Source of the DNA: Candidatus Omnitrophota bacterium
GTDB taxonomy: Bacteria; Omnitrophota; Gorgyraeia; Zapsychrales; Fredricksoniimonadaceae
Direction: 5' to 3'
Assembly (NCBI GenBank): GCA_903944345.1
Contig: CAJARJ010000015.1
Location: forward strand, 70,433 to 134,432
Length of the DNA stretch: 64,000 nt
Part shown: one piece after another, positions 1 through 64,000 of the stretch
Numbering within the stretch: position 1 is the first letter of the stretch
How the letters are laid out: each line of letters begins with the position of its first letter
Notes under the pieces: model-generated
Told to the model about the DNA's origin: nothing
Databases searched by the model: none
The model's input: the letters and a program-made list of their open reading frames with translations, nothing else
Position numbers and translations under genes: made by a program

Positions 1-115
1 CCTGGCACGAACATCCTCCCGAACAAGACCCTCCCGGACGAAGAAAAGCAACAACCCGGGCAACCAGCAGGGCAATGACTCCGCCAACAATCAGGACAAC
101 CACTATCTTTTGCAT
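1..115 (-). CDS. FeoB-associated Cys-rich membrane protein, 5' part (gene runs off the window start)
   Basis: Minus-strand ATG at 115-113, 5 nt after the feoB stop. Translation MQKIVVVLIVGGVIALLVARVVAFLRPGGSCSGGCSCQ is one TM helix followed by a Gly/Cys-rich tail, typical of the small protein found downstream of feoB. Confidence 0.5.
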   Translation of the reverse strand, partial: MQKIVVVLIVGGVIALLVARVVAFLRPGGSCSGGCSCQ

Positions 116-119
116 AATC

Positions 120-2204
120 TTATCCTTTCACTCCGATTAACATTCCTCCCTGGTACACCACAAACGCCGCCACCCAGGCCAGCACTGTAGTCCAGAAAAG
201 CAGAAAAAACAGCCATTTGGCTTTTGATCCGGTCTCCCGGTAAAAAACCGTAATGGCAACAATACAGGGCGCGTAAATAAGACAAAACACCAGAAAGGCA
301 ACAGCTTTTAACGGACTCCACGCCGGATCAGCAGCCAACTGTTCTTTAAGAGAATCCGCATCTTCCGGGTCAACTTCACCTAACGAATAAACAGTCCCCA
401 ATGTACTGACCACAATTTCTTTGGCCGCCAGCCCGGCAATAAGCGCAACCCCCGCACTTCCTTCCATGCCTATCGGCTTGAGTACCGGAGCCAGAACGCC
501 GGCCAACTGCCCCGCATAACTATGTTCCATCTGATATGCCGCAGCAACCTCCCCGACAACATCTCCGGTTGGCGCCACCTCGGGGAATTTAAAGGCAGCC
601 CAAATCACGACAGATAACAATAGTATAATCGTCCCGGCTTTCCGCAGATAAAGCCAGCCACGTTCCCACATCTTCAGCAGTAGACCCTGAATCGTCGGCA
701 ACCGATAAGGCGGCAGCTCCATGACAAAATGCGCCGATTCACCTTTGAGCACAAAAGTTTTAAGTATCCATGCCGATCCAAAAGCAATCCCAATACTCAG
801 TGAATACATAAGCATCATCATCCCGGCTCCCTGCTCTGCAGGAAAAAACGCAGCAATAAACAAGGCAAAGATGGGCAACTTGGCTCCGCAAATCATAAAT
901 GGCACAACCATCATGGTGATCAGCCGGTCCCGGGGGCTTTCAAGTGTCCTGGTTGCCATTAATCCGGGAACAGCACAACCATTGGTCGATATCATCAGCG
1001 GCAAAAAAGATTTGCCGTGAAGCCCGAACTTGCTCATCAATTTATCCATTACAAATGCCGCCCGGGCCATGTAGCCGGAATCTTCAAAAAATGCGATTGC
1101 AAAAAACATAAACAAAACCAGCGGAAAAAAGCCAAGCACCCCCCCAACACCCCCGACTATCCCGTCCACTACCAGAGACTGCAGCAAGCCATCGGGAATA
1201 GACTTCTGCGCAAAGTGACCCAGCCATTCAAAAAGGCCCTCCACCCACCCGACCACAGGAGCCGAAAAAGCAAAAGTAAATTTGAAGATCACATACATGA
1301 CCAGGGCAAAAACAGGCAATCCAAAAAAACGACTCAAGACAATCTTGTCGATCTTTTCAGAAGCACTTATTCTGGCTTCAGAAATTTCCGTCACAACCTC
1401 TGCGCAAATCCCGCTGACAAAACCATAACGCCGGTCAGCCACCAGAACATCCGTCGTTTCGGAAAAATGCGCAGCCAGATGAGCCTGGCTTTTTTCCAGC
1501 GTTGCATGATAAACACCTCCCACAGAAGACGACGCTATTCTTTGCAGGACATCCGGATCATTTTCAAGCGACTTGACTGCAAGCCAGCGAACCGGATATT
1601 CAACAGACAAAATCCGATCTCTGGCAAGTTCCTGCTCGAGTTTTTCAAGTTCCTGCACAATTTCTGCCCCGTAATCAACACTGGCCCGGGCAGGAGTTCG
1701 CCCTTTTTGCTCATACACGCTGATAACCGCCTGCAACAAGTCTTTAACCCCCTCATTCTTGTTCCCGACCGTTACCACAACCGGAATATTCAAAAGGCGC
1801 TCCAGCTTTTTATAATCAATAGCCAACCCCTTGCTCTTGACCAGATCACTCATGTTCATAGCCAGAAGAAGCGGAGCATCAAGCTCAATCAGCTGGGTCG
1901 CCAGATAAAGATTACGTTCCAGATTGGAAGCATCAATGACATGCACCACAACATCCGGTTTTTCCCGCAAAATAAAATCACGCGCAACCTTTTCATCGTC
2001 CGAGCCAGCCGACAGGCTGTACGTTCCCGGCAAATCTACCACCGTAACCTCATAATTATCGGCGATTACCCGGCCTTCTTTTTTTTCAACAGTTACGCCG
2101 GGGTAGTTACCAACATGCTGGCGTGCCCCGGTCAGGCTGTTAAAGATAGTTGACTTCCCGCAATTAGGATTGCCGGCCAATGCTACCGTAAACTTCTTCT
2201 CCAT
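120..2204 (-). CDS. feoB: Ferrous iron transport protein B
   Basis: 694 aa. N-terminal G-protein domain (GNPNCGKST, DLPG) followed by a polytopic membrane domain. GGAGG RBS upstream of the ATG at 2204. Confidence 0.95.
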   Translation of the reverse strand: MEKKFTVALAGNPNCGKSTIFNSLTGARQHVGNYPGVTVEKKEGRVIADNYEVTVVDLPGTYSLSAGSDDEKVARDFILREKPDVVVHVIDASNLERNLYLATQLIELDAPLLLAMNMSDLVKSKGLAIDYKKLERLLNIPVVVTVGNKNEGVKDLLQAVISVYEQKGRTPARASVDYGAEIVQELEKLEQELARDRILSVEYPVRWLAVKSLENDPDVLQRIASSSVGGVYHATLEKSQAHLAAHFSETTDVLVADRRYGFVSGICAEVVTEISEARISASEKIDKIVLSRFFGLPVFALVMYVIFKFTFAFSAPVVGWVEGLFEWLGHFAQKSIPDGLLQSLVVDGIVGGVGGVLGFFPLVLFMFFAIAFFEDSGYMARAAFVMDKLMSKFGLHGKSFLPLMISTNGCAVPGLMATRTLESPRDRLITMMVVPFMICGAKLPIFALFIAAFFPAEQGAGMMMLMYSLSIGIAFGSAWILKTFVLKGESAHFVMELPPYRLPTIQGLLLKMWERGWLYLRKAGTIILLLSVVIWAAFKFPEVAPTGDVVGEVAAAYQMEHSYAGQLAGVLAPVLKPIGMEGSAGVALIAGLAAKEIVVSTLGTVYSLGEVDPEDADSLKEQLAADPAWSPLKAVAFLVFCLIYAPCIVAITVFYRETGSKAKWLFFLLFWTTVLAWVAAFVVYQGGMLIGVKG

Positions 2205-2241
2205 CTTGATGCCTCCTCTGGCCTGTCCCTCACGCCTTACT

Positions 2242-2472
2242 CTATATTTCTACCGCCACCAGGGCCGCTTCTTCCTTTCTTAAAGAAAGCGCGTAGCCCC
2301 TGAGCACAAGTTCAACCGGATCTCCAAACGGCGCAACACGCTCTACCTTGACCTGTACGCCGGGAACAAGGCCCATATCCAGCAGCCTTTTCTTTAATGA
2401 CCCTTCCGCAAGAAGCTTTACAATCTTGGCTTTTTGTCCAATTTTCACTTCTGTCAGTTTCTCGGTTGCCAT
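2242..2472 (-). CDS. feoA: Ferrous iron transport protein A
   Basis: FeoA SH3-like domain (VKLLAEGSLKKRLLDMGLVPGVQVKVERVAPFGDPVEL). Start placed at the internal ATG at 2472, which has an AAGGA RBS. The ORF-track start at 2499 has no RBS. Confidence 0.8.
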   Translation of the reverse strand: MATEKLTEVKIGQKAKIVKLLAEGSLKKRLLDMGLVPGVQVKVERVAPFGDPVELVLRGYALSLRKEEAALVAVEI

Positions 2473-2505
2473 TGACTCATCCTTTTGATTAGCTCTCATG
2501 AACTG

Positions 2506-2523
2506 TGTTAGCCCAGGCTAACT
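2506..2523. promoter_or_regulatory. DtxR/IdeR-like operator upstream of feoA (TGTTAGCCCAGGCTAACT)
   Basis: Near-palindrome TTAGCC-N-GGCTAA, resembling the DtxR/IdeR box TTAGGTTAGGCTAACCTAA. Lies 34 bp upstream of the feoA ATG. A second copy is at 3050-3067. Confidence 0.5.
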
Positions 2524-2540
2524 CAATAAACAAAAAAATA

Positions 2541-3008
2541 TTACGCACGCTCGCATTCACAGGTGACTTTTTTGCCAGTCTTCAAATACGTTTCCAGGTT
2601 CCTTAACAGCCTGGGCTTCTGGGTTCTGGCAGAATTTTCCAAAAACTTGAAAAACTTTACAAACCGGTCAAATGTTTCCTCACTGATGGCATGTTCAATG
2701 GAGCAAGCCTCCTGATCGGCCTGTTCCGGAGAAATCATAAGGAATTCCGTCAGAAAACGATAAAGAACATCGTGTTTCTCCTGAACGGCCGCAGCTAGTT
2801 TCTGTCCTTGCGGTGTCAGGGTGACGTAACCATATTTTTCATGAATCACCAGATCCCGGTCAGCAAGATTCTTCATGGCCGCATTGACACTCGGACTTTT
2901 GACATCCATCTTTTCGGCGATCTCGCTGACCCTGGCAACACCCTTCTCCCTGGACAAGGCGTGAATCGTCTCGAGATAATCTTCCATATTTTCGCTGAGT
3001 TTTTGCAT
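2541..3008 (-). CDS. DtxR/MntR-family metal-dependent transcriptional repressor
   Basis: 155 aa with an N-terminal winged-helix matching DtxR (MEDYLETIHALSREKGVARVSEIAEKMDVKSPSVNAAMKNLADRDLV) plus a metal-binding/dimerisation region. Sits directly upstream of feoAB on the same strand. Confidence 0.85.
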   Translation of the reverse strand: MQKLSENMEDYLETIHALSREKGVARVSEIAEKMDVKSPSVNAAMKNLADRDLVIHEKYGYVTLTPQGQKLAAAVQEKHDVLYRFLTEFLMISPEQADQEACSIEHAISEETFDRFVKFFKFLENSARTQKPRLLRNLETYLKTGKKVTCECERA

Positions 3009-3049
3009 ATCCGTGTCTTTTGATAAATTCGGCCATGAAAGAAAAGCAT

Positions 3050-3067
3050 TGTTAGTCTAGGCTAACA
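3050..3067. promoter_or_regulatory. DtxR/IdeR-like operator upstream of the dtxR-family gene (TGTTAGTCTAGGCTAACA)
   Basis: 18-bp near-perfect palindrome 42 bp upstream of the regulator ATG. Same half-sites (TGTTAG / CTAACA) as the box at 2506-2523. Confidence 0.5.
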
Positions 3068-3154
3068 TCCGGGTTTTGTCAAACAGAAACAGGCTCTCGC
3101 AAAAAGTATGTCTATGTAGAATGCCCCGGGAAGAAATGCCCTTGCAGACACGCG

Positions 3155-4408
3155 TTACGATCTTTTTCTGACAGAATCCCAACGAGACAAAAGCGCAGCA
3201 ACCAGCAATACTCCAGCCAACATCCCGACGGATACAACAAGATTGTTCAAAAGCGCCGGCCGGATGAGAAGTAACAGTCCCAGCACCAGCATCATCAACC
3301 CCGAAACCAGCTTAAGCAAACGCCCCTCACGTTCACTAAGCTTACGCGAACCCAAGGTCGTGGCAAAAAGCACGACTATTACCAGTAATGGAATCACATA
3401 AACCACGCAATACAAAGCAAGATACAGATAATATCGCGAAACTGGAAGATTCTGCAAGGTCAAGGCCCGCGTGAAAATCATCGGAAAACCCGCCGTACAC
3501 AAAAGTTCATACATATTAGCCAGCACCGACAAGACCAGAGTTCCAGCCAGAAGGCCGGGCATTGAGCCGGCAGAAATAAGGGCGCGCATCCGGGACGTCA
3601 GCGATTCACGGGCCTCCCGGGAGAGTGTCAAGGAAACTCCCTGTTTGAAAAAAAAGTAATCCTTGATATTAATGACCGCCATCACAAGGGCAATGATCCC
3701 GGCGATCCCGGTAATAAGATTAACTTTCCCTGTAACCATGAAAAGGTTGAGCCAAGCCGCCATAAACAGAAAATACACCAGTCCCGAACAAAATACAAAA
3801 ACACCACCCACCACCAGCATCCTGATCCGTGATTGTGCATGGGCCATAAAGCTCAGAAGCATCAACAAGACAAAGAATGCACACGGATTAAAGCTGTCCA
3901 GCCCCGCCAGGACAACGGTCAAAAGCGGCAGGGACACCCGGGAGGTATCTGTGCGCCCAAGAAAAGGCAAGTCTACCGCTGAAGGCGCCGGAAGGCTCGC
4001 GACTGAACGCTGCATCAGTTCCGCCGGATCCAGGCAGTTGACGCTCATACACTCCCTGACGGACTCCTCGATCTGCACAGACTTCTCATCACTAAAACCC
4101 AACCATGAACGAATATCGATAAATGTGGCCGGAACGCTCCCTCCACTCAGACCGTAAGCTGCGGCCATTTTCTGATAGAGCTCCTTGTTTTGCTCGTTAT
4201 ACCAGACCTCGTAATCCCTGACGACCAGGCCCGGATACTTTTCCTTGAGGCTCTCCAGAAACGGCTTTTCATGACCGCAATGCGGACAGCCGTCACCCCA
4301 GAAAAAATATAACACCGCCTTTGGCTCAGTCTCTTGTGTCAAAGCCGTTTTAGCTGGACACACAGCTGCAAAAAGGACAAGAAACAAAAATGCGAATTTC
4401 CTGATCAT
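3155..4408 (-). CDS. Thioredoxin-fold protein fused to a DsbD/CcdA-type transmembrane thiol-disulfide transporter domain
   Basis: Start reassigned to the ATG at 4408, which has an AGGAGG RBS. Signal peptide MIRKFAFLFLVLFAAVCPA, then a CPHC thioredoxin motif, then a multi-TM domain with conserved Cys residues (CAFFVLLMLLSF, CTAGFP). Confidence 0.7.
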   Translation of the reverse strand: MIRKFAFLFLVLFAAVCPAKTALTQETEPKAVLYFFWGDGCPHCGHEKPFLESLKEKYPGLVVRDYEVWYNEQNKELYQKMAAAYGLSGGSVPATFIDIRSWLGFSDEKSVQIEESVRECMSVNCLDPAELMQRSVASLPAPSAVDLPFLGRTDTSRVSLPLLTVVLAGLDSFNPCAFFVLLMLLSFMAHAQSRIRMLVVGGVFVFCSGLVYFLFMAAWLNLFMVTGKVNLITGIAGIIALVMAVINIKDYFFFKQGVSLTLSREARESLTSRMRALISAGSMPGLLAGTLVLSVLANMYELLCTAGFPMIFTRALTLQNLPVSRYYLYLALYCVVYVIPLLVIVVLFATTLGSRKLSEREGRLLKLVSGLMMLVLGLLLLIRPALLNNLVVSVGMLAGVLLVAALLSRWDSVRKRS

Positions 4409-4454
4409 TGAAACCTCCTGTATATTGCCCTCATCATACCATCGCAGCCTGGCT

Positions 4455-4501
4455 GAAAACAACAGAAAGCCATTACAACTTGCATGGTTGTAATGGCTTT
4501 C
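4455..4501 (-). terminator. Rho-independent terminator (perfect 15-bp stem GAAAGCCATTACAAC / GTTGTAATGGCTTTC)
   Basis: Perfect inverted repeat with a 7-nt loop. On the minus strand it is followed by a U-rich tract (tgttgttttc). Lies downstream of the 4570-4932 gene. Confidence 0.55.
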
Positions 4502-4569
4502 TGCACCGGGAATACCAATCACACCGGCGATTCCAATTCTTTTTCGCTACAAATCAACTTCTACTCTCT

Positions 4570-4932
4570 TTACCGAGAGCAGATCGAGGGAGTTCCGGCG
4601 ACAATGCGCGCTGCCTGCTCAACACAATCCGCGCACCCCAATCGCCGGGCGGAACGAATAGTACGACAAGTAAGCCCGCCGGCTTCGCGCTGAAAGAAGG
4701 CCTCAATCTCGACCTTCTTTTCCGGTGCTGTCTTTTCGGCAATCTGCAGAGCTGCGTACACCGCCCCACAATACCCCTGAGCAGCACGGCCACCCGACGC
4801 TCCCGCCATGGCCCTTACAAAATCGTCTGCAAGGTCACAGGAATCCCGTAGAGCTTCTGCTACAGCCTGCGCACAGGTTAAGCGGGGAACCCCCTGACCC
4901 AGAAAATACTTACGTGCTGTCTCTGCAACCAT
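4570..4932 (-). CDS. Putative redox-active protein, C_GCAxxG_C_C family
   Basis: 120 aa starting at the ATG at 4932 with an AGGAGG RBS. Conserved Cys pattern (LTCAQAV, GYCGAVYAAL, GLTCRTI, GCADC) resembles the C_GCAxxG_C_C family. Confidence 0.45.
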   Translation of the reverse strand: MVAETARKYFLGQGVPRLTCAQAVAEALRDSCDLADDFVRAMAGASGGRAAQGYCGAVYAALQIAEKTAPEKKVEIEAFFQREAGGLTCRTIRSARRLGCADCVEQAARIVAGTPSICSR

Positions 4933-5048
4933 AATACAAAGCCTCCTGCTATTGACATCTTTAAGACTTGCTAAACCGCTCTTCTCGTTCTTGGCATATG
5001 TCAATAATAGCCGAAAAAAAGATTTTGTCAAGTCCGGAAAGAAAACAA

Positions 5049-8000
5049 CTATTTTCGGGAATGATCGACAGCCAGCAACATGTACATCGCCGGCACAACA
5101 AAAACCGTAAACAAGGTGCCGATAGCAATACCCGTCGCAATCACAAGCCCCATATTAAAACGGCCCGCCGCGCCGGCGCCGGAGGCAATCACCAAGGGCA
5201 TGACACCAAGAACGGTAGAGGCGGTGGTCATCAAAATCGGACGCAAACGAATCCCGGAAGACATCTCAATCGCCTCGCGCTTCTTCTTGCCTTCTTTTTG
5301 CAAATCATTGGCAAACTGGACAATCAAAATCCCGTGTTTACTGATAAGGCCTATCAGAGTGACCAGCCCGACCTGGGTATAAATATTAAGCGTCGCCCCT
5401 CCGATCCCCAGACTGATGAAAATCATGGCCCCGCAAATCGACATGGGAACGCTGACCAGAATAATCAAAGGGTCACGAAAACTCTCGAACTGCGCCGCCA
5501 GTGCGAGAAAAATAATAATAATGGCAAAAAAGAAAGTCAGAACAAGTGAGCTGGATTCTTTCATAAACTGGCGCGACTGTCCCGAGTAATCTACTCCATA
5601 CCCCTGTGGCAGGGAATCCTGGCCTATTTTTCTCAAAGCCTCCAGAGCCTGTCCCAGCGTGACTCCCGGCATGGGGACTCCCGAGATTGTGACAGAATTA
5701 AGCTGCTGAAAATGGTTAAGCGAACGGGGAACAACTGCTTTTTTAAGGCTGGCAATCGTGCCCAGCGGGACTACGGAACCATTTTTCGTAGTCATGTAGT
5801 AATCCAAAAGCTGATCGGCATTAAGACGTTCTTTCTGCATAGCCTGCGGGATCACCTTGTAGGAACGGCCGGAAAGACTAAAATAATTGACATACCCGCC
5901 GCCGAGCATGGATCCCAGCGCTCCGCCCACTTCTTGCATGGATAACCCCATCTGCGCCGCCTTCTCCCGGTCGATCAGCAGCTGGGTCTGCGGCTTGTCA
6001 ATCTTCAAATCCTTGTCCACATAAATAAACATTCCACTGGCTTTGGCCTTGTCCAGAACAGCCTGGGCCACCTCGTCAAGACGCTCGGGTGAATCGGTTG
6101 TCCCGATTACAAACTGCACGGGCATACCTTCTCCTCCACCCGGAAGAGCCGGTGGCAGAAACGCCACACCATCTACCCCGGTCAAACCTGCCAGCTTTGT
6201 CTGCAAGTCCTCCTGTACCGCCAGAGAAGAACGTTTGCGGTCTTTCCAGGGCTTGAGCACCACCCCGCCAAAAGAGGAATTCAGTCCGCCCATGCCATCG
6301 ATCTGGAAAAAGTGTTCCGCCTCGGGGTAATCCTTGACAATTTTCCCGATCTCTCCGGAATAAAGCACCATCTGATCCAAAGATGCCGTAGGAGCCCCCG
6401 TATAAAACGCCATGACAAAACCAGGATCCTCTGTCGGCGCAAGTTCGCTCTTGGCACTGACAAAAAGATAGTAATTACTCATAAGGACAATGGCAGCAAA
6501 GACCGCAACTACCGGTAAATTATCCAGTGCTCCATGCAGAAACTTCTCGTAGAGCCTGCGCAAAGCCTCGAAACGCTCATCAATAAACTCGACAAAAGTG
6601 TGCCGCTCCTTGTGCTCGTAATGCCTGAGCAGCCTGGCGCACATCATTGGTGACAAAGTCAGAGCAACCACAGCCGAAACCGTAACCGCTCCGGCCAGAG
6701 TAAAGGCAAACTCGGTGAAGAGTGCTCCAGTCAACCCGCCCATAAATCCAATGGGGACATAAACAGCAATCAGCACAATCGTCATGGCAATGACCGGACC
6801 ACACAGCTCCCGCCCGCCCCGAAGCGCCGCTTCCAGAGGAGGCAGCCCGTCTTCTATATGCCGGTGGATATTCTCGACCACAATAATCGCATCATCTACA
6901 ACCAGTCCGATGGCCAGAACAAGAGCCAGCAGAGTCAACAGATTGATGGTATAGCCCATCAACAACATGATAAAGAATGTTCCCACCAATGACAGTGGCA
7001 TCGCCAGCGAAGGAATAAGAACAGAACGAAACGATCCCAGAAAAAGGAAGATCACGCCCGTCACAATCAAAAGGGCTTCAAGCAGTGTCTTGACAACTTC
7101 ATGGATTGAATTATTAACGTAATTGGTCGCATCATAAACAATGCGACCCTCAAGCCCCTGGGGAAGCTGGGACTCAATCTCGGGAAAAACTTTTCGTACC
7201 CGGTCAATGACCGTCAGAAGATTGGCGGTCGGCGCCACCTTGATACCCACAAACACCGCACTCTCGCCATCGAAGGAAACTGAAACATCATAATTTTCCG
7301 AACCAAGAGTGACGTTGGCAACGTCTTCCAGCCGTACGATAGCACCCCCCACGGAACGAACAACCATCTTCCTGAACTCCGCCACCGAATGCATTCCGGT
7401 TGCGGCTGTCAAATCCATTGTCACCACCTGCCCCTGGGTGCGCCCTACAGCAGAAATAAAATTATTCGCTGCCAGAGCGGAACTCACATCCGACGCGGTC
7501 AAGCCGTAAGCGGCCAGCCTCCGGGGATCAAGCCAGATGCGCATAGCAAACTGGCGACTTCCGATGACCTCCGCAGTCTGCACACCTTCGACTGTCTGCA
7601 ATTTGGGCTGCACCACCCGAACCAGATAATCAGAAGTATTATTTGCAGGCAGAACCTTACTGTAAAAGCCAAGATACATGGAAGCAGTCGATTCCCCGGT
7701 TTCCACTGTTATGGTCGGTTGCTGGGCTTCTGCCGGCAACTGGTTACGCACCGCATTCACCTTGGTGTTAATCTCGGTAAGAGCACGATTCGAGTCATAA
7801 TTCAGGCGCAAAGTAGCCTTGATGGTGCTGACACTCGGGCTGCTGGAAGAAGACATATAGTCAATGCCGTTCGCCTGGGCGATTGAATTCTCAAGAGGTG
7901 TTGTAATAAACCCGGCCACCAGTTCCGGATCTGCGCCCGTGTAAACAGTCGTAACGGTTATGACCGCATTCTGTGTCTCGGGATACTCCCGCACGCCCAG

Positions 8001-8093
8001 CAAACTCACGGCCCGGATACCCAGGACAAGGATCACGAGGCTGACAACAATCGCCAGAACCGGACGACGGATAAAGATATCGGTAAAATTCAT
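5049..8093 (-). CDS. RND multidrug efflux permease (AcrB/HAE1 family)
   Basis: 1014 aa with 12-TM RND architecture and two large periplasmic loops. N-terminus MNFTDIFIRRPVLAIVVSL is typical of AcrB-like pumps. Confidence 0.9.
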   Translation of the reverse strand: MNFTDIFIRRPVLAIVVSLVILVLGIRAVSLLGVREYPETQNAVITVTTVYTGADPELVAGFITTPLENSIAQANGIDYMSSSSSPSVSTIKATLRLNYDSNRALTEINTKVNAVRNQLPAEAQQPTITVETGESTASMYLGFYSKVLPANNTSDYLVRVVQPKLQTVEGVQTAEVIGSRQFAMRIWLDPRRLAAYGLTASDVSSALAANNFISAVGRTQGQVVTMDLTAATGMHSVAEFRKMVVRSVGGAIVRLEDVANVTLGSENYDVSVSFDGESAVFVGIKVAPTANLLTVIDRVRKVFPEIESQLPQGLEGRIVYDATNYVNNSIHEVVKTLLEALLIVTGVIFLFLGSFRSVLIPSLAMPLSLVGTFFIMLLMGYTINLLTLLALVLAIGLVVDDAIIVVENIHRHIEDGLPPLEAALRGGRELCGPVIAMTIVLIAVYVPIGFMGGLTGALFTEFAFTLAGAVTVSAVVALTLSPMMCARLLRHYEHKERHTFVEFIDERFEALRRLYEKFLHGALDNLPVVAVFAAIVLMSNYYLFVSAKSELAPTEDPGFVMAFYTGAPTASLDQMVLYSGEIGKIVKDYPEAEHFFQIDGMGGLNSSFGGVVLKPWKDRKRSSLAVQEDLQTKLAGLTGVDGVAFLPPALPGGGEGMPVQFVIGTTDSPERLDEVAQAVLDKAKASGMFIYVDKDLKIDKPQTQLLIDREKAAQMGLSMQEVGGALGSMLGGGYVNYFSLSGRSYKVIPQAMQKERLNADQLLDYYMTTKNGSVVPLGTIASLKKAVVPRSLNHFQQLNSVTISGVPMPGVTLGQALEALRKIGQDSLPQGYGVDYSGQSRQFMKESSSLVLTFFFAIIIIFLALAAQFESFRDPLIILVSVPMSICGAMIFISLGIGGATLNIYTQVGLVTLIGLISKHGILIVQFANDLQKEGKKKREAIEMSSGIRLRPILMTTASTVLGVMPLVIASGAGAAGRFNMGLVIATGIAIGTLFTVFVVPAMYMLLAVDHSRK

Positions 8094-8105
8094 AACACTC
8101 TTTCT

Positions 8106-9236
8106 TTATTCATCCCGCGGATTCGGAGCAGGATCGTTAGGCAATGCGGGCTCATTGCTAATCACCAGCAAGCTCCCGTTCTTCAGTTTATGCTGCCCGG
8201 CTGAAACAACCTCGCTGCCGACAGGTATGCCATCAAGAACCGCAATCTGATCTCCCCGCGTCTCCCCGGTTTTAATAAACGTCTGCCGGGCCGTCAGGAC
8301 AGGCTGCCCGTCGGCGCCCTTCTCTTTCTCCTCAACCAGAAAGACTGTTTCGCCATACGGATTAAAACTGACGCACGCCTGCGGGATGGTCACCTGATTA
8401 AGAACATTCCCGGACTTGACTTCAACAGATACAAACATCCCTGGCAAAAACTCTCCTGCAGGATTGGCAACGGTGGCCTCGACCAGAATATTGCGCGAAT
8501 CCTTGTCGACCCGGGGGGCCATAGCCGTAATTTTCCCCTCAAACACATGCCCAGGACGCGCATCCGCCGTGATTATAACCATCTGCCCGGTCGAAAGCCG
8601 CGCAAACTCCTGCTGCGGAACAAAGAAATCTACCCGCAAAGGATCCATTGCCTGCAAAGTTACAAAAGTTTCCCCCGGGTTAAGATATCCACCCACGCTT
8701 AACGTACTTATCCCTAACTTCCCGGAGAACGGCGCCCGGATAGTTTTCTTCGCGATCATTGCCTCCTGCTCTTCGACCTGAGCTTCCCGGCTTTTAAGCT
8801 CGGCAACACCCGCATCCACGACAGCCTGGCTGATCGCCCGCACATCCAGCTGTTTCTTGTCCCGTTCATAAACAATCCTGGCCAATTCGGCAGCGGCTTT
8901 CAAAGCTTTCAGGCGTGCCCGGTCGGTATCCGCATTCAGTTCCATCAACACATCCCCAAGCTGCACTTCATCTCCTGAAGAGAAATGAACCGCCTGAACC
9001 TGTCCTGCCACCTCACTCGAAATTTCGACCCCCCTGGCGGCCCGCAAATCTCCTACAACATTAATGCCAGGCTGCCACAACTGCGTACCGGCCCGGACAG
9101 TAGACACACTGACCGGCGGCTCCTTCTGAGAGGCAAAATACTGCTTCATCATATAACTGCCAAAGGCATGATAGCCCCAAATGCCGCCAAAAACACACCC
9201 GACAATAACCAGCATAAGCAACATCTTTTTACCCAT
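8106..9236 (-). CDS. RND efflux periplasmic adaptor (membrane fusion protein, HlyD family)
   Basis: 376 aa with an N-terminal TM anchor, coiled-coil and beta-barrel/lipoyl-like regions. Located between the OMF and RND genes. Confidence 0.85.
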   Translation of the reverse strand: MGKKMLLMLVIVGCVFGGIWGYHAFGSYMMKQYFASQKEPPVSVSTVRAGTQLWQPGINVVGDLRAARGVEISSEVAGQVQAVHFSSGDEVQLGDVLMELNADTDRARLKALKAAAELARIVYERDKKQLDVRAISQAVVDAGVAELKSREAQVEEQEAMIAKKTIRAPFSGKLGISTLSVGGYLNPGETFVTLQAMDPLRVDFFVPQQEFARLSTGQMVIITADARPGHVFEGKITAMAPRVDKDSRNILVEATVANPAGEFLPGMFVSVEVKSGNVLNQVTIPQACVSFNPYGETVFLVEEKEKGADGQPVLTARQTFIKTGETRGDQIAVLDGIPVGSEVVSAGQHKLKNGSLLVISNEPALPNDPAPNPRDE

Positions 9237-9245
9237 AACGACTCC

Positions 9246-10745
9246 TTATTCTCTTTCTCCGGGTAGAACGTCCTGATCCCGGTTTTCCCACCCGCCACCG
9301 AGTGACTGAAATAACGCAGCCGTATCCGACAGACGCGCGGCCTGCGCGCGCACCAAAGCAATGCTGGCTCTCTGATACTGCTGCTGCGCATTTAATACAA
9401 CCGAATAACTGATCGCGCCGGACTGAAACTGTTTACGCGCCAACATCAGCGACTCTTCCGCCGCCGAATATGCACTGGCCTGGGCTTTCAGGACAGAAGC
9501 GTCCGTCTCAAGAGCATGCAGAGTATCAGCTATATTCTGAAAAGCCCCAAGAACTGTTTGCCGGTAGTTGGCGGCCGCCTGATCAAAAGCCGCCTGCGCG
9601 CCTCTTTTCCTGGCACGCAGACTGCCGCCATTAAAAATCGGCTGCGTCAGCCCGCCAGCAAGGCTCCACACCAGACTTTCCCCTTTAAAAAGATTCTCCC
9701 AACGCCCGGCCTGCGGGCCGTAACTGCCGCCTAAAGTTATTTGCGGAAAAAGATTGGCCGTCGCCACCCCAACCCCGGCGCTGGCTACCTGCAAAAGCGC
9801 TTCCGCAGCCCGTATATCTGGACGCTGACGAGCAAAATCCGAAGGCAGCGATAACGGCAACTCAACCGGCAAAACAAAAGAGGAAAGTTCGAACTGCGCC
9901 AGGCTGCCGGATTCTGAAGGCAAACGCCCCAGCAATGTCGCCAGCTGATGCCTTGACCAGCCAAGTTCTTTCTCATATACCGGTAGTGTCGCACGCACAG
10001 CTTCCACCTCGGCCCGTAGCCCCAGGACTTCTGAACGGGATGCTCCCCCCAAAGCCTGCTGCTGCTCAATCAGCTCAAGCTGCTCTTTCTGAGCCGCAAT
10101 GATTTCTTTTGTCGCCTGCAGCTCTGCTCGCAATGCCGCTTCCCTGATAACCGTCGTCACAATATTTCCACCAAGTACAAGACGGGCAGCCTCCAGACGA
10201 AATTTCTCATAATCCACCCTGGCCTTCAACGCTTCGATCTCACGCCGGGCCCCGCCAAAGATATCAAAAGTATAGGAAACCGCTACCGAAGCACTGTGAA
10301 GATTAAGAATATTCCCTTCCCCGTCGGGCATCCCAAACGAAGCCGGAGAAGACTTAAAACGCGAGGAATCCAGCCCCAAAGAGGCGGCCGGGTAATTTTG
10401 ACTGCCGGTCCGCGCATTCACATTTTCCCTGGCTTCACGCAACGTCGCCTCTGCCGCAGAAAGAGTAGGACTATCCTCCAGGGCCTGACAGATCAAGGCA
10501 TCCAGTTCCACGGACTGAAACTTTGTCCACCACTGAGAAGAAATATCCATACCATCGACAAAATGCTGCGCCTCACCACCATGAACAGGTGCCGAATCGG
10601 TTTCTAATGGCAAGGGGGCGACCGTATATTCCCCGACTTCTGGCAAAAATCCCCCATGGAAATCCCTGCCCACAGAAACACAGCCGGGAAATACCGGCAA
10701 TAAAACCAACAAAACACCCCAAAGGATCTTGTTCATCTTTAACAT
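9246..10745 (-). CDS. Outer-membrane efflux factor (TolC/OprM/NodT family lipoprotein)
   Basis: 499 aa with a signal peptide and Cys (VFPGC) and the duplicated OEP repeat structure. Its ATG lies 2 nt after the tetR stop, indicating translational coupling. Confidence 0.85.
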   Translation of the reverse strand: MLKMNKILWGVLLVLLPVFPGCVSVGRDFHGGFLPEVGEYTVAPLPLETDSAPVHGGEAQHFVDGMDISSQWWTKFQSVELDALICQALEDSPTLSAAEATLREARENVNARTGSQNYPAASLGLDSSRFKSSPASFGMPDGEGNILNLHSASVAVSYTFDIFGGARREIEALKARVDYEKFRLEAARLVLGGNIVTTVIREAALRAELQATKEIIAAQKEQLELIEQQQALGGASRSEVLGLRAEVEAVRATLPVYEKELGWSRHQLATLLGRLPSESGSLAQFELSSFVLPVELPLSLPSDFARQRPDIRAAEALLQVASAGVGVATANLFPQITLGGSYGPQAGRWENLFKGESLVWSLAGGLTQPIFNGGSLRARKRGAQAAFDQAAANYRQTVLGAFQNIADTLHALETDASVLKAQASAYSAAEESLMLARKQFQSGAISYSVVLNAQQQYQRASIALVRAQAARLSDTAALFQSLGGGWENRDQDVLPGERE

Positions 10746-10747
10746 AG

Positions 10748-11314
10748 CTATTCTTTCCCGGATTCCATCTCGTCGATCATCTTTATCATTTCATTCTTGA
10801 TTCTTTTTCGCTGAACAGAAGTAAACGGGGCAATCTTGAACAACTCATTGAACATAAGGCCGTCCGAAGCCAACGCAACCACCGCTGCACGCTCAAAAGG
10901 CAGGCCAGATGCCTGCAGTTGATCAAAATAATCTTTATACCCCTGACGAACGGGATCCAGCAAATCCAGCGCCTCGGCCGTAGCCACCAGCAAGGAAAGC
11001 CTCATTCTTTCTTTTCTGGCGTTGCAATCCAGCACGGAGGCAACCCCTGCTTTCAGGAAACGCCCCTTCCCCTCGGGAAAATTCTTCAAATTATTTTCCC
11101 TCTCCTGAAAGAACTCCTTGACCATGCGATTGAGCATGGCCTTTAAAAGATCCGCTTTGCCCGGAAAGTGATATAAAAGCCCGCCCTTGCTGATTCCGGC
11201 TTTCTTTGCCACCACATCCAGAGACATATGTGCTGCCCCGACCTCCATCACCACAAACTCGGCTGCATCGAGAATCAGATCTTTACAATTGCCTTTGGAA
11301 TCAGGATGTTTCAT
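10748..11314 (-). CDS. TetR-family transcriptional repressor (first gene of the efflux operon)
   Basis: TetR HTH (LILDAAEFVVMEVGAAHMSLDVVAKKAGISKGGLLYHF). Start placed at the ATG at 11314 (MKHPDS) preceded by AAGGGG. Confidence 0.8.
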   Translation of the reverse strand: MKHPDSKGNCKDLILDAAEFVVMEVGAAHMSLDVVAKKAGISKGGLLYHFPGKADLLKAMLNRMVKEFFQERENNLKNFPEGKGRFLKAGVASVLDCNARKERMRLSLLVATAEALDLLDPVRQGYKDYFDQLQASGLPFERAAVVALASDGLMFNELFKIAPFTSVQRKRIKNEMIKMIDEMESGKE

Positions 11315-11329
11315 TCTGCCCCTTTGCAA

Positions 11330-11386
11330 ACAGATTAATCTGTAAAACTCCGAATACTATACCGTCCGGACGGTATAGTTGTCAAG
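11330..11386 (-). promoter_or_regulatory. tetR-efflux operon promoter with two palindromic operators
   Basis: Read on the minus strand the promoter is TTGACA (11385-11380) - 18 nt - TATAGT (11361-11356). A perfect 22-bp palindrome CTATACCGTCCGGACGGTATAG (11357-11378) fills the spacer and overlaps the -10. A perfect 14-bp palindrome ACAGATTAATCTGT (11330-11343) lies in the 5' UTR. Confidence 0.55.
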
Positions 11387-11483
11387 TCCCTGCCAGAACT
11401 CTCCATCCTGGCTACAAACAAAATGCCGCCGGAAGCATAAACCTCCGACGGCATTCCCCCTTGCACTCAATTTCTTTACGGCT

Positions 11484-13148
11484 CTAGAACGGCCACATGA
11501 CCAGTCCGCCATCCATCACCTTGACATTCGTAAACCCCTCTCCCTGGAGAATCATGGCGGCTTCATAACCCCGCAGCGATATTTTGCAAAAGGCTACGAT
11601 CTGCCTGTTCCGGGGCAGCTCAGCCCAACGCTGACGCAAACCTCCCAAAGGGATATTGACCACCGGGCCCAGCGTAAAAGGCATGGCTGCAACCTCTGCT
11701 GGCGAGCGAACATCCAGAAAAAGAATATTATCGCCGCGCTCAAGGCTCTCTTTGATCTCAACCGGAGTAATCCCCTCAAAAACACCGTCTATCTTGTTTC
11801 GTACAATATCACATGCGGTAATAATATTATCCATCGCCGGAGAATATGGCGGAGCATAGGCCAGATCCAGATGCGCCACATCGTCAACCGTCATCCGTGC
11901 GGTAATCGCTGTAGCGGCCACATCGACCCGCTTGTCTCCTTCTCCCGGGCCCACAACCTGCAAGCCAAGCAGTCGACGCGATTTTCTGTCGGCTATAACC
12001 TTGAGCATGATCGTCTTTGCCGCAGGATAATAATGCGCCTTGTCGGGAGCAGAACTCAACGCGGTAACAACCTCAAAACCCGCTTTGCGCGCCTGTTCCT
12101 CGCTCAATCCCGTACGGGCAACTGTATAATCAAAAACCTTGATCACAGCCGTTCCAAGGACCCCGGGGAAAACGTCATCTCCCCCGCAGACATTGACTGC
12201 CGCCACACGCCCCTGCTTGTTTGCGGTAGACCCCAACGGGACATAGCAGGGTTCTCCGCTGACAAGCTCTACTGCCTGTACGCAATCCCCTGCCGCATAA
12301 ATGTCCGGATCACTGGTCTGCATGTGTGCCGAAACTTTTATGCCTCCGGTCTTACCGATCTCAAGGCCAGCGTCTTTGGCCAGAAAAACATTGGGCCTGA
12401 CCCCGACCGCAACAATAACCATGTCACAAGGGATGTCCCCCTGATCGGTTTTGACTATCTGCGCGCTCCCGCTTCCTTCGAAAGACTGAACGGCAGTTGA
12501 GCAGCGGACCTTGACCCCTTTTGACTCCAGATGCCTGATCACATGCGCTACAAGCTCAGGGTCCATCATAGGTAAAATCGCAGGCAGCCTTTCGACTACC
12601 GTAATCCTGGCCCCATGCCGTGCCAGGGCCTCGGTCATCTCGATACCAATCAGTCCGCCTCCAACAATCACTACATCCCGGGCCTTGTTCTGCGCAACCG
12701 CTTCACGAATAGCTTCGGCGTCCTCAATTTTCTGCACCGAAAAAACATTGCTGAAGTCCATACCCGGTATTGGCGGCCTGACCGGATATGCTCCGGTTGC
12801 CAAAACCAGCTTGTCATACGCCAGTAACTGCTCTTGTCCGGACTTCAAATCACGAATCCGGATTGTCTTCTGCTGACGATCAATTCCAAGGGCTTCCGTT
12901 CGGTTAAGCACTCGCATGTTCTTGACATTCTGGAAAAATACCGGATCACGCACAACGCCTACAGGCGTACACATAAGTTCTTTCTGTTCCTTGACTTCTC
13001 CGGCAACGTAATAAGGAAGACCGCAACCGGCATATGACAGAAACTCGCCTTTCTCGACCAGTGTCACCTGTGCATCAGGCGCCAAACGACTGATCTTGGC
13101 TCCCGTCTTGGGGCCAGCCGCAACTCCTCCGATAATAACAACTTTCAT
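11484..13148 (-). CDS. CoA-disulfide reductase / NADH oxidase with C-terminal rhodanese domain
   Basis: Pyridine-nucleotide-disulfide oxidoreductase fold (MKVVIIGGVAAGPK, GGGLIGIE) plus a C-terminal rhodanese-like domain (FCKISLRGYEAAMILQGEGF). Start at the ATG at 13148 with an AAGGAGA RBS. Confidence 0.8.
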   Translation of the reverse strand: MKVVIIGGVAAGPKTGAKISRLAPDAQVTLVEKGEFLSYAGCGLPYYVAGEVKEQKELMCTPVGVVRDPVFFQNVKNMRVLNRTEALGIDRQQKTIRIRDLKSGQEQLLAYDKLVLATGAYPVRPPIPGMDFSNVFSVQKIEDAEAIREAVAQNKARDVVIVGGGLIGIEMTEALARHGARITVVERLPAILPMMDPELVAHVIRHLESKGVKVRCSTAVQSFEGSGSAQIVKTDQGDIPCDMVIVAVGVRPNVFLAKDAGLEIGKTGGIKVSAHMQTSDPDIYAAGDCVQAVELVSGEPCYVPLGSTANKQGRVAAVNVCGGDDVFPGVLGTAVIKVFDYTVARTGLSEEQARKAGFEVVTALSSAPDKAHYYPAAKTIMLKVIADRKSRRLLGLQVVGPGEGDKRVDVAATAITARMTVDDVAHLDLAYAPPYSPAMDNIITACDIVRNKIDGVFEGITPVEIKESLERGDNILFLDVRSPAEVAAMPFTLGPVVNIPLGGLRQRWAELPRNRQIVAFCKISLRGYEAAMILQGEGFTNVKVMDGGLVMWPF

Positions 13149-13165
13149 CTGCTCTCCTTTGTATT

Positions 13166-14179
13166 TCAATTTCTTGCTGGAGAAACCTCCGGCACCCCGG
13201 ATTCGCCAAAGACCCGATCAGTCAGCCGGACATACCATGCCGCAGACTGCACCTGCACGATATAAGCAAAACAAATCACCAAGGCGGCATCCGTACCATG
13301 CGCCCCGAATGAATTCATGGCAATCGCCAAAGCAATTGACAGATTACGCATAACAGTTCCATAAACAAAAGCAATGGCATCCTTTCTTGAAAAATATTTT
13401 CTGGCCAACAGGGTACTAATCATATAATTCAATACATACAGCAGAATCACAGGAATCAGTATTGTAACAATTTCACCGGGATGCCCCCAGATAGCCCTGG
13501 CTTTGAGTGCAATCGCAATAAAGATGACACCAAGCACCCCTGCCGTTGACAAGGATGACAGCGATGGCACAATTCTCGTTTTAAAAAGCTCCGCGCCTTT
13601 CTTTCTCAGCAAATACTGCCGCGTCAACTGCCCCAACAGCATGGGAAGAAAAACAACCAGCATAATCTGCTTTATAATGTCCGGCACATTGACAGCAATA
13701 TCGGCTCCCAACAACCACTTGATATAAACAGGTGTCAGAAAGGAACCCGCGGTCAGCCCAATCACGGTCATCTTGACCGCCGCTTCAACATTGCCTTTTG
13801 CAAATCCTGTCCAGGAAATAGTCATCCCGCTGGTAGGCAAAAGTCCCGCCAGCAAGAATCCCAGAACATAGTATGCCTGTGCGCCGAAAAACACTTTACC
13901 TATAAGAAGAGCAACAAAAGGAAGCAGGGCAAAATTAAGAATCTGAGCCGCGATCTGCAGACGCAAATCTCCGATAGCCAGAACTTTCTGCATATTCAGA
14001 TTAACCATCATCGGATAGACCATTAATATGGTCATCGGGATAATGCCTGCCTTAAGGACAGAAGATTCAAAAACGTTCCCCCATACAAAACCAATCAACA
14101 TAACCACAGGAATCGCCATAACCAGTCGCTTGGTAACCCACATCAACACATTTTCAATTTTACAAATAATATTACCCAT
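13166..14179 (-). CDS. ACR3 / bile-acid:sodium-symporter-superfamily transporter (arsenite-efflux-like)
   Basis: 337 aa with about 10 TM segments. Motifs VYPMMVNL and ISWTGFAKGN resemble ACR3 (MYPPLAKV, VWNDLAKGD). AAGGAGA RBS before the ATG at 14179. Confidence 0.5.
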   Translation of the reverse strand: MGNIICKIENVLMWVTKRLVMAIPVVMLIGFVWGNVFESSVLKAGIIPMTILMVYPMMVNLNMQKVLAIGDLRLQIAAQILNFALLPFVALLIGKVFFGAQAYYVLGFLLAGLLPTSGMTISWTGFAKGNVEAAVKMTVIGLTAGSFLTPVYIKWLLGADIAVNVPDIIKQIMLVVFLPMLLGQLTRQYLLRKKGAELFKTRIVPSLSSLSTAGVLGVIFIAIALKARAIWGHPGEIVTILIPVILLYVLNYMISTLLARKYFSRKDAIAFVYGTVMRNLSIALAIAMNSFGAHGTDAALVICFAYIVQVQSAAWYVRLTDRVFGESGVPEVSPARN

Positions 14180-14306
14180 CAGACTTCTCCTTAGCCCCGA
14201 ACTTCTGCTTTAGACAAACGTTTCCTGTTAGAATGTCATCCTTAATTACTGGCATATGCCAATAATAGCTTATAAAAAAACTTGTCAAGCCCTGGCTCAA
14301 ACAAGT

Positions 14307-15029
14307 TTAGACCCGCTCACCAACATCCATCACATCTCCCTCTCGCAAGCAAATATAATTGTCCCCGTAGACGCGCCCGAACTCCTCGACAGCAAAGCCT
14401 CCCGTGCAGTGCAAGGGAGCGACAGACAAAACCCCGAAACCCGCCAGGCATTCAATGATCGCCCGGATCTCATGCTGATCCATATCCTTCAAATGAAAAC
14501 CGCCAACAATAACACCTATATCATCACCGAAATTACTTCTTACTGCCCGCAGAATATCGGCCAGACAAGGATGCGCGCACCCGGTCACAACTCCAAGCGA
14601 CAGATTGTCCCGGATAACCAGCGACTGTTCGTACAAAACCCCCCGCGGCGAATGACCTGTCAATTCCCCTGTTGTATAAACCCCCTCACGAATCAAGACC
14701 GGCTCCGGCGTTTCGACAAGCTTGACCCCGTATGAACGAATCCGATCCTTCAGATCCTGATTAAAATGCGGCCCGACATAAACCGCCAGATTCTTGTACG
14801 TCTCAATCACCGGCCAAAGCCCGGCAATATGATCCCAATCATCATGTGAGATGACCACATGCCGCACTCTGGAGAGATCAATCCGGAACTTGCGCACGTT
14901 GTGCATAAAAACATCACCATCCCCGAATGTATCAAAAAGAACATCCTCACCAATCAAGAATGAAATCCCCCAGCGCCTGGCCATGCGTTGCTCTTTGGTC
15001 GATCCTTCTGCAATCAGGGTAACTTTCAT
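14307..15029 (-). CDS. Metallo-beta-lactamase-fold hydrolase
   Basis: 240 aa with the HxHxDH motif (ISHDDWDHIAG). Overlaps the upstream MinD-like gene by 4 bp, implying co-transcription. Confidence 0.7.
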   Translation of the reverse strand: MKVTLIAEGSTKEQRMARRWGISFLIGEDVLFDTFGDGDVFMHNVRKFRIDLSRVRHVVISHDDWDHIAGLWPVIETYKNLAVYVGPHFNQDLKDRIRSYGVKLVETPEPVLIREGVYTTGELTGHSPRGVLYEQSLVIRDNLSLGVVTGCAHPCLADILRAVRSNFGDDIGVIVGGFHLKDMDQHEIRAIIECLAGFGVLSVAPLHCTGGFAVEEFGRVYGDNYICLREGDVMDVGERV

Positions 15030-15916
15030 ACGGCCTCTTTGTTTCTTTCAGATGCCCCGGTTACAATCTGACTCAGATTTTGCCAGACATCAGCAACAGC
15101 CGATTTAACCACCTCAGCAGCCCCTTCCATAACCGTCTTGCCCGACACAACACAGTCAACAACGGACCGGTCAAAAGGCACCCGTCCTGCAATAGCCACC
15201 CCATTGTCCAGGCAATATCTCTCGATCGTTTCTGTTACTGCGGGATTGATGTCCCACTTGTTCACCGCAAGCAAAACAGGAATCCTGAAATGTTTCCCCA
15301 GGTCGATCACCCGCGCCGCATCGTGCAAACCCGAACAGGTGGGCTCGCTTACCAGTAAAACCGCATCAACACCTGACAAAGACGCCATAACCGGACACCC
15401 GATCCCTGGCGGACCGTCGATAATAACCCAATCCCTTTTCCCGGCTATCGCGAGTTCTTTGCCCCGCTGCCGGATTCGGGCCACCAGTTTTCCCGAGTTC
15501 TCCTCGCCGGCACCCAGGCGCGCATGCACCATGGTTCCAAAACGTGTCCTGGAAACAAACCATTCTCCACACATATTCTCTGCCATCCTGATAGCCTGTA
15601 CGGGACAAAGCCTCGCACACAACCCGCACCCTTCGCACGCCCCTGGATCAACCTGCAAGTCTTTTGTTATCGCTCCAAACCGGCAAACCTCAAAACAACG
15701 GGCACAGCGGACACAAGCTCCCGAATCAATACACGCTTTATGTCCACTTCGAAACTCATGACGCTCTATAATCTCGGGTTCCAAAAGAAGATGCAGATCC
15801 GCCGCATCGACATCGCAATCAACCAGAAGCTTGTTATCCACAAATGCGGCCAGAGCGCCAGTCATCACAGTCTTTCCCGTGCCACCTTTCCCGCTAAGAA
15901 CAACGATCTGTTTCAT
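15026..15916 (-). CDS. MinD/ParA-superfamily P-loop ATPase with inserted 4Fe-4S ferredoxin domain
   Basis: Deviant Walker A (GKGGTGKT) plus two CxxCxxCxxxCP ferredoxin motifs (CVRCARCFEVC, CEGCGLCARLCP). Confidence 0.75.
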   Translation of the reverse strand: MKQIVVLSGKGGTGKTVMTGALAAFVDNKLLVDCDVDAADLHLLLEPEIIERHEFRSGHKACIDSGACVRCARCFEVCRFGAITKDLQVDPGACEGCGLCARLCPVQAIRMAENMCGEWFVSRTRFGTMVHARLGAGEENSGKLVARIRQRGKELAIAGKRDWVIIDGPPGIGCPVMASLSGVDAVLLVSEPTCSGLHDAARVIDLGKHFRIPVLLAVNKWDINPAVTETIERYCLDNGVAIAGRVPFDRSVVDCVVSGKTVMEGAAEVVKSAVADVWQNLSQIVTGASERNKEAV

Positions 15917-16760
15917 CTTTCACCCTGAGGATATTCTTATATAGCTCATGAAACAGCCCGGCCATAGCCAAAGACTTGTCGACAAGCGTTTCACCACCTG
16001 AATAACACACCGCAATCTCACGAGCAAATGGAATCCTGGCCAAAACCGGAATATGTTCTACGCGGCAATAATTCTCGACAGCATCGTTTCCCAACCCTGC
16101 CCGATTAATGACGACCCCAAACGGAATCTTCATCTGACGCACAACAGCAACGGCCAGCACAAGATCATGCAAGCCAAACGGTGTCGGCTCGGTAACCATA
16201 AGACAAAAGTCAACGCCTCTGATTGCTGCAACAACCGGACAGGATGTTCCCGGCGGGGCGTCAATAATTGTAAGCCCCCGTGAATCAGCGAGCTCCTTCA
16301 CCCGCCGGATAAGAACCGGCGAGAGAACCTCGCCAACATTCATCTTGCCGTGTGCAAAGGAAACAGACCCCCGTGTTCCTTTCTGGATTATTCCGATACT
16401 CCTGCGGTTCTCATGAATGGCACCTGTCGGACACAACAGGCTGCAGGCACCGCAAGCATGACATAGATGAGGAAAAACAAGCGGCTGAGGATTTTTGTCA
16501 ATGCCTGGAATAACAGCAATGGCATGATAGGCACAAACCCGGGCACATTCGCCGCAGCCTGTACAGCGACTGACATCGACCTCCGGCACCGGAACTGTAA
16601 CGGGGGTTTCTTCCCGCCATTCCGGCTTGAGGAACAAATGCGCATTAGGCTCCTCGACATCGCAGTCCAGCAAGCAAACAGAACCCGCCACCAGTGCCAG
16701 ATTCACCGCCACAGTTGTTTTTCCAGTCCCGCCCTTGCCGCTGGCCACAGCAATAATCAT
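15894..16760 (-). CDS. MinD/ParA-superfamily P-loop ATPase with inserted 4Fe-4S ferredoxin domain (paralog)
   Basis: GKGGTGKTT Walker A plus CTGCGECARVC and CHACGACSLLCP. Paralog of the adjacent gene. Confidence 0.75.
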   Translation of the reverse strand: MIIAVASGKGGTGKTTVAVNLALVAGSVCLLDCDVEEPNAHLFLKPEWREETPVTVPVPEVDVSRCTGCGECARVCAYHAIAVIPGIDKNPQPLVFPHLCHACGACSLLCPTGAIHENRRSIGIIQKGTRGSVSFAHGKMNVGEVLSPVLIRRVKELADSRGLTIIDAPPGTSCPVVAAIRGVDFCLMVTEPTPFGLHDLVLAVAVVRQMKIPFGVVINRAGLGNDAVENYCRVEHIPVLARIPFAREIAVCYSGGETLVDKSLAMAGLFHELYKNILRVKDETDRCS

Positions 16761-17125
16761 CGCCCGGGCACCGGCTTCGACCTGGCATCTTCTGCTTGCG
16801 CCCGCTGAAGCTTACCGGATCGGTAAGCCTCCGCCGCGTCTTTAACCGTTCCTGCCGAACCAATGAAAATCTCCACCCCGGCCGCATTTAGTACCCCGAA
16901 TGCATTCGGCCCAACATGCCCGGTGATCACAGCCGTCACCCCTTTTGAGGCAACCAGCTGTGCCGACTGAATCCCCGCGCCCCCTGAGGTTTCGATATTC
17001 GGATTGGAGACAGCCTCAATCGCACCGGACTCAAGATCAAAAATAACAAAAGTCTGACATCGTCCAAACCTCGGGTCAACCTGCGAGCCGAGTTCGGCAC
17101 CTGAAGCTGTAATACATACTTTCAT
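16757..17125 (-). CDS. Dinitrogenase FeMo-cofactor-binding-domain protein (NifX/NifB-like)
   Basis: Start reassigned to the ATG at 17125 with an AAGAGG RBS. Domain signature MKVCITASGAELGSQVDPRFGRCQTFVIFD ... ITGHVGPNAF. Confidence 0.7.
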   Translation of the reverse strand: MKVCITASGAELGSQVDPRFGRCQTFVIFDLESGAIEAVSNPNIETSGGAGIQSAQLVASKGVTAVITGHVGPNAFGVLNAAGVEIFIGSAGTVKDAAEAYRSGKLQRAQAEDARSKPVPGR

Positions 17126-17144
17126 CCTAACCTCTTTTCGACGA

Positions 17145-17528
17145 TTAATGCTGACATGAATGTCCGCCCTCACCATGCCCTTTGCAAGGCTCAATGCCTC
17201 CAAGTTCATTCTTAAGGAGGGCGTCAAGACCTGCCCGGACTTTTCCTTCGAAACCAAAAATTTTGACCCCTTTCATGGCAAACTTCTGCTGTGCCCCCAT
17301 CCCCATTCCTCCCGCGATCACATGAGTGATATCATGACTGACAATGGCATCAACTGCCTTACACCCGCCACCACCATGCTGCTCCGGATTTGGCACTATC
17401 CTCGACCCGGCCAGAGTCTTGCCGTCCGCAGCAATATCCACAATCAAAAAACTCGGACAATGCCCGAAATGCGCCGACACCATTCCATCCAAACCCTGTT
17501 CATCTTCCAGCACAACTCCTATTCGCAT
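17145..17528 (-). CDS. Dinitrogenase FeMo-cofactor-binding-domain protein (NifX-like) with Cys/His-rich C-terminal tail
   Basis: Start at the ATG at 17528 with an AAGAGG RBS. MRIGVVLEDEQGLDGMVSAHFGHCPSFLIVD ... AGGMGMGA. C-terminus is CKGHGEGGHSCQH. Confidence 0.7.
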   Translation of the reverse strand: MRIGVVLEDEQGLDGMVSAHFGHCPSFLIVDIAADGKTLAGSRIVPNPEQHGGGGCKAVDAIVSHDITHVIAGGMGMGAQQKFAMKGVKIFGFEGKVRAGLDALLKNELGGIEPCKGHGEGGHSCQH

Positions 17529-17567
17529 ACTCGCCTCTTTCTTTCCCTGATAACACATTGAAGTAGA

Positions 17568-17582
17568 TGGAAACAATTTCCA
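17568..17582. promoter_or_regulatory. Palindromic operator TGGAAACAATTTCCA upstream of the NifX-like/MinD-Fd operon
   Basis: 7-1-7 inverted repeat with one mismatch, 40 bp upstream of the ATG at 17528. Near-identical to the site at 18091-18105. Confidence 0.45.
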
Positions 17583-17600
17583 TTAACTATTTAAAAAAAA

Positions 17601-18077
17601 CTAAGGCTGATCCCTCAGACAATCCTTGCACACGCCATAAAACTGGATCATATGATTATCAATCCTGAAATTATACTTTTGCGACAGCCCCTTTTCTGTC
17701 CGGCGCAAAAGCTCCAATTCATCGTCGATAAAATCGGTATAATCGATCACCCTTTTGCATTCCGTGCAAACCAGATGATGATGGTGATGCTCACCCTTGG
17801 GGCCTTGCGTCAGCTCATAACGGGATTTACCGTCGCCGAAGTCGAACCTGGAAACAAGTCCCGCCTGAGCCAGCATATCCAGCGTTCGATAAATCGTTGT
17901 CAGGCCAACGTTGGGGAAACGCGCATGTATACGGGAATAAACATCCTCGGCGCTTAAATGGTCATGCGTGGCTGCCAGAGTGTCAATGATGGCCTCGCGT
18001 CCAGCCGTAATTCTGTAACCACAATCCTTGACCTTGCCATGCCACCATTGCGAACCACATCTTTTTTGACAAGGCAT
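17601..18077 (-). CDS. Fur-family metalloregulator (Fur/Zur/PerR-like)
   Basis: Fur fold (ITAGREAIIDTLAATHDHLSAEDVYSRI), an HHHHH-L-CxxC motif and a C-terminal CxxC. AAGGAGA RBS before the ATG at 18077. Confidence 0.8.
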   Translation of the reverse strand: MPCQKRCGSQWWHGKVKDCGYRITAGREAIIDTLAATHDHLSAEDVYSRIHARFPNVGLTTIYRTLDMLAQAGLVSRFDFGDGKSRYELTQGPKGEHHHHHLVCTECKRVIDYTDFIDDELELLRRTEKGLSQKYNFRIDNHMIQFYGVCKDCLRDQP

Positions 18078-18090
18078 ACATTCTCCTTAA

Positions 18091-18105
18091 TGGAAACAGT
18101 TTCCA
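18091..18105. promoter_or_regulatory. Perfect 7-1-7 palindrome TGGAAACAGTTTCCA upstream of the Fur-family gene
   Basis: 14 bp upstream of the fur-like ATG. Same motif as 17568-17582. Architecture resembles Zur/Fur boxes. Confidence 0.45.
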
Positions 18106-18175
18106 ATAATAACCGGACACGCTATTTTTGTCAATCAAAGAATAGAACCGGCATTCTCCTTTTGCGGCTACGCCA

Positions 18176-18796
18176 TCACACTTTTGCTGTCACCAGAAAT
18201 ATCCCGAAAATACGTTCGGCCCCGTTACCTGCGGGCCTGGTAACTCTGGCAGCTGAAGAAAAGCTGATCTCACTAAAGCCCGCCTCCTGCAAAACAACTG
18301 TCAGCTTCTCGTGCTTAAAACCATGATGAAAGACTCCTGTATTATCGGCATGAAACAACCCGTCTTCTTCATCCAGATCGGCCAGAGCAATCCTTCCTCC
18401 CGGCCGCAAAACTGCCTTGAACTGCGCCAAAAGCCTGGCAATATCCTGGATATGATGCAAAGTCATGCTGCTGACAACAAGATCGTAGACCCCCTCAAGT
18501 TGCTCCCCTTTGGTCAGGTCAGCCTGGACGGCTTCAAGATTCCCGATACCTGACAAACGGGCTTTCTCCCTGAGAACCGCCAGCATGCCTTCTGAACTGT
18601 CCAGCGCAGTTATCGTGCGCACAAAGGGTGCTACCAGAAGCGAAACCAGACCTGTCCCGCACCCGAAGTCCAGGACATCCATGTGCGGCCCGGGGCTGAC
18701 CCGCTGTAAAACAGCCGCAGCAATATCCCGGGCCAGACTGATTCGCATCGGAGTATCCCAGGCTGCCGCTTCCTTGTCAAAATTTCGTGTCTCCAT
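18176..18796 (-). CDS. Class I SAM-dependent methyltransferase
   Basis: Motif I VLDFGCGTGLVS (Methyltransf_11/25-like). Confidence 0.75.
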   Translation of the reverse strand: METRNFDKEAAAWDTPMRISLARDIAAAVLQRVSPGPHMDVLDFGCGTGLVSLLVAPFVRTITALDSSEGMLAVLREKARLSGIGNLEAVQADLTKGEQLEGVYDLVVSSMTLHHIQDIARLLAQFKAVLRPGGRIALADLDEEDGLFHADNTGVFHHGFKHEKLTVVLQEAGFSEISFSSAARVTRPAGNGAERIFGIFLVTAKV

Positions 18797-20498
18797 GCTT
18801 TCCCCTTTCTTCTGCTGTACTGAGAATCCCCCTGCGGTTCAACGCGGACACCACAGCTTTAATGGACGCTTTGCTAATATTCGAATCCACTCCGGCGCCA
18901 AAGCAGACAACCGCATCATCCTGACGAATCCCCGCATAGGCGATGGCTTTCGCATCGGCACCTTCTTCCAAAGCATGCTCTGCAAACATCACCACATCCA
19001 GCGGAATGCTGAAATAATTCCTGATGCCATTAACAAAAGCATCCACCGGACCGTTGCCGGCAGCCTGAATTATAACCTCGAGTCCGGATTTACAAAGGAC
19101 AGCAGCAATCTCTGTTCTCTGTCCCGGGCTTTTTTCTGTATTTATCTGGCAAGAGTTCAATTTGTACAACGGACACTCCTGCAAATACTCCCGTTCAAAA
19201 CAATCACGGATGTCCTGCGAGGAAAGCTCGGCCCCTGACTTGTCTGCCATCGCCTGAACGACTTGCGAAAAATCACGCTGCATCTGCTTGGGGATACAAA
19301 TCCCCCAGTCTTTTTCCATTATATAGGAAACACCGCCTTTACCCGATTGGCTGTTAATCCTGATAATAGACTCATAGCTCCGGCCGACATCCCGGGGATC
19401 AATGGGCAGATACGGAACAGCCCAGAACTTGCTCGGGGAAGATTGCCGGGCCTTCATTCCTTTGTTGATAGCATCCTGATGTGAACCGGAAAACGCCGTA
19501 TACACCAGCTCTCCAACATAGGGATGCCGCGGATGTATCTCCATACGGACACAGCGCGAATAAACATCCACCACATGCGCCATGTCGCTGAAATCAAGAC
19601 GGGGATCAACTCCCTGTGAAAAGATATTCAGTGCCATGGTCACAATATCCATATTACCGGTCCGTTCCCCGTTACCGAACAGAGATCCCTCGACGCGCTG
19701 TGCGCCGGCCAAAACAGCCAGCTCGGCTGCCGCAACACCCGTGCCCCGGTCATTATGCGTATGGACACTCAGAATAACCGCATCCCGGGCACGAATATTC
19801 CTGCTAAACCATTCAATACGATCAGCATAAATATTAGGAGTACACATTTCTACTGTCTCGGGCAGATTAATAATAACTTTATCCGCAGCCGACGGCGTCC
19901 ACACATCTGTCACCGCATGACAGATATCCAGCGCGAAATCCAGTTCCGTCCCCGGAAAACTTTCCGGGGAATACTGGAACCGGATGTCCGCATTGCCGGA
20001 TTCCTTCTTCAACCGTGCCATCAAACGCGCAGCATCCGTAGCGATCCTGATAATCTCTTCCCGGCTTTTGCCAAACACCACCTCACGCTGAACAGCAGAT
20101 GTGGAATTATACAAATGCACGATGACCCGTCGAGCGCCCTGGACAGACTCAAAAGTCCGCCTGATCAAATCTTCCCGTGCCTGGGTGATCACCTGGATAG
20201 TGACATCCCCGGGAATGCGGTCTTCCTCAATCAGTTTCCGGATAAAATCAAACTCGACCGCCGAGGCGGACGGAAAACCAACCTCGATCTCTTTAAATCC
20301 CACAGCAACCAGAAGATCAAACATTTCCGTCTTGCGAGGTATATCCATAGGCACGCTCAACGCCTGATTGCCATCACGCAGGTCAACACTGCACCAGACA
20401 GGAGCCTGGGTGATGACCTTGTCGGGCCAGCTTCGGTCCGGTATCTCGACCTGCGGATAAGGACGGTACTTCCCAAAGGGCATTGCGTCTTTCTTCAT
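18777..20498 (-). CDS. leuA: 2-isopropylmalate synthase (long LeuA form)
   Basis: About 573 aa. HMGL-like TIM barrel (VDLRDGNQA) plus a LeuA dimerisation region. Start at the ATG at 20498 with an AAAGGTGG RBS. The upstream leucine-rich leader and attenuator support the leuA call. Confidence 0.8.
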   Translation of the reverse strand: MKKDAMPFGKYRPYPQVEIPDRSWPDKVITQAPVWCSVDLRDGNQALSVPMDIPRKTEMFDLLVAVGFKEIEVGFPSASAVEFDFIRKLIEEDRIPGDVTIQVITQAREDLIRRTFESVQGARRVIVHLYNSTSAVQREVVFGKSREEIIRIATDAARLMARLKKESGNADIRFQYSPESFPGTELDFALDICHAVTDVWTPSAADKVIINLPETVEMCTPNIYADRIEWFSRNIRARDAVILSVHTHNDRGTGVAAAELAVLAGAQRVEGSLFGNGERTGNMDIVTMALNIFSQGVDPRLDFSDMAHVVDVYSRCVRMEIHPRHPYVGELVYTAFSGSHQDAINKGMKARQSSPSKFWAVPYLPIDPRDVGRSYESIIRINSQSGKGGVSYIMEKDWGICIPKQMQRDFSQVVQAMADKSGAELSSQDIRDCFEREYLQECPLYKLNSCQINTEKSPGQRTEIAAVLCKSGLEVIIQAAGNGPVDAFVNGIRNYFSIPLDVVMFAEHALEEGADAKAIAYAGIRQDDAVVCFGAGVDSNISKASIKAVVSALNRRGILSTAEERGKHGDTKF

Positions 20499-20552
20499 AA
20501 CAAACCACCTTTCATGGTTTACCGCCAATCTTCAAGGCCGACAGCTTTGGGA

Positions 20553-20591
20553 CAACAAAAAAGCCACCGGACTCCTGAAGAGTTGGTGGCA
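20553..20591 (-). terminator. Attenuator terminator in the leuA leader (GCCACC...GGTGGC stem followed by TTTTTTGTTGT)
   Basis: On the minus strand a hairpin (20591-20564) is followed by a U-tract, about 60 nt upstream of the leuA ATG and downstream of the Leu-rich leader ORF. Confidence 0.5.
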
Positions 20592-20649
20592 TTTGAATTT
20601 TAAACTGTTTCTATCCGGTCAATTCAACAAAACACACCTCTCTTCGGGC

Positions 20650-20718
20650 CTATCTTAAAGATAGGAGTAGGAGCTTTCCCGTAAGTCGGTTGTTGTGTTG
20701 TATTGAATTGCCGTTCAT
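20650..20718 (-). CDS. Leucine-rich leader peptide (MNGNSIQHNNRLTGKLLLLSLR)
   Basis: 22-codon ORF containing four consecutive Leu codons (ctc cta ctc cta) plus two more Leu, immediately upstream of the terminator hairpin. Classic leu-type attenuation arrangement. The RBS is weak. Confidence 0.45.
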   Translation of the reverse strand: MNGNSIQHNNRLTGKLLLLSLR

Positions 20719-20821
20719 AAGGTTAATTTATACCACCTCCTGCAATACCTGTCAAGCTCAGCAGCCTCTCAGACGGCATTCCACAGAAACGCAAAACAGC
20801 AAGCCCCAGAATCCGGCAACT

Positions 20822-21154
20822 TTAAAAGATCCATCTTATCAAACCGCCAACAAGCCTGAATGGCAAAGCAATCACCCATCCAATCGCGTGTATGGTCGAA
20901 CTTAATAGCCCTGGATGCCCTGCGTCTGTTTCGGTCGTTGCAGTCGTGCTTTCACTCTGCTGCGCCACACTATCCTGTTGACCTCCGGTACCCACCACTG
21001 CGCTGCCGGGGCGTTCCATCGTCATCGTTGTAGTGGTAGTGGTTGTTTTCTGTGTGCTGGCACAACCGGATCCAGCCAGAACCACACACACCGCAAAACC
21101 TAAATAGGCACTCTTAATGGCCCAGGATTTTAATGCCTTTATCCAGATTCTCAT
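20822..21154 (-). CDS. Hypothetical lipoprotein with Thr-rich low-complexity linker and C-terminal hydrophobic segment
   Basis: Signal peptide with lipobox (LAGSGC), then a TTTTTTTMTM tract. AAGGGGG RBS. Confidence 0.4.
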   Translation of the reverse strand: MRIWIKALKSWAIKSAYLGFAVCVVLAGSGCASTQKTTTTTTTMTMERPGSAVVGTGGQQDSVAQQSESTTATTETDAGHPGLLSSTIHAIGWVIALPFRLVGGLIRWIF

Positions 21155-21195
21155 GCCCGCCCCCTTGATTTCATAAACGATTCGCCAGGTTCAAC

Positions 21196-21357
21196 TTATA
21201 TCCGCTCTTTGAGTTTATCCGCAACCGTATCAATCCGGTCCTTGACCGCTCCTCGCAACTCGTCCGCCTCGCCTTCGGCTTTCAGGCGTTTGTTATTAGT
21301 CAAATCCCCGACGGCCTGCTTTATGCGGCCCCTCACTTTATCTACATGAACACCCAT
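21196..21357 (-). CDS. CsbD-family general stress protein
   Basis: MGVHVDKVRGRIKQAVGDLTNNKRLKAEGEADELRGAVKDRIDTVADKLKERI matches CsbD. Start at the internal ATG at 21357. Confidence 0.7.
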   Translation of the reverse strand: MGVHVDKVRGRIKQAVGDLTNNKRLKAEGEADELRGAVKDRIDTVADKLKERI

Positions 21358-21448
21358 ATTGCCCCCCTGTTTCAAAATACGGTTAAGTTTATTCACGGCG
21401 CTCCCCGGAGCGTCTGCCGTTCTTCCAGCTGCTTCGACTTAATATCTG

Positions 21449-21496
21449 ATTTTAGGGAGGAGACAAGAACAAATCAATTGTACTGCGGTACTACAG
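21449..21496 (-). promoter_or_regulatory. Conserved promoter family, copy a (TTGATT -35, 17 nt, TAAAAT -10) with upstream conserved block
   Basis: Minus-strand sequence ctgtagtaccgcagtacaaTTGATTtgttcttgtctcctcccTAAAAT. About 85 nt upstream of the CsbD ATG. Confidence 0.5.
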
Positions 21497-21524
21497 AGGA
21501 TGAAATTCATGTCCGTCAATCGCG

Positions 21525-22262
21525 TCAGTGCCCTTCGTCCAGCCCTTCTTGCCGAACATCCTTCCTGTTCTCATGTTCCCGCCCCGCATAAACTGTCCTG
21601 GGAGGAACAATGGTCCCCTTGGGAACAATCGCCCCTGCCGCGATTATCGCCCGGTCGCCGATCTGGCATCCGGGCATAATCGTGCAGTGTGATCCAAGCA
21701 GAACATTGCTTCCGATTTTCACTTTCCTTAGTTTCAGCGATCCCCTCTCGACAATGTGCCCGTTAATGATCGCTCCGCCACCAACAACCGTGTTGTCGCC
21801 GATCTCCAAAAGAGTCGCATCAAAAACAAATTTGGAATTAAAGTGCACATTCCTCCCCAACTTCGCACCCAGAAGTCGAAACAGAATATTGGCAAAAGGC
21901 GTAAGCAGAATAAAATCAATAAATGTATAATGCACCATCAAAAAAAGTGAACTCATAAAAGCCCACTTCATTGCCTGTATTGAAGAAAGCGGGTAAGTTC
22001 CCTCCTGTAACCTTAACCCCAGAATGCTCCGGAAAACACCAACCAGCAAGATCAACGTTACCCCGAACATAAAAAATCCCGCAGATATTGTGGCCCCCAA
22101 AAGAAACAGGCGCAAAACGGGTGCCGTGAACATCGTTATCTGCCAGACTTTTAGAAAGAGAGCTATGCCAGGAACCAGGGCCGCGCCAAAAAAGATCGCC
22201 CCCATTACATACATAAAAATCGCAAATAACAGCTGAATGGAAACTGTCAGCAACCAATTCAT
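21525..22262 (-). CDS. Membrane-anchored hexapeptide-repeat (LbH) acyl/acetyltransferase
   Basis: N-terminal TM helices followed by left-handed beta-helix repeats (IGDNTVVGGGAIINGHIV, IGSNVLLGSHCTIMPGCQIGDRAII). Start at the ATG at 22262 with an AGGAGA RBS. Confidence 0.6.
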   Translation of the reverse strand: MNWLLTVSIQLLFAIFMYVMGAIFFGAALVPGIALFLKVWQITMFTAPVLRLFLLGATISAGFFMFGVTLILLVGVFRSILGLRLQEGTYPLSSIQAMKWAFMSSLFLMVHYTFIDFILLTPFANILFRLLGAKLGRNVHFNSKFVFDATLLEIGDNTVVGGGAIINGHIVERGSLKLRKVKIGSNVLLGSHCTIMPGCQIGDRAIIAAGAIVPKGTIVPPRTVYAGREHENRKDVRQEGLDEGH

Positions 22263-22273
22263 AAAGTTCTCTC

Positions 22274-23005
22274 CTATAACGTATTGTGAAACCATTCCAG
22301 ACACGGTTTCATAAATTGATCCGGCTGTTGATCAAACATCGTTTCTGCATGTCCGCACTTCTCAAGGATAACTATTTTCTTGGGCTCTTTTGCCTTATTG
22401 TACAATTCCCGACTATGCCTGACATTGATCAACCAGTCTTCCGCTCCGTGCAAGAACAAGACCGGCCGGGGAGATATCCGCTCAACAATTTCAATCGGTG
22501 CGATCTTCGGCTCCCACGGATGCCCCGGACGAACCCCCTTGCCCCGGGCTTTATACCCAAGATTCAGCTTGAGATCATCAAGCATGGCAGGTTTCCAGAA
22601 TTGATAGTCAATCTTCCAGAAATCATACGGAGCACTGACCGCTATCAGGCTCTTAACATCCTGATTCTCGGCAGTTTCCAATAAACTAATTGCCGCACCT
22701 AAAGAGAACCCCATCAAACCAATCGATTCATACCCGCAGGTTTTTACATAAGCGATTACAGCCCGAAGATCGGCGCATTCTTTTGCGGTCCATGTAAATA
22801 ACCCGGAGCTCTTCCCGTGCCCGCGGAAATCAAAAGCCACAACATCATAATGAGAAGCCAGTCCCTGCGCGATCAGGCGAAACAAGTAAGCGTCTTTGGC
22901 ATTAAAAAAACCATGGGCAAGAATAATAATCCTCCTGAACCCCTGCTCATGGTGAACCGCTTCTATGCGGTGATTGTCCTGTGTTCTTAAAGTCACGTTA
23001 CGCAT
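22274..23005 (-). CDS. Alpha/beta hydrolase
   Basis: Oxyanion hole HGFF and nucleophile elbow GFSLG. 243 aa. Confidence 0.75.
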   Translation of the reverse strand: MRNVTLRTQDNHRIEAVHHEQGFRRIIILAHGFFNAKDAYLFRLIAQGLASHYDVVAFDFRGHGKSSGLFTWTAKECADLRAVIAYVKTCGYESIGLMGFSLGAAISLLETAENQDVKSLIAVSAPYDFWKIDYQFWKPAMLDDLKLNLGYKARGKGVRPGHPWEPKIAPIEIVERISPRPVLFLHGAEDWLINVRHSRELYNKAKEPKKIVILEKCGHAETMFDQQPDQFMKPCLEWFHNTL

Positions 23006-23116
23006 CCAACTCTCCCCTTGCCCGCTACAGACTCTTTAAAGCATAACACGAGATAGTTGATACATCAACCAGTGCGCGAACGCGGCATTTAGCCCGCCTT
23101 AACTTTTTAAACCCCT

Positions 23117-24196
23117 TCAACATTGATTCCTCTGAAACTTCAGAACCTCCCTGCACCGCTTTCCGAAACGCTTATCTTTCTGCCTCTTGTCCACATATGA
23201 CATCTGATGATATTCGGCCTCTTTATTCATCTTTACATAATTCCGATATCGCTTCTCAGCCAAAGTGCCATCCTGAATAGCCGCCAGGACGGCACAGCCT
23301 TTCTCCTGCGTATGTGTGCAGTTGTTAAAACGGCATTGCCCGGCCAAACCAACCACATCCGGAAAAGTTTCATCAAACCCCTCTTCGGCCGCAAAGTTCC
23401 CGAGTTCCCGCATACCTGGGGTATCAACAATAATAACTCCGCTCTTTAGTTTTATCAGCTGCCGGGTTGTCGTCGTGTGCCGGCCCTTCCCGTCGCTCTC
23501 TCTTACTTCCTGCGTAGCAAAAGCCTGCTCTCCGATCAGCGTGTTGATCAAAGTGGTTTTTCCGACTCCAGATGATCCCAGCAAACAAAATGTTTTTGAG
23601 GGCGCCAGCAGCTCACGAAGCGCATCTGCCCCTTCCCCCGTTTTGTTACTAAAGACAACAATCTGCAATCCAGGCAGCACTTCACGAATCTCCGCCACCT
23701 TCTGCGAAACTTCTTCAGGCAAAAGAAGGTCACACTTACTCAACAGGACGACTGGATGAATATGGCTTTCATGGATCATCACAAGGTAGCGTTCCAGACG
23801 ACTAACACTAAAATCCGCATCCAGAGCCTGCACAATCAAGGCCACATCAATGTTGGCCGCAATCAATTGAAAATCAACCTTACGCCCCGGCGTTTTCCGT
23901 TTAAGAATTGTTTTTCTGGGCAGCACTGAATGAATTACTGTGAACTCGTCTGCGTTGTGAGCCTGGAAAAAGACCCAGTCTCCGGCACAGGGGAAAGCGA
24001 ACGTCGAGTCAGCATTTGACATAAACTTTCCCGATAACACTGCAACAGCCACATTCACACCATCACTTATAGTAAATCTTTCTTTATGAACAGAAGTCAC
24101 CCTCGCGATGCCCAACTCCTTCCTCTTCTCGAGCTCGCCCGCGTAAAAGGACTCACAAAAGCCCAGCGCCTTAATATCACCCGCGCCCATCCTCAT
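23117..24196 (-). CDS. rsgA: Ribosome small-subunit-dependent GTPase A (RsgA/EngC)
   Basis: Circularly permuted GTPase motifs (SKCDLL before GSSGVGKTTLIN and DTPG) and a C-terminal zinc-finger Cys cluster (CRFNNCTHTQEKGC). Confidence 0.8.
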   Translation of the reverse strand: MRMGAGDIKALGFCESFYAGELEKRKELGIARVTSVHKERFTISDGVNVAVAVLSGKFMSNADSTFAFPCAGDWVFFQAHNADEFTVIHSVLPRKTILKRKTPGRKVDFQLIAANIDVALIVQALDADFSVSRLERYLVMIHESHIHPVVLLSKCDLLLPEEVSQKVAEIREVLPGLQIVVFSNKTGEGADALRELLAPSKTFCLLGSSGVGKTTLINTLIGEQAFATQEVRESDGKGRHTTTTRQLIKLKSGVIIVDTPGMRELGNFAAEEGFDETFPDVVGLAGQCRFNNCTHTQEKGCAVLAAIQDGTLAEKRYRNYVKMNKEAEYHQMSYVDKRQKDKRFGKRCREVLKFQRNQC

Positions 24197-24542
24197 AATT
24201 ATCCTTTTTTAAATTATAGCTTTCGCATGAAAATGATTCCGGCTTAAACAAAGCAGAAACGATATGCTGTTATTCTCCTCTTGCAGGCAAGATCTGTCCA
24301 GCTCCAAGTCAAATCCAGTACTTAACAAATGCGGGCTGCCAGAACAATTCATTCAACATTATAGAATGGGAAGGCAAGTGGAGGCGGGTGGACATAACGC
24401 CGCTCGCGCCTGCGCATGCCTGGTCGCAAAAGGTTTCACCTTGTTTGCGCCACGCATACCAGGGCCAAGCACAATTTATATCAGCTATTCCAATTTACTC
24501 ACGCACGATCATCTCGACGACACGCTTTTCCCCGAATTCCTG

Positions 24543-24692
24543 TCATGGCCGTCTGCGTCCACTAATGAACTGCAAAATGATAACGATAGCGGCAATGACA
24601 AGCAGAACATGTATAAACCCTCCCATGGTGTACGAGGAAACCAGACCTAACAACCAAAGCACACACAATACAACTGCAATTGTATACAGCAT
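24543..24692 (-). CDS. lmo0937-family small membrane protein (49 aa)
   Basis: Not in the ORF track because it is under 60 aa. MLYTIAVVLCVLWLLGLVSSYTMGGFIHVLLVIAAIVIILQFISGRRRP. AAGGTGG RBS. Paralog at 58241-58384. Confidence 0.6.
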   Translation of the reverse strand: MLYTIAVVLCVLWLLGLVSSYTMGGFIHVLLVIAAIVIILQFISGRRRP

Positions 24693-24713
24693 ATTAAACC
24701 ACCTTTATATTAA

Positions 24714-24953
24714 CTAACGGACAGCTCGCTCTACGGCTGCCCCGACATCATGTCCTGCCGCCCGAATGTCATCTCCTACCGAACGCCTGAAAAGCGGCCG
24801 ACCACCCGCAATAGCCCAGATAAGAAAAATGACCAGCAGAACTGAAAGAATCCCGGAAGGCGCGTATCCCCAGGATCTGCTGTGAGGCCACATTGGCCAA
24901 ACTCCAATAGCCAGAACAAGTACAACGAATAGCAAGATTGTTTCAGTAGACAT
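24714..24953 (-). CDS. DUF3309-family small membrane protein
   Basis: MSTETILLFVVLVLAIGVWPMWPHSRSWGYAPSGILSVLLVIFLI matches the DUF3309 signature (WPxWPYSRxWGYxPSG). AAGGAG RBS. Confidence 0.6.
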   Translation of the reverse strand: MSTETILLFVVLVLAIGVWPMWPHSRSWGYAPSGILSVLLVIFLIWAIAGGRPLFRRSVGDDIRAAGHDVGAAVERAVR

Positions 24954-24973
24954 AAAAGCTCCTTTCTTCTTTC

Positions 24974-25147
24974 TTAATGGTTGTTCTTTAGCCGTTGCTC
25001 GGCTTCCAACCAGTTATCCAGAGCGCATCCGCCCTTCTCCCGATAGATTTCATAAGCCTGGTCACGGATTGAACTGTCCTCTCCGGCCTTAGTCTGAATG
25101 ATTTGCGGTTCACTTGCCTGCTGATGACGATGATGTTGTCTTGACAT
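24974..25147 (-). CDS. DUF2934-family small protein (57 aa)
   Basis: Not in the ORF track. MSRQHHRHQQASEPQIIQTKAGEDSSIRDQAYEIYREKGGCALDNWLEAEQRLKNNH matches the DUF2934 core (IRxxAYxIWexxGxPxGxxxxxWxxAE). AGGAGA RBS. Confidence 0.55.
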   Translation of the reverse strand: MSRQHHRHQQASEPQIIQTKAGEDSSIRDQAYEIYREKGGCALDNWLEAEQRLKNNH

Positions 25148-25395
25148 ATCTATCTCCTGTTTTTATCGCTGTTTCCTTACGAAAGACCCAAACCTTTATT
25201 ACCCATATCCTCAATATTGATCAACAAATTCTGTACTCCTGAACCCATGTTTTGGGGACTGCCTAACCTTATCCCCATATTCCAGAGTATCCGGCCAAGA
25301 CTCTTTATCTGAACTTCTGTTTCTTGTCTGTTTCCTCTGCGATATTTGTTTCATTTGTGTCCCCTTTGTTACCGAATTGCTCTGTGCTTCTATTT

Positions 25396-25443
25396 CATTC
25401 TAGAACAGAGCAAAAACGAATCAATTGTACTGCGGTATCATGA
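25396..25443 (-). promoter_or_regulatory. Conserved promoter family, copy b (TTGATT, 16 nt, TAGAAT)
   Basis: Minus-strand sequence ctcatgataccgcagtacaaTTGATTcgtttttgctctgttcTAGAAT. Upstream of the DUF2934-DUF3309-lmo0937 small-protein operon, leaving a long 5' UTR. Confidence 0.5.
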
Positions 25444-25576
25444 GCCGATAATAATTAGCAGAGACCGAATAACAGGCAAGCCTTGAAATGCCCAAGATCG
25501 ATTCAGGAATCAGAATAAAAAGCCCTTGTCACTCAACGAGCAACAAGGACCTTAAAGTTGCGGTGGCGCAGACTGG

Positions 25577-25999
25577 TTACCGGGCAAGCCAATCCACAAT
25601 TCTCTGCCTGATTTCTTCCCGCACTGCTCGCGTCCGGGAGATTCTTTCTTCCCAGGATCCTTCAAACTTTGATGGATCAGTAAATCCCCAATGCAGCCTT
25701 TTGGCCGCCCCGGGAAATACCGGACACCGTTCCGCGCTGGCTTCATCGCATACAGTTATCACATAGCTATAAATTTTCCCCTGCTTAAGAAGATCCATGA
25801 CAGCCTGCGTTTTCTTGCCGGCAATATAAATCCCCTCTTCTTTTAAAACCTCAACAACAACTGGATTCAACTTCCCTGGCTCAATCCCTGCACTCTCGGT
25901 CTCAAATTTGTCCCCAGCAAGTTTGCGCAATAATTCCTCTGCCATCTGACTGCGGGCAGAGTTATGTATACAAACAAATAAAACCTTCTCTTTTTCCAT
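25577..25999 (-). CDS. arsC: Arsenate reductase, LMW-PTPase (thioredoxin-coupled) type
   Basis: CIHNSARSQMAE P-loop and ITVCDEASAERCPVFPG, characteristic of LMW-PTP-type ArsC. Confidence 0.8.
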   Translation of the reverse strand: MEKEKVLFVCIHNSARSQMAEELLRKLAGDKFETESAGIEPGKLNPVVVEVLKEEGIYIAGKKTQAVMDLLKQGKIYSYVITVCDEASAERCPVFPGAAKRLHWGFTDPSKFEGSWEERISRTRAVREEIRQRIVDWLAR

Positions 26000-26010
26000 A
26001 GATCACCTCT

Positions 26011-26868
26011 TTATAAACAGCGTAGTTTAGCCTTCTTCTGAAAAACTCTTGTCACATTACCATTCGCATTTTTCCAATCCGGGCAGGAAGAAAAGATGGA
26101 AGAGAGAAATTTTTTAACCCGCACGGCTATCCGATCGCTGATCTGCCGACAGCGCTTCAGTTTCTGCGCCTCACTGCCCTTAAGGTCCGCCGGATCTTCA
26201 AACTCCCAGTGTATGCGCTTCGCCTTGCCCGGGAATACCGGACAACGCGCCCCTTCCGATTCCGCGCAAACGGTTATCACGTAATCAAACGACTGCCCCT
26301 GGCTGATCAAATCGTGCACGCTCTTGCTGCGGCAACCCGTAAGACTTATCCCCTTCTCTTTAAGAATCGCGATAACCATCGGATTAAGCGCTCCAGGCTC
26401 CAGACCAGCACTCGCCACCACGACTTGCGCCCCGCCCAACTTCCTTGTATACGCCTCCGCCATCTGGCTGCGGGCGGCGTTATGCACACAAACGAACAAA
26501 ATGCGAACCGCGTTACCGCCAACACTGCGTGAATCTGTTCTAGCGGAAAGGCTCCGCAATTTATCTATATCCCTGCGGGCAATCTTGTTTTCCAGAAAAC
26601 ACGATTCCAGACACCCCAGAATGCTCCGCACCAGGACATCATTGGAACGATTTATCCCGTAAAAGGACTGTGTCCCTTCTTCCCGAATAACAAGCAACCT
26701 GTTATTCTTAAGATACGCCAGATGACGCGATATGGTTGACTGTGGCAAACCCGTAACACCTACCAGATCCTGAACCCGCCTTTCGCCATGAGTAAGCAGA
26801 ATCATGATCCGCAGCCGTACCTCTTCGCTCATGGCTTTAAAAATAGCCGCTTCTTCTTTCACGCACAC
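26011..26868 (-). CDS. ArsR-family HTH regulator fused to an LMW-PTPase-type arsenate reductase domain
   Basis: N-terminal ArsR/SmtB HTH ([45 protein letters not shown]). C-terminal [12 protein letters not shown] ... [17 protein letters not shown]. Starts with GTG at 26868. Confidence 0.75.
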
Positions 26869-26989
26869 ATCCTTTCATCCGCATAAACGGATATTATACA
26901 AACCAGGGATTCCCGTCAATATTTTTTTTAAGCCACCGGAGATCTCGGGCAGGGACGGAATTGTCGCAAGACGATACGCGAAAGCTTTG

Positions 26990-27676
26990 TCACAACAAGT
27001 TGAACCGGTATCCTATCCCCGGCTCATTAACGATACGTTTGGGCCTGGAAGGATCATCCTCAATCTTTTGGCGCAAATGATTCAAATAAACGCGTACTGA
27101 ATTCAGCTTCTGCTCATTATCAGTTGCCCAAACATCTCTCAAGATCTGCCGCATCGTAAGAACCCTTCCGGCATTCTTGATGAACAATATCAACAGTCCA
27201 TATTCAATAGCCGTCAACTTAAGCGGCTGTCCATTAAGAGCGGCGATGCGCGTGTTGAACTCCAGGCGCAAGCCGGCATTGTCAAAAACCTCATCAACAA
27301 TTCCCGGAGTTGTTTTACGTCTCAAAACAGCCTGGAGCCGCGCGATCAGCTCGACCGCTGAAAAAGGCTTGGTCACGTAATCATCAGCGCCATTCTCAAG
27401 GCATCTTACCTTGACTTCTTCCTGACCTCGAACTGAAACCATGATCACGGCCACATCGCTTATCTCCCTAATCCTCAGAAGCACATCTGTACCTTCCATA
27501 TCCGGCAGCCCCATGTCCAACAGCACGGCATTAGGCTTCTTGTAAACCAGCGCAGCCAAGCCTTCCTTCCCGGAGCCCGCTTCAATCATGCCATATCCGG
27601 CATGAGTCAGAATCACCCGCAACAATTTTTGAATCTGCGGTTCGTCATCAATAACCAAAACTAGTCCCTTGGACAT
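26990..27676 (-). CDS. kdpE: Two-component response regulator KdpE (OmpR family)
   Basis: Receiver (LVLVIDDEPQIQKLL ... LLDMGLPDMEG) plus a winged-helix output domain. Directly downstream of kdpD. Confidence 0.85.
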   Translation of the reverse strand: MSKGLVLVIDDEPQIQKLLRVILTHAGYGMIEAGSGKEGLAALVYKKPNAVLLDMGLPDMEGTDVLLRIREISDVAVIMVSVRGQEEVKVRCLENGADDYVTKPFSAVELIARLQAVLRRKTTPGIVDEVFDNAGLRLEFNTRIAALNGQPLKLTAIEYGLLILFIKNAGRVLTMRQILRDVWATDNEQKLNSVRVYLNHLRQKIEDDPSRPKRIVNEPGIGYRFNLL

Positions 27677-27677
27677 C

Positions 27678-30332
27678 TCACGCTCCGCCTTCCTTCTCAA
27701 CAACCGGCAAGACCATGCTCACCATAAAACCTTGCGGCAACAGGTTAATCGCTCCGACAGTCCCATTATTCATTTCCACAAAACGCCTGGCAATAGAAAG
27801 CCCTAACCCAAGCCCGCCTTTTCTGGTCTGGGCCCCCCGGTAAAACTTATCAAAAATTCTGCTCAAAGTTTCCTGGGGAATACCTCCACCCTGATCAACG
27901 ACATTAATCAGAATCTTCTGGTTCAAAACAGAGGCCTTAACATCAACAACTCCTCGCACCGGGCCATGAATCAGTGCGTTGCTGACTATATTCTTGAGTG
28001 CCTGTGTCAACATATAGAAATCTGCCTGAACATACAGCGGAACATCCGGATACTCGATCCTGACCCGGTCTTTGCTGACCCCGACAGCAGCCTGTTTTAC
28101 TGCCTCATTAACAATATCACCAACCTCACACCAGGCGTAGCTCGGACGAAAATTTCCGGTATCAAGTTTCGTCAGGTCCAGAACGGCATCAACACTGTTC
28201 GTTAAGCGCATGCTTGCCAGGCGGCTTTCTTCCAGGAGATCCATAGCATCCTTTGGCCATTCATGATACAAAAGAAGCGCATCCAGATATCCGGCGATAA
28301 TCGTAAGAGGCGTCTTTAATTCGTGCGAAAGATTGTCCAGCAAGGCACTCTGAAGATTTTGCGTATCTTCTTTCATCCTGGCTTCATGCGAGATTCTGAG
28401 CAAGCTGTCTTTCTCTAGCATAAGCGTCATGAGCGCAGTGAAGGACTCCAGAAGTGTGCGTTGCGCCAGATCCAGCCGACTCTCTTGCGAAAGCTCGATG
28501 AGCAATACCGCCCGGACATTCCCTGATGACATTAACGGCAAATACATAAGGGCCTGCTGCGGCAACGTGTCGCTAAACCGCCCGGCGGCCTTCTTGTTGC
28601 CAATCGTCCAATGCACAAGTCCTTTCTGTTCTTCGGTCAGCTCGATCTGGTCCCCCAAAAGTTGATCAAAAACTGGTTCCGCTGCCCCATTGAACATTAC
28701 AACCGCACTCCTCGACTTGCATAAAGCATTGATCTGCTCTGTCCCGAGCCGCATAGCCTGATTCAAATCAGTACTTACGGCCAAAGCCCGGGTCAAGGCA
28801 TACAAGGCTTCGGTGCGAATCCGCTGCCTTTTCTCAATTTCTTTCTGGCGCCGCAGCCTGGATGTCACCAGCCCCATCATCAATGCCGTTGTAAAGAATG
28901 TGACCAGCATAGCGATGTCATAATCTTTATTAATAATAAATGTATATTTGGGAGGGATAAATAAATAATTCCACGCAAGGGCACTTAAAGCGGCCAGAGT
29001 CAAAGCGGCAGACCTTCCCAAAAAAACTCCGCTCAACACCACCGCCAGCAAATAAATTAACCCCAGCGTATGATAACCCGTGAATTGCTCGAAAAAGAGA
29101 GCCGTGATCGTAGCCAGGGTAACCGTCAAAAGACTCAAGCCATATTCATACGGCCTGAATCGAGAATCAAAGTCACGAAGTTTCCCGGATGATACCTTTT
29201 CAGTTGATGACAACCGCACAACGTGTATATCAATCTCGCCGCTCATTTCGACCAGCTTGTCGGTCAAGGAGGCCCCTTCGAACAGGCGATGCCAGGATTT
29301 CTGCGAGGATTTCCCTACAATAATCTGTGTTACGTTCTCTTTATTGGCCACATCGAGAATCTCGCGAGCAAGATCATCGCTCTCTTTACTCATCACTTCC
29401 GCGCCCAGAAGCCTGGCCAATGCGAGATTCTTGAGGACACGATCTTTATCTTCCTCACTGCCGGACGCCGAGTTCTCCACATGAAGGGCAATCCATGACG
29501 CATCCAGCATCCCTGCCCAGCGCCGGGTTATCCGAATAAGAGATTCCGAGAAAGGCGTTGCCCCGACAGCAACCAGAATGCGCTCCCCGCTCTGATGTGG
29601 ACCAACAATTCCTTTGGAAGCCATCAACGAACGCAAATGACGATTCACATGTGCAGCGGTCAGACGCAAAGCCATCTCCCGAAGAGCCGTCAAGTTCTCG
29701 GTCTTAAAGAATCTGTCCGCCGCCGTTGAACGCACCTGATCCGGCAAATAAACTTTCCCTTCAGCCAAACGCTTGCGTAATGCCTGCGGCGAAAGATCTA
29801 CCAGCGTGATCTCGAAAGCCTCATCCAAAATAGTGTCCGGAACGGTCTCCCCGACAGCAATTCCTGTTACAGCACGAATGTCTTCTTTGTGGCTTTCTAC
29901 ATGCTGGACATTAAGCGTTGCAAAAACATCGATGCCGGCAGAAAGCAATTCAAGGACGTCCTGATACCGTTTGGGGTGGCGACTGCCGGGGATATTGGTA
30001 TGAGCCAATTCGTCAACGAGAACCAGCTGCGGTCGAAGCCGTAAAATGCCGTCGGTATCCATTTCCGTAAAGATCTTGTCGCGATAATTAATAACTTTAG
30101 GTGAGACCTTGTTAAGACCCTGAACCAGCGCCTCGGTCTCCGCACGGCCATGAGTATAAACGACCCCGACAAGTACCCGCACACCTTCCGCCTGCCGCGC
30201 TTGAGCCTCCTGAAGCATGGCGTATGTCTTGCCAACGCCGGGGCACATACCAAAGAAAATTCGCAGCTTCCCCCGCTTGTTATCCTCAGCGTTAACATTT
30301 AATAACAGCGCGTCCGGATCTGGTCTTTCCAT
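27678..30332 (-). CDS. kdpD: Sensor histidine kinase KdpD
   Basis: 884 aa. N-terminal KdpD domain with Walker A (GMCPGVGKTY), a USP-like domain, four TM helices, a GAF-like region, HisKA (SHELKTPLT) and HATPase_c. Confidence 0.9.
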   Translation of the reverse strand: MERPDPDALLLNVNAEDNKRGKLRIFFGMCPGVGKTYAMLQEAQARQAEGVRVLVGVVYTHGRAETEALVQGLNKVSPKVINYRDKIFTEMDTDGILRLRPQLVLVDELAHTNIPGSRHPKRYQDVLELLSAGIDVFATLNVQHVESHKEDIRAVTGIAVGETVPDTILDEAFEITLVDLSPQALRKRLAEGKVYLPDQVRSTAADRFFKTENLTALREMALRLTAAHVNRHLRSLMASKGIVGPHQSGERILVAVGATPFSESLIRITRRWAGMLDASWIALHVENSASGSEEDKDRVLKNLALARLLGAEVMSKESDDLAREILDVANKENVTQIIVGKSSQKSWHRLFEGASLTDKLVEMSGEIDIHVVRLSSTEKVSSGKLRDFDSRFRPYEYGLSLLTVTLATITALFFEQFTGYHTLGLIYLLAVVLSGVFLGRSAALTLAALSALAWNYLFIPPKYTFIINKDYDIAMLVTFFTTALMMGLVTSRLRRQKEIEKRQRIRTEALYALTRALAVSTDLNQAMRLGTEQINALCKSRSAVVMFNGAAEPVFDQLLGDQIELTEEQKGLVHWTIGNKKAAGRFSDTLPQQALMYLPLMSSGNVRAVLLIELSQESRLDLAQRTLLESFTALMTLMLEKDSLLRISHEARMKEDTQNLQSALLDNLSHELKTPLTIIAGYLDALLLYHEWPKDAMDLLEESRLASMRLTNSVDAVLDLTKLDTGNFRPSYAWCEVGDIVNEAVKQAAVGVSKDRVRIEYPDVPLYVQADFYMLTQALKNIVSNALIHGPVRGVVDVKASVLNQKILINVVDQGGGIPQETLSRIFDKFYRGAQTRKGGLGLGLSIARRFVEMNNGTVGAINLLPQGFMVSMVLPVVEKEGGA

Positions 30333-30371
30333 GGCTTACATCTTACTTGCTATTGGTTTATAGACCAATTA

Positions 30372-30947
30372 TTAATTCAAACTGTCCAACGCCAGATTTA
30401 CTTTAAGGATATTGATCACCGGCTCCCCTGCTAATCCCAGGAATCGTCCAGATATATTTTGTTGTACAATTTGCCTCACCTTTGCTTCCGGCAGTTTCCT
30501 CAATCTGGCAACACGGGACAACTGATAATATGCCCCGGCTAAGCTCAAATGAGGATCCAGTCCACTTGCAGACGCACTGACCAAGTCAATCGGAATGGCT
30601 GCCTGGTTTTCGGGATCGACTATTTTCAAAGCCGCGATCCTTGCCCTAACAGCAGCGACCAAAGCCGGATTTGATGGCCCCAGATTTGAACCCGATGACG
30701 CTAAGGCATTATACGCCGGACTTGTTGCCGAAGGCCTGCCCCAGAAATATCTGGGATCATCGAAGTTCTGCCCGACAAGAGAGGACCCCACCACACTGCC
30801 GTCTTCCGCATAAAGCAGGCTTCCGTTGGCCTGCTTATAAAAAAATATCTGCGCAACGCCGGTAACGAACAAAGGATAAATGACTCCGGTGATCACGGTT
30901 AACACTATAAAAACCATAAAAGCCGGCCTGATCTGTTCTCGCCACAT
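30372..30947 (-). CDS. kdpC: Potassium-transporting ATPase subunit C
   Basis: 191 aa, single N-terminal TM helix, KdpC family. Lies between kdpB and kdpD. Confidence 0.9.
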   Translation of the reverse strand: MWREQIRPAFMVFIVLTVITGVIYPLFVTGVAQIFFYKQANGSLLYAEDGSVVGSSLVGQNFDDPRYFWGRPSATSPAYNALASSGSNLGPSNPALVAAVRARIAALKIVDPENQAAIPIDLVSASASGLDPHLSLAGAYYQLSRVARLRKLPEAKVRQIVQQNISGRFLGLAGEPVINILKVNLALDSLN

Positions 30948-30959
30948 AAATCCCCCTAT

Positions 30960-33050
30960 TTAAGCCAGGTGTAAGACTACAAGAATCATGTCAATCAGTT
31001 TAATACCCACAAACGGGGCAACAAGTCCACCGAGTCCATAAACCAATAGATTGTTTTTCAACAAGCGGCTTGCCGGCATCGGCCGGTATGGCACGCCAAA
31101 CAATGACAACGGAATAAGAAAAACAATAATCAGCGCGTTAAAGATAACCGCCGACAATACCGCGCTTTGCGGTGTTGCCAAGTGCATGATATTAAGCGCC
31201 TTTAAAGCCGGGTAAGTTCCCACAAATGCAGCCGGAATAATCGCAAAATATTTGGAAACATCGTTAGCAATACTAAACGTCGTCAATGATCCTCGCGTCA
31301 TCAATAACTGCTTGCCGATCTCAACAACCTCAATAAGCTTGGTCGGATTGGAATCCAGATCCACCATGTTTCCTGCTTCTTTGGCAGCCTGTGTGCCGGT
31401 ATGCATGGCAACTGCCACATCCGCCTGTGCAAGGGCAGGAGCGTCGTTGGTGCCATCGCCTGTCATGGCCACCAAACGTCCACCGTCCTGCATCTCACGA
31501 ATTAGCCTGAGTTTGGCTTCCGGAGTGGCTTGCGCCAAGAAGTCATCCATTCCGGCCTCCGCCGCAATAGAGGCCGCCGTCAAAGGATTATCACCGGTAA
31601 TCATGACAGTCTTGATGCCCATGCGCCGCAGTTCGGCAAACCGCTCTTTTATGCCACCCTTAACAATGTCTTTCAGCTGAATCACCCCCAGAGTAAGATT
31701 ATTTTCACAAACCGCCAGCGGGGTACCGCCACTTTTTGAAATTGTATCAATCGTTGATTTTAAATCTTCCGGAAAGAGTCCGCCGTGAACCTTGACATAA
31801 TTCTCAATCGCCTCGACAGCGCCTTTTCTGATCTGCCGGCCGCCCCCAAGATCAACCCCACTCATTTTTGTCTGCGCTGTGAACGGAACAAACCTGGCTT
31901 CCATGCCCTGAATCTGTCTTTCCCGAATGCCATATGTCTGCTTTGCGAGAATAACGATGCTACGGCCTTCCGGCGTTTCATCGGATAATGATGAAAGCTG
32001 TGCCGCATCTGCCAGAACCTCAATGTTGATGCCATTTGCCGGGAAAAAAGCCACGGCCTGCCGGTTACCCAGCGTAATAGTGCCTGTCTTGTCAAGAAGA
32101 AGCACATCCACATCCCCCGCAGCCTCGACAGCACGGCCAGATGTGGCGATCACATTCGCCTGAATCATCCGGTCCATTCCTGCAATCCCGATAGCCGGAA
32201 GCAAACCACCTATAGTCGTTGGGATAAGACAAACCAGGAGCGCCACCAACACAGTCACGCTTATCGCCTCGCCATGCCCCGCCGCACCAACACTAAAGAT
32301 TGAAAACGGCAACAGTGTGGCCGTCACCAGAAGAAAAATAATTGTAAACACTACCAAAAGAATAGTGAGCGCAATCTCGTTTGGCGTCTTCTGTCTTTTT
32401 GCACCTTCAACCATTGCGATCATATGATCCAGAAAAGTCTCGCCAGGATTTGCCGTAATGCGCACAACCAGCCAGTCTGAAAGAACCCGTGTACCTCCTG
32501 TAACCGCTGAACGATCCCCGCCGCTTTCCCTGATAACCGGAGCACTCTCTCCTGTGATCGCACTTTCATCAACAGAAGCGATCCCTTCGACAACCTCTCC
32601 ATCCATCGGAATCATGTCCCCGGCCTCAACAAGGACCACATCCTGTTTGCGAAGACTCGTAGCCGAAACAGTTATAAAGCTGGAGCCATAAGACGGCTTT
32701 AATAATTTTCTGGCAGGAGTATCCTTTCTTGTCTTCCTTAAACTGGCAGCTTGCGCTTTTCCGCGACCTTCAGCCATAGCCTCGGAGAAATTTGCGAACA
32801 ACAGGGTGAACCATAGCCAGAGTGTAACTGCCAGAATAAATCCGGCAGCTGTCTCCCCGTGCCCGAACAATGCCTGGAGATACAGCCCTGTTGTCAAAAT
32901 ACTTCCAACGAAAACCACAAACATAACCGGGTTCCTGATCTGATGCCGCGGATCAAGCTTCCTGAATGCGTCAATGATTGCTGGGCATAAAATGGATAAA
33001 TCAAACAACGAATTTATCTTGTTGGTCTTTTTCATATCACTGCGCTCCAT
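30960..33050 (-). CDS. kdpB: Potassium-transporting P-type ATPase subunit B
   Basis: P-type ATPase motifs [15 protein letters not shown] and [15 protein letters not shown]. Confidence 0.95.
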
Positions 33051-34785
33051 TTAACATCAAATGTTCAACAATCGGCCCCAGAGACAGGGCCGGGAAAAAG
33101 GTCAGTGCGCCAACCACCACAACCACGATGGCCAAAAAAAACACAAACAGCGGAGTATGTGTCGGCAACGTCCCTGGACTGACCGGAACGATCTTCTTTG
33201 AAGACAGTGAACCGGCAATAGCCAAAACCGGAACAATCAACCAGAACCGGCCAAAGAACATGGCCAATCCCAATGCAATATTATAAAATGGCGTGTTAGC
33301 AGAAAGCCCTGCAAAAGCACTGCCGTTGTTTCCTGAAGCCGAGGAGAATGCATAAAGGATTTCACTAAAACCATGCGCTCCAGGATTAAGAATGCCCACC
33401 TTGCCCACAGCAACACTTACACTTAATGCCGTCAACATTAAAATAATAAGCGGCGGAATCAAAACAATCAGTGCGGACATCTTCATCTCCTGAGCCTCAA
33501 TCTTCTTGCCCAAATATTCAGGAGTTCTTCCGATCATAAGCCCGGCAATAAAAACCGCCACAATCACAAAAGCGATCAATCCGTAAAGACCCGATCCAAC
33601 TCCGCCAAAAATGACTTCACCCAACTGAATCAACCACATAGGTATCATGCCGCCTAACGGCATATATGAATCATGCATGGAATTAACCGACCCATTTGAC
33701 GCGGCGGCGGTCGCGACTGACCATATCGACGAACTAACGATCCCGAAACGCGCCTCCTTCCCCTCCATGTTTCCCCCAGACTGAAACATGGTCGCGCTTT
33801 GATCAATTCCCAGGCGTGTCAACAATGGATTGCCCCGCTGTTCGATCTGAACAGACCACAAAAGACAGGGAACAAAAATCGTAAGTATAACCGCCAGTAG
33901 CGCCCAACCTTGCCGAAGATCTTTGACCAGATACCCGAAGGTATAACAAAGCGCCGCAGGAATCAGGAGTATGGAAAACATCTGCAGCAAGTTTGATAGC
34001 GGAGTCGGATTCTCATAAGGATGCGCAGAGTTGGCATTAAAGAAACCTCCTCCGTTGGTCCCCAACTGCTTGATAGCAATCTGCGATGCCGCCGGGCCAA
34101 GCGCGATCACTTGTTGAGTCACCGTATTGCCTGTACCGTCTTTAACAGGCTGGACCAGTGTAGCGACAGCGCCTGAATGAAAAGTCTGCGGTACCCCTTG
34201 CGAGACCAGAAGCAAAGCTAGGATCAACGACAAAGGCATCAGGATATAAAGCGTAGTCCGCACAATATCCACCCAGAAATTGCCCAGTGCCCTCGTTTGT
34301 TTCTGAATAAAGCCACGAGCGAGCGCAACAAGTACAGCCATCCCCGTGGCCGCTGATACAAAGTTCTGAACCGTCAGGGCCAGCATTTGAGTCAGATAAC
34401 TCATAGTGCTCTCGCCGCCATATCCCTGCCAGTTCGTATTGCTGACGAAACTCACAGCCGTATTAAATGCCGAGTCTGCGGCTACTGCCGGCAACTCCAT
34501 GGGGTTCAAGGGCAAAGAACCCTGGAAACGCTGAATTATGTAAACAACTACAATCCCCAGAGCATTAAAAAGCATTAAAGCCACCGCGTACTCTTTCCAG
34601 GTCATACCGACATCTGCTCTTACCCCGCAAACCCGATACAGACATCTCTCCAATGAGCCAAGCCAGGTATTAAAGCCAGCCGGTTTCTCCTCATAAATAC
34701 TGGCCATAAACGTCCCCAGTGGCTTGACGGCCAATAACAAAGCGGCGAGATAAAAAGATATTTGTATAAGGTTATTCCAGTTCAT
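33037..34785 (-). CDS. kdpA: Potassium-transporting ATPase subunit A
   Basis: 582 aa polytopic protein. N-terminus [28 protein letters not shown] is typical of KdpA. Confidence 0.95.
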
Positions 34786-34874
34786 GAGAACAGCTCCGGT
34801 TTAATCAATGCCAGAAACAGATAAACAAACAGCCCCAAAACCAATACCCCACTAATCCAGTAAATCACCAACAT
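34782..34874 (-). CDS. kdpF: Potassium-transporting ATPase subunit F (30 aa)
   Basis: [30 protein letters not shown]. Start at the internal ATG at 34874. Overlaps the kdpA start by 4 bp. Confidence 0.6.
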   Translation of the reverse strand: MLVIYWISGVLVLGLFVYLFLALIKPELFS

Positions 34875-35235
34875 AGGTCGCCTCAAGCCTTTCCACAGAG
34901 GTTGATAAAACACATTGTTGCAAACACAAGCAATCCAATTAGCCCGATAACGATCATGTCCATGTTCCACACCTCTCCAATAACAGCCTCCTGGAAGAAA
35001 ATTGAACCTGTCTCTAAGTGTAGTCTGACGCTGAACTATTTCGAGTTAAAAGGATAACGGAAGGTATTAAATAAGTATTAAAAACAGGCGGAACTGTACG
35101 CGGGCATTATTAAGCAGAAAATTAAACTCCTGATGGGTTCGAAAGGCTTCGCCGCTGTCATCACATCCATGACACAGCTCAGAATTTGATCCGAAAAGAA
35201 TCCTGCAATATTTCACCTCCTTCGAACCAGCGACA

Positions 35236-35613
35236 CTACCTCGTCTTTTTCAGATGCTTTTGAATACACTGTATCAGATCCTCCAGGCTCACCGGCTTGG
35301 CCAGGCAAGGGTAATCGTTAACACTTGTCTTAGTATTCTCCGACTTACTCTTGCCCACCAACGCCGTGATAAAGACAACCGGAATATCATTTAACAACTT
35401 CTCTTCCTTGAGCTTGCGCACCACCTCGCAGCCATCTATATCCGGCATCATCACATCCATCATGATCAAATCCGGGCAAAAGCTCCTGACAACATCGACA
35501 ATGTTACGCCCCGTATTCTCGACGCGAACTTGATAACTTTCCTCCAGATTAATCCGCACAACGCGAGTAAAAGCCTCCTCATCATCAACAACCAGTATTC
35601 TTTTCTTATCCAT
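35236..35613 (-). CDS. Stand-alone response-regulator receiver domain (CheY-like)
   Basis: RILVVDDEEAF ... DLIMMDVMMPDIDG ... ITAL. No output domain. Directly downstream of the Cache histidine kinase. Confidence 0.8.
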   Translation of the reverse strand: MDKKRILVVDDEEAFTRVVRINLEESYQVRVENTGRNIVDVVRSFCPDLIMMDVMMPDIDGCEVVRKLKEEKLLNDIPVVFITALVGKSKSENTKTSVNDYPCLAKPVSLEDLIQCIQKHLKKTR

Positions 35614-35624
35614 GCGCCCTCCTG

Positions 35625-37382
35625 TTATATCCTAAACCGTAATGTCGCCCGAGCACCTCGCCCATCTGTCCTGTTCTCCAATGCAATCTTTCCTCCGTGC
35701 ATTTCAATAATGTTCTTTGCAAGCGACAACCCCAGCCCTGTTCCACCCATAGTCCGCTTAGTCGTAACAAACGGCACGAACAGATTCTTAGCAACACGCT
35801 GCGGAATCCCTGGCCCGGAATCTTCAATCCAGACCACTACCCAGCACAATTGATCCGCATCTCTTTCTTGGAACGTCCGAATCCTCAGCTCGCCGCCAGA
35901 GGGCATCGCATGAATCGCGTTCATGACCAGATTCAACAAAACCTGCTGGATCTTATTGCTGTCGAGGCTAACCTCCGGCAAGTCGACTCCAAAATTCCGT
36001 TCGACATGCACATGTTTCTCAATAAAGAGTGCCTTGACCAACAGCAGGGATTTGTCAATCAAGGCGTTAATATCCTGTGCGCTTCTATCCAATTCCGAAA
36101 TCAATGAAAAATCTAGCAGCCCTTTGATAATCAGATCCGCACGGCATACCGCGTTGCTAACATCTTCGATCACGCCCGCCATCCGCTCATTATCAGGGCT
36201 AACATGCCTTTTGATATACCCCACACCCATCAAAATAATCGCAAGAGGATTTTTTACTTCATGTGCCACCCCGGCCGCCAATGTCCCCACGACTTCCATC
36301 TTCGCAGACTGAACAAGCAACGATTGTGTCGAACGCAAAGTCTCCAGATTTTTCTCCAGATCTTCGTAAAGCCGCTGCAACTCCGCGTTCTTCTTTCTTT
36401 CGTCCCGGTAAAAAGCAAACGCCGACAAAAACAGAACAAGAATAACCAGGCCGGAGAAAATAATATTATCCCTTACATTCTTATTCAACGGTTCGGCGAT
36501 CGTGGCATAATCGATTACGGTCACGAGCGACAACCTCTTTGTCCCGAAGAAAACCGGCGAAAAAGCCACGATCACTTCCTCTGCCTTGCGCGGACGATCC
36601 TGGATCAATAGCCGGCATCCACCCGAGCCTTCCTCTCCGCGCTTGATCTTTTCCATTACCGCGTCAAACCGGCTTTCGGACATCGACAACTTGTTGTCAC
36701 GGAAAAGAATATCAATATTCTTTCCCAGATACTGCTCATCCGGATAACTCAACAAACACCCTTCCGGATCCAGCAGAAACGAGTAAGTGGCATCCCCATC
36801 ATGGCGACTAAGCAGAGAATGCAGAGTCTCCAGACTCACCACCGCCCGCAATTTTCCAACATACTTCTCCCACCGGAACACCGGTTGATCAAAGATCAAG
36901 ACCTTCTTGCCATCGATGGTGGTGCGCATCCCGCTTTCCCCAACAGTCTGACCGGATGCCATCGGGTGTGCATCGGAGGCAGAAACAAGATCTTTCCCCA
37001 GGTCATCCTTGGAAGGAGCCTTGTAGATCATCACCCCCCGGCTATCAAGAAGGCGCAAAGACGTCGCCAAAGACTTAATGTTCTTGTAGGAATCCTCAAG
37101 AAAGTAAAAACGCTGGTCGGTCGTCTTGCTAAAATTATCCGCGAACGCGTCACGGACAGCAACGTCTTTCGACAAGCGCTCTACTTCCTGGGTAAGGTTC
37201 AAAGCCTGCTGATTCAGAAGGCGGCTTTCCACTCGAACAGTATTCAACAACTGCCGCTGAACCTGGGCCACAATGGTCTTCTCGAAAGTATGGTGATTTC
37301 GTCTGGCAAAATATCCCACGACAATCACCACAGTGAGCATTCCGACATAAGGAAGAATTTTTTTCAGGAAAACGTTATTCAT
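35625..37382 (-). CDS. Sensor histidine kinase with periplasmic Cache-like sensor domain
   Basis: N-terminal TM helix, a periplasmic domain of about 250 aa, a second TM helix, HisKA (AAGVAHEVKNPLAII) and HATPase_c (GGTGLGLSLAKNII). Confidence 0.8.
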   Translation of the reverse strand: MNNVFLKKILPYVGMLTVVIVVGYFARRNHHTFEKTIVAQVQRQLLNTVRVESRLLNQQALNLTQEVERLSKDVAVRDAFADNFSKTTDQRFYFLEDSYKNIKSLATSLRLLDSRGVMIYKAPSKDDLGKDLVSASDAHPMASGQTVGESGMRTTIDGKKVLIFDQPVFRWEKYVGKLRAVVSLETLHSLLSRHDGDATYSFLLDPEGCLLSYPDEQYLGKNIDILFRDNKLSMSESRFDAVMEKIKRGEEGSGGCRLLIQDRPRKAEEVIVAFSPVFFGTKRLSLVTVIDYATIAEPLNKNVRDNIIFSGLVILVLFLSAFAFYRDERKKNAELQRLYEDLEKNLETLRSTQSLLVQSAKMEVVGTLAAGVAHEVKNPLAIILMGVGYIKRHVSPDNERMAGVIEDVSNAVCRADLIIKGLLDFSLISELDRSAQDINALIDKSLLLVKALFIEKHVHVERNFGVDLPEVSLDSNKIQQVLLNLVMNAIHAMPSGGELRIRTFQERDADQLCWVVVWIEDSGPGIPQRVAKNLFVPFVTTKRTMGGTGLGLSLAKNIIEMHGGKIALENRTDGRGARATLRFRI

Positions 37383-37513
37383 GTCCTATCGGGCATCTTC
37401 CTGTTCTCAATGTGAAATATTTTTCGCACCTAATACGATTTTCTTTACGTAATTAATCCAGCATTCAGGTTAGTCGACCAGCGTATGAATAAATTACAAC
37501 TTGAAGCATTTAT

Positions 37514-40500
37514 TCACACCGTGCCATCCCGACTCCGAGCCCATTCGAAATCCGATGCCTGATCTTTTAACGAAAGAGAGGATTCTCGGCAGCACACTTC
37601 AATCTGATGATGCCGGCGATCATCAACCAGATGAATGACTTTATTCTCTTGTTTAACACCATCTACTGTCAATGACTCCTGGTTATTGCCGGAGGCCAGA
37701 CGTAAAACTTTTATCTGATAAATCGTCTCCCGATACCGATACTGTATTTTAAATTCTTTCCAGTCTAAAGGAATGCATGGTTCTATCGTTAATTGATCAA
37801 CTTGCAGCCTCAGCCCCAACAAAGATTCCAGTATCAAACGATACATCCAGCCTGCAGACCCGGTATACCACGTCCACCCGCCCCGCCCGATGTGGGGTGA
37901 AACACCATATACGTCAGCCGCAACTACATAAGGCTCAACTTTATAGGTATTAATATCCGCCAAAGATTTTGCGTGATTAACCGGATTGATCATGTCCAGG
38001 ATTTCCCACGCATGCCGGCTATCTCCCAGCCTGGCGAATGCCATGGCCGCCCAGATAGCCGCATGAGTATATTGTCCGCCGTTCTCCCTCACTCCAGGGA
38101 CATAGCCCTTGATATAGCCGGGATTCAGGCTGGATTTGTCAAACGGAGGATCAAGGAGCTGAACAATCCGGCTGTCCCGGCGAATGAGACGCCGACTGAG
38201 CGCCTCCATGGCCAGCTGCACGCGCCGGCCATCGCCTGCTCCGGAAAGAACCGACCAGCTTTGGGCAATGGAATCAATCTGACATTCCGTATTGCTCGCT
38301 GACCCGAGAGGAGCCCCGTCATCAAAATACGCGCGTCTGTACCACTCCCCGTCCCAACCATGCTTTTCTATGTTCTGGCGCAGCTGCATGCTCTGCATTT
38401 GACAAATCCCGGTGAAAGCTGAATCACCTCGCTCCTGTGCGATCCCGATAAACTGAACAAGCACCTCGTAGAGAAAAAAGCCCAGCCAAACACTCTCCCC
38501 TTTTCCTTTCTGGCCAACCAGATTCATCCCGTCGTTCCAGTCGCAGGATCCCATCAAGGGTAATCCGTGTTCCCCGAAAGCCAGGCCCCTGACAATAGCG
38601 CGCCGGCAATGTTCGTACAGACTCACCTTCTCCGGCGACTGGACCGGCAGATCATAATATGCGTCTTCATCCGCATTCACCGGCCTTCCCTGAAGAAGCG
38701 GTGTCAGTTCATCCAGCACTTCTGTATCCCCCGTAGTCAAAACATACCGGCATGTGGCTAATGGCAGCCAAAGATAGTCATCCGAACAATGGCTGCGCAG
38801 CCCCCTTCCCTCTGGTGGATGCCACCAATGCTGAACATCCCCTTCGTAAAACTGATGAGCCGCACATAAAAGCAAATGCTCACGCACAAGGCCCGGCTCG
38901 TTATGGATAAGCGCCATCACATCCTGCAGTTGATCCCGGTAGCCAAATGCTCCCCCGGACTGACAATACCCGCTGCGGGCCCAAAGGCGACAAGCCAGCG
39001 TCTGATAAAGCAGCCATCCGTTAGTCAATATGTTCAATGATTTATCGGGCGTTTCTACCTGCACCGCACCAAGAGTACGGGTCCAATACTCGGACACAGC
39101 TTCTGAAGCTTCCTGGGCACCGGACAAGCCACAGTAACGCTGAATCAACTTGCGAACATGCTCGATTCCTTGCCCCACTCCCAGCGTGAAAACAATCTTT
39201 CGTTCTTCTCCGTCAACCAAATCAAACGGAACCTGGATTGCGGCACAAGGATCCAAAGCCGCCCCCACCTTGCCGGAAAGATGCGCCCGCGACAATGCAG
39301 CCGGCTCTTGAACCGATCCGTTGCGCCCAATGAATTCCGTGCGGTCTCCGCTGATTGTTCTGGACATATCATCCACGCAAAAGAAGGCAATAGTCTCAGA
39401 GAATTCAGTATTGTACAGATTGCGCGCATACAATGCTCCGTTTACATGGTCAACCTCGGTCCTGACATGCATAGCCGTTTTTGAACGCATATCTCCCAAA
39501 ACCCATTCCACATACCCCGTGGCTGAAAGTCGCCGCGGGCGACCGGACATATTATGTATTGTCAAAACAGAAAATTTTACCGATGCATCGACGGCCACAT
39601 AAACACGCAATTCAGAATGAAGACCGCCCTCATTGTGTTCAAATACGCTGTACCCGAATCCGTGCCGGCTGACATAAGGCGCTTTCGAGCGACTCGGCCC
39701 GGGTGATGGCGACCAGAAATGACCGGTTTCTTCATCTCGCAAATATAAAGCTTCTCCTGTTAGATCGTTTACAGGGTCATTATTCCAGGGAGTCAAACGA
39801 AATTCATGGGCGTTTTCACTCCATGTATACGCGCAGCCGTTCTCTGAAACAATAGTCCCGAAATGAGCATTGGCCAGCACATTCACCCATGGCATCGGCG
39901 TCACTTGTCCTGACGAAAGCTTGATCACGTATTCACGGCCTTCCGGAGAAAAACCTCCCAATTGATTAAAGAAAACCAGATCATTGTCAGCGATATTTGC
40001 AGGAAGCGCCGCTTCGCGATGATGTGCTTTAAACGTCGCAAGGCGGGGAACAGGAACTTCGGCTGGATGACGAAGGTTAATTTGACTCGCCAGCGTTCCC
40101 CTGCGATCCGAAATAATGACCCGGGCGACTGACTGCAACAAGATGCGTTCCTCGCTGGATATCTGTTCAGCCGGCCTGACAAATATCTCGCCGGAATTAT
40201 GAGACAATTTACCCTGCCCACTCGCACTGATCAGTCCCATGATCTGCTCTTGCAGTAATTGCTGATAACCAGAAAGGGCTTCATTCCAGATGACCAGGTC
40301 AACCGCCAGGCCTTTTAATCGCCAATACGCATGGGCCTGCACCATCTGGCGGGCAAGTTCGATATGAGCAGGATCTCCTATCTGAAGGATCACAACCGGC
40401 AGGTCACCGGAAATAGCATTCCCCCATAGACCACTCTGCCCGCGGCGATTCTGCACAAGAACGCCAGAATCAGCACGCAACAATGAATGGGCATAAATAA

Positions 40501-43500
40501 TGAAACTGGCCAGATGTCCATACTGCTGAGCATCTGTCTCGGTAGCATTGAGTTGTCGTAAGACCACCTGGCTGTGTGTCCATGACAGCTCAAAAACCCG
40601 ATCCGCAATGCGACGATCCTGATATTTATCCACAAGAGCCAGAGCGTTTTCGCGGGTTTCACCAATGCCGGAAACCATATCAATAGTTACGACTTGCCCC
40701 GGCTCAAGGATCATCCGACTCCGGATTGCCAGAGCCGGATCCAGCACCGAACCCTGGCTTCCTGAGAGCGCTCCCAGATTATTCATCGCTACAGGTTTAG
40801 CAATAGTGTCCCCGCGGCCAATAAACAGCATCCGATCCGTCTCATAAGAAACCTTCTGGACATCAGCTCCATGCACTGACATTAAATGAAACAGCCAGGG
40901 GACCTGCTCATCGACAGAACGGGGACGCCGGGAGCAAAGAATCGCCTGCCGCCGCTCGACAATTTCTGTCTGCACAAAAAGATTGCTGAACATAGGATGC
41001 AAAACATCTGCGGCTTGTGGCGCCAGTACTACCTCCGCATAGCTGGTCACATCGATCTCCCGTCTTACCCGGGAACGGTTAGTAATCCGAACGCGTCGCA
41101 ATTCAATATCATCCTCCGGAGAAACAACAATCTCGGTATGCGTGTCCAGACCGTAATCACGCCGATTGAACTCCGCTCGCCCCTCGGAGAAAATGGCTTC
41201 ATAATTTTCTGACTGTTGAAGTGTCGGCTGAAAGGCGGTCGACCAGAATTGGCCAGTCGCCAGATCGCGAATGAAACAAAACATTCCCCAGTTATCGCAG
41301 GTAACGTCCTCGCGCCAACGGGTAACGGCAAGGTCTTTCCAACGGCTGTAGCCCCCTCCCGCATTCGTAACCACAACATGATATCTGCCGTTCGATAACA
41401 ACTGTACTTCCGGAATCAGGGTGTCCGGCGTTTTCAATACGCGAATGGGCGTCTGCACTCCGCTGGAAAGTGTTTGAATATTGGAAAGCTCATTGGCATG
41501 GACATAAAACGGAATGCTTTGCGGAACTCTCTCCTGAAGCAGCAATGTGGTTGCCTGAAAAAGCGGGTCGGACATAAATCGCTTTTGCATGGGACGGTCC
41601 AGTAACAGATAAGCCAAAGAAAGAAGACTCATGCCTTGATGATGAGCCAGGAACGAATGAAGTATCGTATTCGGCCTGCCTCTGCGCTGACGTGACGGAG
41701 TATGATCTACCGATTCATACAAGCCATATTTTCCCATCACCCCCTCAGCTTCAAGGCGCTGCAAATTCTGACATGCCTGCTCAGGCTCCACCATTAATGC
41801 CAATGCAGAAGCATACGGCGCAATAACCAGATCCTCCGCCAATCCGCGCTTAAAGCCTAAACCGGGAACGCCAAACGCGCGGTACTGATAGTTTAAACTA
41901 ACATCGATGGCACTATAACCCGACTCCGAAATGCCCCAGGCAACGCCACGCTGTTTTCCATATTCAATCTGCCTTTCCACTGCTGACTGACAAGTCTGCT
42001 CAAGCAAGGTATTTTCATATGTCGGCATCACTAAAAGCGGCATCAGGTATTCAAACATCGATCCGCTCCAGGACAAAAGAATTGATTTCCCGCCAGCTGT
42101 TGTAAGCAGGCGGCCAAGCGCAAACCAGCTTTCCTGAGGAATTTGTCCCTGCGCAATCGCAGTGAAATAGCACAACCTGGCCTCGGACGCCAAAAGATCG
42201 TAAGAACTTGCATCCAGTTTCCGTTCCTCAACATGATATCCGACTGATAACAGTCGCCGCACCGGGTCATAAAGAAAAGCATAATCCATCAGGGCAAAAT
42301 CACCCGATTGCCGGGCTAAGCGTTCTATATCTACAATCCTCCCACGCGCGCTGGCACCTATCTCGCCCGCAATCCTGGACAGCTCACGCAAGGTCGGTAT
42401 CCGTGTCATGCCGGCAAAATCATTCGGAACAAGAAGTTTCAGATCTTCCAGGGCATTACGGCATTGCTCAACAAAGGCACGGATCCACTCTGCCGCTGCC
42501 TGCTCGGACGCAGGAGAAAGTTTTCCGATAAATCCTTCGGCATTTCGGGGCAGCCGTTCAAGCCAGAAACGGATCTGTTCAAACGTGGGGTCGCTTACAA
42601 TACAAGCCGACTCAAGGTCTTGCTCCAGCGGAGCAAGCATAAGTGAATCCGGCTCCTTCATCGAATCCTTCAAAACCACAAGGGTGTCTCTTAAACCCTC
42701 AAACAACCGCGCCCCCAGAATGCTTTTGTCAACCAGAGCCAACAACCCCGGCCGTAGTGTCAAAAGAAAACCCGCCAGGTTGCCACTGTCCACTGTCGAT
42801 ATATAGCTTGGAAGAAGCGGTTGCAGCGATTGGGTATCATACCAGTTATAAAAATGTCCTCTCTCCCGTTTCAGACTCTCCATTGTGCGAAAAGTATTCC
42901 GGGTTCGTTCAATTAACGCCCCCGCCGATATGTAGCCAAAATCGTACGCAGACAAGTTTGCCAATAATGCCAGGCCTACATTGGTAGGTGACGTGCGCGG
43001 TGCAACCTTAATAGCGCGGTTTTCCTGATAGTTATCCGGGGGCAGCCAATGGTTATCAGGCCCGACAAATGTCTCAAAAAAACCCCAGGTTTTACGAGAA
43101 AGTTTACGAAGAAAAACAAGCTGTTCTGCACTGAGCTTTACTTCTCGCGGTTTTAATAACCGGCTAATCCACCAGGCAATCGCTGGAGACGCGCCCCATA
43201 ACAACAAAACCGCACCCGCCGCACTCAAAGCCCACGGGTCTGTTACCATCAAATAGACGAACATCAATGCCGCAATCGCCGGTGCAATCCACATCAACCG
43301 GAACGAACCAATCAAGTCTGCGCAGCGCACATCCTGATCCGTAGTCGAATTCCATTCCAAAAGACCTTTGCGGGTTATAATCATCCGCACTCCGGTGCGC
43401 AGAATCGCATCCAGACAAAAGAACGCCTCATACGGAAGACACACAAAAGTGAAAGCCCTTTGAGCAAAACACCAGCCCGTGGAACGTGCAACCGTCTTTA

Positions 43501-46165
43501 GGTGCAGTGCCAACAGAACATCCTTCGGTTTGTGTAGCGCGTCCAAAAATGAAGTGATCATCGGAGGGAGAAAAAGGATCCCGAGAACTGTCCAGGTCCA
43601 GAACCCGGGTGACAACCAAACCGTCCACCCCATCAATAAAAGAATAGTTAACGCCCCCGGCACAAGACTGCGCCGCAAATTATCCAGGATTTTCCATTGC
43701 GATAACTGCGAAAGGATATTTCTCTGTTTATCGCGGTTTAATGCCGGCACTTTTGACCATAACCATCCTGCTATCTGCCAATCTCCACGAATCCAACGAT
43801 GCCGACGCTTGACATCCACACTGTAACAAAAGGGATACTCTTCATAAAACTCCACATCACTTAACAACCCTGAACGCGCATAACACCCCTCAACCAGATC
43901 ATGACTAAGAATTCTTCCCTCAGGAAAGCGCCCTTTAACTGCTTGTTCAAATACATCCAGATCATAAATTCCTTTGCCAATATATGAACCTTCTTCGAAA
44001 ACATCCTGGTAAGCATCGGACACCATACGCGTATAGGGGTCTATTCCCGGTTCACCACCGTACAGGCGTGCATAATAAGAACGGTTTGCGCTGGGAAGAC
44101 TCATGCTCACCCGCGGCTGAAGGATGCCATACCCCTCGCTTACACATTGCTTGCTTTCGTCATAGAGGGCCCGATTCAGCGGATGAGCCATTGTTTCTAC
44201 AAGTTTACGTGCGCAATCACGTGGCAGTTGAGTATCTGTATCCAATGTAATGATATATCTAACATCTTTCAGGATCGCCATGTCGCCGACAATAAGTGCA
44301 AACTTTTCCTTTACCCCCCCGCGCAGAAGGCTATTCAGGTCCGCCAGTTTCCCCCGCTTTCGCTCATAACCCATCCAGATCTTATCCAGGGGGTTCCAGC
44401 GCCGAGGACGATGAAAAAGAAAAAAGATGCCGTCTTTTCCATTTCTGTATTTTGCATTAAGCTTTTCAATGTTTGATTGAGCCAACTCCAGGAGGAATTT
44501 GTCCTCAGGCAATTCTTCCTGAAACGCATCCCGGAAATCCGTCAATAAACCAAAATGCAGATGCTCATCGCGATTAGCCAGGAACCGCACTTCCAGTGCC
44601 TCAACAAGACTTTCTATATTCTGCGCACTGGTGATCATCGTGGGGACAACCGTTAAAGTCCGGAATGCCGGGGGAATCCCATTGGAATAGTCCATCCGTG
44701 GCAAGCACCGGGGCGTTACAAGAGCCATCGCCAGGCCGTTAACCAGCTCTAAAGCCAGCTGACTGACGGCAACGATTACAAGAACACCAAGAATTATGAA
44801 TTGTCCGCCAGAAACATTCCTGATGTTCGGATCGGCGAATAAGACACCCGCCAGGAGAAGTGTGCTGATAACAATCGCTCCCAGATACAGAAATATTGAA
44901 TATCGTTTAGCAGTCCTGGCTAGAATACCTGGAGTGGAAAGATATACCTGCGCCACTCGTTCAAGCTGAGGAAAGCCTTTATCAATCAGATAGAAACCAA
45001 CATGTGCCGTGCGATCAGAATTTCCAGTCTTGCGCGCTGCCTCATCTGCCAATTGGATCGCCAGTTGCGCCACTTCGGATTCGGTATACCTGCTCCTTTT
45101 CGCTGTTTTCTCTACAACATGACGATAACGATCTCTTGTAGTAAAATCCATCTGACAATAATACTCGCCCGGATCAGCCCGCAATATCTTCTCAACAGCA
45201 CTCATCTTTTCAACAAATTCCCGCCAATCCATAGCGCTTAACAAACGAAGGCTGCCAATACTATTACTGATAGAAACCTGATCAGCCGCCTGATGCTGAT
45301 TCCCCAAATGAACCAAATGCTCGATCGTCAACCCGGCCTCGGAAAGCCACTGCTTAACCCAGGTCAGAGGCAATGCCAAAGACGGACTCTGTCCAGATAA
45401 ACGGCGGGTTAGTTCAGCAATAAATGCATTCGACATCGGCGGCTTGGAGCGTGCCATGTCGGCAACTACCAGTATTAAGCTTTTGGGATCCTTTTCAGCA
45501 ATCAAAGCCATTTGGTCTGCCCAAAAATTAGCCAGATCCTGATCGGTCCTTTCAACAATAATGCGGGTGGCGACCCGCCTTAGATTCTCAATCAGAGCAA
45601 GACGCAGCATAATCGGTATGCCCCACAGTTCACCCAGATCGAGGGGCGTAATTTTCTGATAGGCCACGACAAAACAACAAAGAATTTCCGGATCTACCCG
45701 TCCGTCGCCATGAGCAATCATCTCCAGGGCAATGTCATACACACGAGGCAACCCCGCAGACGCCCCGTTGATTAAAAGAGGCAATTCCCGATGATAACTC
45801 TTGGGCAAATGCCGCTCGGCTATACGTACTTGTTCTTCGATCAGATAGAAATTGTCAAGCAGCCATTCTCCCGCCGGCGTAATTAAACGTTTGGCATTCA
45901 CCGCTGCCGTCAGCAAGGTATGGGCTCCAAGCAGAAGATCTTCGTTCTCAGCCAGTTTGGTCAGAAGTAATTGAGAACCACGCACCCTGGTTAGTCTGTG
46001 CATGCCCGCCAACACTTTGCCATGCTGCTGCATCTGACTACTGCTGAACAATTCCGAACGCAACGGCGACTCTTCCGGCCCATGTTTTATAACCAGATTT
46101 CTCGCGAACAGATGCGCATACCATCCTCGAAATAATATCTTTATCGTCGTGACAATACCCTTCAT
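37514..46165 (-). CDS. Cyclic beta-1,2-glucan synthase (NdvB/ChvB/Cgs-like; GT84 plus GH94 domains)
   Basis: 2883 aa. N-terminal TM region with a DxD glycosyltransferase core (IITLDTDTQLPRD). Large C-terminal GH94 (cellobiose-phosphorylase-like) region whose C-terminus is WYTGSAGWMYRLILESLLGL. Start at the ATG at 46165 with a GGAGGTG RBS. Confidence 0.75.
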   Translation of the reverse strand: MKGIVTTIKILFRGWYAHLFARNLVIKHGPEESPLRSELFSSSQMQQHGKVLAGMHRLTRVRGSQLLLTKLAENEDLLLGAHTLLTAAVNAKRLITPAGEWLLDNFYLIEEQVRIAERHLPKSYHRELPLLINGASAGLPRVYDIALEMIAHGDGRVDPEILCCFVVAYQKITPLDLGELWGIPIMLRLALIENLRRVATRIIVERTDQDLANFWADQMALIAEKDPKSLILVVADMARSKPPMSNAFIAELTRRLSGQSPSLALPLTWVKQWLSEAGLTIEHLVHLGNQHQAADQVSISNSIGSLRLLSAMDWREFVEKMSAVEKILRADPGEYYCQMDFTTRDRYRHVVEKTAKRSRYTESEVAQLAIQLADEAARKTGNSDRTAHVGFYLIDKGFPQLERVAQVYLSTPGILARTAKRYSIFLYLGAIVISTLLLAGVLFADPNIRNVSGGQFIILGVLVIVAVSQLALELVNGLAMALVTPRCLPRMDYSNGIPPAFRTLTVVPTMITSAQNIESLVEALEVRFLANRDEHLHFGLLTDFRDAFQEELPEDKFLLELAQSNIEKLNAKYRNGKDGIFFLFHRPRRWNPLDKIWMGYERKRGKLADLNSLLRGGVKEKFALIVGDMAILKDVRYIITLDTDTQLPRDCARKLVETMAHPLNRALYDESKQCVSEGYGILQPRVSMSLPSANRSYYARLYGGEPGIDPYTRMVSDAYQDVFEEGSYIGKGIYDLDVFEQAVKGRFPEGRILSHDLVEGCYARSGLLSDVEFYEEYPFCYSVDVKRRHRWIRGDWQIAGWLWSKVPALNRDKQRNILSQLSQWKILDNLRRSLVPGALTILLLMGWTVWLSPGFWTWTVLGILFLPPMITSFLDALHKPKDVLLALHLKTVARSTGWCFAQRAFTFVCLPYEAFFCLDAILRTGVRMIITRKGLLEWNSTTDQDVRCADLIGSFRLMWIAPAIAALMFVYLMVTDPWALSAAGAVLLLWGASPAIAWWISRLLKPREVKLSAEQLVFLRKLSRKTWGFFETFVGPDNHWLPPDNYQENRAIKVAPRTSPTNVGLALLANLSAYDFGYISAGALIERTRNTFRTMESLKRERGHFYNWYDTQSLQPLLPSYISTVDSGNLAGFLLTLRPGLLALVDKSILGARLFEGLRDTLVVLKDSMKEPDSLMLAPLEQDLESACIVSDPTFEQIRFWLERLPRNAEGFIGKLSPASEQAAAEWIRAFVEQCRNALEDLKLLVPNDFAGMTRIPTLRELSRIAGEIGASARGRIVDIERLARQSGDFALMDYAFLYDPVRRLLSVGYHVEERKLDASSYDLLASEARLCYFTAIAQGQIPQESWFALGRLLTTAGGKSILLSWSGSMFEYLMPLLVMPTYENTLLEQTCQSAVERQIEYGKQRGVAWGISESGYSAIDVSLNYQYRAFGVPGLGFKRGLAEDLVIAPYASALALMVEPEQACQNLQRLEAEGVMGKYGLYESVDHTPSRQRRGRPNTILHSFLAHHQGMSLLSLAYLLLDRPMQKRFMSDPLFQATTLLLQERVPQSIPFYVHANELSNIQTLSSGVQTPIRVLKTPDTLIPEVQLLSNGRYHVVVTNAGGGYSRWKDLAVTRWREDVTCDNWGMFCFIRDLATGQFWSTAFQPTLQQSENYEAIFSEGRAEFNRRDYGLDTHTEIVVSPEDDIELRRVRITNRSRVRREIDVTSYAEVVLAPQAADVLHPMFSNLFVQTEIVERRQAILCSRRPRSVDEQVPWLFHLMSVHGADVQKVSYETDRMLFIGRGDTIAKPVAMNNLGALSGSQGSVLDPALAIRSRMILEPGQVVTIDMVSGIGETRENALALVDKYQDRRIADRVFELSWTHSQVVLRQLNATETDAQQYGHLASFIIYAHSLLRADSGVLVQNRRGQSGLWGNAISGDLPVVILQIGDPAHIELARQMVQAHAYWRLKGLAVDLVIWNEALSGYQQLLQEQIMGLISASGQGKLSHNSGEIFVRPAEQISSEERILLQSVARVIISDRRGTLASQINLRHPAEVPVPRLATFKAHHREAALPANIADNDLVFFNQLGGFSPEGREYVIKLSSGQVTPMPWVNVLANAHFGTIVSENGCAYTWSENAHEFRLTPWNNDPVNDLTGEALYLRDEETGHFWSPSPGPSRSKAPYVSRHGFGYSVFEHNEGGLHSELRVYVAVDASVKFSVLTIHNMSGRPRRLSATGYVEWVLGDMRSKTAMHVRTEVDHVNGALYARNLYNTEFSETIAFFCVDDMSRTISGDRTEFIGRNGSVQEPAALSRAHLSGKVGAALDPCAAIQVPFDLVDGEERKIVFTLGVGQGIEHVRKLIQRYCGLSGAQEASEAVSEYWTRTLGAVQVETPDKSLNILTNGWLLYQTLACRLWARSGYCQSGGAFGYRDQLQDVMALIHNEPGLVREHLLLCAAHQFYEGDVQHWWHPPEGRGLRSHCSDDYLWLPLATCRYVLTTGDTEVLDELTPLLQGRPVNADEDAYYDLPVQSPEKVSLYEHCRRAIVRGLAFGEHGLPLMGSCDWNDGMNLVGQKGKGESVWLGFFLYEVLVQFIGIAQERGDSAFTGICQMQSMQLRQNIEKHGWDGEWYRRAYFDDGAPLGSASNTECQIDSIAQSWSVLSGAGDGRRVQLAMEALSRRLIRRDSRIVQLLDPPFDKSSLNPGYIKGYVPGVRENGGQYTHAAIWAAMAFARLGDSRHAWEILDMINPVNHAKSLADINTYKVEPYVVAADVYGVSPHIGRGGWTWYTGSAGWMYRLILESLLGLRLQVDQLTIEPCIPLDWKEFKIQYRYRETIYQIKVLRLASGNNQESLTVDGVKQENKVIHLVDDRRHHQIEVCCRESSLSLKDQASDFEWARSRDGTV

Positions 46166-46273
46166 GCTAACACCTCCGAACATGAGCAGAAAAGGCTGGC
46201 ATGATCTGCTCCGTCCTTCATGTTCCTAAAATGTTGCTCTATAAATACTATTTTCTTCTATCCAGAGGACATT

Positions 46274-46323
46274 ATCTTAAAGAGGACCGAGAATGAATCA
46301 ATTGTACTGCGGTATAACAGGCG
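46274..46323 (-). promoter_or_regulatory. Conserved promoter family, copy c (TTGATT, 16 nt, TAAGAT)
   Basis: Minus-strand sequence cgcctgttataccgcagtacaaTTGATTcattctcggtcctcttTAAGAT. About 110 nt upstream of the glucan-synthase ATG. Confidence 0.5.
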
Positions 46324-46369
46324 AATTTAGGGTAGACCTCTTGCGATTGCGCGAATGAAGCATCTCAAA

Positions 46370-47047
46370 TCATCCGCCCAAAGTAACATCTTGTTTCTGA
46401 TACCAGCTTAATGCCTGCAAGAAATGCTCTGGCTTGAAATCCGGCCAGTAAGCATCGAGTACAAAAATATCGGCGTAAATCGACTGTACCGGAAGAAAAC
46501 CGCTCAATCTGCTGCGCCCTCCCCACCGGATGATCAGGTCAATCCTGGATATTTCCGCCGATTTTATATTATTAACAATATTTCTTCGGGCCGGATCGGC
46601 CAGCTTCAATAAATTTAAATCCCATTCCCAGCCATAGTTGACCAAGAAATTTACCTTAACCCCTCCGTTCCCGAAGATGGTTCGTTTTGTAAAAGGCATC
46701 AATTCTTTCGGGAATGACGCCGAGTCACTATTGCCCAGAACTAACAAGGCGGCATCTTCCAAAGAAAGTATTCTGACCGCCTTAATACAGGCCTCCGTGA
46801 AAGCTCTCGTTTGCTCCGCAGGTCTTTTTACATTATCTGTTGTAAACCCGTAATAAGAAATCTCCTTGATACCCGTCTGCTGGCACAATCTAAAAAGAGT
46901 TAACCCTGGATCAATTCCCTGTTCATACCCCTTTTCTTTGGGCATTCCCTTTTTCTCGGACCATCGTCTGTTTCCGTCCGGAATGATCCCGATATGCTTT
47001 GGGTACCGCGCCCTGGCAGACTCTATACCGCTCGCTAACATGTGCAT
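46370..47047 (-). CDS. Undecaprenyl-diphosphate synthase-like cis-prenyltransferase
   Basis: HIGIIPDGNRRWS motif. Matches the UppS family C-terminus (RWGGRSRLSGFLPVQSIYADIFV). Start at the ATG at 47047. Confidence 0.8.
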   Translation of the reverse strand: MHMLASGIESARARYPKHIGIIPDGNRRWSEKKGMPKEKGYEQGIDPGLTLFRLCQQTGIKEISYYGFTTDNVKRPAEQTRAFTEACIKAVRILSLEDAALLVLGNSDSASFPKELMPFTKRTIFGNGGVKVNFLVNYGWEWDLNLLKLADPARRNIVNNIKSAEISRIDLIIRWGGRSRLSGFLPVQSIYADIFVLDAYWPDFKPEHFLQALSWYQKQDVTLGG

Positions 47048-47096
47048 ATTGTCTCTTTCCAGCAGATAAATCTTAACGGATATTGCTTTGCAACAA

Positions 47097-47939
47097 TTAT
47101 CGACCAACAATCTTTTCCCCATTAAGGAATGACAGAAGATCAGCATTGAGCTTTCCCTTGTGGGTTTCGGTCAGTCCGTGAGGCGCGCCTTTATAGATCT
47201 TCAAGACCGAATTCCGAACAAGTTTCGCAGATGCCAAAGCCGCAGCGTCTATTGGCACGATCTGATCGTCATCACCATGAATAATGAGAGTCGGTACATC
47301 AAACTTTCTCAGGTCCTCGGTGAAATCTGTCTCGGAGAACGCTTTGATGCAGTCAAAAGTGTTCTTGTGACCGGCCCGCATCCCCTGGAGCCAGAACCAA
47401 TCAATCATACCCTGTGAAACCTTCGCTTTTTTACGATTAAAACCAAAGAACGGCCCCTTGGCCAGCATCATGTAGAATTCAGAGCGGTCGGATAATGAGC
47501 CAGAGCGAATACCATCAAACACTTCGATGGGAAGCCCGTTAGGATTAGCGACAGTCTTGAGCATAAGCGGTGGAACCGCCGAGATCAACGCAGCTTTTGC
47601 CAGACGTTTCGTACCATGGCGGCCGATATAACGGGCGATTTCTCCGCCGCCGGCTGAAAAGCCAACAAGCACAATATTTTTAAGGTCAAGACTGACAATG
47701 AGTTCCGCGAGGTCATCAGCATAGGTGTCCATTTCATTGCCATCCCAGGTCTGGCTAGAACGGCCATGTCCGCGACGGTCATGGGCGATGCAACGATACC
47801 CGTTAGAAGCCAAAAAGAACATTTGAGACTCCCAACTGTCCGCACTCAAAGGCCACCCATGACTCAATACGACAGGTTGACCAGAACCCCAGTCCTTATA
47901 GTAAATTTTTGTACCGTCCTTAATCGTGATCATACTCAT
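47097..47939 (-). CDS. Alpha/beta hydrolase (non-heme haloperoxidase / arylesterase-like)
   Basis: [56 protein letters not shown] ... GFSAGG. Strong similarity to bacterial non-heme chloroperoxidase/esterase proteins. Confidence 0.8.
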
Positions 47940-48172
47940 AATTGGCCTCCTGTAACGTTCTCAATCAACTCCTGCACATGACACGTGCTCAGAATTAATA
48001 CGTTCTTTGCACCCACGGCTTCGACCCCAAATACTGCTGATTCAAAAACATCCTGCTTTAACTGTGCCTTAGATCGCCGAGGTAACCGGACTGTTTTCGC
48101 TTTCCCGGTGCACGCGCGGCTCTAGCGTAATTCCAGGCAACCAGAGAATTGCCCTCCCCCTTCTAGATTGGG

Positions 48173-48220
48173 ATTCTAGTAAAGCATCAAGAACGAAGCA
48201 ATTGTACTGAAGTTCAATAG
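48173..48220 (-). promoter_or_regulatory. Conserved promoter family, copy d (TTGCTT, 17 nt, TAGAAT), more diverged
   Basis: Minus-strand sequence ctattgaacttcagtacaaTTGCTTcgttcttgatgctttacTAGAAT. Upstream of the hydrolase at 47939, with a 5' UTR of about 220 nt. Confidence 0.4.
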
Positions 48221-48255
48221 CACATAGAAATGAGACGGATATACTGCGGCTAACC

Positions 48256-48708
48256 ATGATAGACATATCCAAAATAACCGAATACCTGTATGTGGGCTCC
48301 AAGATCGGAAAAGAGCATGCCGAGGAATTGAAGCTGCTTGAGTTTCATCTGATTATTTCCATGATTGGCCAAATGGCACCAGACACGATCTACGCCCTTC
48401 CCCCTTTCAAAACATTGTGGATCCGCACCTATGACACATTTTTCACTCCCATTTCGATCAAAAAACTGATGGTGGGAGTTGCAGCCGCCCGTCCCATAAT
48501 CCAAAACAAAGGCAAGGTCCTGGTTTTCTGTCTGCAAGGCAAACGCCGCAGCATTGCGATGGCCTCCGCTATTCTCATCAGCATGCGGTATACCAGCGAG
48601 GAAGCTGCCTGCTTGTTGACTACAGCTAGAAAAGTTGCTGATCCGAAAAGATGGTATATCCGGATGCAAATCAGGGCCTTTGAGAAATATTGGAAGGAAA
48701 CGCAATAG
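48256..48708 (+). CDS. Dual-specificity / tyrosine protein phosphatase
   Basis: CX5R active-site loop (VLVFCLQGKRRSIAMA). 150 aa. Confidence 0.7.
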   Translation: MIDISKITEYLYVGSKIGKEHAEELKLLEFHLIISMIGQMAPDTIYALPPFKTLWIRTYDTFFTPISIKKLMVGVAAARPIIQNKGKVLVFCLQGKRRSIAMASAILISMRYTSEEAACLLTTARKVADPKRWYIRMQIRAFEKYWKETQ

Positions 48709-48710
48709 CC

Positions 48711-49691
48711 ATGGAAAAGAAAATACGAAATATTCACATCATTATTAATCCCGGCTCTGGAAAAGAAAAATCTATCTTGCCCGTAATCAATACGTTCATG
48801 CAGGCGGCAGGTATTAGGTGGGAAGCATCAATCACACATAAAGCAGGTGATGCGATCCGCCTAACCCGGACTGCCTCCCGAAATAAACTTGATGCCATCG
48901 CAGTCTATGGTGGAGACGGCACAGTGACGGAAGTGGTTAACGGCCTGGTCGGAACAGAAATCCCTCTGATTATTCTGCCAGGAGGATCGGCCAATGTCAT
49001 TGCCAACGAACTGGGCATCCCCTGGAATCTTAAAGAAGCCTGCGCGCTTATCAGTCAAAACCCGCTGAGAACAAGAAACATCGATGTCGGTCAGCTTAAT
49101 AACCGCTATTTTATTGCGGGAATCAGTATCGGGTTTGGAGCAGACTTAATCAAGGGCGCAAAACGTGAAGCCAAGAGCAAATTCGGGATTCTGGCCTACT
49201 TTTTCTCCCTGTTTACAGCCATGCAAAAACTTAAACTCACAATCTACCATCTTAAAGTTGACGGCGTTAGCCACGAGGTCAGCGGGATTACCTGCATTGT
49301 TGCCAACGCAGGCAATCTCGGTTTCACTAAAGTATCTCTGGACAAACACATCGACATCTGCGACGGATTATTAGATATTGTGATCGTGCGAAAAGCTGAC
49401 TTAAAACTCTTAAAGCTTATCGCCATCACGTTGATTAAACGCAGACGGCCGGACAATTTTGAATTAGTAAAGCATTTGCAAGGCAAAGAGATCAGTATAT
49501 CTTCAAATCACAAACAAATCATTCAATGTGACGGGGAGATATTAGAAAATCTGCCCCTTCACATCAAGATTGTTCCCGGTGCAATCAGGGTTTTGATCCC
49601 GGGGAAATATAATAAAATCATTGCACAAACATCTTTGGAGCCTAACTGTCAGGACAAAGGCATCTTTTTCGACTCTCTGAATATATCCTGA
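48711..49691 (+). CDS. Diacylglycerol/lipid kinase catalytic-domain protein (YegS/BmrU-like)
   Basis: DAGK_cat signature (HIIINPGSGKEKS ... YGGDGTVTEVVNGL). Start taken as the ATG at 48711, just after the phosphatase stop. An in-frame upstream ATG at 48690 is an alternative. Confidence 0.7.
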   Translation: MEKKIRNIHIIINPGSGKEKSILPVINTFMQAAGIRWEASITHKAGDAIRLTRTASRNKLDAIAVYGGDGTVTEVVNGLVGTEIPLIILPGGSANVIANELGIPWNLKEACALISQNPLRTRNIDVGQLNNRYFIAGISIGFGADLIKGAKREAKSKFGILAYFFSLFTAMQKLKLTIYHLKVDGVSHEVSGITCIVANAGNLGFTKVSLDKHIDICDGLLDIVIVRKADLKLLKLIAITLIKRRRPDNFELVKHLQGKEISISSNHKQIIQCDGEILENLPLHIKIVPGAIRVLIPGKYNKIIAQTSLEPNCQDKGIFFDSLNIS

Positions 49692-49704
49692 GCCTGAAAA
49701 ATAG

Positions 49705-50046
49705 TCAGCCACTTTTCTTCCGCAAAAGCACACAAAAAAGCCTTCCCAGCCATAACAAGATAAACAAGAGCAAACACAAAACCCACCCACAGCTTTGTCT
49801 GCGCACTATAAGGTGCGTATAAAAAAAGGTGATGTGAAAAAGAACAATTCCGCTAAATAGAAACACTAATGAGATCCCTATTCCCAAATAACTTAGAAAC
49901 AGCAAGCGACAGGCCTTAATAATTTTCAGATAGAAGAGCTTCATTTTAAGCTGCGAGGCTTCCTGCGCCTCACCTTTGTTGAACGCAAAATCACGGGCGA
50001 ACTTAACGAAGAAGGTCATCAAATATGACATTAAAATTTTATGCAT
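49705..50046 (-). CDS. Hypothetical membrane protein (low-GC ORF)
   Basis: 113-aa ORF with hydrophobic segments in an AT-rich stretch. No recognisable motif. Confidence 0.2.
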   Translation of the reverse strand: MHKILMSYLMTFFVKFARDFAFNKGEAQEASQLKMKLFYLKIIKACRLLFLSYLGIGISLVFLFSGIVLFHITFFYTHLIVRRQSCGWVLCLLLFILLWLGRLFCVLLRKKSG

Positions 50047-50074
50047 AACGGCTTCTTTCTGTTTATACCGGGAA

Positions 50075-50110
50075 CTTTTCCCTAAGACAAAATTCTGTCT
50101 TAGGGAAAAG
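50075..50110. repeat. Perfect 15-bp inverted repeat (CTTTTCCCTAAGACA - 6 nt - TGTCTTAGGGAAAAG)
   Basis: Read directly from the sequence. Lies between the DUF883 gene stop (50116) and the start of the 49705-50046 ORF. There is no U-tract after the stem on either strand, so it looks more like a protein-binding dyad than a terminator. Confidence 0.6.
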
Positions 50111-50115
50111 TTGAA

Positions 50116-50352
50116 CTAATTCCTGCTTCTGCCAATGACTAAACCCAATAAAAGAGCGCCAATACCCACCCCGGCCACAATGGGCCAGGGATTCTCATGA
50201 ACTTGTTTGTCTACATCAGAAGCCCATTGGTTAACTTTTTCTTGCCCCTGCCTGATTCGTTTCTCTGCTTCACTCAATGCGTCTTTAATTTGACTTTCCC
50301 CCTGCTCAAGGGTGAGGTGAGCACAATTCCCAGCTTTTTCTGGCTCTGCCAT
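50116..50352 (-). CDS. DUF883 (ElaB/YqjD-like) membrane-anchored stress protein
   Basis: MAEPEKAGNCAHLTLEQGESQIKDALSEAEKRIRQGQEKVNQWASDVDKQVHENPWPIVAGVGIGALLLGLVIGRSRN with a C-terminal TM helix. AAGGAGA RBS at the ATG at 50352. Confidence 0.65.
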   Translation of the reverse strand: MAEPEKAGNCAHLTLEQGESQIKDALSEAEKRIRQGQEKVNQWASDVDKQVHENPWPIVAGVGIGALLLGLVIGRSRN

Positions 50353-50417
50353 AACATTCTCCTTATTCAATGTTTACTGAAGTTTTTCCAAATCATATTT
50401 CTACTGCAACACAAACC

Positions 50418-50579
50418 CTAATCTGCCGCCCCACATCCACAGGCTTTGTTTTTCACACAATCCTTCTTTTCTCCATACTGGGGATTCTGCCATTCTTCGT
50501 CTCCATATTTGGCAGACTGCTTTTCTTTGCCCGGCTTCTCCCTGCCCATCTCGAACTTCTCCTTAGATTTGTTCTTCAT
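50418..50579 (-). CDS. Small Lys-rich hypothetical protein with CxxxxxCxC tail (53 aa)
   Basis: Not in the ORF track. MKNKSKEKFEMGREKPGKEKQSAKYGDEEWQNPQYGEKKDCVKNKACGCGAAD. AAGGAGA RBS 5 nt upstream. Lies immediately upstream of the DUF883 gene. Confidence 0.35.
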   Translation of the reverse strand: MKNKSKEKFEMGREKPGKEKQSAKYGDEEWQNPQYGEKKDCVKNKACGCGAAD

Positions 50580-50663
50580 ACGTTCTCCTTGCTAGAAGGT
50601 GTTTCTGACATAAAATTTTCCAAAGCAATTATGGCAAGACTACACAGCATTCCTCTCTCCTTT

Positions 50664-50960
50664 CTATTCATTAACATTCAACCCTGATACATCTGACAAC
50701 GACATCGTATAGCCTTGAGCACTTTCATAGTCAGTCACTATCGCCTCGGTATAAACAATAGCCGCGCCATTTCTGGCACGCAGCACCAGAAGATCAAGTA
50801 CATCCCGTCGAGGCATCCCGTTACTGGAAGAGGACGTCCGGGTCATGGGGGCCACTCCCAGACGATTTCTGAACGTAATATTCTTAATTCGAAGTTCGGA
50901 AAACAAACCATCATTCTTCATATCTCTGCTCCTTGCACTTTTTAATGTCTTACCTGCCAA
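50664..50960 (-). pseudogene. N-terminal fragment of an Old-Yellow-Enzyme-type NADH:flavin oxidoreductase
   Basis: The ORF carries only the first 85 aa or so of an OYE barrel (LFSELRIKNITFRNRLGVAPMTRTSS...NGMPRRDVLDLLVLRARNGAAIVYTEAIV) and then terminates. The remaining ~250 aa are absent. Confidence 0.5.
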
Positions 50961-51573
50961 GATTGTCTGCCGCGAACTCCCAATTAATCAATTTCCCAAG
51001 AACAATATCCACATAATCGATGCGCCGATTATGATAGTCGAGATAATAGGCATGCTCCCATATGTCGATATTTAACAGCGGCTTCATCCCTTTAGTCAGA
51101 GGTGTATCAGCATTACTGGTCTTAACAACCTTGAGCCTGTCTCCATCCAATACCAGCCAGGCCCAACCGCTGCCAAACTGGCTGTTGGCAGCCGCCGCCA
51201 ACTCCTTCCTGCATTGATCTACGGTATTAAAAGCTTCTTCGATCTTTTTCTTCAGGACTGCGGGCGGTTCACCGCCCCCCTTTGGCCTCAAACTGCTCCA
51301 GTAAAACGTGTGATTCCATGTTTGTGCAGCATTATTAAAAATTGCTGTCTTATCGACTTTACCAGCCGTCTCTGCAATGATCTGTTCCAATGGCATGCTG
51401 ACAAGTGCAGTGCCTGCTATCAGCTTGTTCAAATTGTCTGCATAAGCTTTATGATGCTTGCCGTAATGGAAACTTATTGTCTGTGCGGATATGACCGGAT
51501 CGAGTGCGTTCGGCGCGTACGGTAAAGGTGAAAGAATATGTCCGGATACCTTTTCGTTTGCTGTATTGTTCAT
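50950..51573 (-). CDS. sodB: Fe/Mn superoxide dismutase
   Basis: [16 protein letters not shown] ... [19 protein letters not shown]. Start at the ATG at 51573 (AAGGAG with 6-nt spacing). Confidence 0.9.
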
Positions 51574-51657
51574 GTTCATTCTCCTTATGAGTTAAGTTTC
51601 CCTCTGCACTTGCTGCGGATCAGACCGTTTTGCATGCAATTTTTGCTATCCTGATGG

Positions 51658-51706
51658 ATTATATAAAAGCTATAAATTCGAGCAATTGTACTCGGGTATA
51701 CACAGG
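51658..51706 (-). promoter_or_regulatory. Conserved promoter family, copy e (TTGCTC, 16 nt, TATAAT)
   Basis: Minus-strand sequence cctgtgtatacccgagtacaaTTGCTCgaatttatagcttttaTATAAT. About 80 nt upstream of the SOD ATG. Confidence 0.45.
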
Positions 51707-51770
51707 AATTTTACTGGGGTCGCGAGAAGCCGGAAGGAAGGGGTTATACGTCTGGGAACAACTCGTTAGA

Positions 51771-52265
51771 TCATAAATAGTACTCTTCTGCACGATAGCC
51801 AAATTCTGCATTCTCGGCCCAGTACTCCGGCTTTATAACCATTTCAATAATATTCTCCATGATCTGTCGATGGGCCTTCTCCTCGGCGGTGATGAGCAGA
51901 AACGCGGCCCGTGCAGCTTCGTCCGCTGCCGTACGGGCGCCTTCTTCGTAAAGCCGAACGCTCTTTTCCTCGACATCAAGGGCGTGTCGATAAAGTTCAA
52001 TCTGTGGGGTCTTGCTGTTCAGCCCGGGATTGGCATCTTTCCAGCCAAGAAAAATATTCCTCACTCCCTGAAGATCGGAACTTTTCTCGTTCGCGAGGGG
52101 GCCTCCCTGTTTGATTTTTTGGAAAACTTCGTAGTGTCTTTTCTCCTGATCAGCAAGCCAGGTAAAAATATAAATAGCGCCTTTATCCGAAAGAGCGTTT
52201 GCAAAAGCCCTGTACAGCAACTCGCCCTGCCGCTCAATATTCATAGCCTGGTCAATAATATCCAT
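51771..52265 (-). CDS. Ferritin-like diiron protein (rubrerythrin family, no rubredoxin domain)
   Basis: Two ExxH motifs (ADQEKRHYEVF, AEEKAHRQIM). Start at the ATG at 52265 with an AAAGGAAAAGG RBS. Confidence 0.65.
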   Translation of the reverse strand: MDIIDQAMNIERQGELLYRAFANALSDKGAIYIFTWLADQEKRHYEVFQKIKQGGPLANEKSSDLQGVRNIFLGWKDANPGLNSKTPQIELYRHALDVEEKSVRLYEEGARTAADEAARAAFLLITAEEKAHRQIMENIIEMVIKPEYWAENAEFGYRAEEYYL

Positions 52266-52381
52266 ACCTTTTCCTTTCATTACCCGTCATTGTATTCTCG
52301 CAAAAATGCTGCCAGTCTGCGGCCAAGCACCTGGGCAGCGGGTTGATGCGTTAACCCCGGCAGCACAAATACAATAGACAG

Positions 52382-53245
52382 TCAATGTCTCATCTTGTCG
52401 ACAATACGGTTAACAGCTTCAAGATTCGGCTTTCTCTGGAAAAGGGGCGCTTTGTCCTGCTGGTAAGCGGCCAGTTGATCTTCAAACACAGGCTTCCCTG
52501 TCTGCTGGTAAAAGATCCCCAATGGAAACCTCCCGGTTTCGATCGCCCGTTCAAAGGCCTGCATTCGGTTATGCGTGTCATGAGAATCATCAAGAAAATA
52601 TGTCCGGTCACGAAACCACTGGTATGTATTGATCTTGTTAAATGTTACACACGGCTGAAAGACGTCAACCAGGGCGTAACCTTTATGAAGAATGGCTTTC
52701 TTTACTATTTCCCTGAAATGATCCTTGAATCCCATAAAAACCCTGGCCACAAAAGACGCATCTAATGCAATAGCCACAGCGAGCGGGTTGAACGGTTCGA
52801 GAATCACGCCATTTACCTGGACCGGCGTCTTGAAGTCTCTGGCGCTTGTCGGCGAAGCCTGCCCCTTGGTAAGCCCATAGACCATATTGTTATGAACAAT
52901 ATTTGTAATATCCGGATTCCGGCGGATTGTATGAATAAAGTGATTCCCCCCTTCGCCATACATATCACCCTCCCCGCTGGTAACGACAACCGTCAGGGAT
53001 GGATTTGAAGCCTTGATTGCCGTAGCCGATGGCAGGGCGCGTCCATGCAGCCCGTTGAAATAATGAGCCCGCACATATTGGGGAAGCTTTGCGGCCTGTC
53101 CAATGCCGGAAACAAGAACAAATCTCTGCGGATCCGCTACAACCTCCGCCAGAATGTCCTTAAGCAGGTTCAGAATCCCGAAATTTCCACATCCCGCACA
53201 CCACGAAATTTCAGCTTGAGGAAAATCAAAGGCTTTACCTGACAT
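52382..53245 (-). CDS. 2-oxoacid:ferredoxin oxidoreductase beta subunit (TPP-binding)
   Basis: [10 protein letters not shown] and [20 protein letters not shown] are the TPP-binding motifs of KorB/PorB. Start at the ATG at 53245 with an AGGAGTGAGG RBS. Confidence 0.8.
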
Positions 53246-53252
53246 ACACACC

Positions 53253-54971
53253 TCACTCCTGTTCCCAGATCTGTCGGACAAGTTCCTCTACAGAAAAAGG
53301 AGCACCGTTGTATTTAAGGATTTTTTTGTGAACCGACAGCCCTGTTTCTCGTCTTAGAAGACCAGAAAACTGCCCGCCTGCATTATTTTCAATACAGATC
53401 ACTTCTTTTGCTTTCTTAATAAAGGGAATTGCCGTTTCAGGGAAAGGATAAACCTGCCTGAAATAAAGAAAAGCCATGTCCGGGTCTTTCTGCAGCTCCA
53501 GCGCCTCCAATATCGCATGGAACGTGGACCCCCAGGCAATAATCAACTTCTTATAATCTTTTGCACCATATAGTACAGGTGCCAAAACCTTTTCAAGGAG
53601 TAATTCATGCTTCTTCATCCGCTTGTCAACCATAGCCCTGCGAACAGCGCCATCCTCGGTTATATGGCCACTTTCATCGTGTTCGTCGCTGTCGACGCAG
53701 ACTATTCCCTGGCCGAAGCCGGGGATCCCTCGAGGAGACAATCCGCTTTGCGTAAACCGGTATCGTTTGTAATCCGGCTCTGTCTGAACCGGCTCGTTGG
53801 AGATGCTGGTGCTGACAACCGGAAGCTCGGCAAGAGTTTGATATAGATCAAGCAAGCCCTGGTCAGTCAAAATAAAAACGGGAACCTGATATCGATCTGC
53901 GAGACCAAAAGCCCAGGCAGTCAAAACAAAAACGTCCTCGATGGTACCAGGCGTAAGAATAGCCCTGGGAAACTCTCCATGCCCGGCATAAAGCGCCAGA
54001 TCCAGATCCCCCTGTTCCGTCCGTGTAGGAAGACCCGTCGCCGGACCTGGCCGTTGAGCCAAATGAATAACCATGGGAGACTCAATTGCCCCTGCGAGGC
54101 TAAGACCCTCTGACATCAGGGCAAACCCACCGCCAGATGTAGTCACCAGGGCCCGCCCACCGGCATACCAGCTGCCAAGCCCCATGTTGATAGCCGCAAT
54201 CTCGTCCTCAGCCTGCTCTACCACAATACCGAACTCATCTGCGTGCTGAGCCAGAAAAGTCAGAACACCGGTTGAAGGAGACATGGGATAAGATGCGAGA
54301 AAATTACATCCACCGACCACAGCGCCCAGCGCGGCGGCTTCATGCCCGCTTATAATAAGCTGCTTTTTAATATCAGCATTACGCTCAATCTGAATGGTTA
54401 GTTGATACCGGTCAACCGCTTGCAGACCGAAATTAAACCCGCGCTGCACGGCCAGACAATTCTTTTCAATAATATCCGCTTCTTTTTTAGCAAAAGAACT
54501 TCTGACCTGTACAATCACTTCTTCTGCAGAAATACCAAACAGAGCAGCAAGAAAACCGAGTGCCACCGTGTTGGAAAGTATCCGGTTGCCCAGTTCCCAT
54601 GCAATCTTTGAAAAGGGGACGGAAAAAATATCCCGTCCCTCTTCTTTATGGCTCTCTTCATTAACAATAATAATGGTCTTTGGAGAAAGCCGGTCTTTCA
54701 CATGATCAATGGCTCCAGGATCAAGCGCTACCAGCACATCTATCCTGTCAAGAAAAGCAACGACCGCTCGAGATGAAACACGAATCTCGGTAGTATTGGT
54801 CCCGCCACGAACGCGAGACATGTATTCCTTAGTCGCGGAAACATGATAGCCTGCGGACTTGAAGATCCGCATGAGGATTTGCTCAACAGTTTCAATCCCC
54901 TGTCCGGCCTCCCCCGCCAGAACAACGGAAACATCATGGTGAAAGATTCGCTTAACAGGCATAATGCTCAT
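53253..54971 (-). CDS. 2-oxoacid:ferredoxin oxidoreductase alpha subunit (gamma-alpha fusion type)
   Basis: 572 aa. N-terminal gamma-like domain ([18 protein letters not shown]), then alpha domains. Directly upstream of the beta subunit. Confidence 0.8.
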
Positions 54972-55008
54972 AAAACGCTCCAGCCTTCTGTTAGTAAGAA
55001 TCCTTGTG

Positions 55009-55293
55009 TTAAACCTTACGAATTATTGTAGGGGGGAACCGGAACGAGTCAATTGCACTACGGTATAACAGACAGGGGACGAAAAACCGAAGGAAAGGAA
55101 TTTGAACCAACCTACCAACATCAATAACAATAGTGACTTGGCGAAGGCCTCTTGCCAATGCCAATGCCGTCAAAATCCCTGCCTGTCGTGAATGAATCAA
55201 GCTGTTGCGAAAAACAACAAGCATGTTGGGTCCCGAAACAATAATGACAAACCATCCGACAACAATAACGGTCAACCAATCGCTTAACCACAT
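55009..55293 (-). pseudogene. Truncated LysE/RhtB-family exporter (N-terminal ~50 aa recognisable)
   Basis: ATG at 55293 with an AAGGAG RBS. MWLSDWLTVIVVGWFVIIVSGPNMLVVFRNSLIHSRQAGILTALALARG matches the LysE N-terminus. The rest is non-hydrophobic and stops after 94 aa. Its 3' end is overlapped by promoter copy f. Confidence 0.35.
55024..55076 (-). promoter_or_regulatory. Conserved promoter family, copy f (TTGACT, 17 nt, TACAAT)
   Basis: Minus-strand sequence tgtctgttataccgtagtgcaaTTGACTcgttccggttcccccccTACAAT. About 45 nt upstream of the korA ATG. Overlaps the 3' end of the truncated LysE-like ORF. Confidence 0.5.
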
Positions 55294-55446
55294 ATACAAC
55301 TCCTTGTGCAACCTGCAATTCCGGAAAATGCCGGGCATGTTTTCCCTTGTTCGAAGATATTAATTGTCGTTCGACATCAATCAGAGCAATTTCTTTTCGC
55401 TACAATTAACTCCCCTGAAGGGATATCCCTGTTTCAACTATTTATC

Positions 55447-56496
55447 TTAAAGCGATGCCATATCGATCACGAAACGATATTTTACATCGCTTTTCAACAT
55501 CCGCTCGTACGCTTCATTGATATCCTGTATCTTGATCACTTCAATATCGGAGGTAATTTTATGCTTGCCGCAGAAATCCAGCATTTCCTGAGTTTCTTTA
55601 ATGCCGCCGATCACGGAACCCGCCACCGCTTTGCGCCCCATGATCAAAGAAACAGTATTCAGCATCGGATCCACATCTCCAAGAAAACCAACCAACACCA
55701 ACGTGCCGCCAAGCGCAAGTGTTGGCAAATACAGATTAAGATCATGCCTATACGGTACGGTATCAATAATCAGGTCAAATTTGCCCTTTACCGCCTCCAG
55801 CTGCTCCTTGTCGGTAGAAAGAACCACTTGCCTGGCACCCAGACGCCGCGCGTCTTTCTCCTTGCCTTTTGAACGGGTAAATAGCGTTGCTTCAGCACCT
55901 AGTGCTTTGGCCAATTTAAGTGCCATATGTCCAAGCCCACCAAGCCCGATAACTGCGACCGTGCTCTTCTTTCCCACTTTCCAGTGACGCAGGGGGGACC
56001 AGGTCGTGATCCCGGCGCAAAGAAGCGGGGCAGCACCTTTCAGGTCTATCCCCTTGGGAATCTTGACGACAAACTTGTCCGACACCACGATCTTGTCGGA
56101 ATACCCGCCATAGGTCGGCAGTTTATCGTGACGGTCATGCCCGTTATAAGTAAAGGTGGGCGCTTCTTCACAGTATTGTTCCAACCCCTGCTCACAAGCC
56201 TCGCAGTGCTGGCAGGAATCGACCATACAGCCAACACCAACCTGATCACCGACTTTAAACCGCTTTACCTTATTTCCAACACTTGAAACACGGCCAACGA
56301 TCTCATGCCCAGGCACCATCGGATAGATACCCGGGAACCAATCATCCCGAACCTGATGCAAATCTGAATGACAAACGCCGCAATACAGAATGTCGATCAC
56401 CACATCATTGTCGCGTGGATCGCGCCGGGTAAAACTGAGCGGGGCCAACTTCACCTTGGGGGCCTTTGCCGCATAACCGCTGACTTTTATCGCCAT
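55447..56496 (-). CDS. Zinc-dependent NAD(P)-alcohol dehydrogenase (cinnamyl-ADH/YahK-like)
   Basis: GVCHSDLHQVRDDW, GHEIVGRV and the GLGGLGHMALKLAKALGA Rossmann fold. A structural-zinc Cys cluster is also present. Confidence 0.85.
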   Translation of the reverse strand: MAIKVSGYAAKAPKVKLAPLSFTRRDPRDNDVVIDILYCGVCHSDLHQVRDDWFPGIYPMVPGHEIVGRVSSVGNKVKRFKVGDQVGVGCMVDSCQHCEACEQGLEQYCEEAPTFTYNGHDRHDKLPTYGGYSDKIVVSDKFVVKIPKGIDLKGAAPLLCAGITTWSPLRHWKVGKKSTVAVIGLGGLGHMALKLAKALGAEATLFTRSKGKEKDARRLGARQVVLSTDKEQLEAVKGKFDLIIDTVPYRHDLNLYLPTLALGGTLVLVGFLGDVDPMLNTVSLIMGRKAVAGSVIGGIKETQEMLDFCGKHKITSDIEVIKIQDINEAYERMLKSDVKYRFVIDMASL

Positions 56497-56629
56497 AGAA
56501 TTTCTCCTTCTATCAAATCCTGTTAATTTTCAAACTATGCCCTTCCCATGAAGCAAACTCATCGTACCAAAAGGGCGCGGTTACCACTCAAAAGAAACTG
56601 AATATCGGCCTTCATTTTCTCCCCGGAAT

Positions 56630-57163
56630 TTAATGGGCGACGTCCAGACAATGCTTTCGGATCGCAGAAATCTCGGCCTGAGCAAGCCCCAGCGATTCCA
56701 GAAAGTCCTGGTGCGCCTCGGGGGATGACTTCTCAAACTCGGCGTGCCAACGGATCATCCCCTTATCATCAAGGCCGGCCTTGCGCAAACAGGCGACCCA
56801 TTTCTCCTTGGTCAGAACCCGAGTCGAAGAAGACATCTCGGGTGTTCCCAAAAGTGACAAAATCTGCTGCTGCTGCTCGCGAAGACGCCGGATATCGCCA
56901 TTAAGGCCTTCCAGCCTTTTGCGAAGAACCCCCTCCCGATGAGAAGACTTGTGCCCAAGGGTCTTTTGAATATCCCGCAAACACAGCCCCGCGTTACGCA
57001 AACAGGAGATCTCTTTCATGAGCAGAAGATCTTTTTCCGTGTATACACGATACCCGGCAGAGCTCCTTCCCCTCGGCGAAAGCAACCCGATCTCATCGTA
57101 GTATAAAAGAGCAGTTCTTGAAAGACCGAATTGTTTGGCAACAGCAGAAATGGTATAGGTCAT
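56630..57163 (-). CDS. MerR-family transcriptional regulator
   Basis: N-terminal MerR HTH (YTISAVAKQFGLSRTALLYYDEIGLLSPRGRSSAGYRVY), a coiled-coil linker, and a C-terminal effector domain of about 55 aa. Confidence 0.8.
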   Translation of the reverse strand: MTYTISAVAKQFGLSRTALLYYDEIGLLSPRGRSSAGYRVYTEKDLLLMKEISCLRNAGLCLRDIQKTLGHKSSHREGVLRKRLEGLNGDIRRLREQQQQILSLLGTPEMSSSTRVLTKEKWVACLRKAGLDDKGMIRWHAEFEKSSPEAHQDFLESLGLAQAEISAIRKHCLDVAH

Positions 57164-57224
57164 AAACCCCCTTTAAAAAGGCCCCCGTTCCGCCGCAAGC
57201 CGACGGAACGAAGGCAAAATCCTG

Positions 57225-57401
57225 TTATTTCCCTCTTGCAGCCTTGATCTGTCCGGCATCAAGCCCAAGCCATTCCAGGAAACTCTGGTGCCCGTCAGGA
57301 TATCTGGCCTCAAAAAGCTGATGCCACTTCTGCATCTCACTTTCAGAAAGGCCTACTTCGCGAAAAAGCCCCTTCCATTGCTCGACCGTTACCGCTTTCA
57401 T
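57225..57401 (-). CDS. Stand-alone homolog of the MerR C-terminal effector domain (58 aa)
   Basis: MKAVTVEQWKGLFREVGLSESEMQKWHQLFEARYPDGHQSFLEWLGLDAGQIKAARGK aligns with the C-terminus of the adjacent MerR (TREKWVACLRKAGLDDKGMIRWHAEFEKSSPEAHQDFLESLGLAQAEISAIRKH). AAAGGAAG RBS at the ATG at 57401. Confidence 0.5.
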   Translation of the reverse strand: MKAVTVEQWKGLFREVGLSESEMQKWHQLFEARYPDGHQSFLEWLGLDAGQIKAARGK

Positions 57402-57582
57402 CTTGCTTCCTTTCGTTATTTTGTCTTCCCAATTTATCGACCATGGCCAATGGTTAACGAAAGAATAAACTATCAAGTGATAGTCAGGTCAAGAATCTTT
57501 TTTGCTCCTGTGCCGTCTTTACGCCCGACCGCAGACAGGGAAAAGTCAAAATTTGGTCAATACGACATCTTTCGCCTAACTT

Positions 57583-58164
57583 TCACTTTATTTTAACAAG
57601 AATTTCTGCAAGTCTACGACCCAGTGCTTCAATAGCAGCTTGCTGTTTGACATCCTTAAGTGCCCCATTTGCATTAAAAGCCTCGTCAGCCTTGGAAACC
57701 GCCATCTGCTCGGAAAGAACAAGGACCTGAATATTGGAAAGAATGGAGCGGACTTGTACCAATCCCCTCAGCCCTCCAAGAACTCCTGGGGAAGCGCTCA
57801 TGATCACCGCCACTTTTCCGGCAAAACAGGCTAACGGCGTCTCCTCGGGTAACGGTCGGGAGGCCCAATCAATTGCGTTCTTCAGAACCCCGCTTATTCC
57901 ACTGTTGTACTCAGGCGCAGAAATTAAAAGCCCATCGTGTTCCACCAGCAATGCCCTGAATTTCTTAACATTCTCAGAAAGACCCTGCTGAACTTCCAGG
58001 TCTCCATCATAAAGCGACATCGGCAGATCACGGAGGTCAAGGTAAGTTACTGTTGCCCCGGCGGCATGTGCTCCAGACGCCGCTATCTTAACAAGCTTCT
58101 TATTAAGGGAGTCGATGCGCGTACTCCCGGAAAATGCTAAAATTTTTGGTTTAGTTGTTTGCAT
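57583..58164 (-). CDS. NADPH-dependent FMN reductase (flavodoxin-like fold)
   Basis: KILAFSGSTRIDSLNKKL ... APEYNSGISGVLKNAIDWAS. Start at the ATG at 58164 with an AAGGAGGG RBS. Confidence 0.8.
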   Translation of the reverse strand: MQTTKPKILAFSGSTRIDSLNKKLVKIAASGAHAAGATVTYLDLRDLPMSLYDGDLEVQQGLSENVKKFRALLVEHDGLLISAPEYNSGISGVLKNAIDWASRPLPEETPLACFAGKVAVIMSASPGVLGGLRGLVQVRSILSNIQVLVLSEQMAVSKADEAFNANGALKDVKQQAAIEALGRRLAEILVKIK

Positions 58165-58240
58165 AGTACCCTCCTTATTCACGTTTGGATTCCAATTCTG
58201 TTAACCTCCCTAAGTTCCGCCTTGTTCCTGGCGATTAAAC

Positions 58241-58384
58241 TTATTTCCGTTCGTTAATGACCTGCAGAAGAATAACGATAACGGCAATCGCAAGCAAGAT
58301 GTGAATAAGTCCTCCCATTGTGTAAGACGAAACCAGTCCTATCAGCCAAAGCACAACTAAAATAACGGCAATTGTGTACAACAT
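58241..58384 (-). CDS. lmo0937-family small membrane protein (47 aa), paralog of 24543-24692
   Basis: MLYTIAVILVVLWLIGLVSSYTMGGLIHILLAIAVIVILLQVINERK. AAGGAGA RBS. About 80% identical to the other copy. Confidence 0.6.
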   Translation of the reverse strand: MLYTIAVILVVLWLIGLVSSYTMGGLIHILLAIAVIVILLQVINERK

Positions 58385-58706
58385 ATATGTTCTCCTTCCA
58401 TTGGGCAGTGACTTCCTGGAATTCGGCACAATGATACGCCACATAAAAAAAGAAACAATTAGACCCGGGTATAACAAAATAGAAACTGTGGAAGAATGAG
58501 GAATTCTAGGAAGAAACAATGCTCGCTTTCTGGGCGAAGTGGACAAGCTCGGTGACAGTCTTGGCCTGCATCTTGTGCATGACCCGGCCACGGTGGACCT
58601 TGATCGTCTGAAGGGCGGTCAACTGCGTCCAGAAGCAAGCATGCAGGAAGTCTGGAGTGCTTGAAAGAAAGAAATTCTTCTGCGCAATAAAATAAATGAG
58701 ATATCA

Positions 58707-59081
58707 TTAAGATTGAATCGGCTCAATGAGACGTATTTTTTCAAATAATAACTCAATGTCAAAAGGTTTATTTATAATGCCCGCGACCAGTCTTGACATG
58801 TTCTTATCCGCATCTAACATATCTATATCCAACATGCCGGAAATGATAAACACGGCGCACCGGGGGTGCTTGTTTTTTGCCATTTTCAACAGATCAATCC
58901 CATTCAATCCCTTCATTTTATAATCAAAAAGACAGACATCATACCCATTTTTCTCTATCAGGAGAGCACCTTCCCTGCTGTCCGTTGTATTATCAACAAG
59001 ATACCCTTCCTCACGAAGAAGCATGGCTAATGAATGGCCAACGTTCTTATCATCATCTACTATCAGGATTTCTTTTGGCAT
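58707..59081 (-). CDS. Response-regulator receiver domain; a LuxR/FixJ-type HTH remnant follows in-frame after tandem stop codons (probable pseudogenised FixJ-family regulator)
   Basis: Receiver motifs ILIVDDDKNV ... CLFDYKMKGLNG. In the same frame, after TAA-TGA at 58704-58709, codons 58506-58700 encode ...LTALQTIKVHRGRVMHKMQAKTVTELVHFAQKAS, which matches the third helix and C-terminus of FixJ/LuxR HTH domains. The first half of the HTH is not recognisable. Confidence 0.7.
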   Translation of the reverse strand: MPKEILIVDDDKNVGHSLAMLLREEGYLVDNTTDSREGALLIEKNGYDVCLFDYKMKGLNGIDLLKMAKNKHPRCAVFIISGMLDIDMLDADKNMSRLVAGIINKPFDIELLFEKIRLIEPIQS

Positions 59082-61932
59082 CTACCGCCCCCCCCGCGCG
59101 TATAGGTAAAATTATTTTGACCATTGTCCCCTTTCCCTTATCGCTTTCAACGGTTATCGATCCGGCATGTAACATGACTAATCGATGACATACCGCAAGT
59201 CCAAGGCCCGTGCCTGTTGTTTTTGTAGTAAAAAACGGGGCAAAAACCTTCTCCAGGTTTTCCTTGTCAATCCCTTCCCCATTATCTTTTATCATTATAG
59301 CAACACCGGAATCATTAACCCGGGACTCGATATTTATTATACCGCCATCCTTATTCAACGCGTCAAAAGCGTTATTCAAGACATTACTGAACACTTCTTT
59401 CATTTGAAGATAATCCGCTTCTATGAAAATCCCTTCCGATGGATCTGTTTTCACATTAACAGCTGTGGCTTGACCCGGAAACCTTCCCGTCACCTCATCA
59501 ATACATTCTTGAAGAACACCGTTAATTTTGACAGGCTGGAATCGGACCGTCTTAATCTTCGAATACGATAAAACATTGTTTATGATCTGATCAGCCTCTG
59601 AAATTCTCTTGTCGATAGTACTTAAATCCTCCTGGATCCGCGGATCCTTGATCATTTTCTTGATATGGTAGGCTGACAATCCTACGGCTGCTAATGGGTT
59701 GCGCAGCTCGTGAGCGACGGTCGATGCTAATACTCCAATATCCGCGAGACGTTTTGCGCGTTCCAATTCTATTTGCGTCACAGCAAGGTCATGCGCTTGT
59801 TCTTTGACCAAGATTTTTAATGTCTCTTCATCTCGCTTCAAAATTTCTTCGGCTTCTTTTCGAATTGTAATGTCTGTGGACGTACCCACCAAACGGGTAA
59901 ACTTTGCATCCCCGTCAAAAGACGCTTCCCCGCTCTCCTCCAGTACTGCCAGCGCACCATCGCCGCGCACTATTCGATATTCAACCAAATAATTATTCAT
60001 GCCTGGTTTAAGGGCTTTCAGCGTATTAACAAACCGCTCGCGATCATCAGGATGAACGCGTAGAAAATACTTCCGACCGGTATCAGTTTGTGCCTCTTCT
60101 GCTGACAGCCCCAGAACAGGTCCACAGCTTTCCGAGCGAACAACCCTATCGCTGACCGGATCCCATTCAAACGCGAAGGAATGGCTAACCCGCAGGGCTA
60201 TCTGCATCCTTTTCTCGCTCTCTGCCAGCACTTCTTCGGCATGCTTGCGGGCAGTAATATCCGTTGAGATTCCACCGACGGCGTATATCTTTCCCGCCAC
60301 GTCGCGCAGGGGAAACTTCGTCGTCAGCCACGTAATTGAGCAGCCCGGAAACTTGCTCTGCTCCTCGAAGTCCAGCGTCCGTCCCGCCTCAATCACCTTG
60401 CGATCGTTGGCCTCATGCCAGTCAGCGTCAGCCTGCGGCATGAAGTCGCTGCGGCGCTTGCCGATCATCTGGTCCGGCGTGGAGTTAAGTAGTTGGGCGA
60501 TGGCGGCATTAGCCAACACAAACCTTCCTTCCAGATCGAAGGCATAGACAATGGCCGTCGCGTTATCAATGATATTCTGGATCTGCCGGTGCGCCGCGGC
60601 CAGCGATTCCTCGTCCTTCGCATGCTTCGCGCGTAATCTTATGATTGATATTCCATAAGCAATGTCATTGGCCAATTCAGAAAGCAATTGCACTTCTTTT
60701 TCCAGAAAAGGATCCGGTTCTTTTGAATATATAGTTATTGCGCCGAGAGTGGAATTGCTCTCAATTAAGGGAAGAGCTATTGAAGAGGCATAACCTCTTT
60801 TTATTGCTTCCTCGCGCCAAGGTTCCATTTTGGGATCCGTCAGCATGTTTCTGCAAACACAAAATTCTCCGGTGCGAATGGCCATCCCTGTCGGCCCACG
60901 GCCGTGCTCCGTATCCGCCCAGTTAATGTTCACTATTTTCAGATACCCTTCGCCAAACCCCGCCTGTGCGACCGGCCGCACTGTTTTAACTTCATCGTTT
61001 TCGGAAAATCCGACCCAAACCATAACGTAACCGAAATTCTCGACAATTATTTTACAAACTTCGTTCAGATAATCCGCCTCATTGCTGGCGCGCAGCATGA
61101 CCTTATCCAAATCGCTAAGCGCCTTAAGCGCCCTGTTGAGCTTTCTAAGCTCTACTTCGTTCTGGCGGAGGGCATTCTCATTACGTTTGCGATCGGTGAT
61201 GTCCTGCGAAATACCGAAGCCGCCAAGCAGCACGCCTGCGGCGTCGAACTCGAGATACGCCTTCTCGCGCACCCATCTCACCTCCCCGTCTACGATGAGG
61301 CGATGCTCGATGTCGTAGGGCTCGCCACGCATGCCTGCCTGCCACTGGGCGTCCACGTATTGGCGATCATCGGGATGGATGCATCCCAGAAAGGTCTCAT
61401 AGGTCAGCGGCGTCCCCATGGGCAGACCGAAAATGCGGTAATTTTCGTCGGACCACGTCAAGATATTGTGCTGCATGTTAAGTCGCCACGAGCCGATCTG
61501 CGCAACGGTCTGGGCACGGGCGAAGTCCTCGCGGCTCTCGCGCAGCTGCTCCCGAATGCCCCTGCTTTTGGTGATATCGATACAAATGCCGCTCATGCGC
61601 ACGGCGTCGCCCTTTTCATCGTAAACTGTACTGCCCTTGGAATTTATCCAGCGGACCTCACCTGTAGGCAAAACGACCCTGTACTCGCTGTCAAGAGGGG
61701 CCCGATCTTTAATGGCTTCTTCGATCATGGACTGTGCAAACTGAATATCTTCCGGGTGCAACACGCTGTTCCACAAGTCAAAGCTGGCTTGAGTCTTCGC
61801 TGGATCAAGACCAAATAGAAAAAATAATTCCGACGACCAATGGATCTTGCCGCTTCTGATATCCCAATCCCAGACACCGGCACCGGCTGCTGTTTGCGCG
61901 AACCTTAACCGCTCTTCGTTCTTCCGCAGCAA
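59053..61932 (-). CDS. Multi-PAS/GAF sensor histidine kinase (C-terminal portion of a probably disrupted larger gene)
   Basis: At least four PAS/PAC modules, a GAF domain, HisKA (VAHELRNPLAAV) and HATPase_c (GTGLGLAVCHRLV). The ORF begins with TTG and has no RBS. Its reading frame continues upstream as ...LDITERKHSEEL, the end of a PAC motif. Confidence 0.75.
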   Translation of the reverse strand: MLRKNEERLRFAQTAAGAGVWDWDIRSGKIHWSSELFFLFGLDPAKTQASFDLWNSVLHPEDIQFAQSMIEEAIKDRAPLDSEYRVVLPTGEVRWINSKGSTVYDEKGDAVRMSGICIDITKSRGIREQLRESREDFARAQTVAQIGSWRLNMQHNILTWSDENYRIFGLPMGTPLTYETFLGCIHPDDRQYVDAQWQAGMRGEPYDIEHRLIVDGEVRWVREKAYLEFDAAGVLLGGFGISQDITDRKRNENALRQNEVELRKLNRALKALSDLDKVMLRASNEADYLNEVCKIIVENFGYVMVWVGFSENDEVKTVRPVAQAGFGEGYLKIVNINWADTEHGRGPTGMAIRTGEFCVCRNMLTDPKMEPWREEAIKRGYASSIALPLIESNSTLGAITIYSKEPDPFLEKEVQLLSELANDIAYGISIIRLRAKHAKDEESLAAAHRQIQNIIDNATAIVYAFDLEGRFVLANAAIAQLLNSTPDQMIGKRRSDFMPQADADWHEANDRKVIEAGRTLDFEEQSKFPGCSITWLTTKFPLRDVAGKIYAVGGISTDITARKHAEEVLAESEKRMQIALRVSHSFAFEWDPVSDRVVRSESCGPVLGLSAEEAQTDTGRKYFLRVHPDDRERFVNTLKALKPGMNNYLVEYRIVRGDGALAVLEESGEASFDGDAKFTRLVGTSTDITIRKEAEEILKRDEETLKILVKEQAHDLAVTQIELERAKRLADIGVLASTVAHELRNPLAAVGLSAYHIKKMIKDPRIQEDLSTIDKRISEADQIINNVLSYSKIKTVRFQPVKINGVLQECIDEVTGRFPGQATAVNVKTDPSEGIFIEADYLQMKEVFSNVLNNAFDALNKDGGIINIESRVNDSGVAIMIKDNGEGIDKENLEKVFAPFFTTKTTGTGLGLAVCHRLVMLHAGSITVESDKGKGTMVKIILPIRAGGAVDAKRNPDSR

Positions 61933-63074
61933 TTCTTCGCTGTGTTTGCGTTCAGTAATGTCCAGCGTTGCGCCCGGTTATAGACCCAACGCACACTGCC
62001 GTCGGGTCGCACTATCCTGTGTTCCAGCTCATAGATCGAGCCGCTGCGCATGGCTGCGGTGAAGGTCTCGTGCAGCAGGGTCGCATCGTCCGGATGAATA
62101 TACCTGGCAACCATGTCCGCATATACCGGCGATTGCCCCGCCGGATTGAGTCCGTAAATGCGGAACTCCTCCTCCGACCAGATTGTGGTTTGGGTGGCGA
62201 CAATGTATTCAAAACTGCCGAGGTGCGCTATCTTCTGTCCCTCGGACTGCAGTTGGCTCATCCGCACCAGCGCCGCCTCAGCCTGCTTGCGCTCGGTAAT
62301 ATCGATATTAACACCGAACACACGAATAACCTTCCCTGCTTCATCATAGAGCGCGCCACCCTTTGTTGAAATCCAGCGGTACTCTCCTGAGGAATGACGG
62401 CCACGAAATTCAAAGTCAAACGACTTGTACTCCTTTATCGCCTTATCTCGTTTGACCTCAATTCTGCTAATGTCATCCGGGTGCACCTGTTCACGCCAAT
62501 CCTGGTATGTCTTAATGGTTCCAGGAGGCAGTCCGTACAGTTTATTAAGCTCCGGTGTGAACTCAAGCGCTCCGGACTCAACATTCCAGTCCCAAATTCC
62601 AATATTTGCGCTCTCCTGCGCCAGCCTCAGTCGCTCCTCGCTTTTGCGAAGGGCCAAGGCCTTGTCATAGTCGGCAGCCTTGTGCCGATGGTGGCGGTAG
62701 AGTTCAGCAAACACGCTCATGAAGAAGCCCATGCTAATAAAAAGCACCAACCCCACGCGTTCGACAGGCGATGCGATAGCTATCCCTTCAGGCGGGAGAA
62801 CCCAGTATGCCACAAAAAAGCCCGATAATACCGTTGCCCCCAAGCCCGGCCCGAAACCACCCAACAATGCCGTCGTCATCACCATCGGATAAAACGTAAT
62901 GTAGGTAGGCAATCCGGGGCCAATCCCCCCTGTCACCGCCTGCCGCAACCCAAAACCAGCCGCCACACCCACCAGCGACAGACTATACCGTAAAAGAAAC
63001 CGCAGAAGCAGCTGATTAGGCACACCTGCCAACAATAGATTCTCCCCTCGCAAAGTGCTTTTACTTTCTTCCAC
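61905..63074 (-). CDS. Membrane-anchored PAS/PAC sensor segment (N-terminal portion of the same disrupted histidine-kinase gene)
   Basis: TM helices followed by two PAS/PAC modules (NIDITERKQAEAAL). Start proposed at the GTG at 63074 with a GGAGGGA RBS. Ends out of frame inside a PAC motif (HRIVRPDGSVRWVYN...). Confidence 0.55.
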   Translation of the reverse strand: MEESKSTLRGENLLLAGVPNQLLLRFLLRYSLSLVGVAAGFGLRQAVTGGIGPGLPTYITFYPMVMTTALLGGFGPGLGATVLSGFFVAYWVLPPEGIAIASPVERVGLVLFISMGFFMSVFAELYRHHRHKAADYDKALALRKSEERLRLAQESANIGIWDWNVESGALEFTPELNKLYGLPPGTIKTYQDWREQVHPDDISRIEVKRDKAIKEYKSFDFEFRGRHSSGEYRWISTKGGALYDEAGKVIRVFGVNIDITERKQAEAALVRMSQLQSEGQKIAHLGSFEYIVATQTTIWSEEEFRIYGLNPAGQSPVYADMVARYIHPDDATLLHETFTAAMRSGSIYELEHRIVRPDGSVRWVYNRAQRWTLLNANTAKNCCGRTKSG

Positions 63075-63184
63075 TGAATCTCCCTCCACACATAAAAAAG
63101 ACGCAGACAAAACCCACTGCGCCTGAAATATACTCCCTAGCGGACTCTTTTCTTTAAACTTACCATGTCGATTCTCTCAACCTT

Positions 63185-63370
63185 TCAAAGCAGTGAACTT
63201 TTCAGCTTATCATCAATGTATTTTACAATATCTTCTTTTAGAATTCTATACCCGCCACGACGTCCTTCCCCGTATCCTCTCAGCTTTTTCAGTCGAACAA
63301 GCTGACGGATATACGCTTCCCCGACCTTTAAATATTCTGCCGCTTCTTTTGTCGTAAGAATATCATCCAC
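63185..63370 (-). CDS. Helix-turn-helix DNA-binding protein (excisionase/MerR-like HTH_17 family)
   Basis: LTTKEAAEYLKVGEAYIRQLVRLKKL is a typical excisionase-family HTH. 61 aa. Confidence 0.6.
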   Translation of the reverse strand: MDDILTTKEAAEYLKVGEAYIRQLVRLKKLRGYGEGRRGGYRILKEDIVKYIDDKLKSSLL

Positions 63371-63435
63371 AATAAACCCTATCTAACAGGCTTCAATTGC
63401 TTCTCATTGACTCTAATGTGATTTAATGTGGAGAG

Positions 63436-63487
63436 ATTCTATTAACCCGCTCAAAATTGGTCAATTATACCTGGGTATAACAGGCCG
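63436..63487 (-). promoter_or_regulatory. Conserved promoter family, copy g (TTGACC, 17 nt, TAGAAT)
   Basis: Minus-strand sequence cggcctgttatacccaggtataaTTGACCaattttgagcgggttaaTAGAAT. About 58 nt upstream of the HTH-protein ATG. Confidence 0.45.
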
Positions 63488-63885
63488 TATTTAATTCCAG
63501 GCTAGAACTCAGGGCAGGTCGGGGCAATATAAATACCCTATTGAGGGGCAATAAAAGAAAGACAGTGCGCATGCTTAGCCGCCCACGCCTTGTCTGACTT
63601 TTTGTACCATTGGTATTTTGTTCCCAGAAAACAGCAGAAATACTCTTTCAATCTGCTCGCCGGGTAGTTTTGTGTATTACTCCTCCCGGAAATTTCTATC
63701 CTGCCAGCTTACGTGGCAAAACTATTTCTTCTCTTTTACTTCCCGTGCCTTGTGGCATTGATGGCGAATCTCGTTTATGCCAATTTGTGGCTCTGGCAAT
63801 TTAAAATCCAACGATTCAAGCTTTTCAATTGCGGTCTTTGATTACTGATTTTGCTTCCTTCATGGCGATACTCCTTTTTTGATTG

Positions 63886-64000
63886 TTATAATTTCACGTT
63901 CCGTAGCCTCAAGGCGTTGCCGATGACCGAGACGGAACTCAAACTCATCGCGGCACCTGCAATGATCGGACTAAGCAACAAGCCGAAGAACGGGTAAAGC
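63886..64000 (-). CDS. Heavy-metal (copper) translocating P-type ATPase, 3' end (gene extends beyond the window)
   Basis: The minus strand translates to ...[37 protein letters not shown]-stop. This is the characteristic C-terminal TM8 and tail of CopA/ZntA-type P1B ATPases. Confidence 0.7.

Follow-up and report, generated by a model that had tools for sequence, protein, structure and literature searches.

What does a Fur-family gene control when it stands at the head of a run of genes for NifX-like, MinD-type and MBL-fold proteins, and which signal does its product read? The question is raised by a locus on the minus strand of the window, by which we mean the whole 64,000-nucleotide stretch of a Candidatus Omnitrophota contig that was analysed. 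The explanation that we favour, and consider reasonably probable, is that the repressor gene and an operon resembling the orange-protein (ORP) cluster form one unit, which would be controlled through two boxes, derepressed upon loss of Fe(II) and dedicated to the carriage or maturation of metal-sulfur clusters. Two conserved variant Fur boxes would then link an ORP-like complex to iron or oxidative-stress status.

Gene content and layout

The Fur-family gene is followed by two genes for Nitro_FeMo-Co (NifX-like) proteins, two for MinD-type ATPases and one for an MBL-fold protein, with a terminator last. In order of transcription, the features are as follows.

18176 to 18796, minus strand: SAM-dependent methyltransferase, directly upstream of the fur promoter
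17601 to 18077, minus strand: Fur-family repressor gene (158 aa; PF01475, 113 bits)
17145 to 17528, minus strand: NifX-like protein 1 (NifX1; IPR003731/PF02579, 72 bits), with the C-terminus EPCKGHGEGGHSCQH
16757 to 17125, minus strand: NifX-like protein 2 (NifX2), MTH1175 / orange-protein (Orp8) type (PF02579, 91 bits)
15894 to 16760, minus strand: MinD/Mrp-class P-loop ATPase 1 (MinD1) with an inserted 2x[4Fe-4S] ferredoxin domain, Orp3/Orp4-like
15026 to 15916, minus strand: MinD/Mrp-class ATPase 2 (MinD2), a paralogue of MinD1 with 2x[4Fe-4S] motifs
14307 to 15029, minus strand: MBL-fold protein, COG1237 type (Lactamase_B, 30.5 bits against a cutoff of 22.7)
14274 to 14308, minus strand: intrinsic terminator at the operon end (13-pair stem plus U7; -13.6 kcal/mol)

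The six genes from fur to the MBL gene had been described in a first-pass annotation, and all of them exist, as judged by profile hits and by independent gene calls, the same calls having been made by an independent pipeline in 14 assemblies. The profile searches proposed in that annotation were positive, for the regulator and both NifX-like ORFs at the scores given above. The description of several pairs as overlapping by 4 bp holds for NifX2/MinD1 and MinD2/MBL but not for MinD1/MinD2, where the overlap is 23 bp. Nitrogenase structural genes had been reported as missing and a profile search bears this out, with no such domain in any large ORF of the window. Since approximately 19 related loci have a homologue of the methyltransferase within the Fur-controlled operon, placed between NifX2 and MinD1, this gene is probably part of the same functional set and relocated here.

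Promoter and Fur boxes

The control elements at the head of the operon are listed in the same order.

18129 to 18134, minus strand: -35 hexamer TTGACA of the fur promoter
18106 to 18111, minus strand: -10 hexamer TATTAT of the same promoter, immediately next to Fur box 1
18091 to 18105, unstranded: Fur box 1, TGGAAACAGTTTCCA, a perfect 7-1-7 palindrome over the expected transcription start (PWM score 20.0)
17593 to 17618, minus strand: weak hairpin (6-pair stem) that overlaps the fur stop codon, with a T8 run, resembling a leaky terminator
17568 to 17582, unstranded: Fur box 2, TGGAAACAATTTCCA, a putative internal operator between fur and NifX1 (PWM score 21.3)

The promoter, TTGACA-17-TATTAT, is near the sigma-70 consensus (11 of 12 matches). 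Both palindrome copies were confirmed where they had first been noticed, with 13 nt between Fur box 1 and the fur ATG and 39 nt between Fur box 2 and the NifX1 ATG. The genome scan suggested in the first-pass annotation, which covered 74 kb, returned two matches with one mismatch or fewer against 0.03 expected; at three mismatches the window had six against 3.7, a count that is not above chance. No further Fur box was found in these 74 kb, which include feoAB and genes for a ZIP transporter, rubrerythrin and SOD. The hairpin at the fur stop codon (-7.3 kcal/mol, z = -0.86) is not significant alone, and a hairpin with T7-8 after fur recurs in most related loci. Fur box 2 has no recognisable sigma-70 promoter of its own and would therefore probably serve as an internal operator in read-through transcription. 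There may, on the other hand, be a promoter at this box that escaped recognition.

Conservation in related loci

We scanned 78 related loci (720 kb) with a PWM for the box motif. Of 115 matches, 106 fall on the two positions expected at fur and only nine elsewhere. Fur box 1 is kept in 50 loci, between -22 and -54 relative to the fur ATG, and Fur box 2 in 56, at 17-37 nt (typically near 25 nt) past the fur stop; the two-position motif is shared by about 50 uncultivated bacteria of several candidate phyla. Of 55 related loci, 44 have the promoter (near-consensus TTGACA-17-TATAWT, 11-12 of 12 matches), and the gap from the end of its -10 hexamer to Fur box 1 is 0-6 nt in the relatives. A position just after the promoter is typical of a repressor site.

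These positions, together with the count at one mismatch or fewer, effectively refute the idea that the palindromes do not serve as operators and arose by chance or as RNA hairpins. The count at three mismatches would be in keeping with chance and short palindromes are able to fold, but the conservation is sequence-specific by position, several loci combine A3 with C13 and so break the pairing, and a 7-bp stem with a 1-nt loop is impossible; we regard this idea as hardly credible.

Across the related loci the motif passes gradually into two published Fur boxes, the delta-proteobacterial TGAAAATNATTTTCA and the classical TGATAATGATTATCA. The box of the window is thus a lineage variant of a known Fur operator and does not represent a new type of operator. 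Rodionov et al. (2004, PMC545781) described the dFUR box of the delta-proteobacterial Fur regulon as WTGAAAATNATTTTCAW, and the gradation of our motif into this box, along with its two fixed positions at fur and its near absence elsewhere, supports at the sequence level the earlier proposal of a Fur-family repressor autoregulated through two palindromes. In the delta-proteobacterial regulon, too, fur itself is preceded by a 7-1-7 palindrome (autoregulation), the exact TGAAAATNATTTTCA with A/T flanks occurs in most of our related loci, and one of these (L045) has overlapping boxes shifted by 6 bp. In the boxes of the window, unlike the dFUR box, position 3 is G and positions 7/9 are C/G (TGGAAAC.GTTTCCA). 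An ORP-like cluster takes the place of feoAB as the target, and a second box lies behind the fur ORF.

The conserved gene order is fur / DUF5320 / NifX / NifX / MT / MinD / MinD / IscU-like / MBL, with the MBL gene inside the cluster in approximately 25 related loci. The regulator may be the general Fur of the organism, with a large regulon in which the ORP-like genes are one target of many and the module is not a dedicated one. This reading, which we consider possible though on balance unlikely, draws on the box type, shared with the general Fur regulons of delta-proteobacteria, on the 74 kb of genome that the box scan covered, and on the location of feoAB, which in L045 is part of the same Fur-controlled operon, in L063 is divergent from fur and in L068 is also linked to this fur. 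The L045 and L063 arrangements link the regulator to iron. A large regulon is, however, at odds with the lack of a third box in the 74 kb, with the scarcity of PWM matches away from fur in 720 kb of related loci, and with a fur-ORP linkage that many lineages retain even as the upstream flank of fur varies.

The regulator and its signal

The best solved relatives of the regulator are Fur proteins and Bacillus subtilis PerR. It has both the structural and the regulatory ligands of Fur. Its conserved ligands are H40, E88, H99, H101 and D112, a third metal site (H98, H100, E120 and H142) is Fur-like, and C104/C107/C150/C153 are conserved cysteines. Arg64 in the recognition helix matches the G at box position 2, which is Fur-type; B. 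subtilis PerR has Asn in this helix and T at this position of its box. Asp112, at the position of PerR D104, is of PerR type in 68 of 69 close homologues. Such an Asp is atypical for an iron-sensing Fur. As read from its residues, the sensor is a combination of Fur-type DNA recognition and a PerR-type Asp in the sensing site, and because of this Asp the regulator may respond to peroxide as well as to iron.

It is also possible, but we think rather unlikely, that the regulator is a PerR-type sensor of peroxide or O2 with a Fur-type box, and that the operon serves oxidative-stress repair or re-supply of Fe-S clusters and not iron starvation. PerR and B. licheniformis PerR3 (BL00950) are likewise Fur-family repressors with Asp as the fifth ligand. 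In the literature the choice of Asp or Glu at this position decides H2O2 reactivity, and PerR3, with the same E85/D104 combination as in our regulator, is itself oxidised by H2O2. A peroxiredoxin gene lies within the operon in six related loci (in L018 as the first gene past box 2), and Dps/ferritin-like and EncFtn-like genes occur in some others. The ferritin-like genes fit poorly with induction by iron starvation. In the window, feoAB adjoins a gene for a DtxR-type repressor that has a repeated palindrome of its own, and the PWM scan found no Fur box at feoAB; iron uptake may therefore be under a regulator other than this Fur. Against a PerR-type sensor are Arg64 and its matching G, E88 and the intact third metal site, the profile scores (130 bits for Fur, 88 for clostridial PerR), the presence of feoAB within the L045 operon, and the absence of a box at the rubrerythrin and SOD genes, and at any classical peroxide-defence gene, of the window.

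A very unlikely alternative is a Zur-, Nur- or Mur-like regulator that senses another metal handled by the cluster, such as Zn, Ni, Mn or, by analogy with the orange protein, Mo/Cu. A Mo-Cu cluster is bound by the orange protein (literature), the NifX1 tail is His- and Cys-rich, and a few relatives carry ZnuABC-like and ZIP genes upstream of fur. However, the five-ligand set is of Fur/PerR type, Zur is reported to have Cys at the D85-equivalent position and no H37 equivalent, the Zur profile scores only 32 bits, and the box is a Fur box.

Under the explanation that we favour, a single transcript would run from the strong sigma-70 promoter at 18134-18106 to the terminator at about 14274. A metal-loaded dimer of the Fur-like protein would bind both 15-bp boxes, box 1 over the transcription start giving autorepression and box 2, past the fur ORF and the leaky hairpin and T-run, blocking or lowering read-through into the five downstream genes. 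Loss of the Fe(II) corepressor, through iron shortage or, given the PerR-type Asp, peroxide-driven oxidation, would vacate both boxes and allow expression of the cargo: two NifX-domain cluster carriers, two MinD/Mrp-class ATPases, each with 2x[4Fe-4S], and one MBL-fold protein. Most likely, the products would together carry and mature Fe-S or other metal-sulfur clusters in an ATP-dependent manner. In regulatory logic such a system would be comparable to Fe-S systems induced by stress, for instance Suf. In Escherichia coli, Fur controls the suf operon for Fe-S assembly, and there too a Fur-type repressor silences an Fe-S handling operon until iron shortage or oxidative stress. The proteins here are unrelated, with no SufBCDSE, and the regulator gene lies within the same transcription unit.

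Comparison with ORP and IssA systems

The first-pass annotation held that the function of such clusters is unknown. The role of the published ORP complex is indeed still unclear, but the cluster is no orphan: by sequence, its Orp5/Orp8-like and Orp3/Orp4-like genes resemble the orp5-orp4-orp3 / orp7-orp8-orp9 cluster (DVU2103-2109) of Desulfovibrio vulgaris Hildenborough. Both have two stand-alone IPR003731 (NifX-domain) proteins and both are confined to anaerobes. NifX2 is homologous to the orange protein, with full-length matches to MTH1175 (85 bits), TM1290 (76 bits) and the D. gigas ORP 2wfb (69.5 bits). NifX1 is Cys-rich, as is the [2Fe-2S] protein Orp5; with H20, C24, H51, C56, H69, C115, H118 and C125 invariant, it is a probable binder of Fe-S or metal clusters with an Orp5-like architecture.

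The two paralogous MinD-like ATPases each carry two [4Fe-4S] ferredoxin motifs (CX2CX2CX3C) and in this resemble Orp3/Orp4. The AF2 model of MinD1 (pLDDT 90.8) has as its nearest solved folds archaeal MinD, ATPase-type HypB, ApbC and Cfd1 metallochaperones, and in MinD2 the eight Cys of both motifs are kept in 97% of sequences, with C34, C174 and C235 also conserved. The PDB relatives of the MBL protein are 7dck (106 bits), Tm1679 and 2p4z.

Unlike the ORP cluster, the locus is one operon whose genes, including an MBL gene, all point the same way. It has a Fur-family repressor and Fur boxes in place of a sigma-54 promoter and the OrpR activator, and it lacks the MrpORP (Orp9) fusion, for which NCBIfam NF041136 gave only partial matches (37-48 bits; cutoff 450). 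In the literature, ORP proteins are binders of Fe-S and Mo-Cu clusters, and MrpORP hands Fe-S clusters to Orp3/4. The Desulfovibrio orp operons are reported to be on at low redox potential and off on oxidation, a response opposite to PerR-like derepression.

The thioferrate storage protein IssA of Pyrococcus furiosus (PMC5524996) shares the IPR003731 domain and a link to iron-sulfur handling, and the DUF5320 proteins encoded after fur in the relatives have a Gly/Arg/aromatic-rich region that recalls the IssA tail. Both NifX-like proteins of the window differ in lacking a long cationic Gly/aromatic tail, and IssA is made under abundant iron and sulfide (PMC5524996), the opposite of Fur-type repression.

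Organization of the operon

All six same-strand genes that the first-pass annotation had described at 14307-18105 are present on the minus strand, with open reading frames and profile matches in agreement, and an independent gene caller returned the same six-gene coordinates for 14 assemblies of the same organism. The features are as follows, in order of transcription.

18134-18106, minus strand: near-perfect sigma-70 promoter, TTGACA-17-TATTAT, abutting box 1 directly
18091-18105: box 1, the palindrome upstream of fur
18077..17601, minus strand: Fur-family protein, 158 aa (PF01475, 113.4 bits against a cutoff of 23.1, residues 20-147)
17568-17582: box 2, the palindrome after fur
17528..17145, minus strand: NifX1, Nitro_FeMo-Co protein (PF02579, 72 bits against a cutoff of 26.3)
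17125..16757, minus strand: NifX2, Nitro_FeMo-Co protein (PF02579, 90.7 bits against a cutoff of 26.3)
16760..15894, minus strand: MinD1, MinD/ParA P-loop ATPase with two CX2CX2CX3C motifs
15916..15026, minus strand: MinD2, MinD/ParA P-loop ATPase with two CX2CX2CX3C motifs
15029..14307, minus strand: MBL-fold protein
Overlapping the MBL stop: operon terminator, a 13-pair hairpin with a U7 tail

The profile searches proposed for the regulator and for both NifX-like proteins were thus positive. Overlaps of 4 bp had been claimed for several gene pairs; this length holds for two pairs, and a third pair overlaps by 23 bp. The reported lack of nitrogenase structural genes was borne out, as no such domain was found in the large ORFs. 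Indeed, domains of a nifHDK/nifEN/nifB-type neighbourhood are absent from every large ORF of the 64-kb window, and the NifB profile reaches 19 bits against a cutoff of 344. A role in nitrogenase-cofactor handling (NifX/NafY/NifB) was therefore rejected, its defining features being missing.

Upstream of fur, the leuA stop and the start of a SAM methyltransferase gene overlap by 20 nt (18777-18796), and because of this overlap the methyltransferase of this genome is probably co-transcribed with leuA. Beyond the operon terminator lies a separate 22-bp palindrome, ATTATTGGCATATGCCAGTAAT (minus strand, 14245-14266), which is likely to be an operator for another regulator, followed by an SBF/ACR3-like transporter (14179..13166) and a CoA-disulfide reductase-rhodanese gene (13169..11484). 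Homologues of the latter are found inside the Fur module in two related loci, L018 and L064.

Two boxes and one promoter

Both palindromes lie where they had been reported and are the only copies in the window at up to one mismatch, against 0.03 expected; a scan of the window and of 10 kb beyond its start with a weight matrix (PWM) of the box motif found no further boxes. As the promoter abuts box 1, this box spans the expected transcription start; AAGGAG and then the fur ATG come next. Box 2 begins 19 nt after the fur stop codon and ends 39 nt before the NifX1 start. The fur stop itself sits within a weak hairpin followed by T8; the weakness of this hairpin in the window led us to reject a strong terminator at this point. 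We likewise rejected a sigma-70 promoter belonging to box 2, as the window and 57 related loci showed none. The presence of a box without a promoter, together with the recurrence of a hairpin or T-run after fur, suggests that transcription starts from a single promoter, passes a leaky stop behind fur and meets an internal operator at box 2.

Two other readings of the paired palindromes were considered. Helical phasing of the boxes for DNA looping was rejected, as the distances between them (median, 527 bp) have no helical periodicity (R = 0.15). A hairpin acting in the RNA was rejected because conservation is sequence specific and pairing is broken in some loci.

Conservation of the module in related loci

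Searching species-representative genomes once, with the Fur-like protein as query, gave 78 loci. NifX-like and MinD-ferredoxin genes follow fur in approximately 60 of the 69 loci in which the Fur protein is at least 56% identical. In 50 loci the best palindrome match precedes the fur ATG by 22-54 nt, and in 56 a second match lies 17-37 nt past the fur stop. The upstream box is always located 3' of a near-consensus promoter, with 11 or 12 of 12 positions matched in 44 of 55 loci and 0-6 nt between the end of the -10 element and the box. The PWM found 115 matches in 720 kb, 106 of which occupy the two expected positions. Because the matrix was built from the same sites that it finds, the fair control is the near-absence of matches elsewhere. 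Several of the nine remaining matches are also upstream of fur genes. Across loci the flank preceding fur varies, so that the conserved module begins at the fur promoter.

Positions T1 and G2 of the box are conserved at 98-99%, and across loci the motif forms a spectrum from TGGAAAYNRTTTCCA through TGAAAATNATTTTCA to TGATAATGATTATCA. With A/T flanks, TGAAAATNATTTTCA is the exact FUR box of Rodionov et al., while TGATAATGATTATCA is the classical Fur box. Rodionov et al. (PMC545781) derived the delta-proteobacterial FUR box, WTGAAAATNATTTTCAW, from sites upstream of feoAB and fur. Since the motif runs into these published boxes, the palindrome of the window, as judged from its sequence, belongs to a known operator type, of which it is a lineage variant (G3, C7). 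In one related locus, L045, the fur promoter carries two boxes offset by 6 bp, as Rodionov et al. (PMC545781) describe for Desulfovibrio. The Fur-controlled operon of this locus (2393-8791, labelled Calditrichota) contains genes for DUF5320, radical-SAM, feoA, feoB, TrmO-like, DUF89 and MinD-like ATPase proteins and has no NifX-like gene.

Related modules are larger than that of the window. A DUF5320 gene follows box 2 in 60 loci, whereas it is missing from the window in 14 of 14 assemblies. This protein (MPGFDGTGP...), whose gene separates box 2 from the first NifX-like gene, is rich in Gly, Arg and aromatic residues in its N-terminal half and has a coiled coil at its C-terminus; in composition it is reminiscent of the thioferrate-binding tail of IssA, the thioferrate storage protein of Pyrococcus furiosus. 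Other recurrent members encode a second DUF5320/zinc-ribbon protein, DUF89, DsrE and ferritin-like proteins, an IscU-like NifU_N protein (19 loci) and the SAM methyltransferase; the last is inside the Fur-controlled operon in approximately 19 loci but in the window has been relocated upstream of fur.

Predicted Fur-type recognition and a PerR-type ligand

The regulator has the structural zinc site of its family, formed by two CXXC motifs whose cysteines (C104, C107, C150 and C153) do not vary among 26 homologues. It also has the regulatory ligands H40, E88, H99 and H101 and a complete third site (H98, H100, E120 and H142). The fifth sensing ligand, however, is Asp112 in 68 of 69 homologues and not the Glu expected of an iron-sensing Fur. 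According to the literature, Fur has Glu and PerR has Asp at this position, and the residue decides the access of H2O2. PerR carries Asp at both O-donor positions of its sensing site, D85 and D104; in the regulator the equivalent of D104 is Asp and that of D85 is Glu, the same set as in the Bacillus licheniformis PerR homologue PerR3; PerR3, with this Glu/Asp pair, is reported to be H2O2 sensitive.

Recognition of DNA, in contrast to this PerR-like ligand, appears to be of the Fur type. A Fur-type operator reads TGAnAAT-N-ATTnTCA, and the motif of these loci is continuous with published Fur boxes; it has G at position 2, where a PerR-type box has T, and an invariant Arg64 in the recognition helix fits this G. 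Fur profiles also outscore PerR profiles for the regulator. From the conservation of the boxes beside the gene, we infer that a metal-loaded Fur-like dimer would bind the 7-1-7 inverted repeat. The subfamily also has an N-terminal motif, WWHGK(F/V)(R/K)xCG (residues 11-19), with invariant W12 and C19 and a near-invariant H13; it matches no recognised Fur metal site and might serve as an additional element for sensing or contact.

A PerR-like regulator might be expected to govern peroxide defence, but no such regulon was seen: the rubrerythrin-like and Fe/Mn superoxide dismutase genes of the window (50950-52280), which adjoin 2-oxoacid:ferredoxin oxidoreductase genes, have no Fur box upstream. 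A peroxiredoxin gene is inside the operon in only six relatives, while Dps-like and EncFtn-like genes occur in the operon of some. As for iron, feoAB is inside the Fur-controlled operon in L045 and divergent from fur in another related locus, L063. Because of the parallel of Asp112 with PerR3, the feoAB context and the peroxiredoxin, Dps-like and EncFtn-like genes of relatives, the signal may be iron, peroxide or both, with iron somewhat more likely.

The feoAB genes of the window itself have no Fur box by the PWM scan and form a separate locus (120-3066):

2541..3008, minus strand: dtxR-like repressor
2242..2499, minus strand: feoA
120..2204, minus strand: feoB

Two 16-bp inverted repeats, GTTAGCCTAGACTAAC (3051-3066) upstream of the dtxR-like gene and GTTAGCCTGGGCTAAC (2507-2522) between it and feoA, account for all sites of this kind in the window, where 0.25 would be expected. 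As in the Fur module, the regulator has one box before it and one box after it.

Cargo proteins and the ORP complex

NifX2 is homologous over its full length to MTH1175, TM1290 and the orange protein of Desulfovibrio gigas (2wfb, E = 3.4e-18); solved relatives of the NifX-like proteins, which belong to the IPR003731 domain family, are 1eo1, 1rdu, 2wfb and 2yx6. In NifX1, four Cys are invariant and four His are invariant or nearly so, and the C-terminal tail picked out in the first-pass annotation contains some of these residues. Storage of thioferrate in the manner of IssA was weighed for these tails and rejected, as neither protein has a long cationic Gly/aromatic-rich C-terminal tail: that of NifX1 is a 13-residue Cys/His motif, and that of NifX2 is short and not Gly/aromatic rich.

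Both ATPases keep the deviant Walker A motif and all eight ferredoxin cysteines, plus C33/34, C174 and C232/235. A model of MinD1 (pLDDT 90.8) is nearest to archaeal MinD, ATPase-type HypB, ApbC and Cfd1, which are MinD/Mrp-class metallochaperones and Fe-S carriers. A NifH/BchL-like reductase fold was rejected, as BchL and NifH are more distant and appear only at ranks 37-50. Seven residues past the Walker B Asp, both ATPases have an invariant Cys (DAPPGTSC and DGPPGIGC), which corresponds in position to Cys132, the cluster ligand in switch II of NifH; this residue and C232/C235 could together hold a cluster that bridges an ATPase dimer.

By predicted architecture, the gene set is that published for the orange-protein (ORP) complex of D. 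vulgaris. In that organism, the MinD-like pair is Orp3 and Orp4, each bearing two [4Fe-4S] motifs, and it receives Fe-S clusters from Orp9 (MrpORP); a [2Fe-2S] cluster is bound by Orp5, and the Mo-Cu orange protein itself is Orp8. Orp8 is matched by its homologue NifX2, and Orp3/Orp4 are matched, by architecture against the published description, by the two paralogous two-[4Fe-4S] MinD-like ATPases. The two systems differ in other respects. The operon of the window is without the MrpORP P-loop/Di-Nase fusion; the MrpORP profile (NF041136) gave only fragment matches of 37-48 bits against a cutoff of 450, and there is no such gene in the operon. Moreover, the D. vulgaris cluster is activated from a sigma-54 promoter with the redox sensor OrpR, whereas the cluster of the window lacks OrpR and is served by a sigma-70 promoter and a Fur-family gene.

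Proposed mechanism and implications

We propose that a metal-loaded repressor would sit on both boxes and that loss of Fe(II), through scarcity or oxidation, would release both. Once released, the operon would provide ATP-driven carriers of Fe-S or related metal-sulfur clusters. Support for the regulatory architecture in this scheme is good; its signal and the biochemistry of the operon are what we infer. It is conceivable, but rather unlikely, that fur and the ORP-like unit form a self-contained module whose dedicated sensor is a hybrid of Fur-type DNA recognition and PerR-type oxidation chemistry. In the same reading, the module may have passed between lineages of uncultivated anaerobes that carry the labels Omnitrophota, WOR-3, TA06, Elusimicrobia, Nitrospirota, Auribacterota and Spirochaetota. 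If this reading were right, the ORP complex would be seen as an iron- or oxidant-triggered system for the rescue or re-issue of Fe-S (or thioferrate-like) clusters, not as a cell-division factor.

All the parts are of known kinds. What appears to be new, from the sequences, is an ORP-like cluster wired to a Fur-family sensor, its breadth among candidate phyla and a PerR-type Asp in a predicted Fur-box binder; our partial coverage of the literature yielded no report linking Fur to NifX-like, ORP or DUF5320 clusters. The ORP complex of Desulfovibrio has been studied since 2004-2011, its function is unsettled, and its only known control is the redox-sensing sigma-54 activator. The pair of Fur boxes ties an ORP-like gene set in many uncultivated anaerobic lineages to a testable cue, iron status and/or peroxide. 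Six genes with two predicted operators make a compact operon suitable for reconstruction in a model organism, and the regulators are a natural Fur-family subgroup with the single Glu-to-Asp change that is reported to make Fur peroxide sensitive.

Other loci in the window

A 2889-aa protein (37514-46183, minus strand) has two GH94 supersandwich domains, a GH94 catalytic domain and a glucoamylase-like domain, and resembles cyclic beta-1,2-glucan synthases. An ArsR-type HTH fused to a low-molecular-weight phosphatase/ArsC-like domain (26011-26868) adjoins a complete kdpABC-kdpDE potassium-pump locus (26990-34785).

Follow-up and report, generated by a model that had tools for sequence, protein, structure and literature searches.

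A candidate ribosome-mediated transcription attenuator with a leucine-codon leader upstream of the long-type leuA gene of Omnitrophota

Introduction

The leuL leader of Escherichia coli K-12 (MTHIVRFIGLLLLNASSLRGRRVSGIQH) contains four rare CTA leucine codons preceded by a GGAG Shine-Dalgarno (SD) sequence and, as in other enterobacteria, is an open reading frame (ORF) followed by an intrinsic terminator before leuA, with the position of the translating ribosome deciding among protector, antiterminator and terminator structures. Classical attenuation of this kind has reportedly been predicted for amino-acid operons of several phyla, in a comparative survey by Lopatovskaya and colleagues dating from 2010. 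Leaders with runs of leucine codons upstream of leuA are also known in Actinobacteria (PMC1262725; PMC5784534), among them the leu leader of Corynebacterium diphtheriae, MNRANLLLLRRGGSQA (PMC5784534), and a leucine-rich attenuator peptide has been described in Staphylococcus aureus (PMC5794164). The actinobacterial LEU element is a pseudoknot whose base stem pairs the leucine codons with the SD of leuA, and it has no obvious classical terminator (PMC1262725).

Several leader peptides are associated with leaderless transcripts. The ilvB transcript of C. diphtheriae begins at the start codon of its leader peptide (PMC5784534), 14 putative leaderless leader peptides are listed for Deinococcus deserti (PMC4007540), and polycysteine leaderless short ORFs occur in mycobacteria (bioRxiv 10.1101/834739). 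For ilvB of Corynebacterium glutamicum, a 5′ hairpin is suggested to have two functions, preventing leaderless initiation and serving as an anti-antiterminator (PMC11857589).

Here we describe a leader region located upstream of leuA in a stretch of 64,000 nucleotides from a Candidatus Omnitrophota bacterium (hereafter the window), for which an earlier note had proposed ribosome-mediated transcription attenuation. From the sequence and its comparison with relatives, we consider it highly probable that the region acts as a ribosome-mediated transcription attenuator through which leucine governs the expression of leuA and, probably, of the methyltransferase gene overlapping it. The mechanism itself is not new and the leader is a member of a known attenuator class; its notable, if not unprecedented, traits are a predicted leaderless translation and an ORF that lies wholly inside the protector helix. 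We discuss below the elements of this leader, their conservation, the alternatives that have to be weighed, and the occurrence of comparable leaders before other leuA genes.

Elements of the leuA leader region

The regulated gene, leuA, assigned from the list of ORFs and a profile match, occupies positions 20498-18777 of the minus strand, on which all of the elements described here lie; the earlier note located them correctly and left the strand unstated. Its product is a long, or ‘yeast-type’, 2-isopropylmalate synthase that matches NF002991 with 857 bits and TIGR00970 with 736 bits (cut-off 697), as against only 186 bits for the short bacterial type TIGR00973 (cut-off 599), and the closest named LeuA proteins, at 79% and 70% identity, come from Candidatus Omnitrophota metagenome-assembled genomes. 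The last 20 nt of leuA overlap a SAM-methyltransferase gene (18796-18176), and the sequence directly 5′ of the leuA ATG is AAAGGTGG.

The leader ORF (20718-20650) has 22 codons and a TAG stop and encodes MNGNSIQHNNRLTGKLLLLSLR, exactly the translation given in the earlier note, which had placed this leucine-rich ORF about 150 nt upstream of leuA; its stop and start lie 152 nt and 220 nt, respectively, upstream of the leuA ATG (20498). It has six leucine codons, namely CTT (L12), TTA (L21; 20656-20658) and, read directly from the sequence, a run of four at codons 16-19, CTC CTA CTC CTA (20673-20662), the same four consecutive codons that had been noticed before. This presumptive regulatory run is built solely from CTC and CTA, the two leucine codons used least (6.1% and 2.5% of leucine codons, respectively) across the window's 26 long ORFs.

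A near-consensus promoter of the sigma-70 type can be read immediately upstream, with a -35 box TTGACA (20755-20750) and a -10 box TATAAA (20732-20727) separated by a 17-nt spacer, the -10 box ending 8 nt before the leader ATG. No SD sequence for the leader ORF is found at a usable distance, the nearest GGAGG being 17 nt upstream and within the promoter spacer. Between the leader ORF and leuA, folding and conservation define an intrinsic terminator composed of a stem-loop (20590-20563), GCCACC(aaCTCTtcaGGAGtcc)GGTGGC, and a U6 tract (20562-20557) that ends 58 nt before the leuA ATG, in good agreement with the GC-rich hairpin and U-tract that the earlier note had put at about 60 nt. The hairpin folds at -15.4 kcal/mol (z -3.45), and only 1 of 200 shuffled sequences was as stable. 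A generic promoter/terminator scan of the locus called neither promoter nor terminator; a -10 box with a terminal A and a stem interrupted by internal loops fall outside the patterns it uses.

Downstream of the terminator, the remainder of the 5′ untranslated region (20545-20502) holds two hairpins. One (20545-20521) resembles a terminator but lacks a U tract; the other, AAACCAU/GUGGUUU (20520-20502), is small and contains the leuA SD, AGGUGG (20510-20505), which in minimum-energy folds pairs with the nearby AAACCAU. Most relatives likewise have, downstream of the terminator, a hairpin sequestering the leuA SD through an (A)ACCACC-like anti-SD.

A conserved and apparently translated leader ORF

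Seventeen leaders were compared, comprising that of the window, five from genome and metagenome scans (L001, L002, L081, L082 and L086) and eleven retrieved by exact-protein look-up (L161-L171); 16 are complete and one, L163, is 5′-truncated. The LeuA proteins of the 16 complete close relatives are 63-88% identical and of the Omnitrophota type, the top one, at 88%, being metagenomic. The layout of promoter, ATG, leucine cluster, protector and terminator is common to the 16 complete relatives and the truncated one, and the leader always accompanies leuA even as the genes upstream of it differ from one relative to another.

A TTGAC[N]-17 nt-TAnnnn promoter is conserved, with 6-9 nt between the -10 box and the leader ATG, in 16/16 complete relatives. 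From this conserved spacing we infer a transcript that is leaderless or has a 5′ untranslated region of at most ~3 nt, so that transcription is predicted to start at, or within ~2-3 nt of, the leader AUG and translation to be leaderless.

The leader ORF is kept in frame in all 16 complete close relatives, each gap in the alignment between the ATG and the leucine cluster being exactly 3 nt long, and the check on relatives suggested in the earlier note thus found it in every close relative examined. Leucine codons number 5-11 per leader in frame as compared to 0-5 out of frame, and they replace one another synonymously, with all six leucine codons occurring across the set. Within the window, moreover, the leader ORF is alone among 477 small ORFs (ATG-initiated, 12-40 codons, both strands) in having either LLLL or at least five leucines in seven residues. 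The 3-nt indels and synonymous leucine changes favour translation, and the sequence record as a whole argues for the leader ORF being a real coding unit. A further layer of constraint is apparent in codons 11-14 (CGACTTACGGG), which are nearly invariant, third codon positions included, and this stretch, referred to below as segment 1, is therefore likely to be constrained at the RNA level.

Protector, terminator and antiterminator

The ribosome-free minimum-energy fold is the same for the window leader and five relatives: a hairpin of ~95-98 nt, an A-rich spacer and the terminator. In the window the long hairpin, or protector (anti-antiterminator), identified from this fold and from covariation, spans ~98 nt (20713-20616) and encloses the whole leader ORF. 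Segment 1 (CGACUUACGGG, codons 11-14; 20688-20678) provides, in minimum-energy folds, the 5′ side of those protector helices by which a downstream stretch, segment 2, is sequestered, and the protector is capped by an apical hairpin, CCUAUCU-UUA-AGAUAGG (20665-20649), defined by folding and pair counts, whose 5′ arm consists of the last Leu/Ser codons and whose 3′ arm contains the UAG stop. Across the 16-sequence alignment, 78% of cells in protector and terminator are paired as against 35-48% in slid controls; their covariation score is 0.232 versus 0.173 for shuffled alignments, a value reached by 0/500 shuffles, and compensatory changes occur in 19 pairs, a number matched by 2/500 shuffles. 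Covariation thus supports the protector. The apical hairpin (helix 6) is paired in 83.9% of cells, with four pairs showing compensatory changes, and the terminator (helix 7) in 96.3% across the 16 sequences, also with four such pairs, and is the best-conserved and best-covarying helix of the leader. The terminators of the set have energies of -14 to -25 kcal/mol and are followed by at least five U residues.

The earlier note had recommended a search for a mutually exclusive antiterminator, and nascent-transcript folds together with an anchor-based search point to one. Its 5′ strand is segment 2 (GAAGAGAGGUGUGU; GAAGAG-A-GGUG-U-GU), at 20645-20632, and its 3′ strand is segment 3 (UGCCACC-AA-CUCUUC), at 20591-20577, which is also the 5′ arm of the terminator. 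The anchor-based search finds this two-helix antiterminator in 17/17 sequences, with 88.8% pairing as compared to 44-66% in slid controls, and its first helix, helix A, tracks the inner arm of the terminator as this changes from sequence to sequence (GAAGAG:CUCUUC, GGAAG:CUUCU, UAAGAAG:CUUCUUA, UGAG:CUCA, GAG:CUC). Each of the 12 5′-strand columns has a partner in the protector too, and the terminator arm takes in 10 of the 12 on the 3′ strand, so the mutual exclusivity of the three structures is structural. Pairings 1:2, 2:3 and 3:4 together make up the classical attenuator arrangement. Covariation in the antiterminator is not significant (0.172 versus 0.153, with 47/500 shuffles as high and two double-change pairs), because both strands are highly conserved. 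The segment 2:segment 3 duplex is modestly better than with dinucleotide-shuffled spacers (z -0.4 to -3.5; -0.40 for the window), a test low in power because strands rich in G and in C still pair fairly well after shuffling. Conserved pairing and geometry are hence the features by which the predicted antiterminator is supported.

The effect of ribosome position was examined by folding the nascent transcript, that is, the transcript at a stage when the terminator still lacks its 3′ arm. With a ribosome on any of the leucine codons, the antiterminator forms in 6/6 sequences; with the ribosome on the stop codon, it loses the GAAGAG helix, the window value weakening from -19.4 to -12.0 kcal/mol, and part of it, GGUG.GU paired with the CCACC region, might persist. 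Nascent folds replaced an equilibrium analysis in which only the 30-nt ribosome footprint was masked, because there the 5′ half of the ORF re-pairs around the ribosome in a sterically unrealistic manner. These masked equilibrium folds kept the terminator in every state, so the switch, like that of classical attenuators, must work kinetically, during transcription. The spacing of the elements fits the dimensions of a ribosome, inasmuch as segment 1 sits 5-15 nt upstream of the leucine run, where it would lie under the rear half of a ribosome stalled on that run, and segment 2 begins 5 nt past the stop codon in the window and 0-7 nt past it in most relatives; in three leaders (L165, L168 and L170), the ORF runs through segment 2. 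The attenuation proposed in the earlier note is supported by these analyses, and none of the observations that the note would have counted against it was made where it was looked for.

In the mechanism that we propose, the sigma-70 promoter would fire at or near the leader AUG and the 22-codon leader would be translated as a leaderless mRNA. On a transcript free of ribosomes, segment 2 (GAAGAGAGGUGUG) would be sequestered in the protector by segment 1 (CGACUUACGGG) together with the first half of the ORF, the GCCACC…GGUGGC-U6 terminator would fold, and RNA polymerase would stop 58 nt before leuA. With Leu-tRNA in ample supply, the ribosome would reach the UAG with its leading edge over the GAAGAG of segment 2, and the outcome would again be termination. 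When charged tRNA-Leu is scarce, stalling would occur at the rare codons CUC CUA CUC CUA; the footprint of the stalled ribosome would cover segment 1 and melt the apical hairpin, leaving segment 2 free to capture the 5′ arm of the terminator (CACC..CUCUUC) as it emerges, and in place of termination there would be read-through into leuA. The antiterminator sequence whose pairing with the terminator 5′ arm would permit this read-through is GAAGAGAGGUG.

Leucine-rich leaders before other long-type leuA genes

A survey of 156 loci encoding long-type leuA, from many phyla and from both genome and metagenome sources, extends these observations beyond Omnitrophota. A leucine-rich ORF followed within 150 nt by a hairpin and U-run terminator is present at 101/156 loci as compared to 0/156 for the reverse complement, and at least five leucines in seven residues of an upstream small ORF are found at 85/156 versus 2/156. 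The 80 named loci include Chlorobium, Desulfobulbales, Spirochaetia, Alphaproteobacteria, Chloroflexota and Auribacterota, among others. Judged by these sequence features, the survey shows that predicted leader-peptide attenuation is a common control of long-type leuA, at about two-thirds of the 156 sampled loci. The remark in the earlier note that attenuation by a leucine-rich leader is not commonly reported outside gamma-proteobacteria is accordingly outdated and overstated, given the descriptions in Actinobacteria and S. aureus mentioned above and its frequency in this survey.

Some of these leaders resemble one another in more than layout. A GCCAC(C/G)G terminator arm is common to Omnitrophota-type, Chlorobium-type and Desulfobulbales leaders, and by inspection many Desulfobulbales leaders encode ‘…TVAG…’ (ACGGUGGC), a motif that duplicates the 3′ arm of the terminator within the ORF and that we read as a putative antiterminator strand. 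R1, a covariance model built from Omnitrophota-type leaders only, matches Chlorobium-type leaders with 43-49 bits and one Auribacterota leader with 39 bits; since terminator-only matches on the reverse strand reach ~36 bits, only the Chlorobium relationship is reasonably supported. On the E. coli leuL region R1 scores only 2 bits, and homology to leuL, hinted at by the ‘R-x-T/I-G-LLLL’ look of the peptide, is undetectable at the RNA level. No Rfam family matched any leucine-leader locus in a gathering-threshold search of 20 loci, which found only clostridial T-boxes. These T-boxes (RF00230), at four clostridial long-type leuA loci (L045, L064, L069 and L076), score 110-118 bits; they occupy the same place before leuA, which therefore appears to be a hot spot for leucine or tRNA-Leu sensing.

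Alternative explanations

A structured RNA sensor, whether a riboswitch or an RNA that binds a protein or a tRNA, could in principle control the terminator independently of translation, with the ORF arising as a by-product of constraints on the RNA. Such a sensor would account for the good conservation and covariation of the long protector hairpin, for the near invariance of CGACUUACGGG even at third positions, a sign of partly RNA-level constraint, and for the lack of an SD sequence before the ORF, but it leaves unexplained the strictly kept frame with its 3-nt indels, the ATG placed 6-9 nt from the -10 box in 16/16 relatives, and leucines that are retained through synonymous changes and enriched in frame 0 only. 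A search of positions 19500-22000 against Rfam at E-values up to 10 returned no match, Leu_leader (RF00512) and T-box (RF00230) included, and a T-box or other known RNA family was rejected for the window locus on this basis, though T-boxes were detected at the four clostridial loci. Nor would a ligand-binding fold explain the recurrence of leucine-rich ORFs in unrelated leaders (101/156 versus 0/156 loci). We therefore regard a translation-independent sensor as quite unlikely.

Control might instead be mainly translational, exerted through the leader ORF and the SD hairpin as proposed for the actinobacterial LEU element, in which the leucine codon run pairs with the leuA SD (PMC1262725), and the terminator would then be weak or incidental. 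This we hold to be very unlikely. In most relatives the leuA SD forms a local hairpin with an (A)ACCACC-like anti-SD that precedes it; this, together with compensatory variants of the hairpin such as GGUUACC/GGUAGCC in L171, speaks for a role in translation. In the window, however, the SD hairpin is weak, with a probability of being unpaired of 0.34 that equals that of shuffled sequences; by inspection, the SD, AGGUGG, finds no complementary stretch in the leucine run CUCCUACUCCUA such as the LEU element has; the terminator, at -14 to -25 kcal/mol and 96.3% paired, is both strong and canonical; and the modelled accessibility of the SD is the same in the terminator-enforced and antiterminator-enforced states in 5/6 sequences. 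The last comparison also led us to reject a cascade whereby antitermination would release GGUGGC, the 3′ arm of the terminator, to titrate the ACCACC anti-SD and so unmask the leuA SD, as accessibility was identical in five of the six sequences and lower in the sixth.

That a chance ORF happens to lie beside an ordinary terminator or insulator that ends transcription from the upstream genes, with no switch at all, is extremely improbable and effectively refuted already by conservation: small ORFs are plentiful in the window (477) and the generic scanner called neither promoter nor terminator, but a TTGACA-17-TATAAA promoter stands between the upstream ORF and the hairpin, the upstream genes vary among relatives and the leader stays with leuA, the ORF is conserved and its LLLL unique in the window, and the reverse-complement control gave 0/156 loci.

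Comparison with described leaders

Attenuation by a ribosome that reads leucine codons, the reading we favour, places the Omnitrophota leader closest in logic to enterobacterial leuL, with which it shares four rare consecutive leucine codons, an ORF followed by an intrinsic terminator before leuA, and a set of protector, antiterminator and terminator structures that would be read by ribosome position. The two differ in that E. coli leuL has an SD sequence, whereas the Omnitrophota leader is without one and predicted to be leaderless; in that the enzyme under control is a short, bacterial-type LeuA (TIGR00973) in the former and a long, ‘yeast-type’ LeuA (TIGR00970) in the latter; and in that, unlike in leuL, the whole Omnitrophota ORF is enclosed in a single long hairpin. 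With the actinobacterial LEU element it has in common a leucine-run ORF before leuA, but it differs from that element in having a canonical terminator and a predicted antiterminator.

The leaderless attenuators of Actinobacteria and Deinococcus differ from the present one in phylum, amino acid and gene, and the leaderless status of the Omnitrophota leader is predicted from promoter geometry alone. By analogy with the C. glutamicum ilvB hairpin, the Omnitrophota protector may share a double role, blocking leaderless initiation as well as acting as an anti-antiterminator. The clostridial T-box leaders resemble the Omnitrophota leader in their position before leuA and in terminating conditionally according to the charging of tRNA-Leu, but T-boxes sense uncharged tRNA by RNA-tRNA pairing, whereas the Omnitrophota leader is proposed to sense it through the translating ribosome.

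Implications

Our literature search found no paper linking Omnitrophota with attenuation or with leaderless leaders. Should the prediction hold, leaderless translation would likely operate in attenuation outside Actinobacteria and Deinococcus. A bolder reading, which we offer tentatively and think rather doubtful, is that these leaders belong to an old, uncatalogued RNA family that has travelled with long-type leuA across phyla, the Omnitrophota branch being leaderless. If that were true, the protector would be at once an anti-antiterminator and a gate on 70S loading at the leaderless AUG, untranslated leaders would always terminate, and the SD-sequestering hairpin would be a second, translational checkpoint on read-through transcripts.

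With no Rfam match, genome annotation currently misses a leader family that appears to be widespread, and the 16-sequence alignment and the model built here could seed an Rfam family. For the uncultivated phylum Omnitrophota, the leader described here provides a testable cis-regulatory annotation for leucine biosynthesis.

Leader peptides and T-boxes upstream of long-type leuA

Across many phyla, the rule for long-type leuA, which encodes the "yeast-type" 2-isopropylmalate synthase, is a Leu-rich leader ORF plus terminator: among the 156 loci scored from our genome and metagenome scans (L001-L160), 101 carry such an ORF followed by a terminator upstream of the gene (for example, L004, L018, L033, L060 and L122), as compared with none of the 156 when the reverse strand is searched. 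The Leu-rich leaders of long-type leuA match no family in Rfam. In many of the leaders from Desulfobulbales, the peptide includes a conserved "…TVAG…"; its codons (ACGGUGGC) duplicate the 3′ arm of the terminator, and we read these codons, from their sequence, as an antiterminator strand inside the leader ORF. In clostridial orthologues of this leuA type, T-box leaders replace the leader peptide at the same position (L045, 272-529; L064, 635-883; L069, 512-761; L076, 1156-1432); the sensing system upstream of leuA is one that has switched between lineages.

Model R1, the covariance model built from Omnitrophota-type leaders only, also gives terminators scores as high as ~36 bits on their reverse strand, because terminator hairpins are near-palindromic; such matches lie at 20510-20602 (+) in the window and, in two close relatives, at 1094-1203 (-) of L082 and 585-706 (-) of L167. 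In practice, then, scores up to ~36 bits count as noise when this model is used to call distant homologues.

The leuA locus in the window and in close relatives

Between the attenuator terminator and leuA, a second, terminator-like hairpin lacking a U tract, together with a Shine-Dalgarno (SD) hairpin, occupies 20502-20545 (-). In the latter, the leuA SD, AGGUGG, is paired with an upstream (A)ACCACC-like anti-SD, an arrangement found in most relatives (L081, L164, L166, L167, L082, L168 and L171) and with compensatory variants, such as GGUUACC/GGUAGCC in L171. When modelled, the attenuator state had no effect on leuA SD accessibility.

Upstream, two small ORFs (20822-21396 (-)), one CsbD-like (21396-21196 (-); Pfam PF05532, E 1.6e-12) and the other Thr-rich, 110 aa long and without a family match (21154-20822 (-)), separate the leader from a hexapeptide-repeat transferase gene (22304-21525 (-)). 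Since this gene is only ~445 nt from leuA in L161 and L162, both 88%-identical relatives, the ~580-nt stretch with these ORFs looks, from the sequences compared, like an insertion or deletion difference. Elsewhere in the window, 37514-46183 (-) is taken up by a single, very long ORF (2889 codons).

No leuB, leuC or leuD adjoins leuA in the window. Downstream, a SAM-dependent methyltransferase gene (18796-18176 (-)) overlaps leuA by 20 nt and is followed by a Fur-family regulator gene (18077-17601 (-)); L161 and L162 retain the order leuA-methyltransferase-Fur, and L168 also has a methyltransferase gene after leuA. Given this adjacency and its retention in relatives, control by the leuA attenuator may extend to genes unrelated to leucine.

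Follow-up and report, generated by a model that had tools for sequence, protein, structure and literature searches.

General stress regulons are known under sigmaS in Gammaproteobacteria, sigmaB in Firmicutes and EcfG/PhyR in Alphaproteobacteria, and in each an alternative sigma factor with its own promoter consensus defines the regulon. NarL/FixJ-type regulators at class-II positions are exemplified by DosR/DevR, from the dormancy regulon of Mycobacterium tuberculosis, and by NarL/NarP with their 7-2-7 sites. In StyS/StyR of styrene-degrading Pseudomonas, to which TodS/TodT is related, a PAS histidine kinase is paired with its response regulator. [quoted passage not shown]

We analysed one stretch of 64,000 nucleotides from a Candidatus Omnitrophota bacterium (the window), for which an earlier note had reported seven minus-strand copies of a ~30-bp conserved block. 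All seven were present where that note had placed them, and an eighth minus-strand copy, absent from it, was also observed. The upstream part of the block is a 16-bp dyad, the 7-2-7 palindrome TTATACC-NN-GGTAyAA (the box). We consider it probable that each copy belongs to a composite promoter, a dyad operator coupled to a sigma70-type promoter, with the operator predicted to be read by a conserved StyR/FixJ-type regulator and the served genes forming a stress regulon, which would give Omnitrophota a first testable regulatory circuit. The eight modules are as follows.

Module 1, 21449-21496, minus strand: box TAGTACC-GC-AGTACAA within the block at 21466-21496; -35 TTGATT (21472-21477), spacer 17 nt, -10 TAAAAT (21449-21454); CsbD (21196-21357, Pfam) and a 110-aa lipoprotein-like ORF (20822-21154).
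Module 2, 25397-25443, minus strand: box TGATACC-GC-AGTACAA; -35 TTGATT (25419-25424), spacer 16 nt, -10 TAGAAT (25397-25402); a 47-aa conserved peptide (25211-25354), DUF2934 (24974-25147), DUF3309 (24714-24953) and DUF5670 (24543-24692) (Pfam).
Module 3, 46274-46320, minus strand: box TTATACC-GC-AGTACAA; -35 TTGATT (46296-46301), spacer 16 nt, -10 TAAGAT (46274-46279); a 2883-aa cyclic beta-1,2-glucan synthase (37514-46165).
Module 4, 48173-48220, minus strand: box TTGAACT-TC-AGTACAA, both arms of the TTGTAC type and 6/7 complementary; -35 TTGCTT (48196-48201), spacer 17 nt, -10 TAGAAT (48173-48178); alpha/beta hydrolase (47097-47933) and UppS-like prenyltransferase (46370-47122) (Pfam).
Module 5, 51658-51704, minus strand: box GTATACC-CG-AGTACAA; -35 TTGCTC (51680-51685), spacer 16 nt, -10 TATAAT (51658-51663); Fe/Mn superoxide dismutase (50950-51579, Pfam).
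Module 6, 55025-55071, minus strand: box TTATACC-GT-AGTGCAA; -35 TTGACT (55047-55052), spacer 16 nt, -10 TACAAT (55025-55030); the 2-oxoacid:ferredoxin oxidoreductase subunits KorA-like (53253-54971) and KorB-like (52382-53245) (Pfam), and possibly rubrerythrin (51771-52280).
Module 7, 63436-63483, minus strand: perfect palindrome TTATACC-CA-GGTATAA; -35 TTGACC (63459-63464), spacer 17 nt, -10 TAGAAT (63436-63441); HTH_17 (63185-63370), a DUF4118-PAS protein (61905-63074), a PAS-GAF histidine kinase (59053-61764) and a receiver-only response regulator (58707-59081).
Module 8, 58431-58477, minus strand: box TTATACC-CG-GGTCTAA; -35 TTGTTT (58453-58458), spacer 16 nt, -10 TATCAT (58431-58436); DUF5670 (58241-58384) and probably a flavodoxin-like FMN reductase (57583-58164).

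The gene identities given earlier were confirmed by Pfam, and some details required correction. TAGAAT is the -10 at three of the seven original sites rather than four, HTH_17 starts with GTG and not with the minus-strand ATG claimed for every gene, and the first gene of module 2 is the conserved 47-aa ORF about 42 nt past the -10, not DUF2934 at 249 nt. Using a PWM made from the seven claimed copies, those seven scored 30-47 bits and the eighth (58447-58477) 25.8 bits; the highest score in 50 shuffles was 19.5, and the best outside the eight copies was below 10 bits (128 kb, both strands). Within positions 1-21,000 of the window no copy was found by the PWM scan, and across the whole window no Rfam covariance model matched at the gathering threshold. 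A degenerate core, TACCNNRGTNYAATTG, was observed 7 times with 0.15 expected. The literal 30-mer matched two sites only (up to 3 mismatches), so the ~30-bp block holds as a consensus but not as a repeated string. An identical 19-mer is common to three sites, and the A, C, C and G, T positions of the block are invariant or nearly so.

Complementarity of the arms reached 74% at one sharp dyad axis and ranged from 8 to 51% at all other centres tested. At individual sites 4-7 of the 7 arm positions were complementary, with three sites perfect, and at site 4 the left arm is altered so as to match the right. The commonest variant, TATACC-GC-AGTACA, is symmetric at just 5/7 positions, and this asymmetry is conserved, which a simple homodimer does not explain.

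All eight window sites carry a TTGnnn -35, a 16-17 nt spacer and a TAnnAT -10, an arrangement of the sigma70 type, in agreement with the earlier claim that the block is fused to such a pair in fixed register. The -35 hexamer is TTGATT at three sites, and TTGCTT, TTGCTC, TTGACT, TTGACC and TTGTTT occur once each; its TTG is invariant and, with the neighbouring AA, contiguous with the palindrome. The palindrome-to-TTG register was identical, with a 16-17 nt spacer, in 12 of 12 sites not chosen by the search pattern, and all 13 testable sites from other genomes showed TTGnnn, the same spacer range and TAnnAT. Because the box abuts the -35 at this spacing, its dyad centre is computed near -42.5 to -43.5 (taking the -10 as -12 to -7), a class-II activator position. 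The fixed register and single dyad axis fit a class II promoter (about -41.5), with activator dependence putative. One sharp 7-2-7 dyad in a class-II-like position suggests a dimeric transcription factor rather than an alternative-sigma element, and the sequence points to the block as a predicted site for such a factor. The earlier note had offered both an activator site and an alternative-sigma element; the dyad fits a dimeric factor, and the -35/-10 pair, TTGAyy/TAgAAT, matches none of the consensuses compared for ECF, sigmaB, sigma28, sigma32, sigma54 and sigmaH promoters (GGAAC/CGT, GTTTAA/GGGTAT, TAAA/GCCGATAA, CTTGAAA/CCCCAT, TGGCAC/TTGC). A UP element was likewise considered and rejected, as such elements are A/T-rich from -60 to -40 without specific G/C, and the C and G positions of the block are invariant or nearly so.

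A scan of 185,579 species genomes with the 19-mer gave 11 matches, eight of which were in Omnitrophota MAGs or a MAG behaving like these. Seven of the eight had downstream sequence, and all of these showed an unforced yTrTTA 5' flank and a TAnnAT -10 at a spacer of 16-17 nt; the eighth (L013) ends at a contig edge downstream and has the flank. The three remaining matches, from Bacteroidales, lie in coding DNA and have neither the flank nor the -10. Six further real sites were obtained from a metagenome scan. The box was kept across species at three operons: DUF2934-DUF3309-DUF5670, cyclic glucan synthase (Cgs) and HTH_17-kinase. Orthologues of the DUF operon with the same box were observed in L005, L009, L011, L012, L016 and L023. 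The Cgs orthologue in L014 is 74% identical as a protein, yet its 32-nt promoter run and -10 are identical. In L030 a perfect-palindrome variant with TTGACC lies upstream of the HTH_17 orthologue, as in module 7, and UppS-like orthologues sit behind a box in L011, L015, L018 and L022. This comparison of orthologous intergenic regions, which the earlier note had proposed, found the block conserved, and its retention upstream of orthologous operons fits the view that it marks a regulon of stress-type operons. The novelty suggested for the box also stands, as our literature search found no description of it.

As the best candidate for the factor that would read the box we identify a StyR/FixJ-type response regulator (REC+GerE, ~208 aa). 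Its partner is a PAS histidine kinase, and the two genes overlap. In L030 the order is [box]-HTH_17-KaiC-KaiB-KaiB-HK-RR(REC+GerE)-[box], and the regulator shares 72-86% identity with its 120 best homolog clusters (204-212 aa), with an almost invariant HTH. Many of these 120 clusters are named Omnitrophota, and one MAG is labelled Elusimicrobia. Three loci fetched by means of the regulator, not the motif, have a box 19, 21 and 91 bp past its stop codon, and L030, reached via HTH_17, has one at about 60 bp; a box thus lies downstream of the regulator gene in four of four independent lineages (19-91 bp past the stop). In L030 and L039, two of the four, a box also drives the operon that encodes the regulator, and the kinase-regulator operon has no upstream box in L034 and L036. 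This adjacency might arise from both lying in one stress island and not from cognate binding. The ~85 kb read in and around the window yielded no orthologue of the regulator, and the link in this organism is therefore by regulon homology only.

The closest solved homolog of the regulator is StyR (1yio; E = 3e-46, 43% identity). Both belong to the same subfamily, both have a PAS histidine kinase partner, and their recognition helices are near-identical (TIKVHRsRVMQKM in the regulator, TVKVHRhNIMQKL in StyR). STY2, ATAAACC-AT-GGTTTAT, is also a 7-2-7 site, and in this single, suggestive comparison its half-site equals that of Omnitrophota at 5/7 positions, differing at positions 1 and 4. PstyA in plasmid pSTY reads TTATACC-GC-ATAAACC-AT-GGTTTAT, with the exact TTATACC heptamer in register preceding STY2. 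The systems differ in that StyR serves one styrene-responsive catabolic operon, whereas the Omnitrophota box precedes many stress-type operons, and in that no -35 hexamer comparable to the well-conserved Omnitrophota one (TTG invariant) is apparent beside STY2 in PstyA. The DosR/DevR and NarL/NarP systems share a GerE-type regulator, a palindrome overlapping or abutting the -35 and a stress regulon of several operons, among them the regulator's own and ones for small stress proteins. They differ in phylum, in signals and in site, the Dev box being a 20-bp palindrome and the NarL heptamer TACYYMT, and the Omnitrophota regulator is unlikely to fall within their orthologous groups.

The dyad could be bound by factors of other kinds. 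Dyad symmetry suits any dimer, and a dimeric repressor (e.g. a redox-, metal- or stress-sensing winged-helix protein) could occupy -51 to -36 and be released by stress. The core promoters, TTGAyy and TAgAAT at 16-17 nt, are near consensus; such elements are more typical of repressor-controlled than of activator-dependent promoters, promoters of such strength tend to require repression, and this counts against activation. Two box promoters were the top matches of a sigma70 scan, that of module 6 being the highest. The TACC..GGTA half-sites also loosely resemble the CopY (TACAnnTGTA) and CsoR operators. However, the operators of one repressor normally vary in position, and here the register is identical in the 12 unbiased sites and across species. 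No fitting repressor gene recurs beside the boxes, whereas the StyR-like activator-type regulator does, and the region's Fur, MerR, ArsR, TetR and DtxR genes show no link to a box in other genomes; we regard a repressor as unlikely. We also hold it quite improbable that the binder is another dimeric activator with its gene elsewhere in the genome, such as one of the CRP/FNR family, or the box-controlled small HTH_17 protein. CRP/FNR-family proteins bind 5-N4-5 palindromes at -41.5, and their class-II sites, 14-16 bp dyads in fixed register at or over the -35 and centred near -42, fit the geometry equally well. The Omnitrophota half-site nevertheless differs, the dyad centre is shifted ~1-2 bp upstream, and the promoters keep their -35 instead of having it replaced; moreover, no CRP/FNR gene was found in the ~85 kb here or in any related locus read, including near any box. 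HTH_17 is highly conserved (63-88% identity) and is the sole DNA-binding gene behind a box in both the window and L030, where the palindrome is perfect. Its model, however, resembles the DNA-binding domains of Xis, BldC and MerR, which act as monomeric winged helices on direct repeats, and its leader contains conserved direct repeats of 10 bp; these also occur in L031 and L039, whose HTH_17 gene lacks an upstream palindrome. HTH_17 thus seems to belong to the regulon while having an operator of its own.

A further alternative, in which RNA polymerase itself recognises the block, either as an extended -35 for an alternative or stress sigma or as a phylum-specific UP-like element for the alpha C-terminal domains, appears very unlikely. 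The invariant TTG and adjacent AA do run on from the palindrome, a C-rich -15 to -13 (cccTAgAAT) recurs at many sites and recalls the -13C of sigmaS promoters, and the regulon content is like that of the sigmaS, sigmaB and EcfG regulons. Against this, sigma region 4 reads ~6-7 bp and not 25, the -35/-10 pair resembles none of the alternative-sigma consensuses compared, and the upstream part has dyad symmetry and invariant G/C positions, in contrast to UP elements, which are rich in A/T. The sharing of one 19-mer by three sites might suggest copies without a shared regulator, spread as a promoter cassette that moves or was duplicated or as a dispersed repeat of MITE/REP type, which we find scarcely credible. 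The larger dispersed repeat that the earlier note had named as a potential objection is ruled out because the flanks are at random identity, falling to 24-31% right outside the 31-nt block compared with 68-73% within it. Spacers differ, terminal repeats are absent, and every copy is intergenic, promoter-placed and co-oriented with its downstream gene. Orthologous promoters keep the box though their proteins are only ~74% identical, and 2.9 million viral contigs contained no match to it.

Under the StyR/FixJ-type reading, the PAS-domain histidine kinase would phosphorylate the regulator (REC plus GerE/LuxR-type HTH), a protein conserved across Candidatus Omnitrophota. The phosphorylated regulator would dimerise on the box and recruit or stabilise RNA polymerase at the neighbouring -35, switching on a general-stress-like regulon. 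Its members would include the small stress proteins CsbD, DUF3309, DUF5670 and DUF2934 (in relatives DUF1328, entericidin, BON and Transgly_assoc), together with SOD, KorAB with rubrerythrin, cyclic glucan synthase and a metal ATPase; HTH_17, kinases and receiver-only regulators may provide feedback signalling. The sites with their statistics, the fixed geometry, the dyad symmetry, the conservation between species, the box's linkage to the regulator gene and the homology to StyR are observed, whereas binding by the regulator, which way it regulates, what signal induces it and where transcripts begin are inferred from sequence. The sigmaS, sigmaB and EcfG regulons share much of this gene content (CsbD, DUF3309, DUF1328, entericidin, BON/OsmY-like proteins, Transgly_assoc, SOD and osmoprotective glucan), and in them too regulatory genes are self-controlled and receiver-only regulators are involved. 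Unlike those regulons, the Omnitrophota promoters look sigma70-type, and their specific element is the upstream dyad, a predicted factor site. We suggest only tentatively that this represents a phylum-wide Omnitrophota stress response, based on the PAS-kinase and StyR/FixJ-type pair with KaiC/KaiB and HTH_17 wired in and no alternative sigma. If true, one near-invariant 7-2-7 box on housekeeping-type promoters would drive the same small-protein toolkit that stress sigmas (sigmaS, sigmaB, EcfG) control in other phyla, a type of stress response described nowhere else.

A ninth copy lies about 2.4 kb past the right end of the window (L026 2654-2684, approximately window coordinate 66398-66428), upstream of an Ldh fragment and a P-type metal ATPase, and at least nine box-preceded operons were observed within 47 kb here. 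Module 8 directly follows the HTH_17-kinase-REC operon, and L039 has a box in the matching place.

All seven copies of the conserved block listed in the earlier note were found on the minus strand of the window. Its literal 30-mer stood as a consensus and failed as a repeated string, with matches of at most three mismatches at only two sites, and a position weight matrix (PWM) built from the seven sites replaced it as the search model. The seven sites scored 30-47 bits with this matrix, an eighth site on the same strand (58447-58477) scored 25.8 bits, and none of the remaining window positions on either strand exceeded 10 bits; the top score across 50 shuffled windows was 19.5 bits. The PWM separates the box signal from background cleanly. 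The degenerate core TACCNNRGTNYAATTG occurred 7 times versus 0.15 expected. A ninth site was observed in L026, the DNA past the window's right end, while the first 21 kb of the window and the 5 kb to its left contained zero copies, giving a density of nine sites per ~47 kb. A sigma70 consensus scan of window 44-64 kb found 30 matches versus 25.6 expected, with no overall enrichment, and two box promoters were within its four best (10/12) matches, ranking first and third. Operon content behind the sites was taken from Pfam and stored gene calls.

Genes behind the boxes (sites 1-8, minus strand of the window)
Site 1: CsbD and a 110-aa lipoprotein-like ORF
Site 2: 47-aa hydrophilic peptide, DUF2934, DUF3309, DUF5670
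Site 3: cyclic glucan synthase (2883-aa)
Site 4: alpha/beta hydrolase and UppS-like prenyltransferase
Site 5: Fe/Mn SOD
Site 6: KorA/KorB, with rubrerythrin further downstream
Site 7: HTH_17, DUF4118-PAS protein, PAS-GAF histidine kinase, receiver-only regulator
Site 8: DUF5670 and flavodoxin-like reductase
Site 9 (L026 2654-2684, ~2.4 kb past the window's right end): Ldh fragment and heavy-metal P-type ATPase

The gene identities proposed earlier agreed with Pfam and the gene calls, with one amendment, as the site 2 operon starts with the 47-aa peptide ORF. This ORF (25211-25354, minus strand) is lysine-/serine-rich (MKQISQRKQTRNRSS...), is the first gene after box 2 and has no Pfam family. 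Homologues of 41-52 aa with 41-51% identity take the first position in L011, L015, L016, L018 and L023, loci fetched from other genomes or metagenomes, and the ORF looks like a small regulon protein that is conserved but has gone unannotated.

Twelve sites picked without an exact-match search (eight from the window, one from L026 and three from L030, a locus of one Omnitrophica MAG) were aligned and gave the consensus tgTTATACC nn RGTAyAATTGayy nn TTyT, in which A, C(C), G, T and AATTG were invariant or nearly invariant. A single sharp dyad axis was observed, with 74% complementarity versus 8-51% (mostly ~25%) at every other tested centre, which makes the block a 7-2-7 palindrome, TTATACC-NN-GGTAyAA. 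The palindrome is perfect at three sites, among them that of HTH_17, and at the most deviant, site 4, the left arm is changed to TTGAACT and still pairs with the right arm AGTACAA. The most frequent variant is asymmetric, and this asymmetry is conserved. The invariant TTG always starts two bases past the palindrome end, and the promoter geometry described before, a -35 followed at 16 or 17 nt by a TAnnAT -10, holds. Assuming the -10 at -12 to -7, the dyad centre falls at -42.5 or -43.5.

Compared pairwise, the eight window sites were 68-73% identical within the block versus 24-31% in the flanks. The low identity extended over every flank window from -120 to +180, so the block is not the centre of a larger MITE or REP element, nor of a cassette duplicated recently. 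Rfam gave no match anywhere in the window, and a viral-contig scan with the degenerate box gave 0 matches. An upstream stretch, CTTTCCGAATTCTGATC, was considered as part of the motif and rejected; it was observed only in L006, L015, L016, L018, L019, L022 and L023 and, being absent from the window's own sites, was taken as a likeness shared by related promoters.

The 19-mer TACCGCAGTACAATTGAYT was searched for in 185,579 species, each represented by one genome, and returned 11 matches. Eight were in MAGs labelled Candidatus Omnitrophota or Omnitrophica, except that one was labelled 'delta proteobacterium' and had the same flanks as the Omnitrophota matches, while three were in one conserved Bacteroidales coding sequence. 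A metagenome scan with the same 19-mer added six real sites and three coding matches. The 5' flank yTrTTA, which the pattern does not force, was present at 14 of 14 real sites, and the equally unforced TAnnAT at spacer 16-17 at 13 of 13 testable real sites, often with CCC preceding. The six coding matches (L004, L007, L008, L017, L020 and L021; a Bacteroidales/Prolixibacteraceae gene) had neither the yTrTTA flank nor a spaced -10; they are coding-sequence coincidences that motif scans must filter. The window lies on a 201.6-kb JGI metagenome contig (Ga0488962_0542014), and its proteins are 74-86% identical to those of the loci with real sites, a homology by which we place the organism in Omnitrophota.

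Comparison of orthologous intergenic regions across species, suggested in the earlier note, found the box preceding orthologous operons. The peptide/DUF2934/DUF3309/DUF5670 operon carries the box in at least six other loci. The box is kept at the cyclic glucan synthase of L014, where the protein is only 74% identical and a 32-nt run plus the -10 are identical within diverged DNA, and the HTH_17-kinase operon of L030 has the same perfect-palindrome plus TTGACC variant as the window. Further box-driven genes in relatives encode DUF1328-like and entericidin-like peptides, DUF2959, a Fet4-type iron permease, CheW-CheR, receiver-only regulators, Transgly_assoc-BON and an Mla transporter. In its content the box regulon resembles the general stress regulons that sigmaS, sigmaB and EcfG control in other phyla.

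HTH_17 is itself box-controlled in both the window and L030, and was weighed as the protein that binds the box. It is conserved at 63-88% identity across 32 clusters and has no sequence relatives in the PDB, and its AlphaFold model (pLDDT 87.5) matches Xis, BldC, the MerR DNA-binding domain and RacA. Most proteins of this type are winged helices that act as monomers on direct repeats. Direct repeats of 10 bp were observed in the HTH_17 leader, in the window between the -10 of site 7 and the start.

Direct repeats in the HTH_17 leader
Window 63395-63425, minus strand: CACATTAAAT-CACATTAGAG
L030 ~7035-7060: TACATTAAAT-AATATTAGAG
L031 ~9960-9985: ACACATTAAACCACATTAAAAG
L039 ~3400-3435: ACTTATATTA twice, and ACTGATGTTA

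L031 and L039 keep the repeats even though the gene has no palindrome before it there, and the spacing to the -10 differs by 5 nt between the window and L030. Given the Xis/BldC-like monomer fold and a direct-repeat leader found where the palindrome is absent, HTH_17 is unlikely to be the box binder, and we read it as belonging to the regulon while having an operator of its own. The repeats may be that operator, recognised by the BldC/Xis-like HTH_17 itself for autoregulation. The 58-65 aa HTH_17 gene also lies directly before a large PAS histidine kinase gene, or before KaiC and then the kinase, in five lineages (window 58707-63370; L030, L031/32, L033 and L039); no function is known to have been described for this conserved pairing of a small DNA-binding protein and a sensor kinase.

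Among other regulators encoded nearby (Fur, TetR, DtxR, KdpE, ArsR-LMWPc and MerR), none had a recurring link to boxes, and no CRP/FNR gene was found in any locus read. The candidate we favor came from L030, where a box-driven operon encodes HTH_17-KaiC-KaiB-KaiB-PAS kinase-response regulator, the last a StyR/FixJ-type protein (REC+GerE, 208 aa). The KaiC-KaiB-KaiB genes between HTH_17 and the kinase/regulator pair (L030 7353-11256) suggest that a Kai-type timer or stress input feeds the circuit. A search with this regulator gave more than 7,700 matches, of which the best 120 clusters were 72-86% identical and 204-212 aa long, many of them named Omnitrophota, and the HTH is almost invariant (LQTIKVHRsRVMQKM). 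Three further lineages were fetched by the regulator protein alone, with the motif unused. In all three, the genes for the regulator and a histidine kinase share a 4-nt overlap, the kinase being a PAS kinase in L034 and L036.

Distance from the regulator stop to the next box
L030: ~60 bp; regulator operon box-driven
L034/35: 19 bp
L036-38: 91 bp; two more boxes nearby
L039/40: 21 bp; REC-HK-regulator operon preceded by TTGTACC-TT-GGTACAA (perfect)

A box thus follows the regulator gene within 100 bp in four of four lineages, with differing genes downstream, while the regulator operon is box-driven in two of the four and has no upstream box in the other two. The chance of this linkage is estimated at ~1e-8, assuming 1-3 boxes per ~20 kb, and at ~1e-4 if only the intergenic DNA, ~2.5 kb per locus, can hold boxes. 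The regulator gene was not found within the ~85 kb read for the window's organism. The HTH_17-PAS-kinase-REC cluster of the window and the first half of the L039 cluster are orthologous (68%, 47% and 58% identity), and a box comes after both.

The best solved homolog of the regulator is StyR of Pseudomonas (1yio; E = 3e-46, 43% identity over 196 residues), followed by FixJ, and the recognition helices of the candidate and StyR are nearly the same. No published StyR or TodT box sequence was found in the literature searched, and the StyR box was read directly from the sequence of plasmid pSTY. The PstyA promoter there (tttTTATACCGCATAAACCATGGTTTATttcc) contains the high-affinity site STY2, ~-40 from the transcription start (PMC2442086), as a 7-2-7 palindrome, ATAAACC-AT-GGTTTAT, whose half-site shares five of seven positions with TTATACC of Omnitrophota in this single comparison. 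The exact heptamer TTATACC occurs one register upstream of STY2. Directly upstream of the StyR palindrome ATAAACCATGGTTTAT (L041 3203-3231; Pseudomonas sp. VLB120 pSTY, styR-styA intergenic), and spaced from it in 7-2-7 register, is the 10-mer TTATACCGCA, which equals the left part of the box variant most frequent in Omnitrophota; this may be coincidental or mark a third half-site for StyR.

We propose a circuit in which the PAS kinase would sense a signal of stress or redox state, in some lineages with added input from KaiC/KaiB, and phosphorylate the regulator. A regulator dimer on the box at ~-43 would then aid the sigma70-type holoenzyme at the adjoining -35, and the signalling genes inside the regulon would provide feedback. 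All four steps (signal, phosphorylation, binding with activation, and feedback) are ones we infer. As the comparison with StyR shows, the layout of the box, where it sits and the family to which its candidate binder belongs all agree with a known mode of action. The core promoters are close to consensus, which would also fit the less likely reading of the box as a repressor operator.

A response-regulator box at the class-II position that defines a regulon is of a well-known kind. What is new is this box and its phylum-wide conservation in an uncultured phylum and, as predicted from sequence, a general-stress-type gene set under a candidate StyR/FixJ-type two-component system. Searches on Omnitrophota promoters and the motif strings found no described promoter motif and nothing relevant, and a search on general stress response with CsbD and DUF3309 found no paper. 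The phylum is not known to have a genetically tractable cultured representative; the sharply defined box and named candidate regulator make the circuit testable entirely in a heterologous host. The box is also an annotation tool, marking stress-regulon members, many of them tiny uncharacterised proteins, in hundreds of MAGs. Should the regulon be confirmed as the phylum's general stress response, it would show that the same small-protein toolkit can run under a two-component activator in place of a dedicated sigma.

Several other features of the region were observed. A called 94-aa ORF (55009-55293, minus strand), with no Pfam match, spans box 6 and its -35; the call is spurious, or else the gene has decayed and overlaps the promoter with its 3' end. 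Together with the Ldh fragment in L026 (88 aa) and an OYE-type reductase fragment (85 aa) that closely follows the SOD gene in the L001 gene calls, it suggests gene decay in the stress-gene cluster. Window 26,000-37,400, flanked by box-bearing regions, contains a complete kdpFABC-kdpDE potassium uptake system, an ArsR-LMWPc fusion and a second dCache kinase/receiver pair, with no box at any of these. GC skew is negative throughout the window, whose genes almost all lie on the minus strand.
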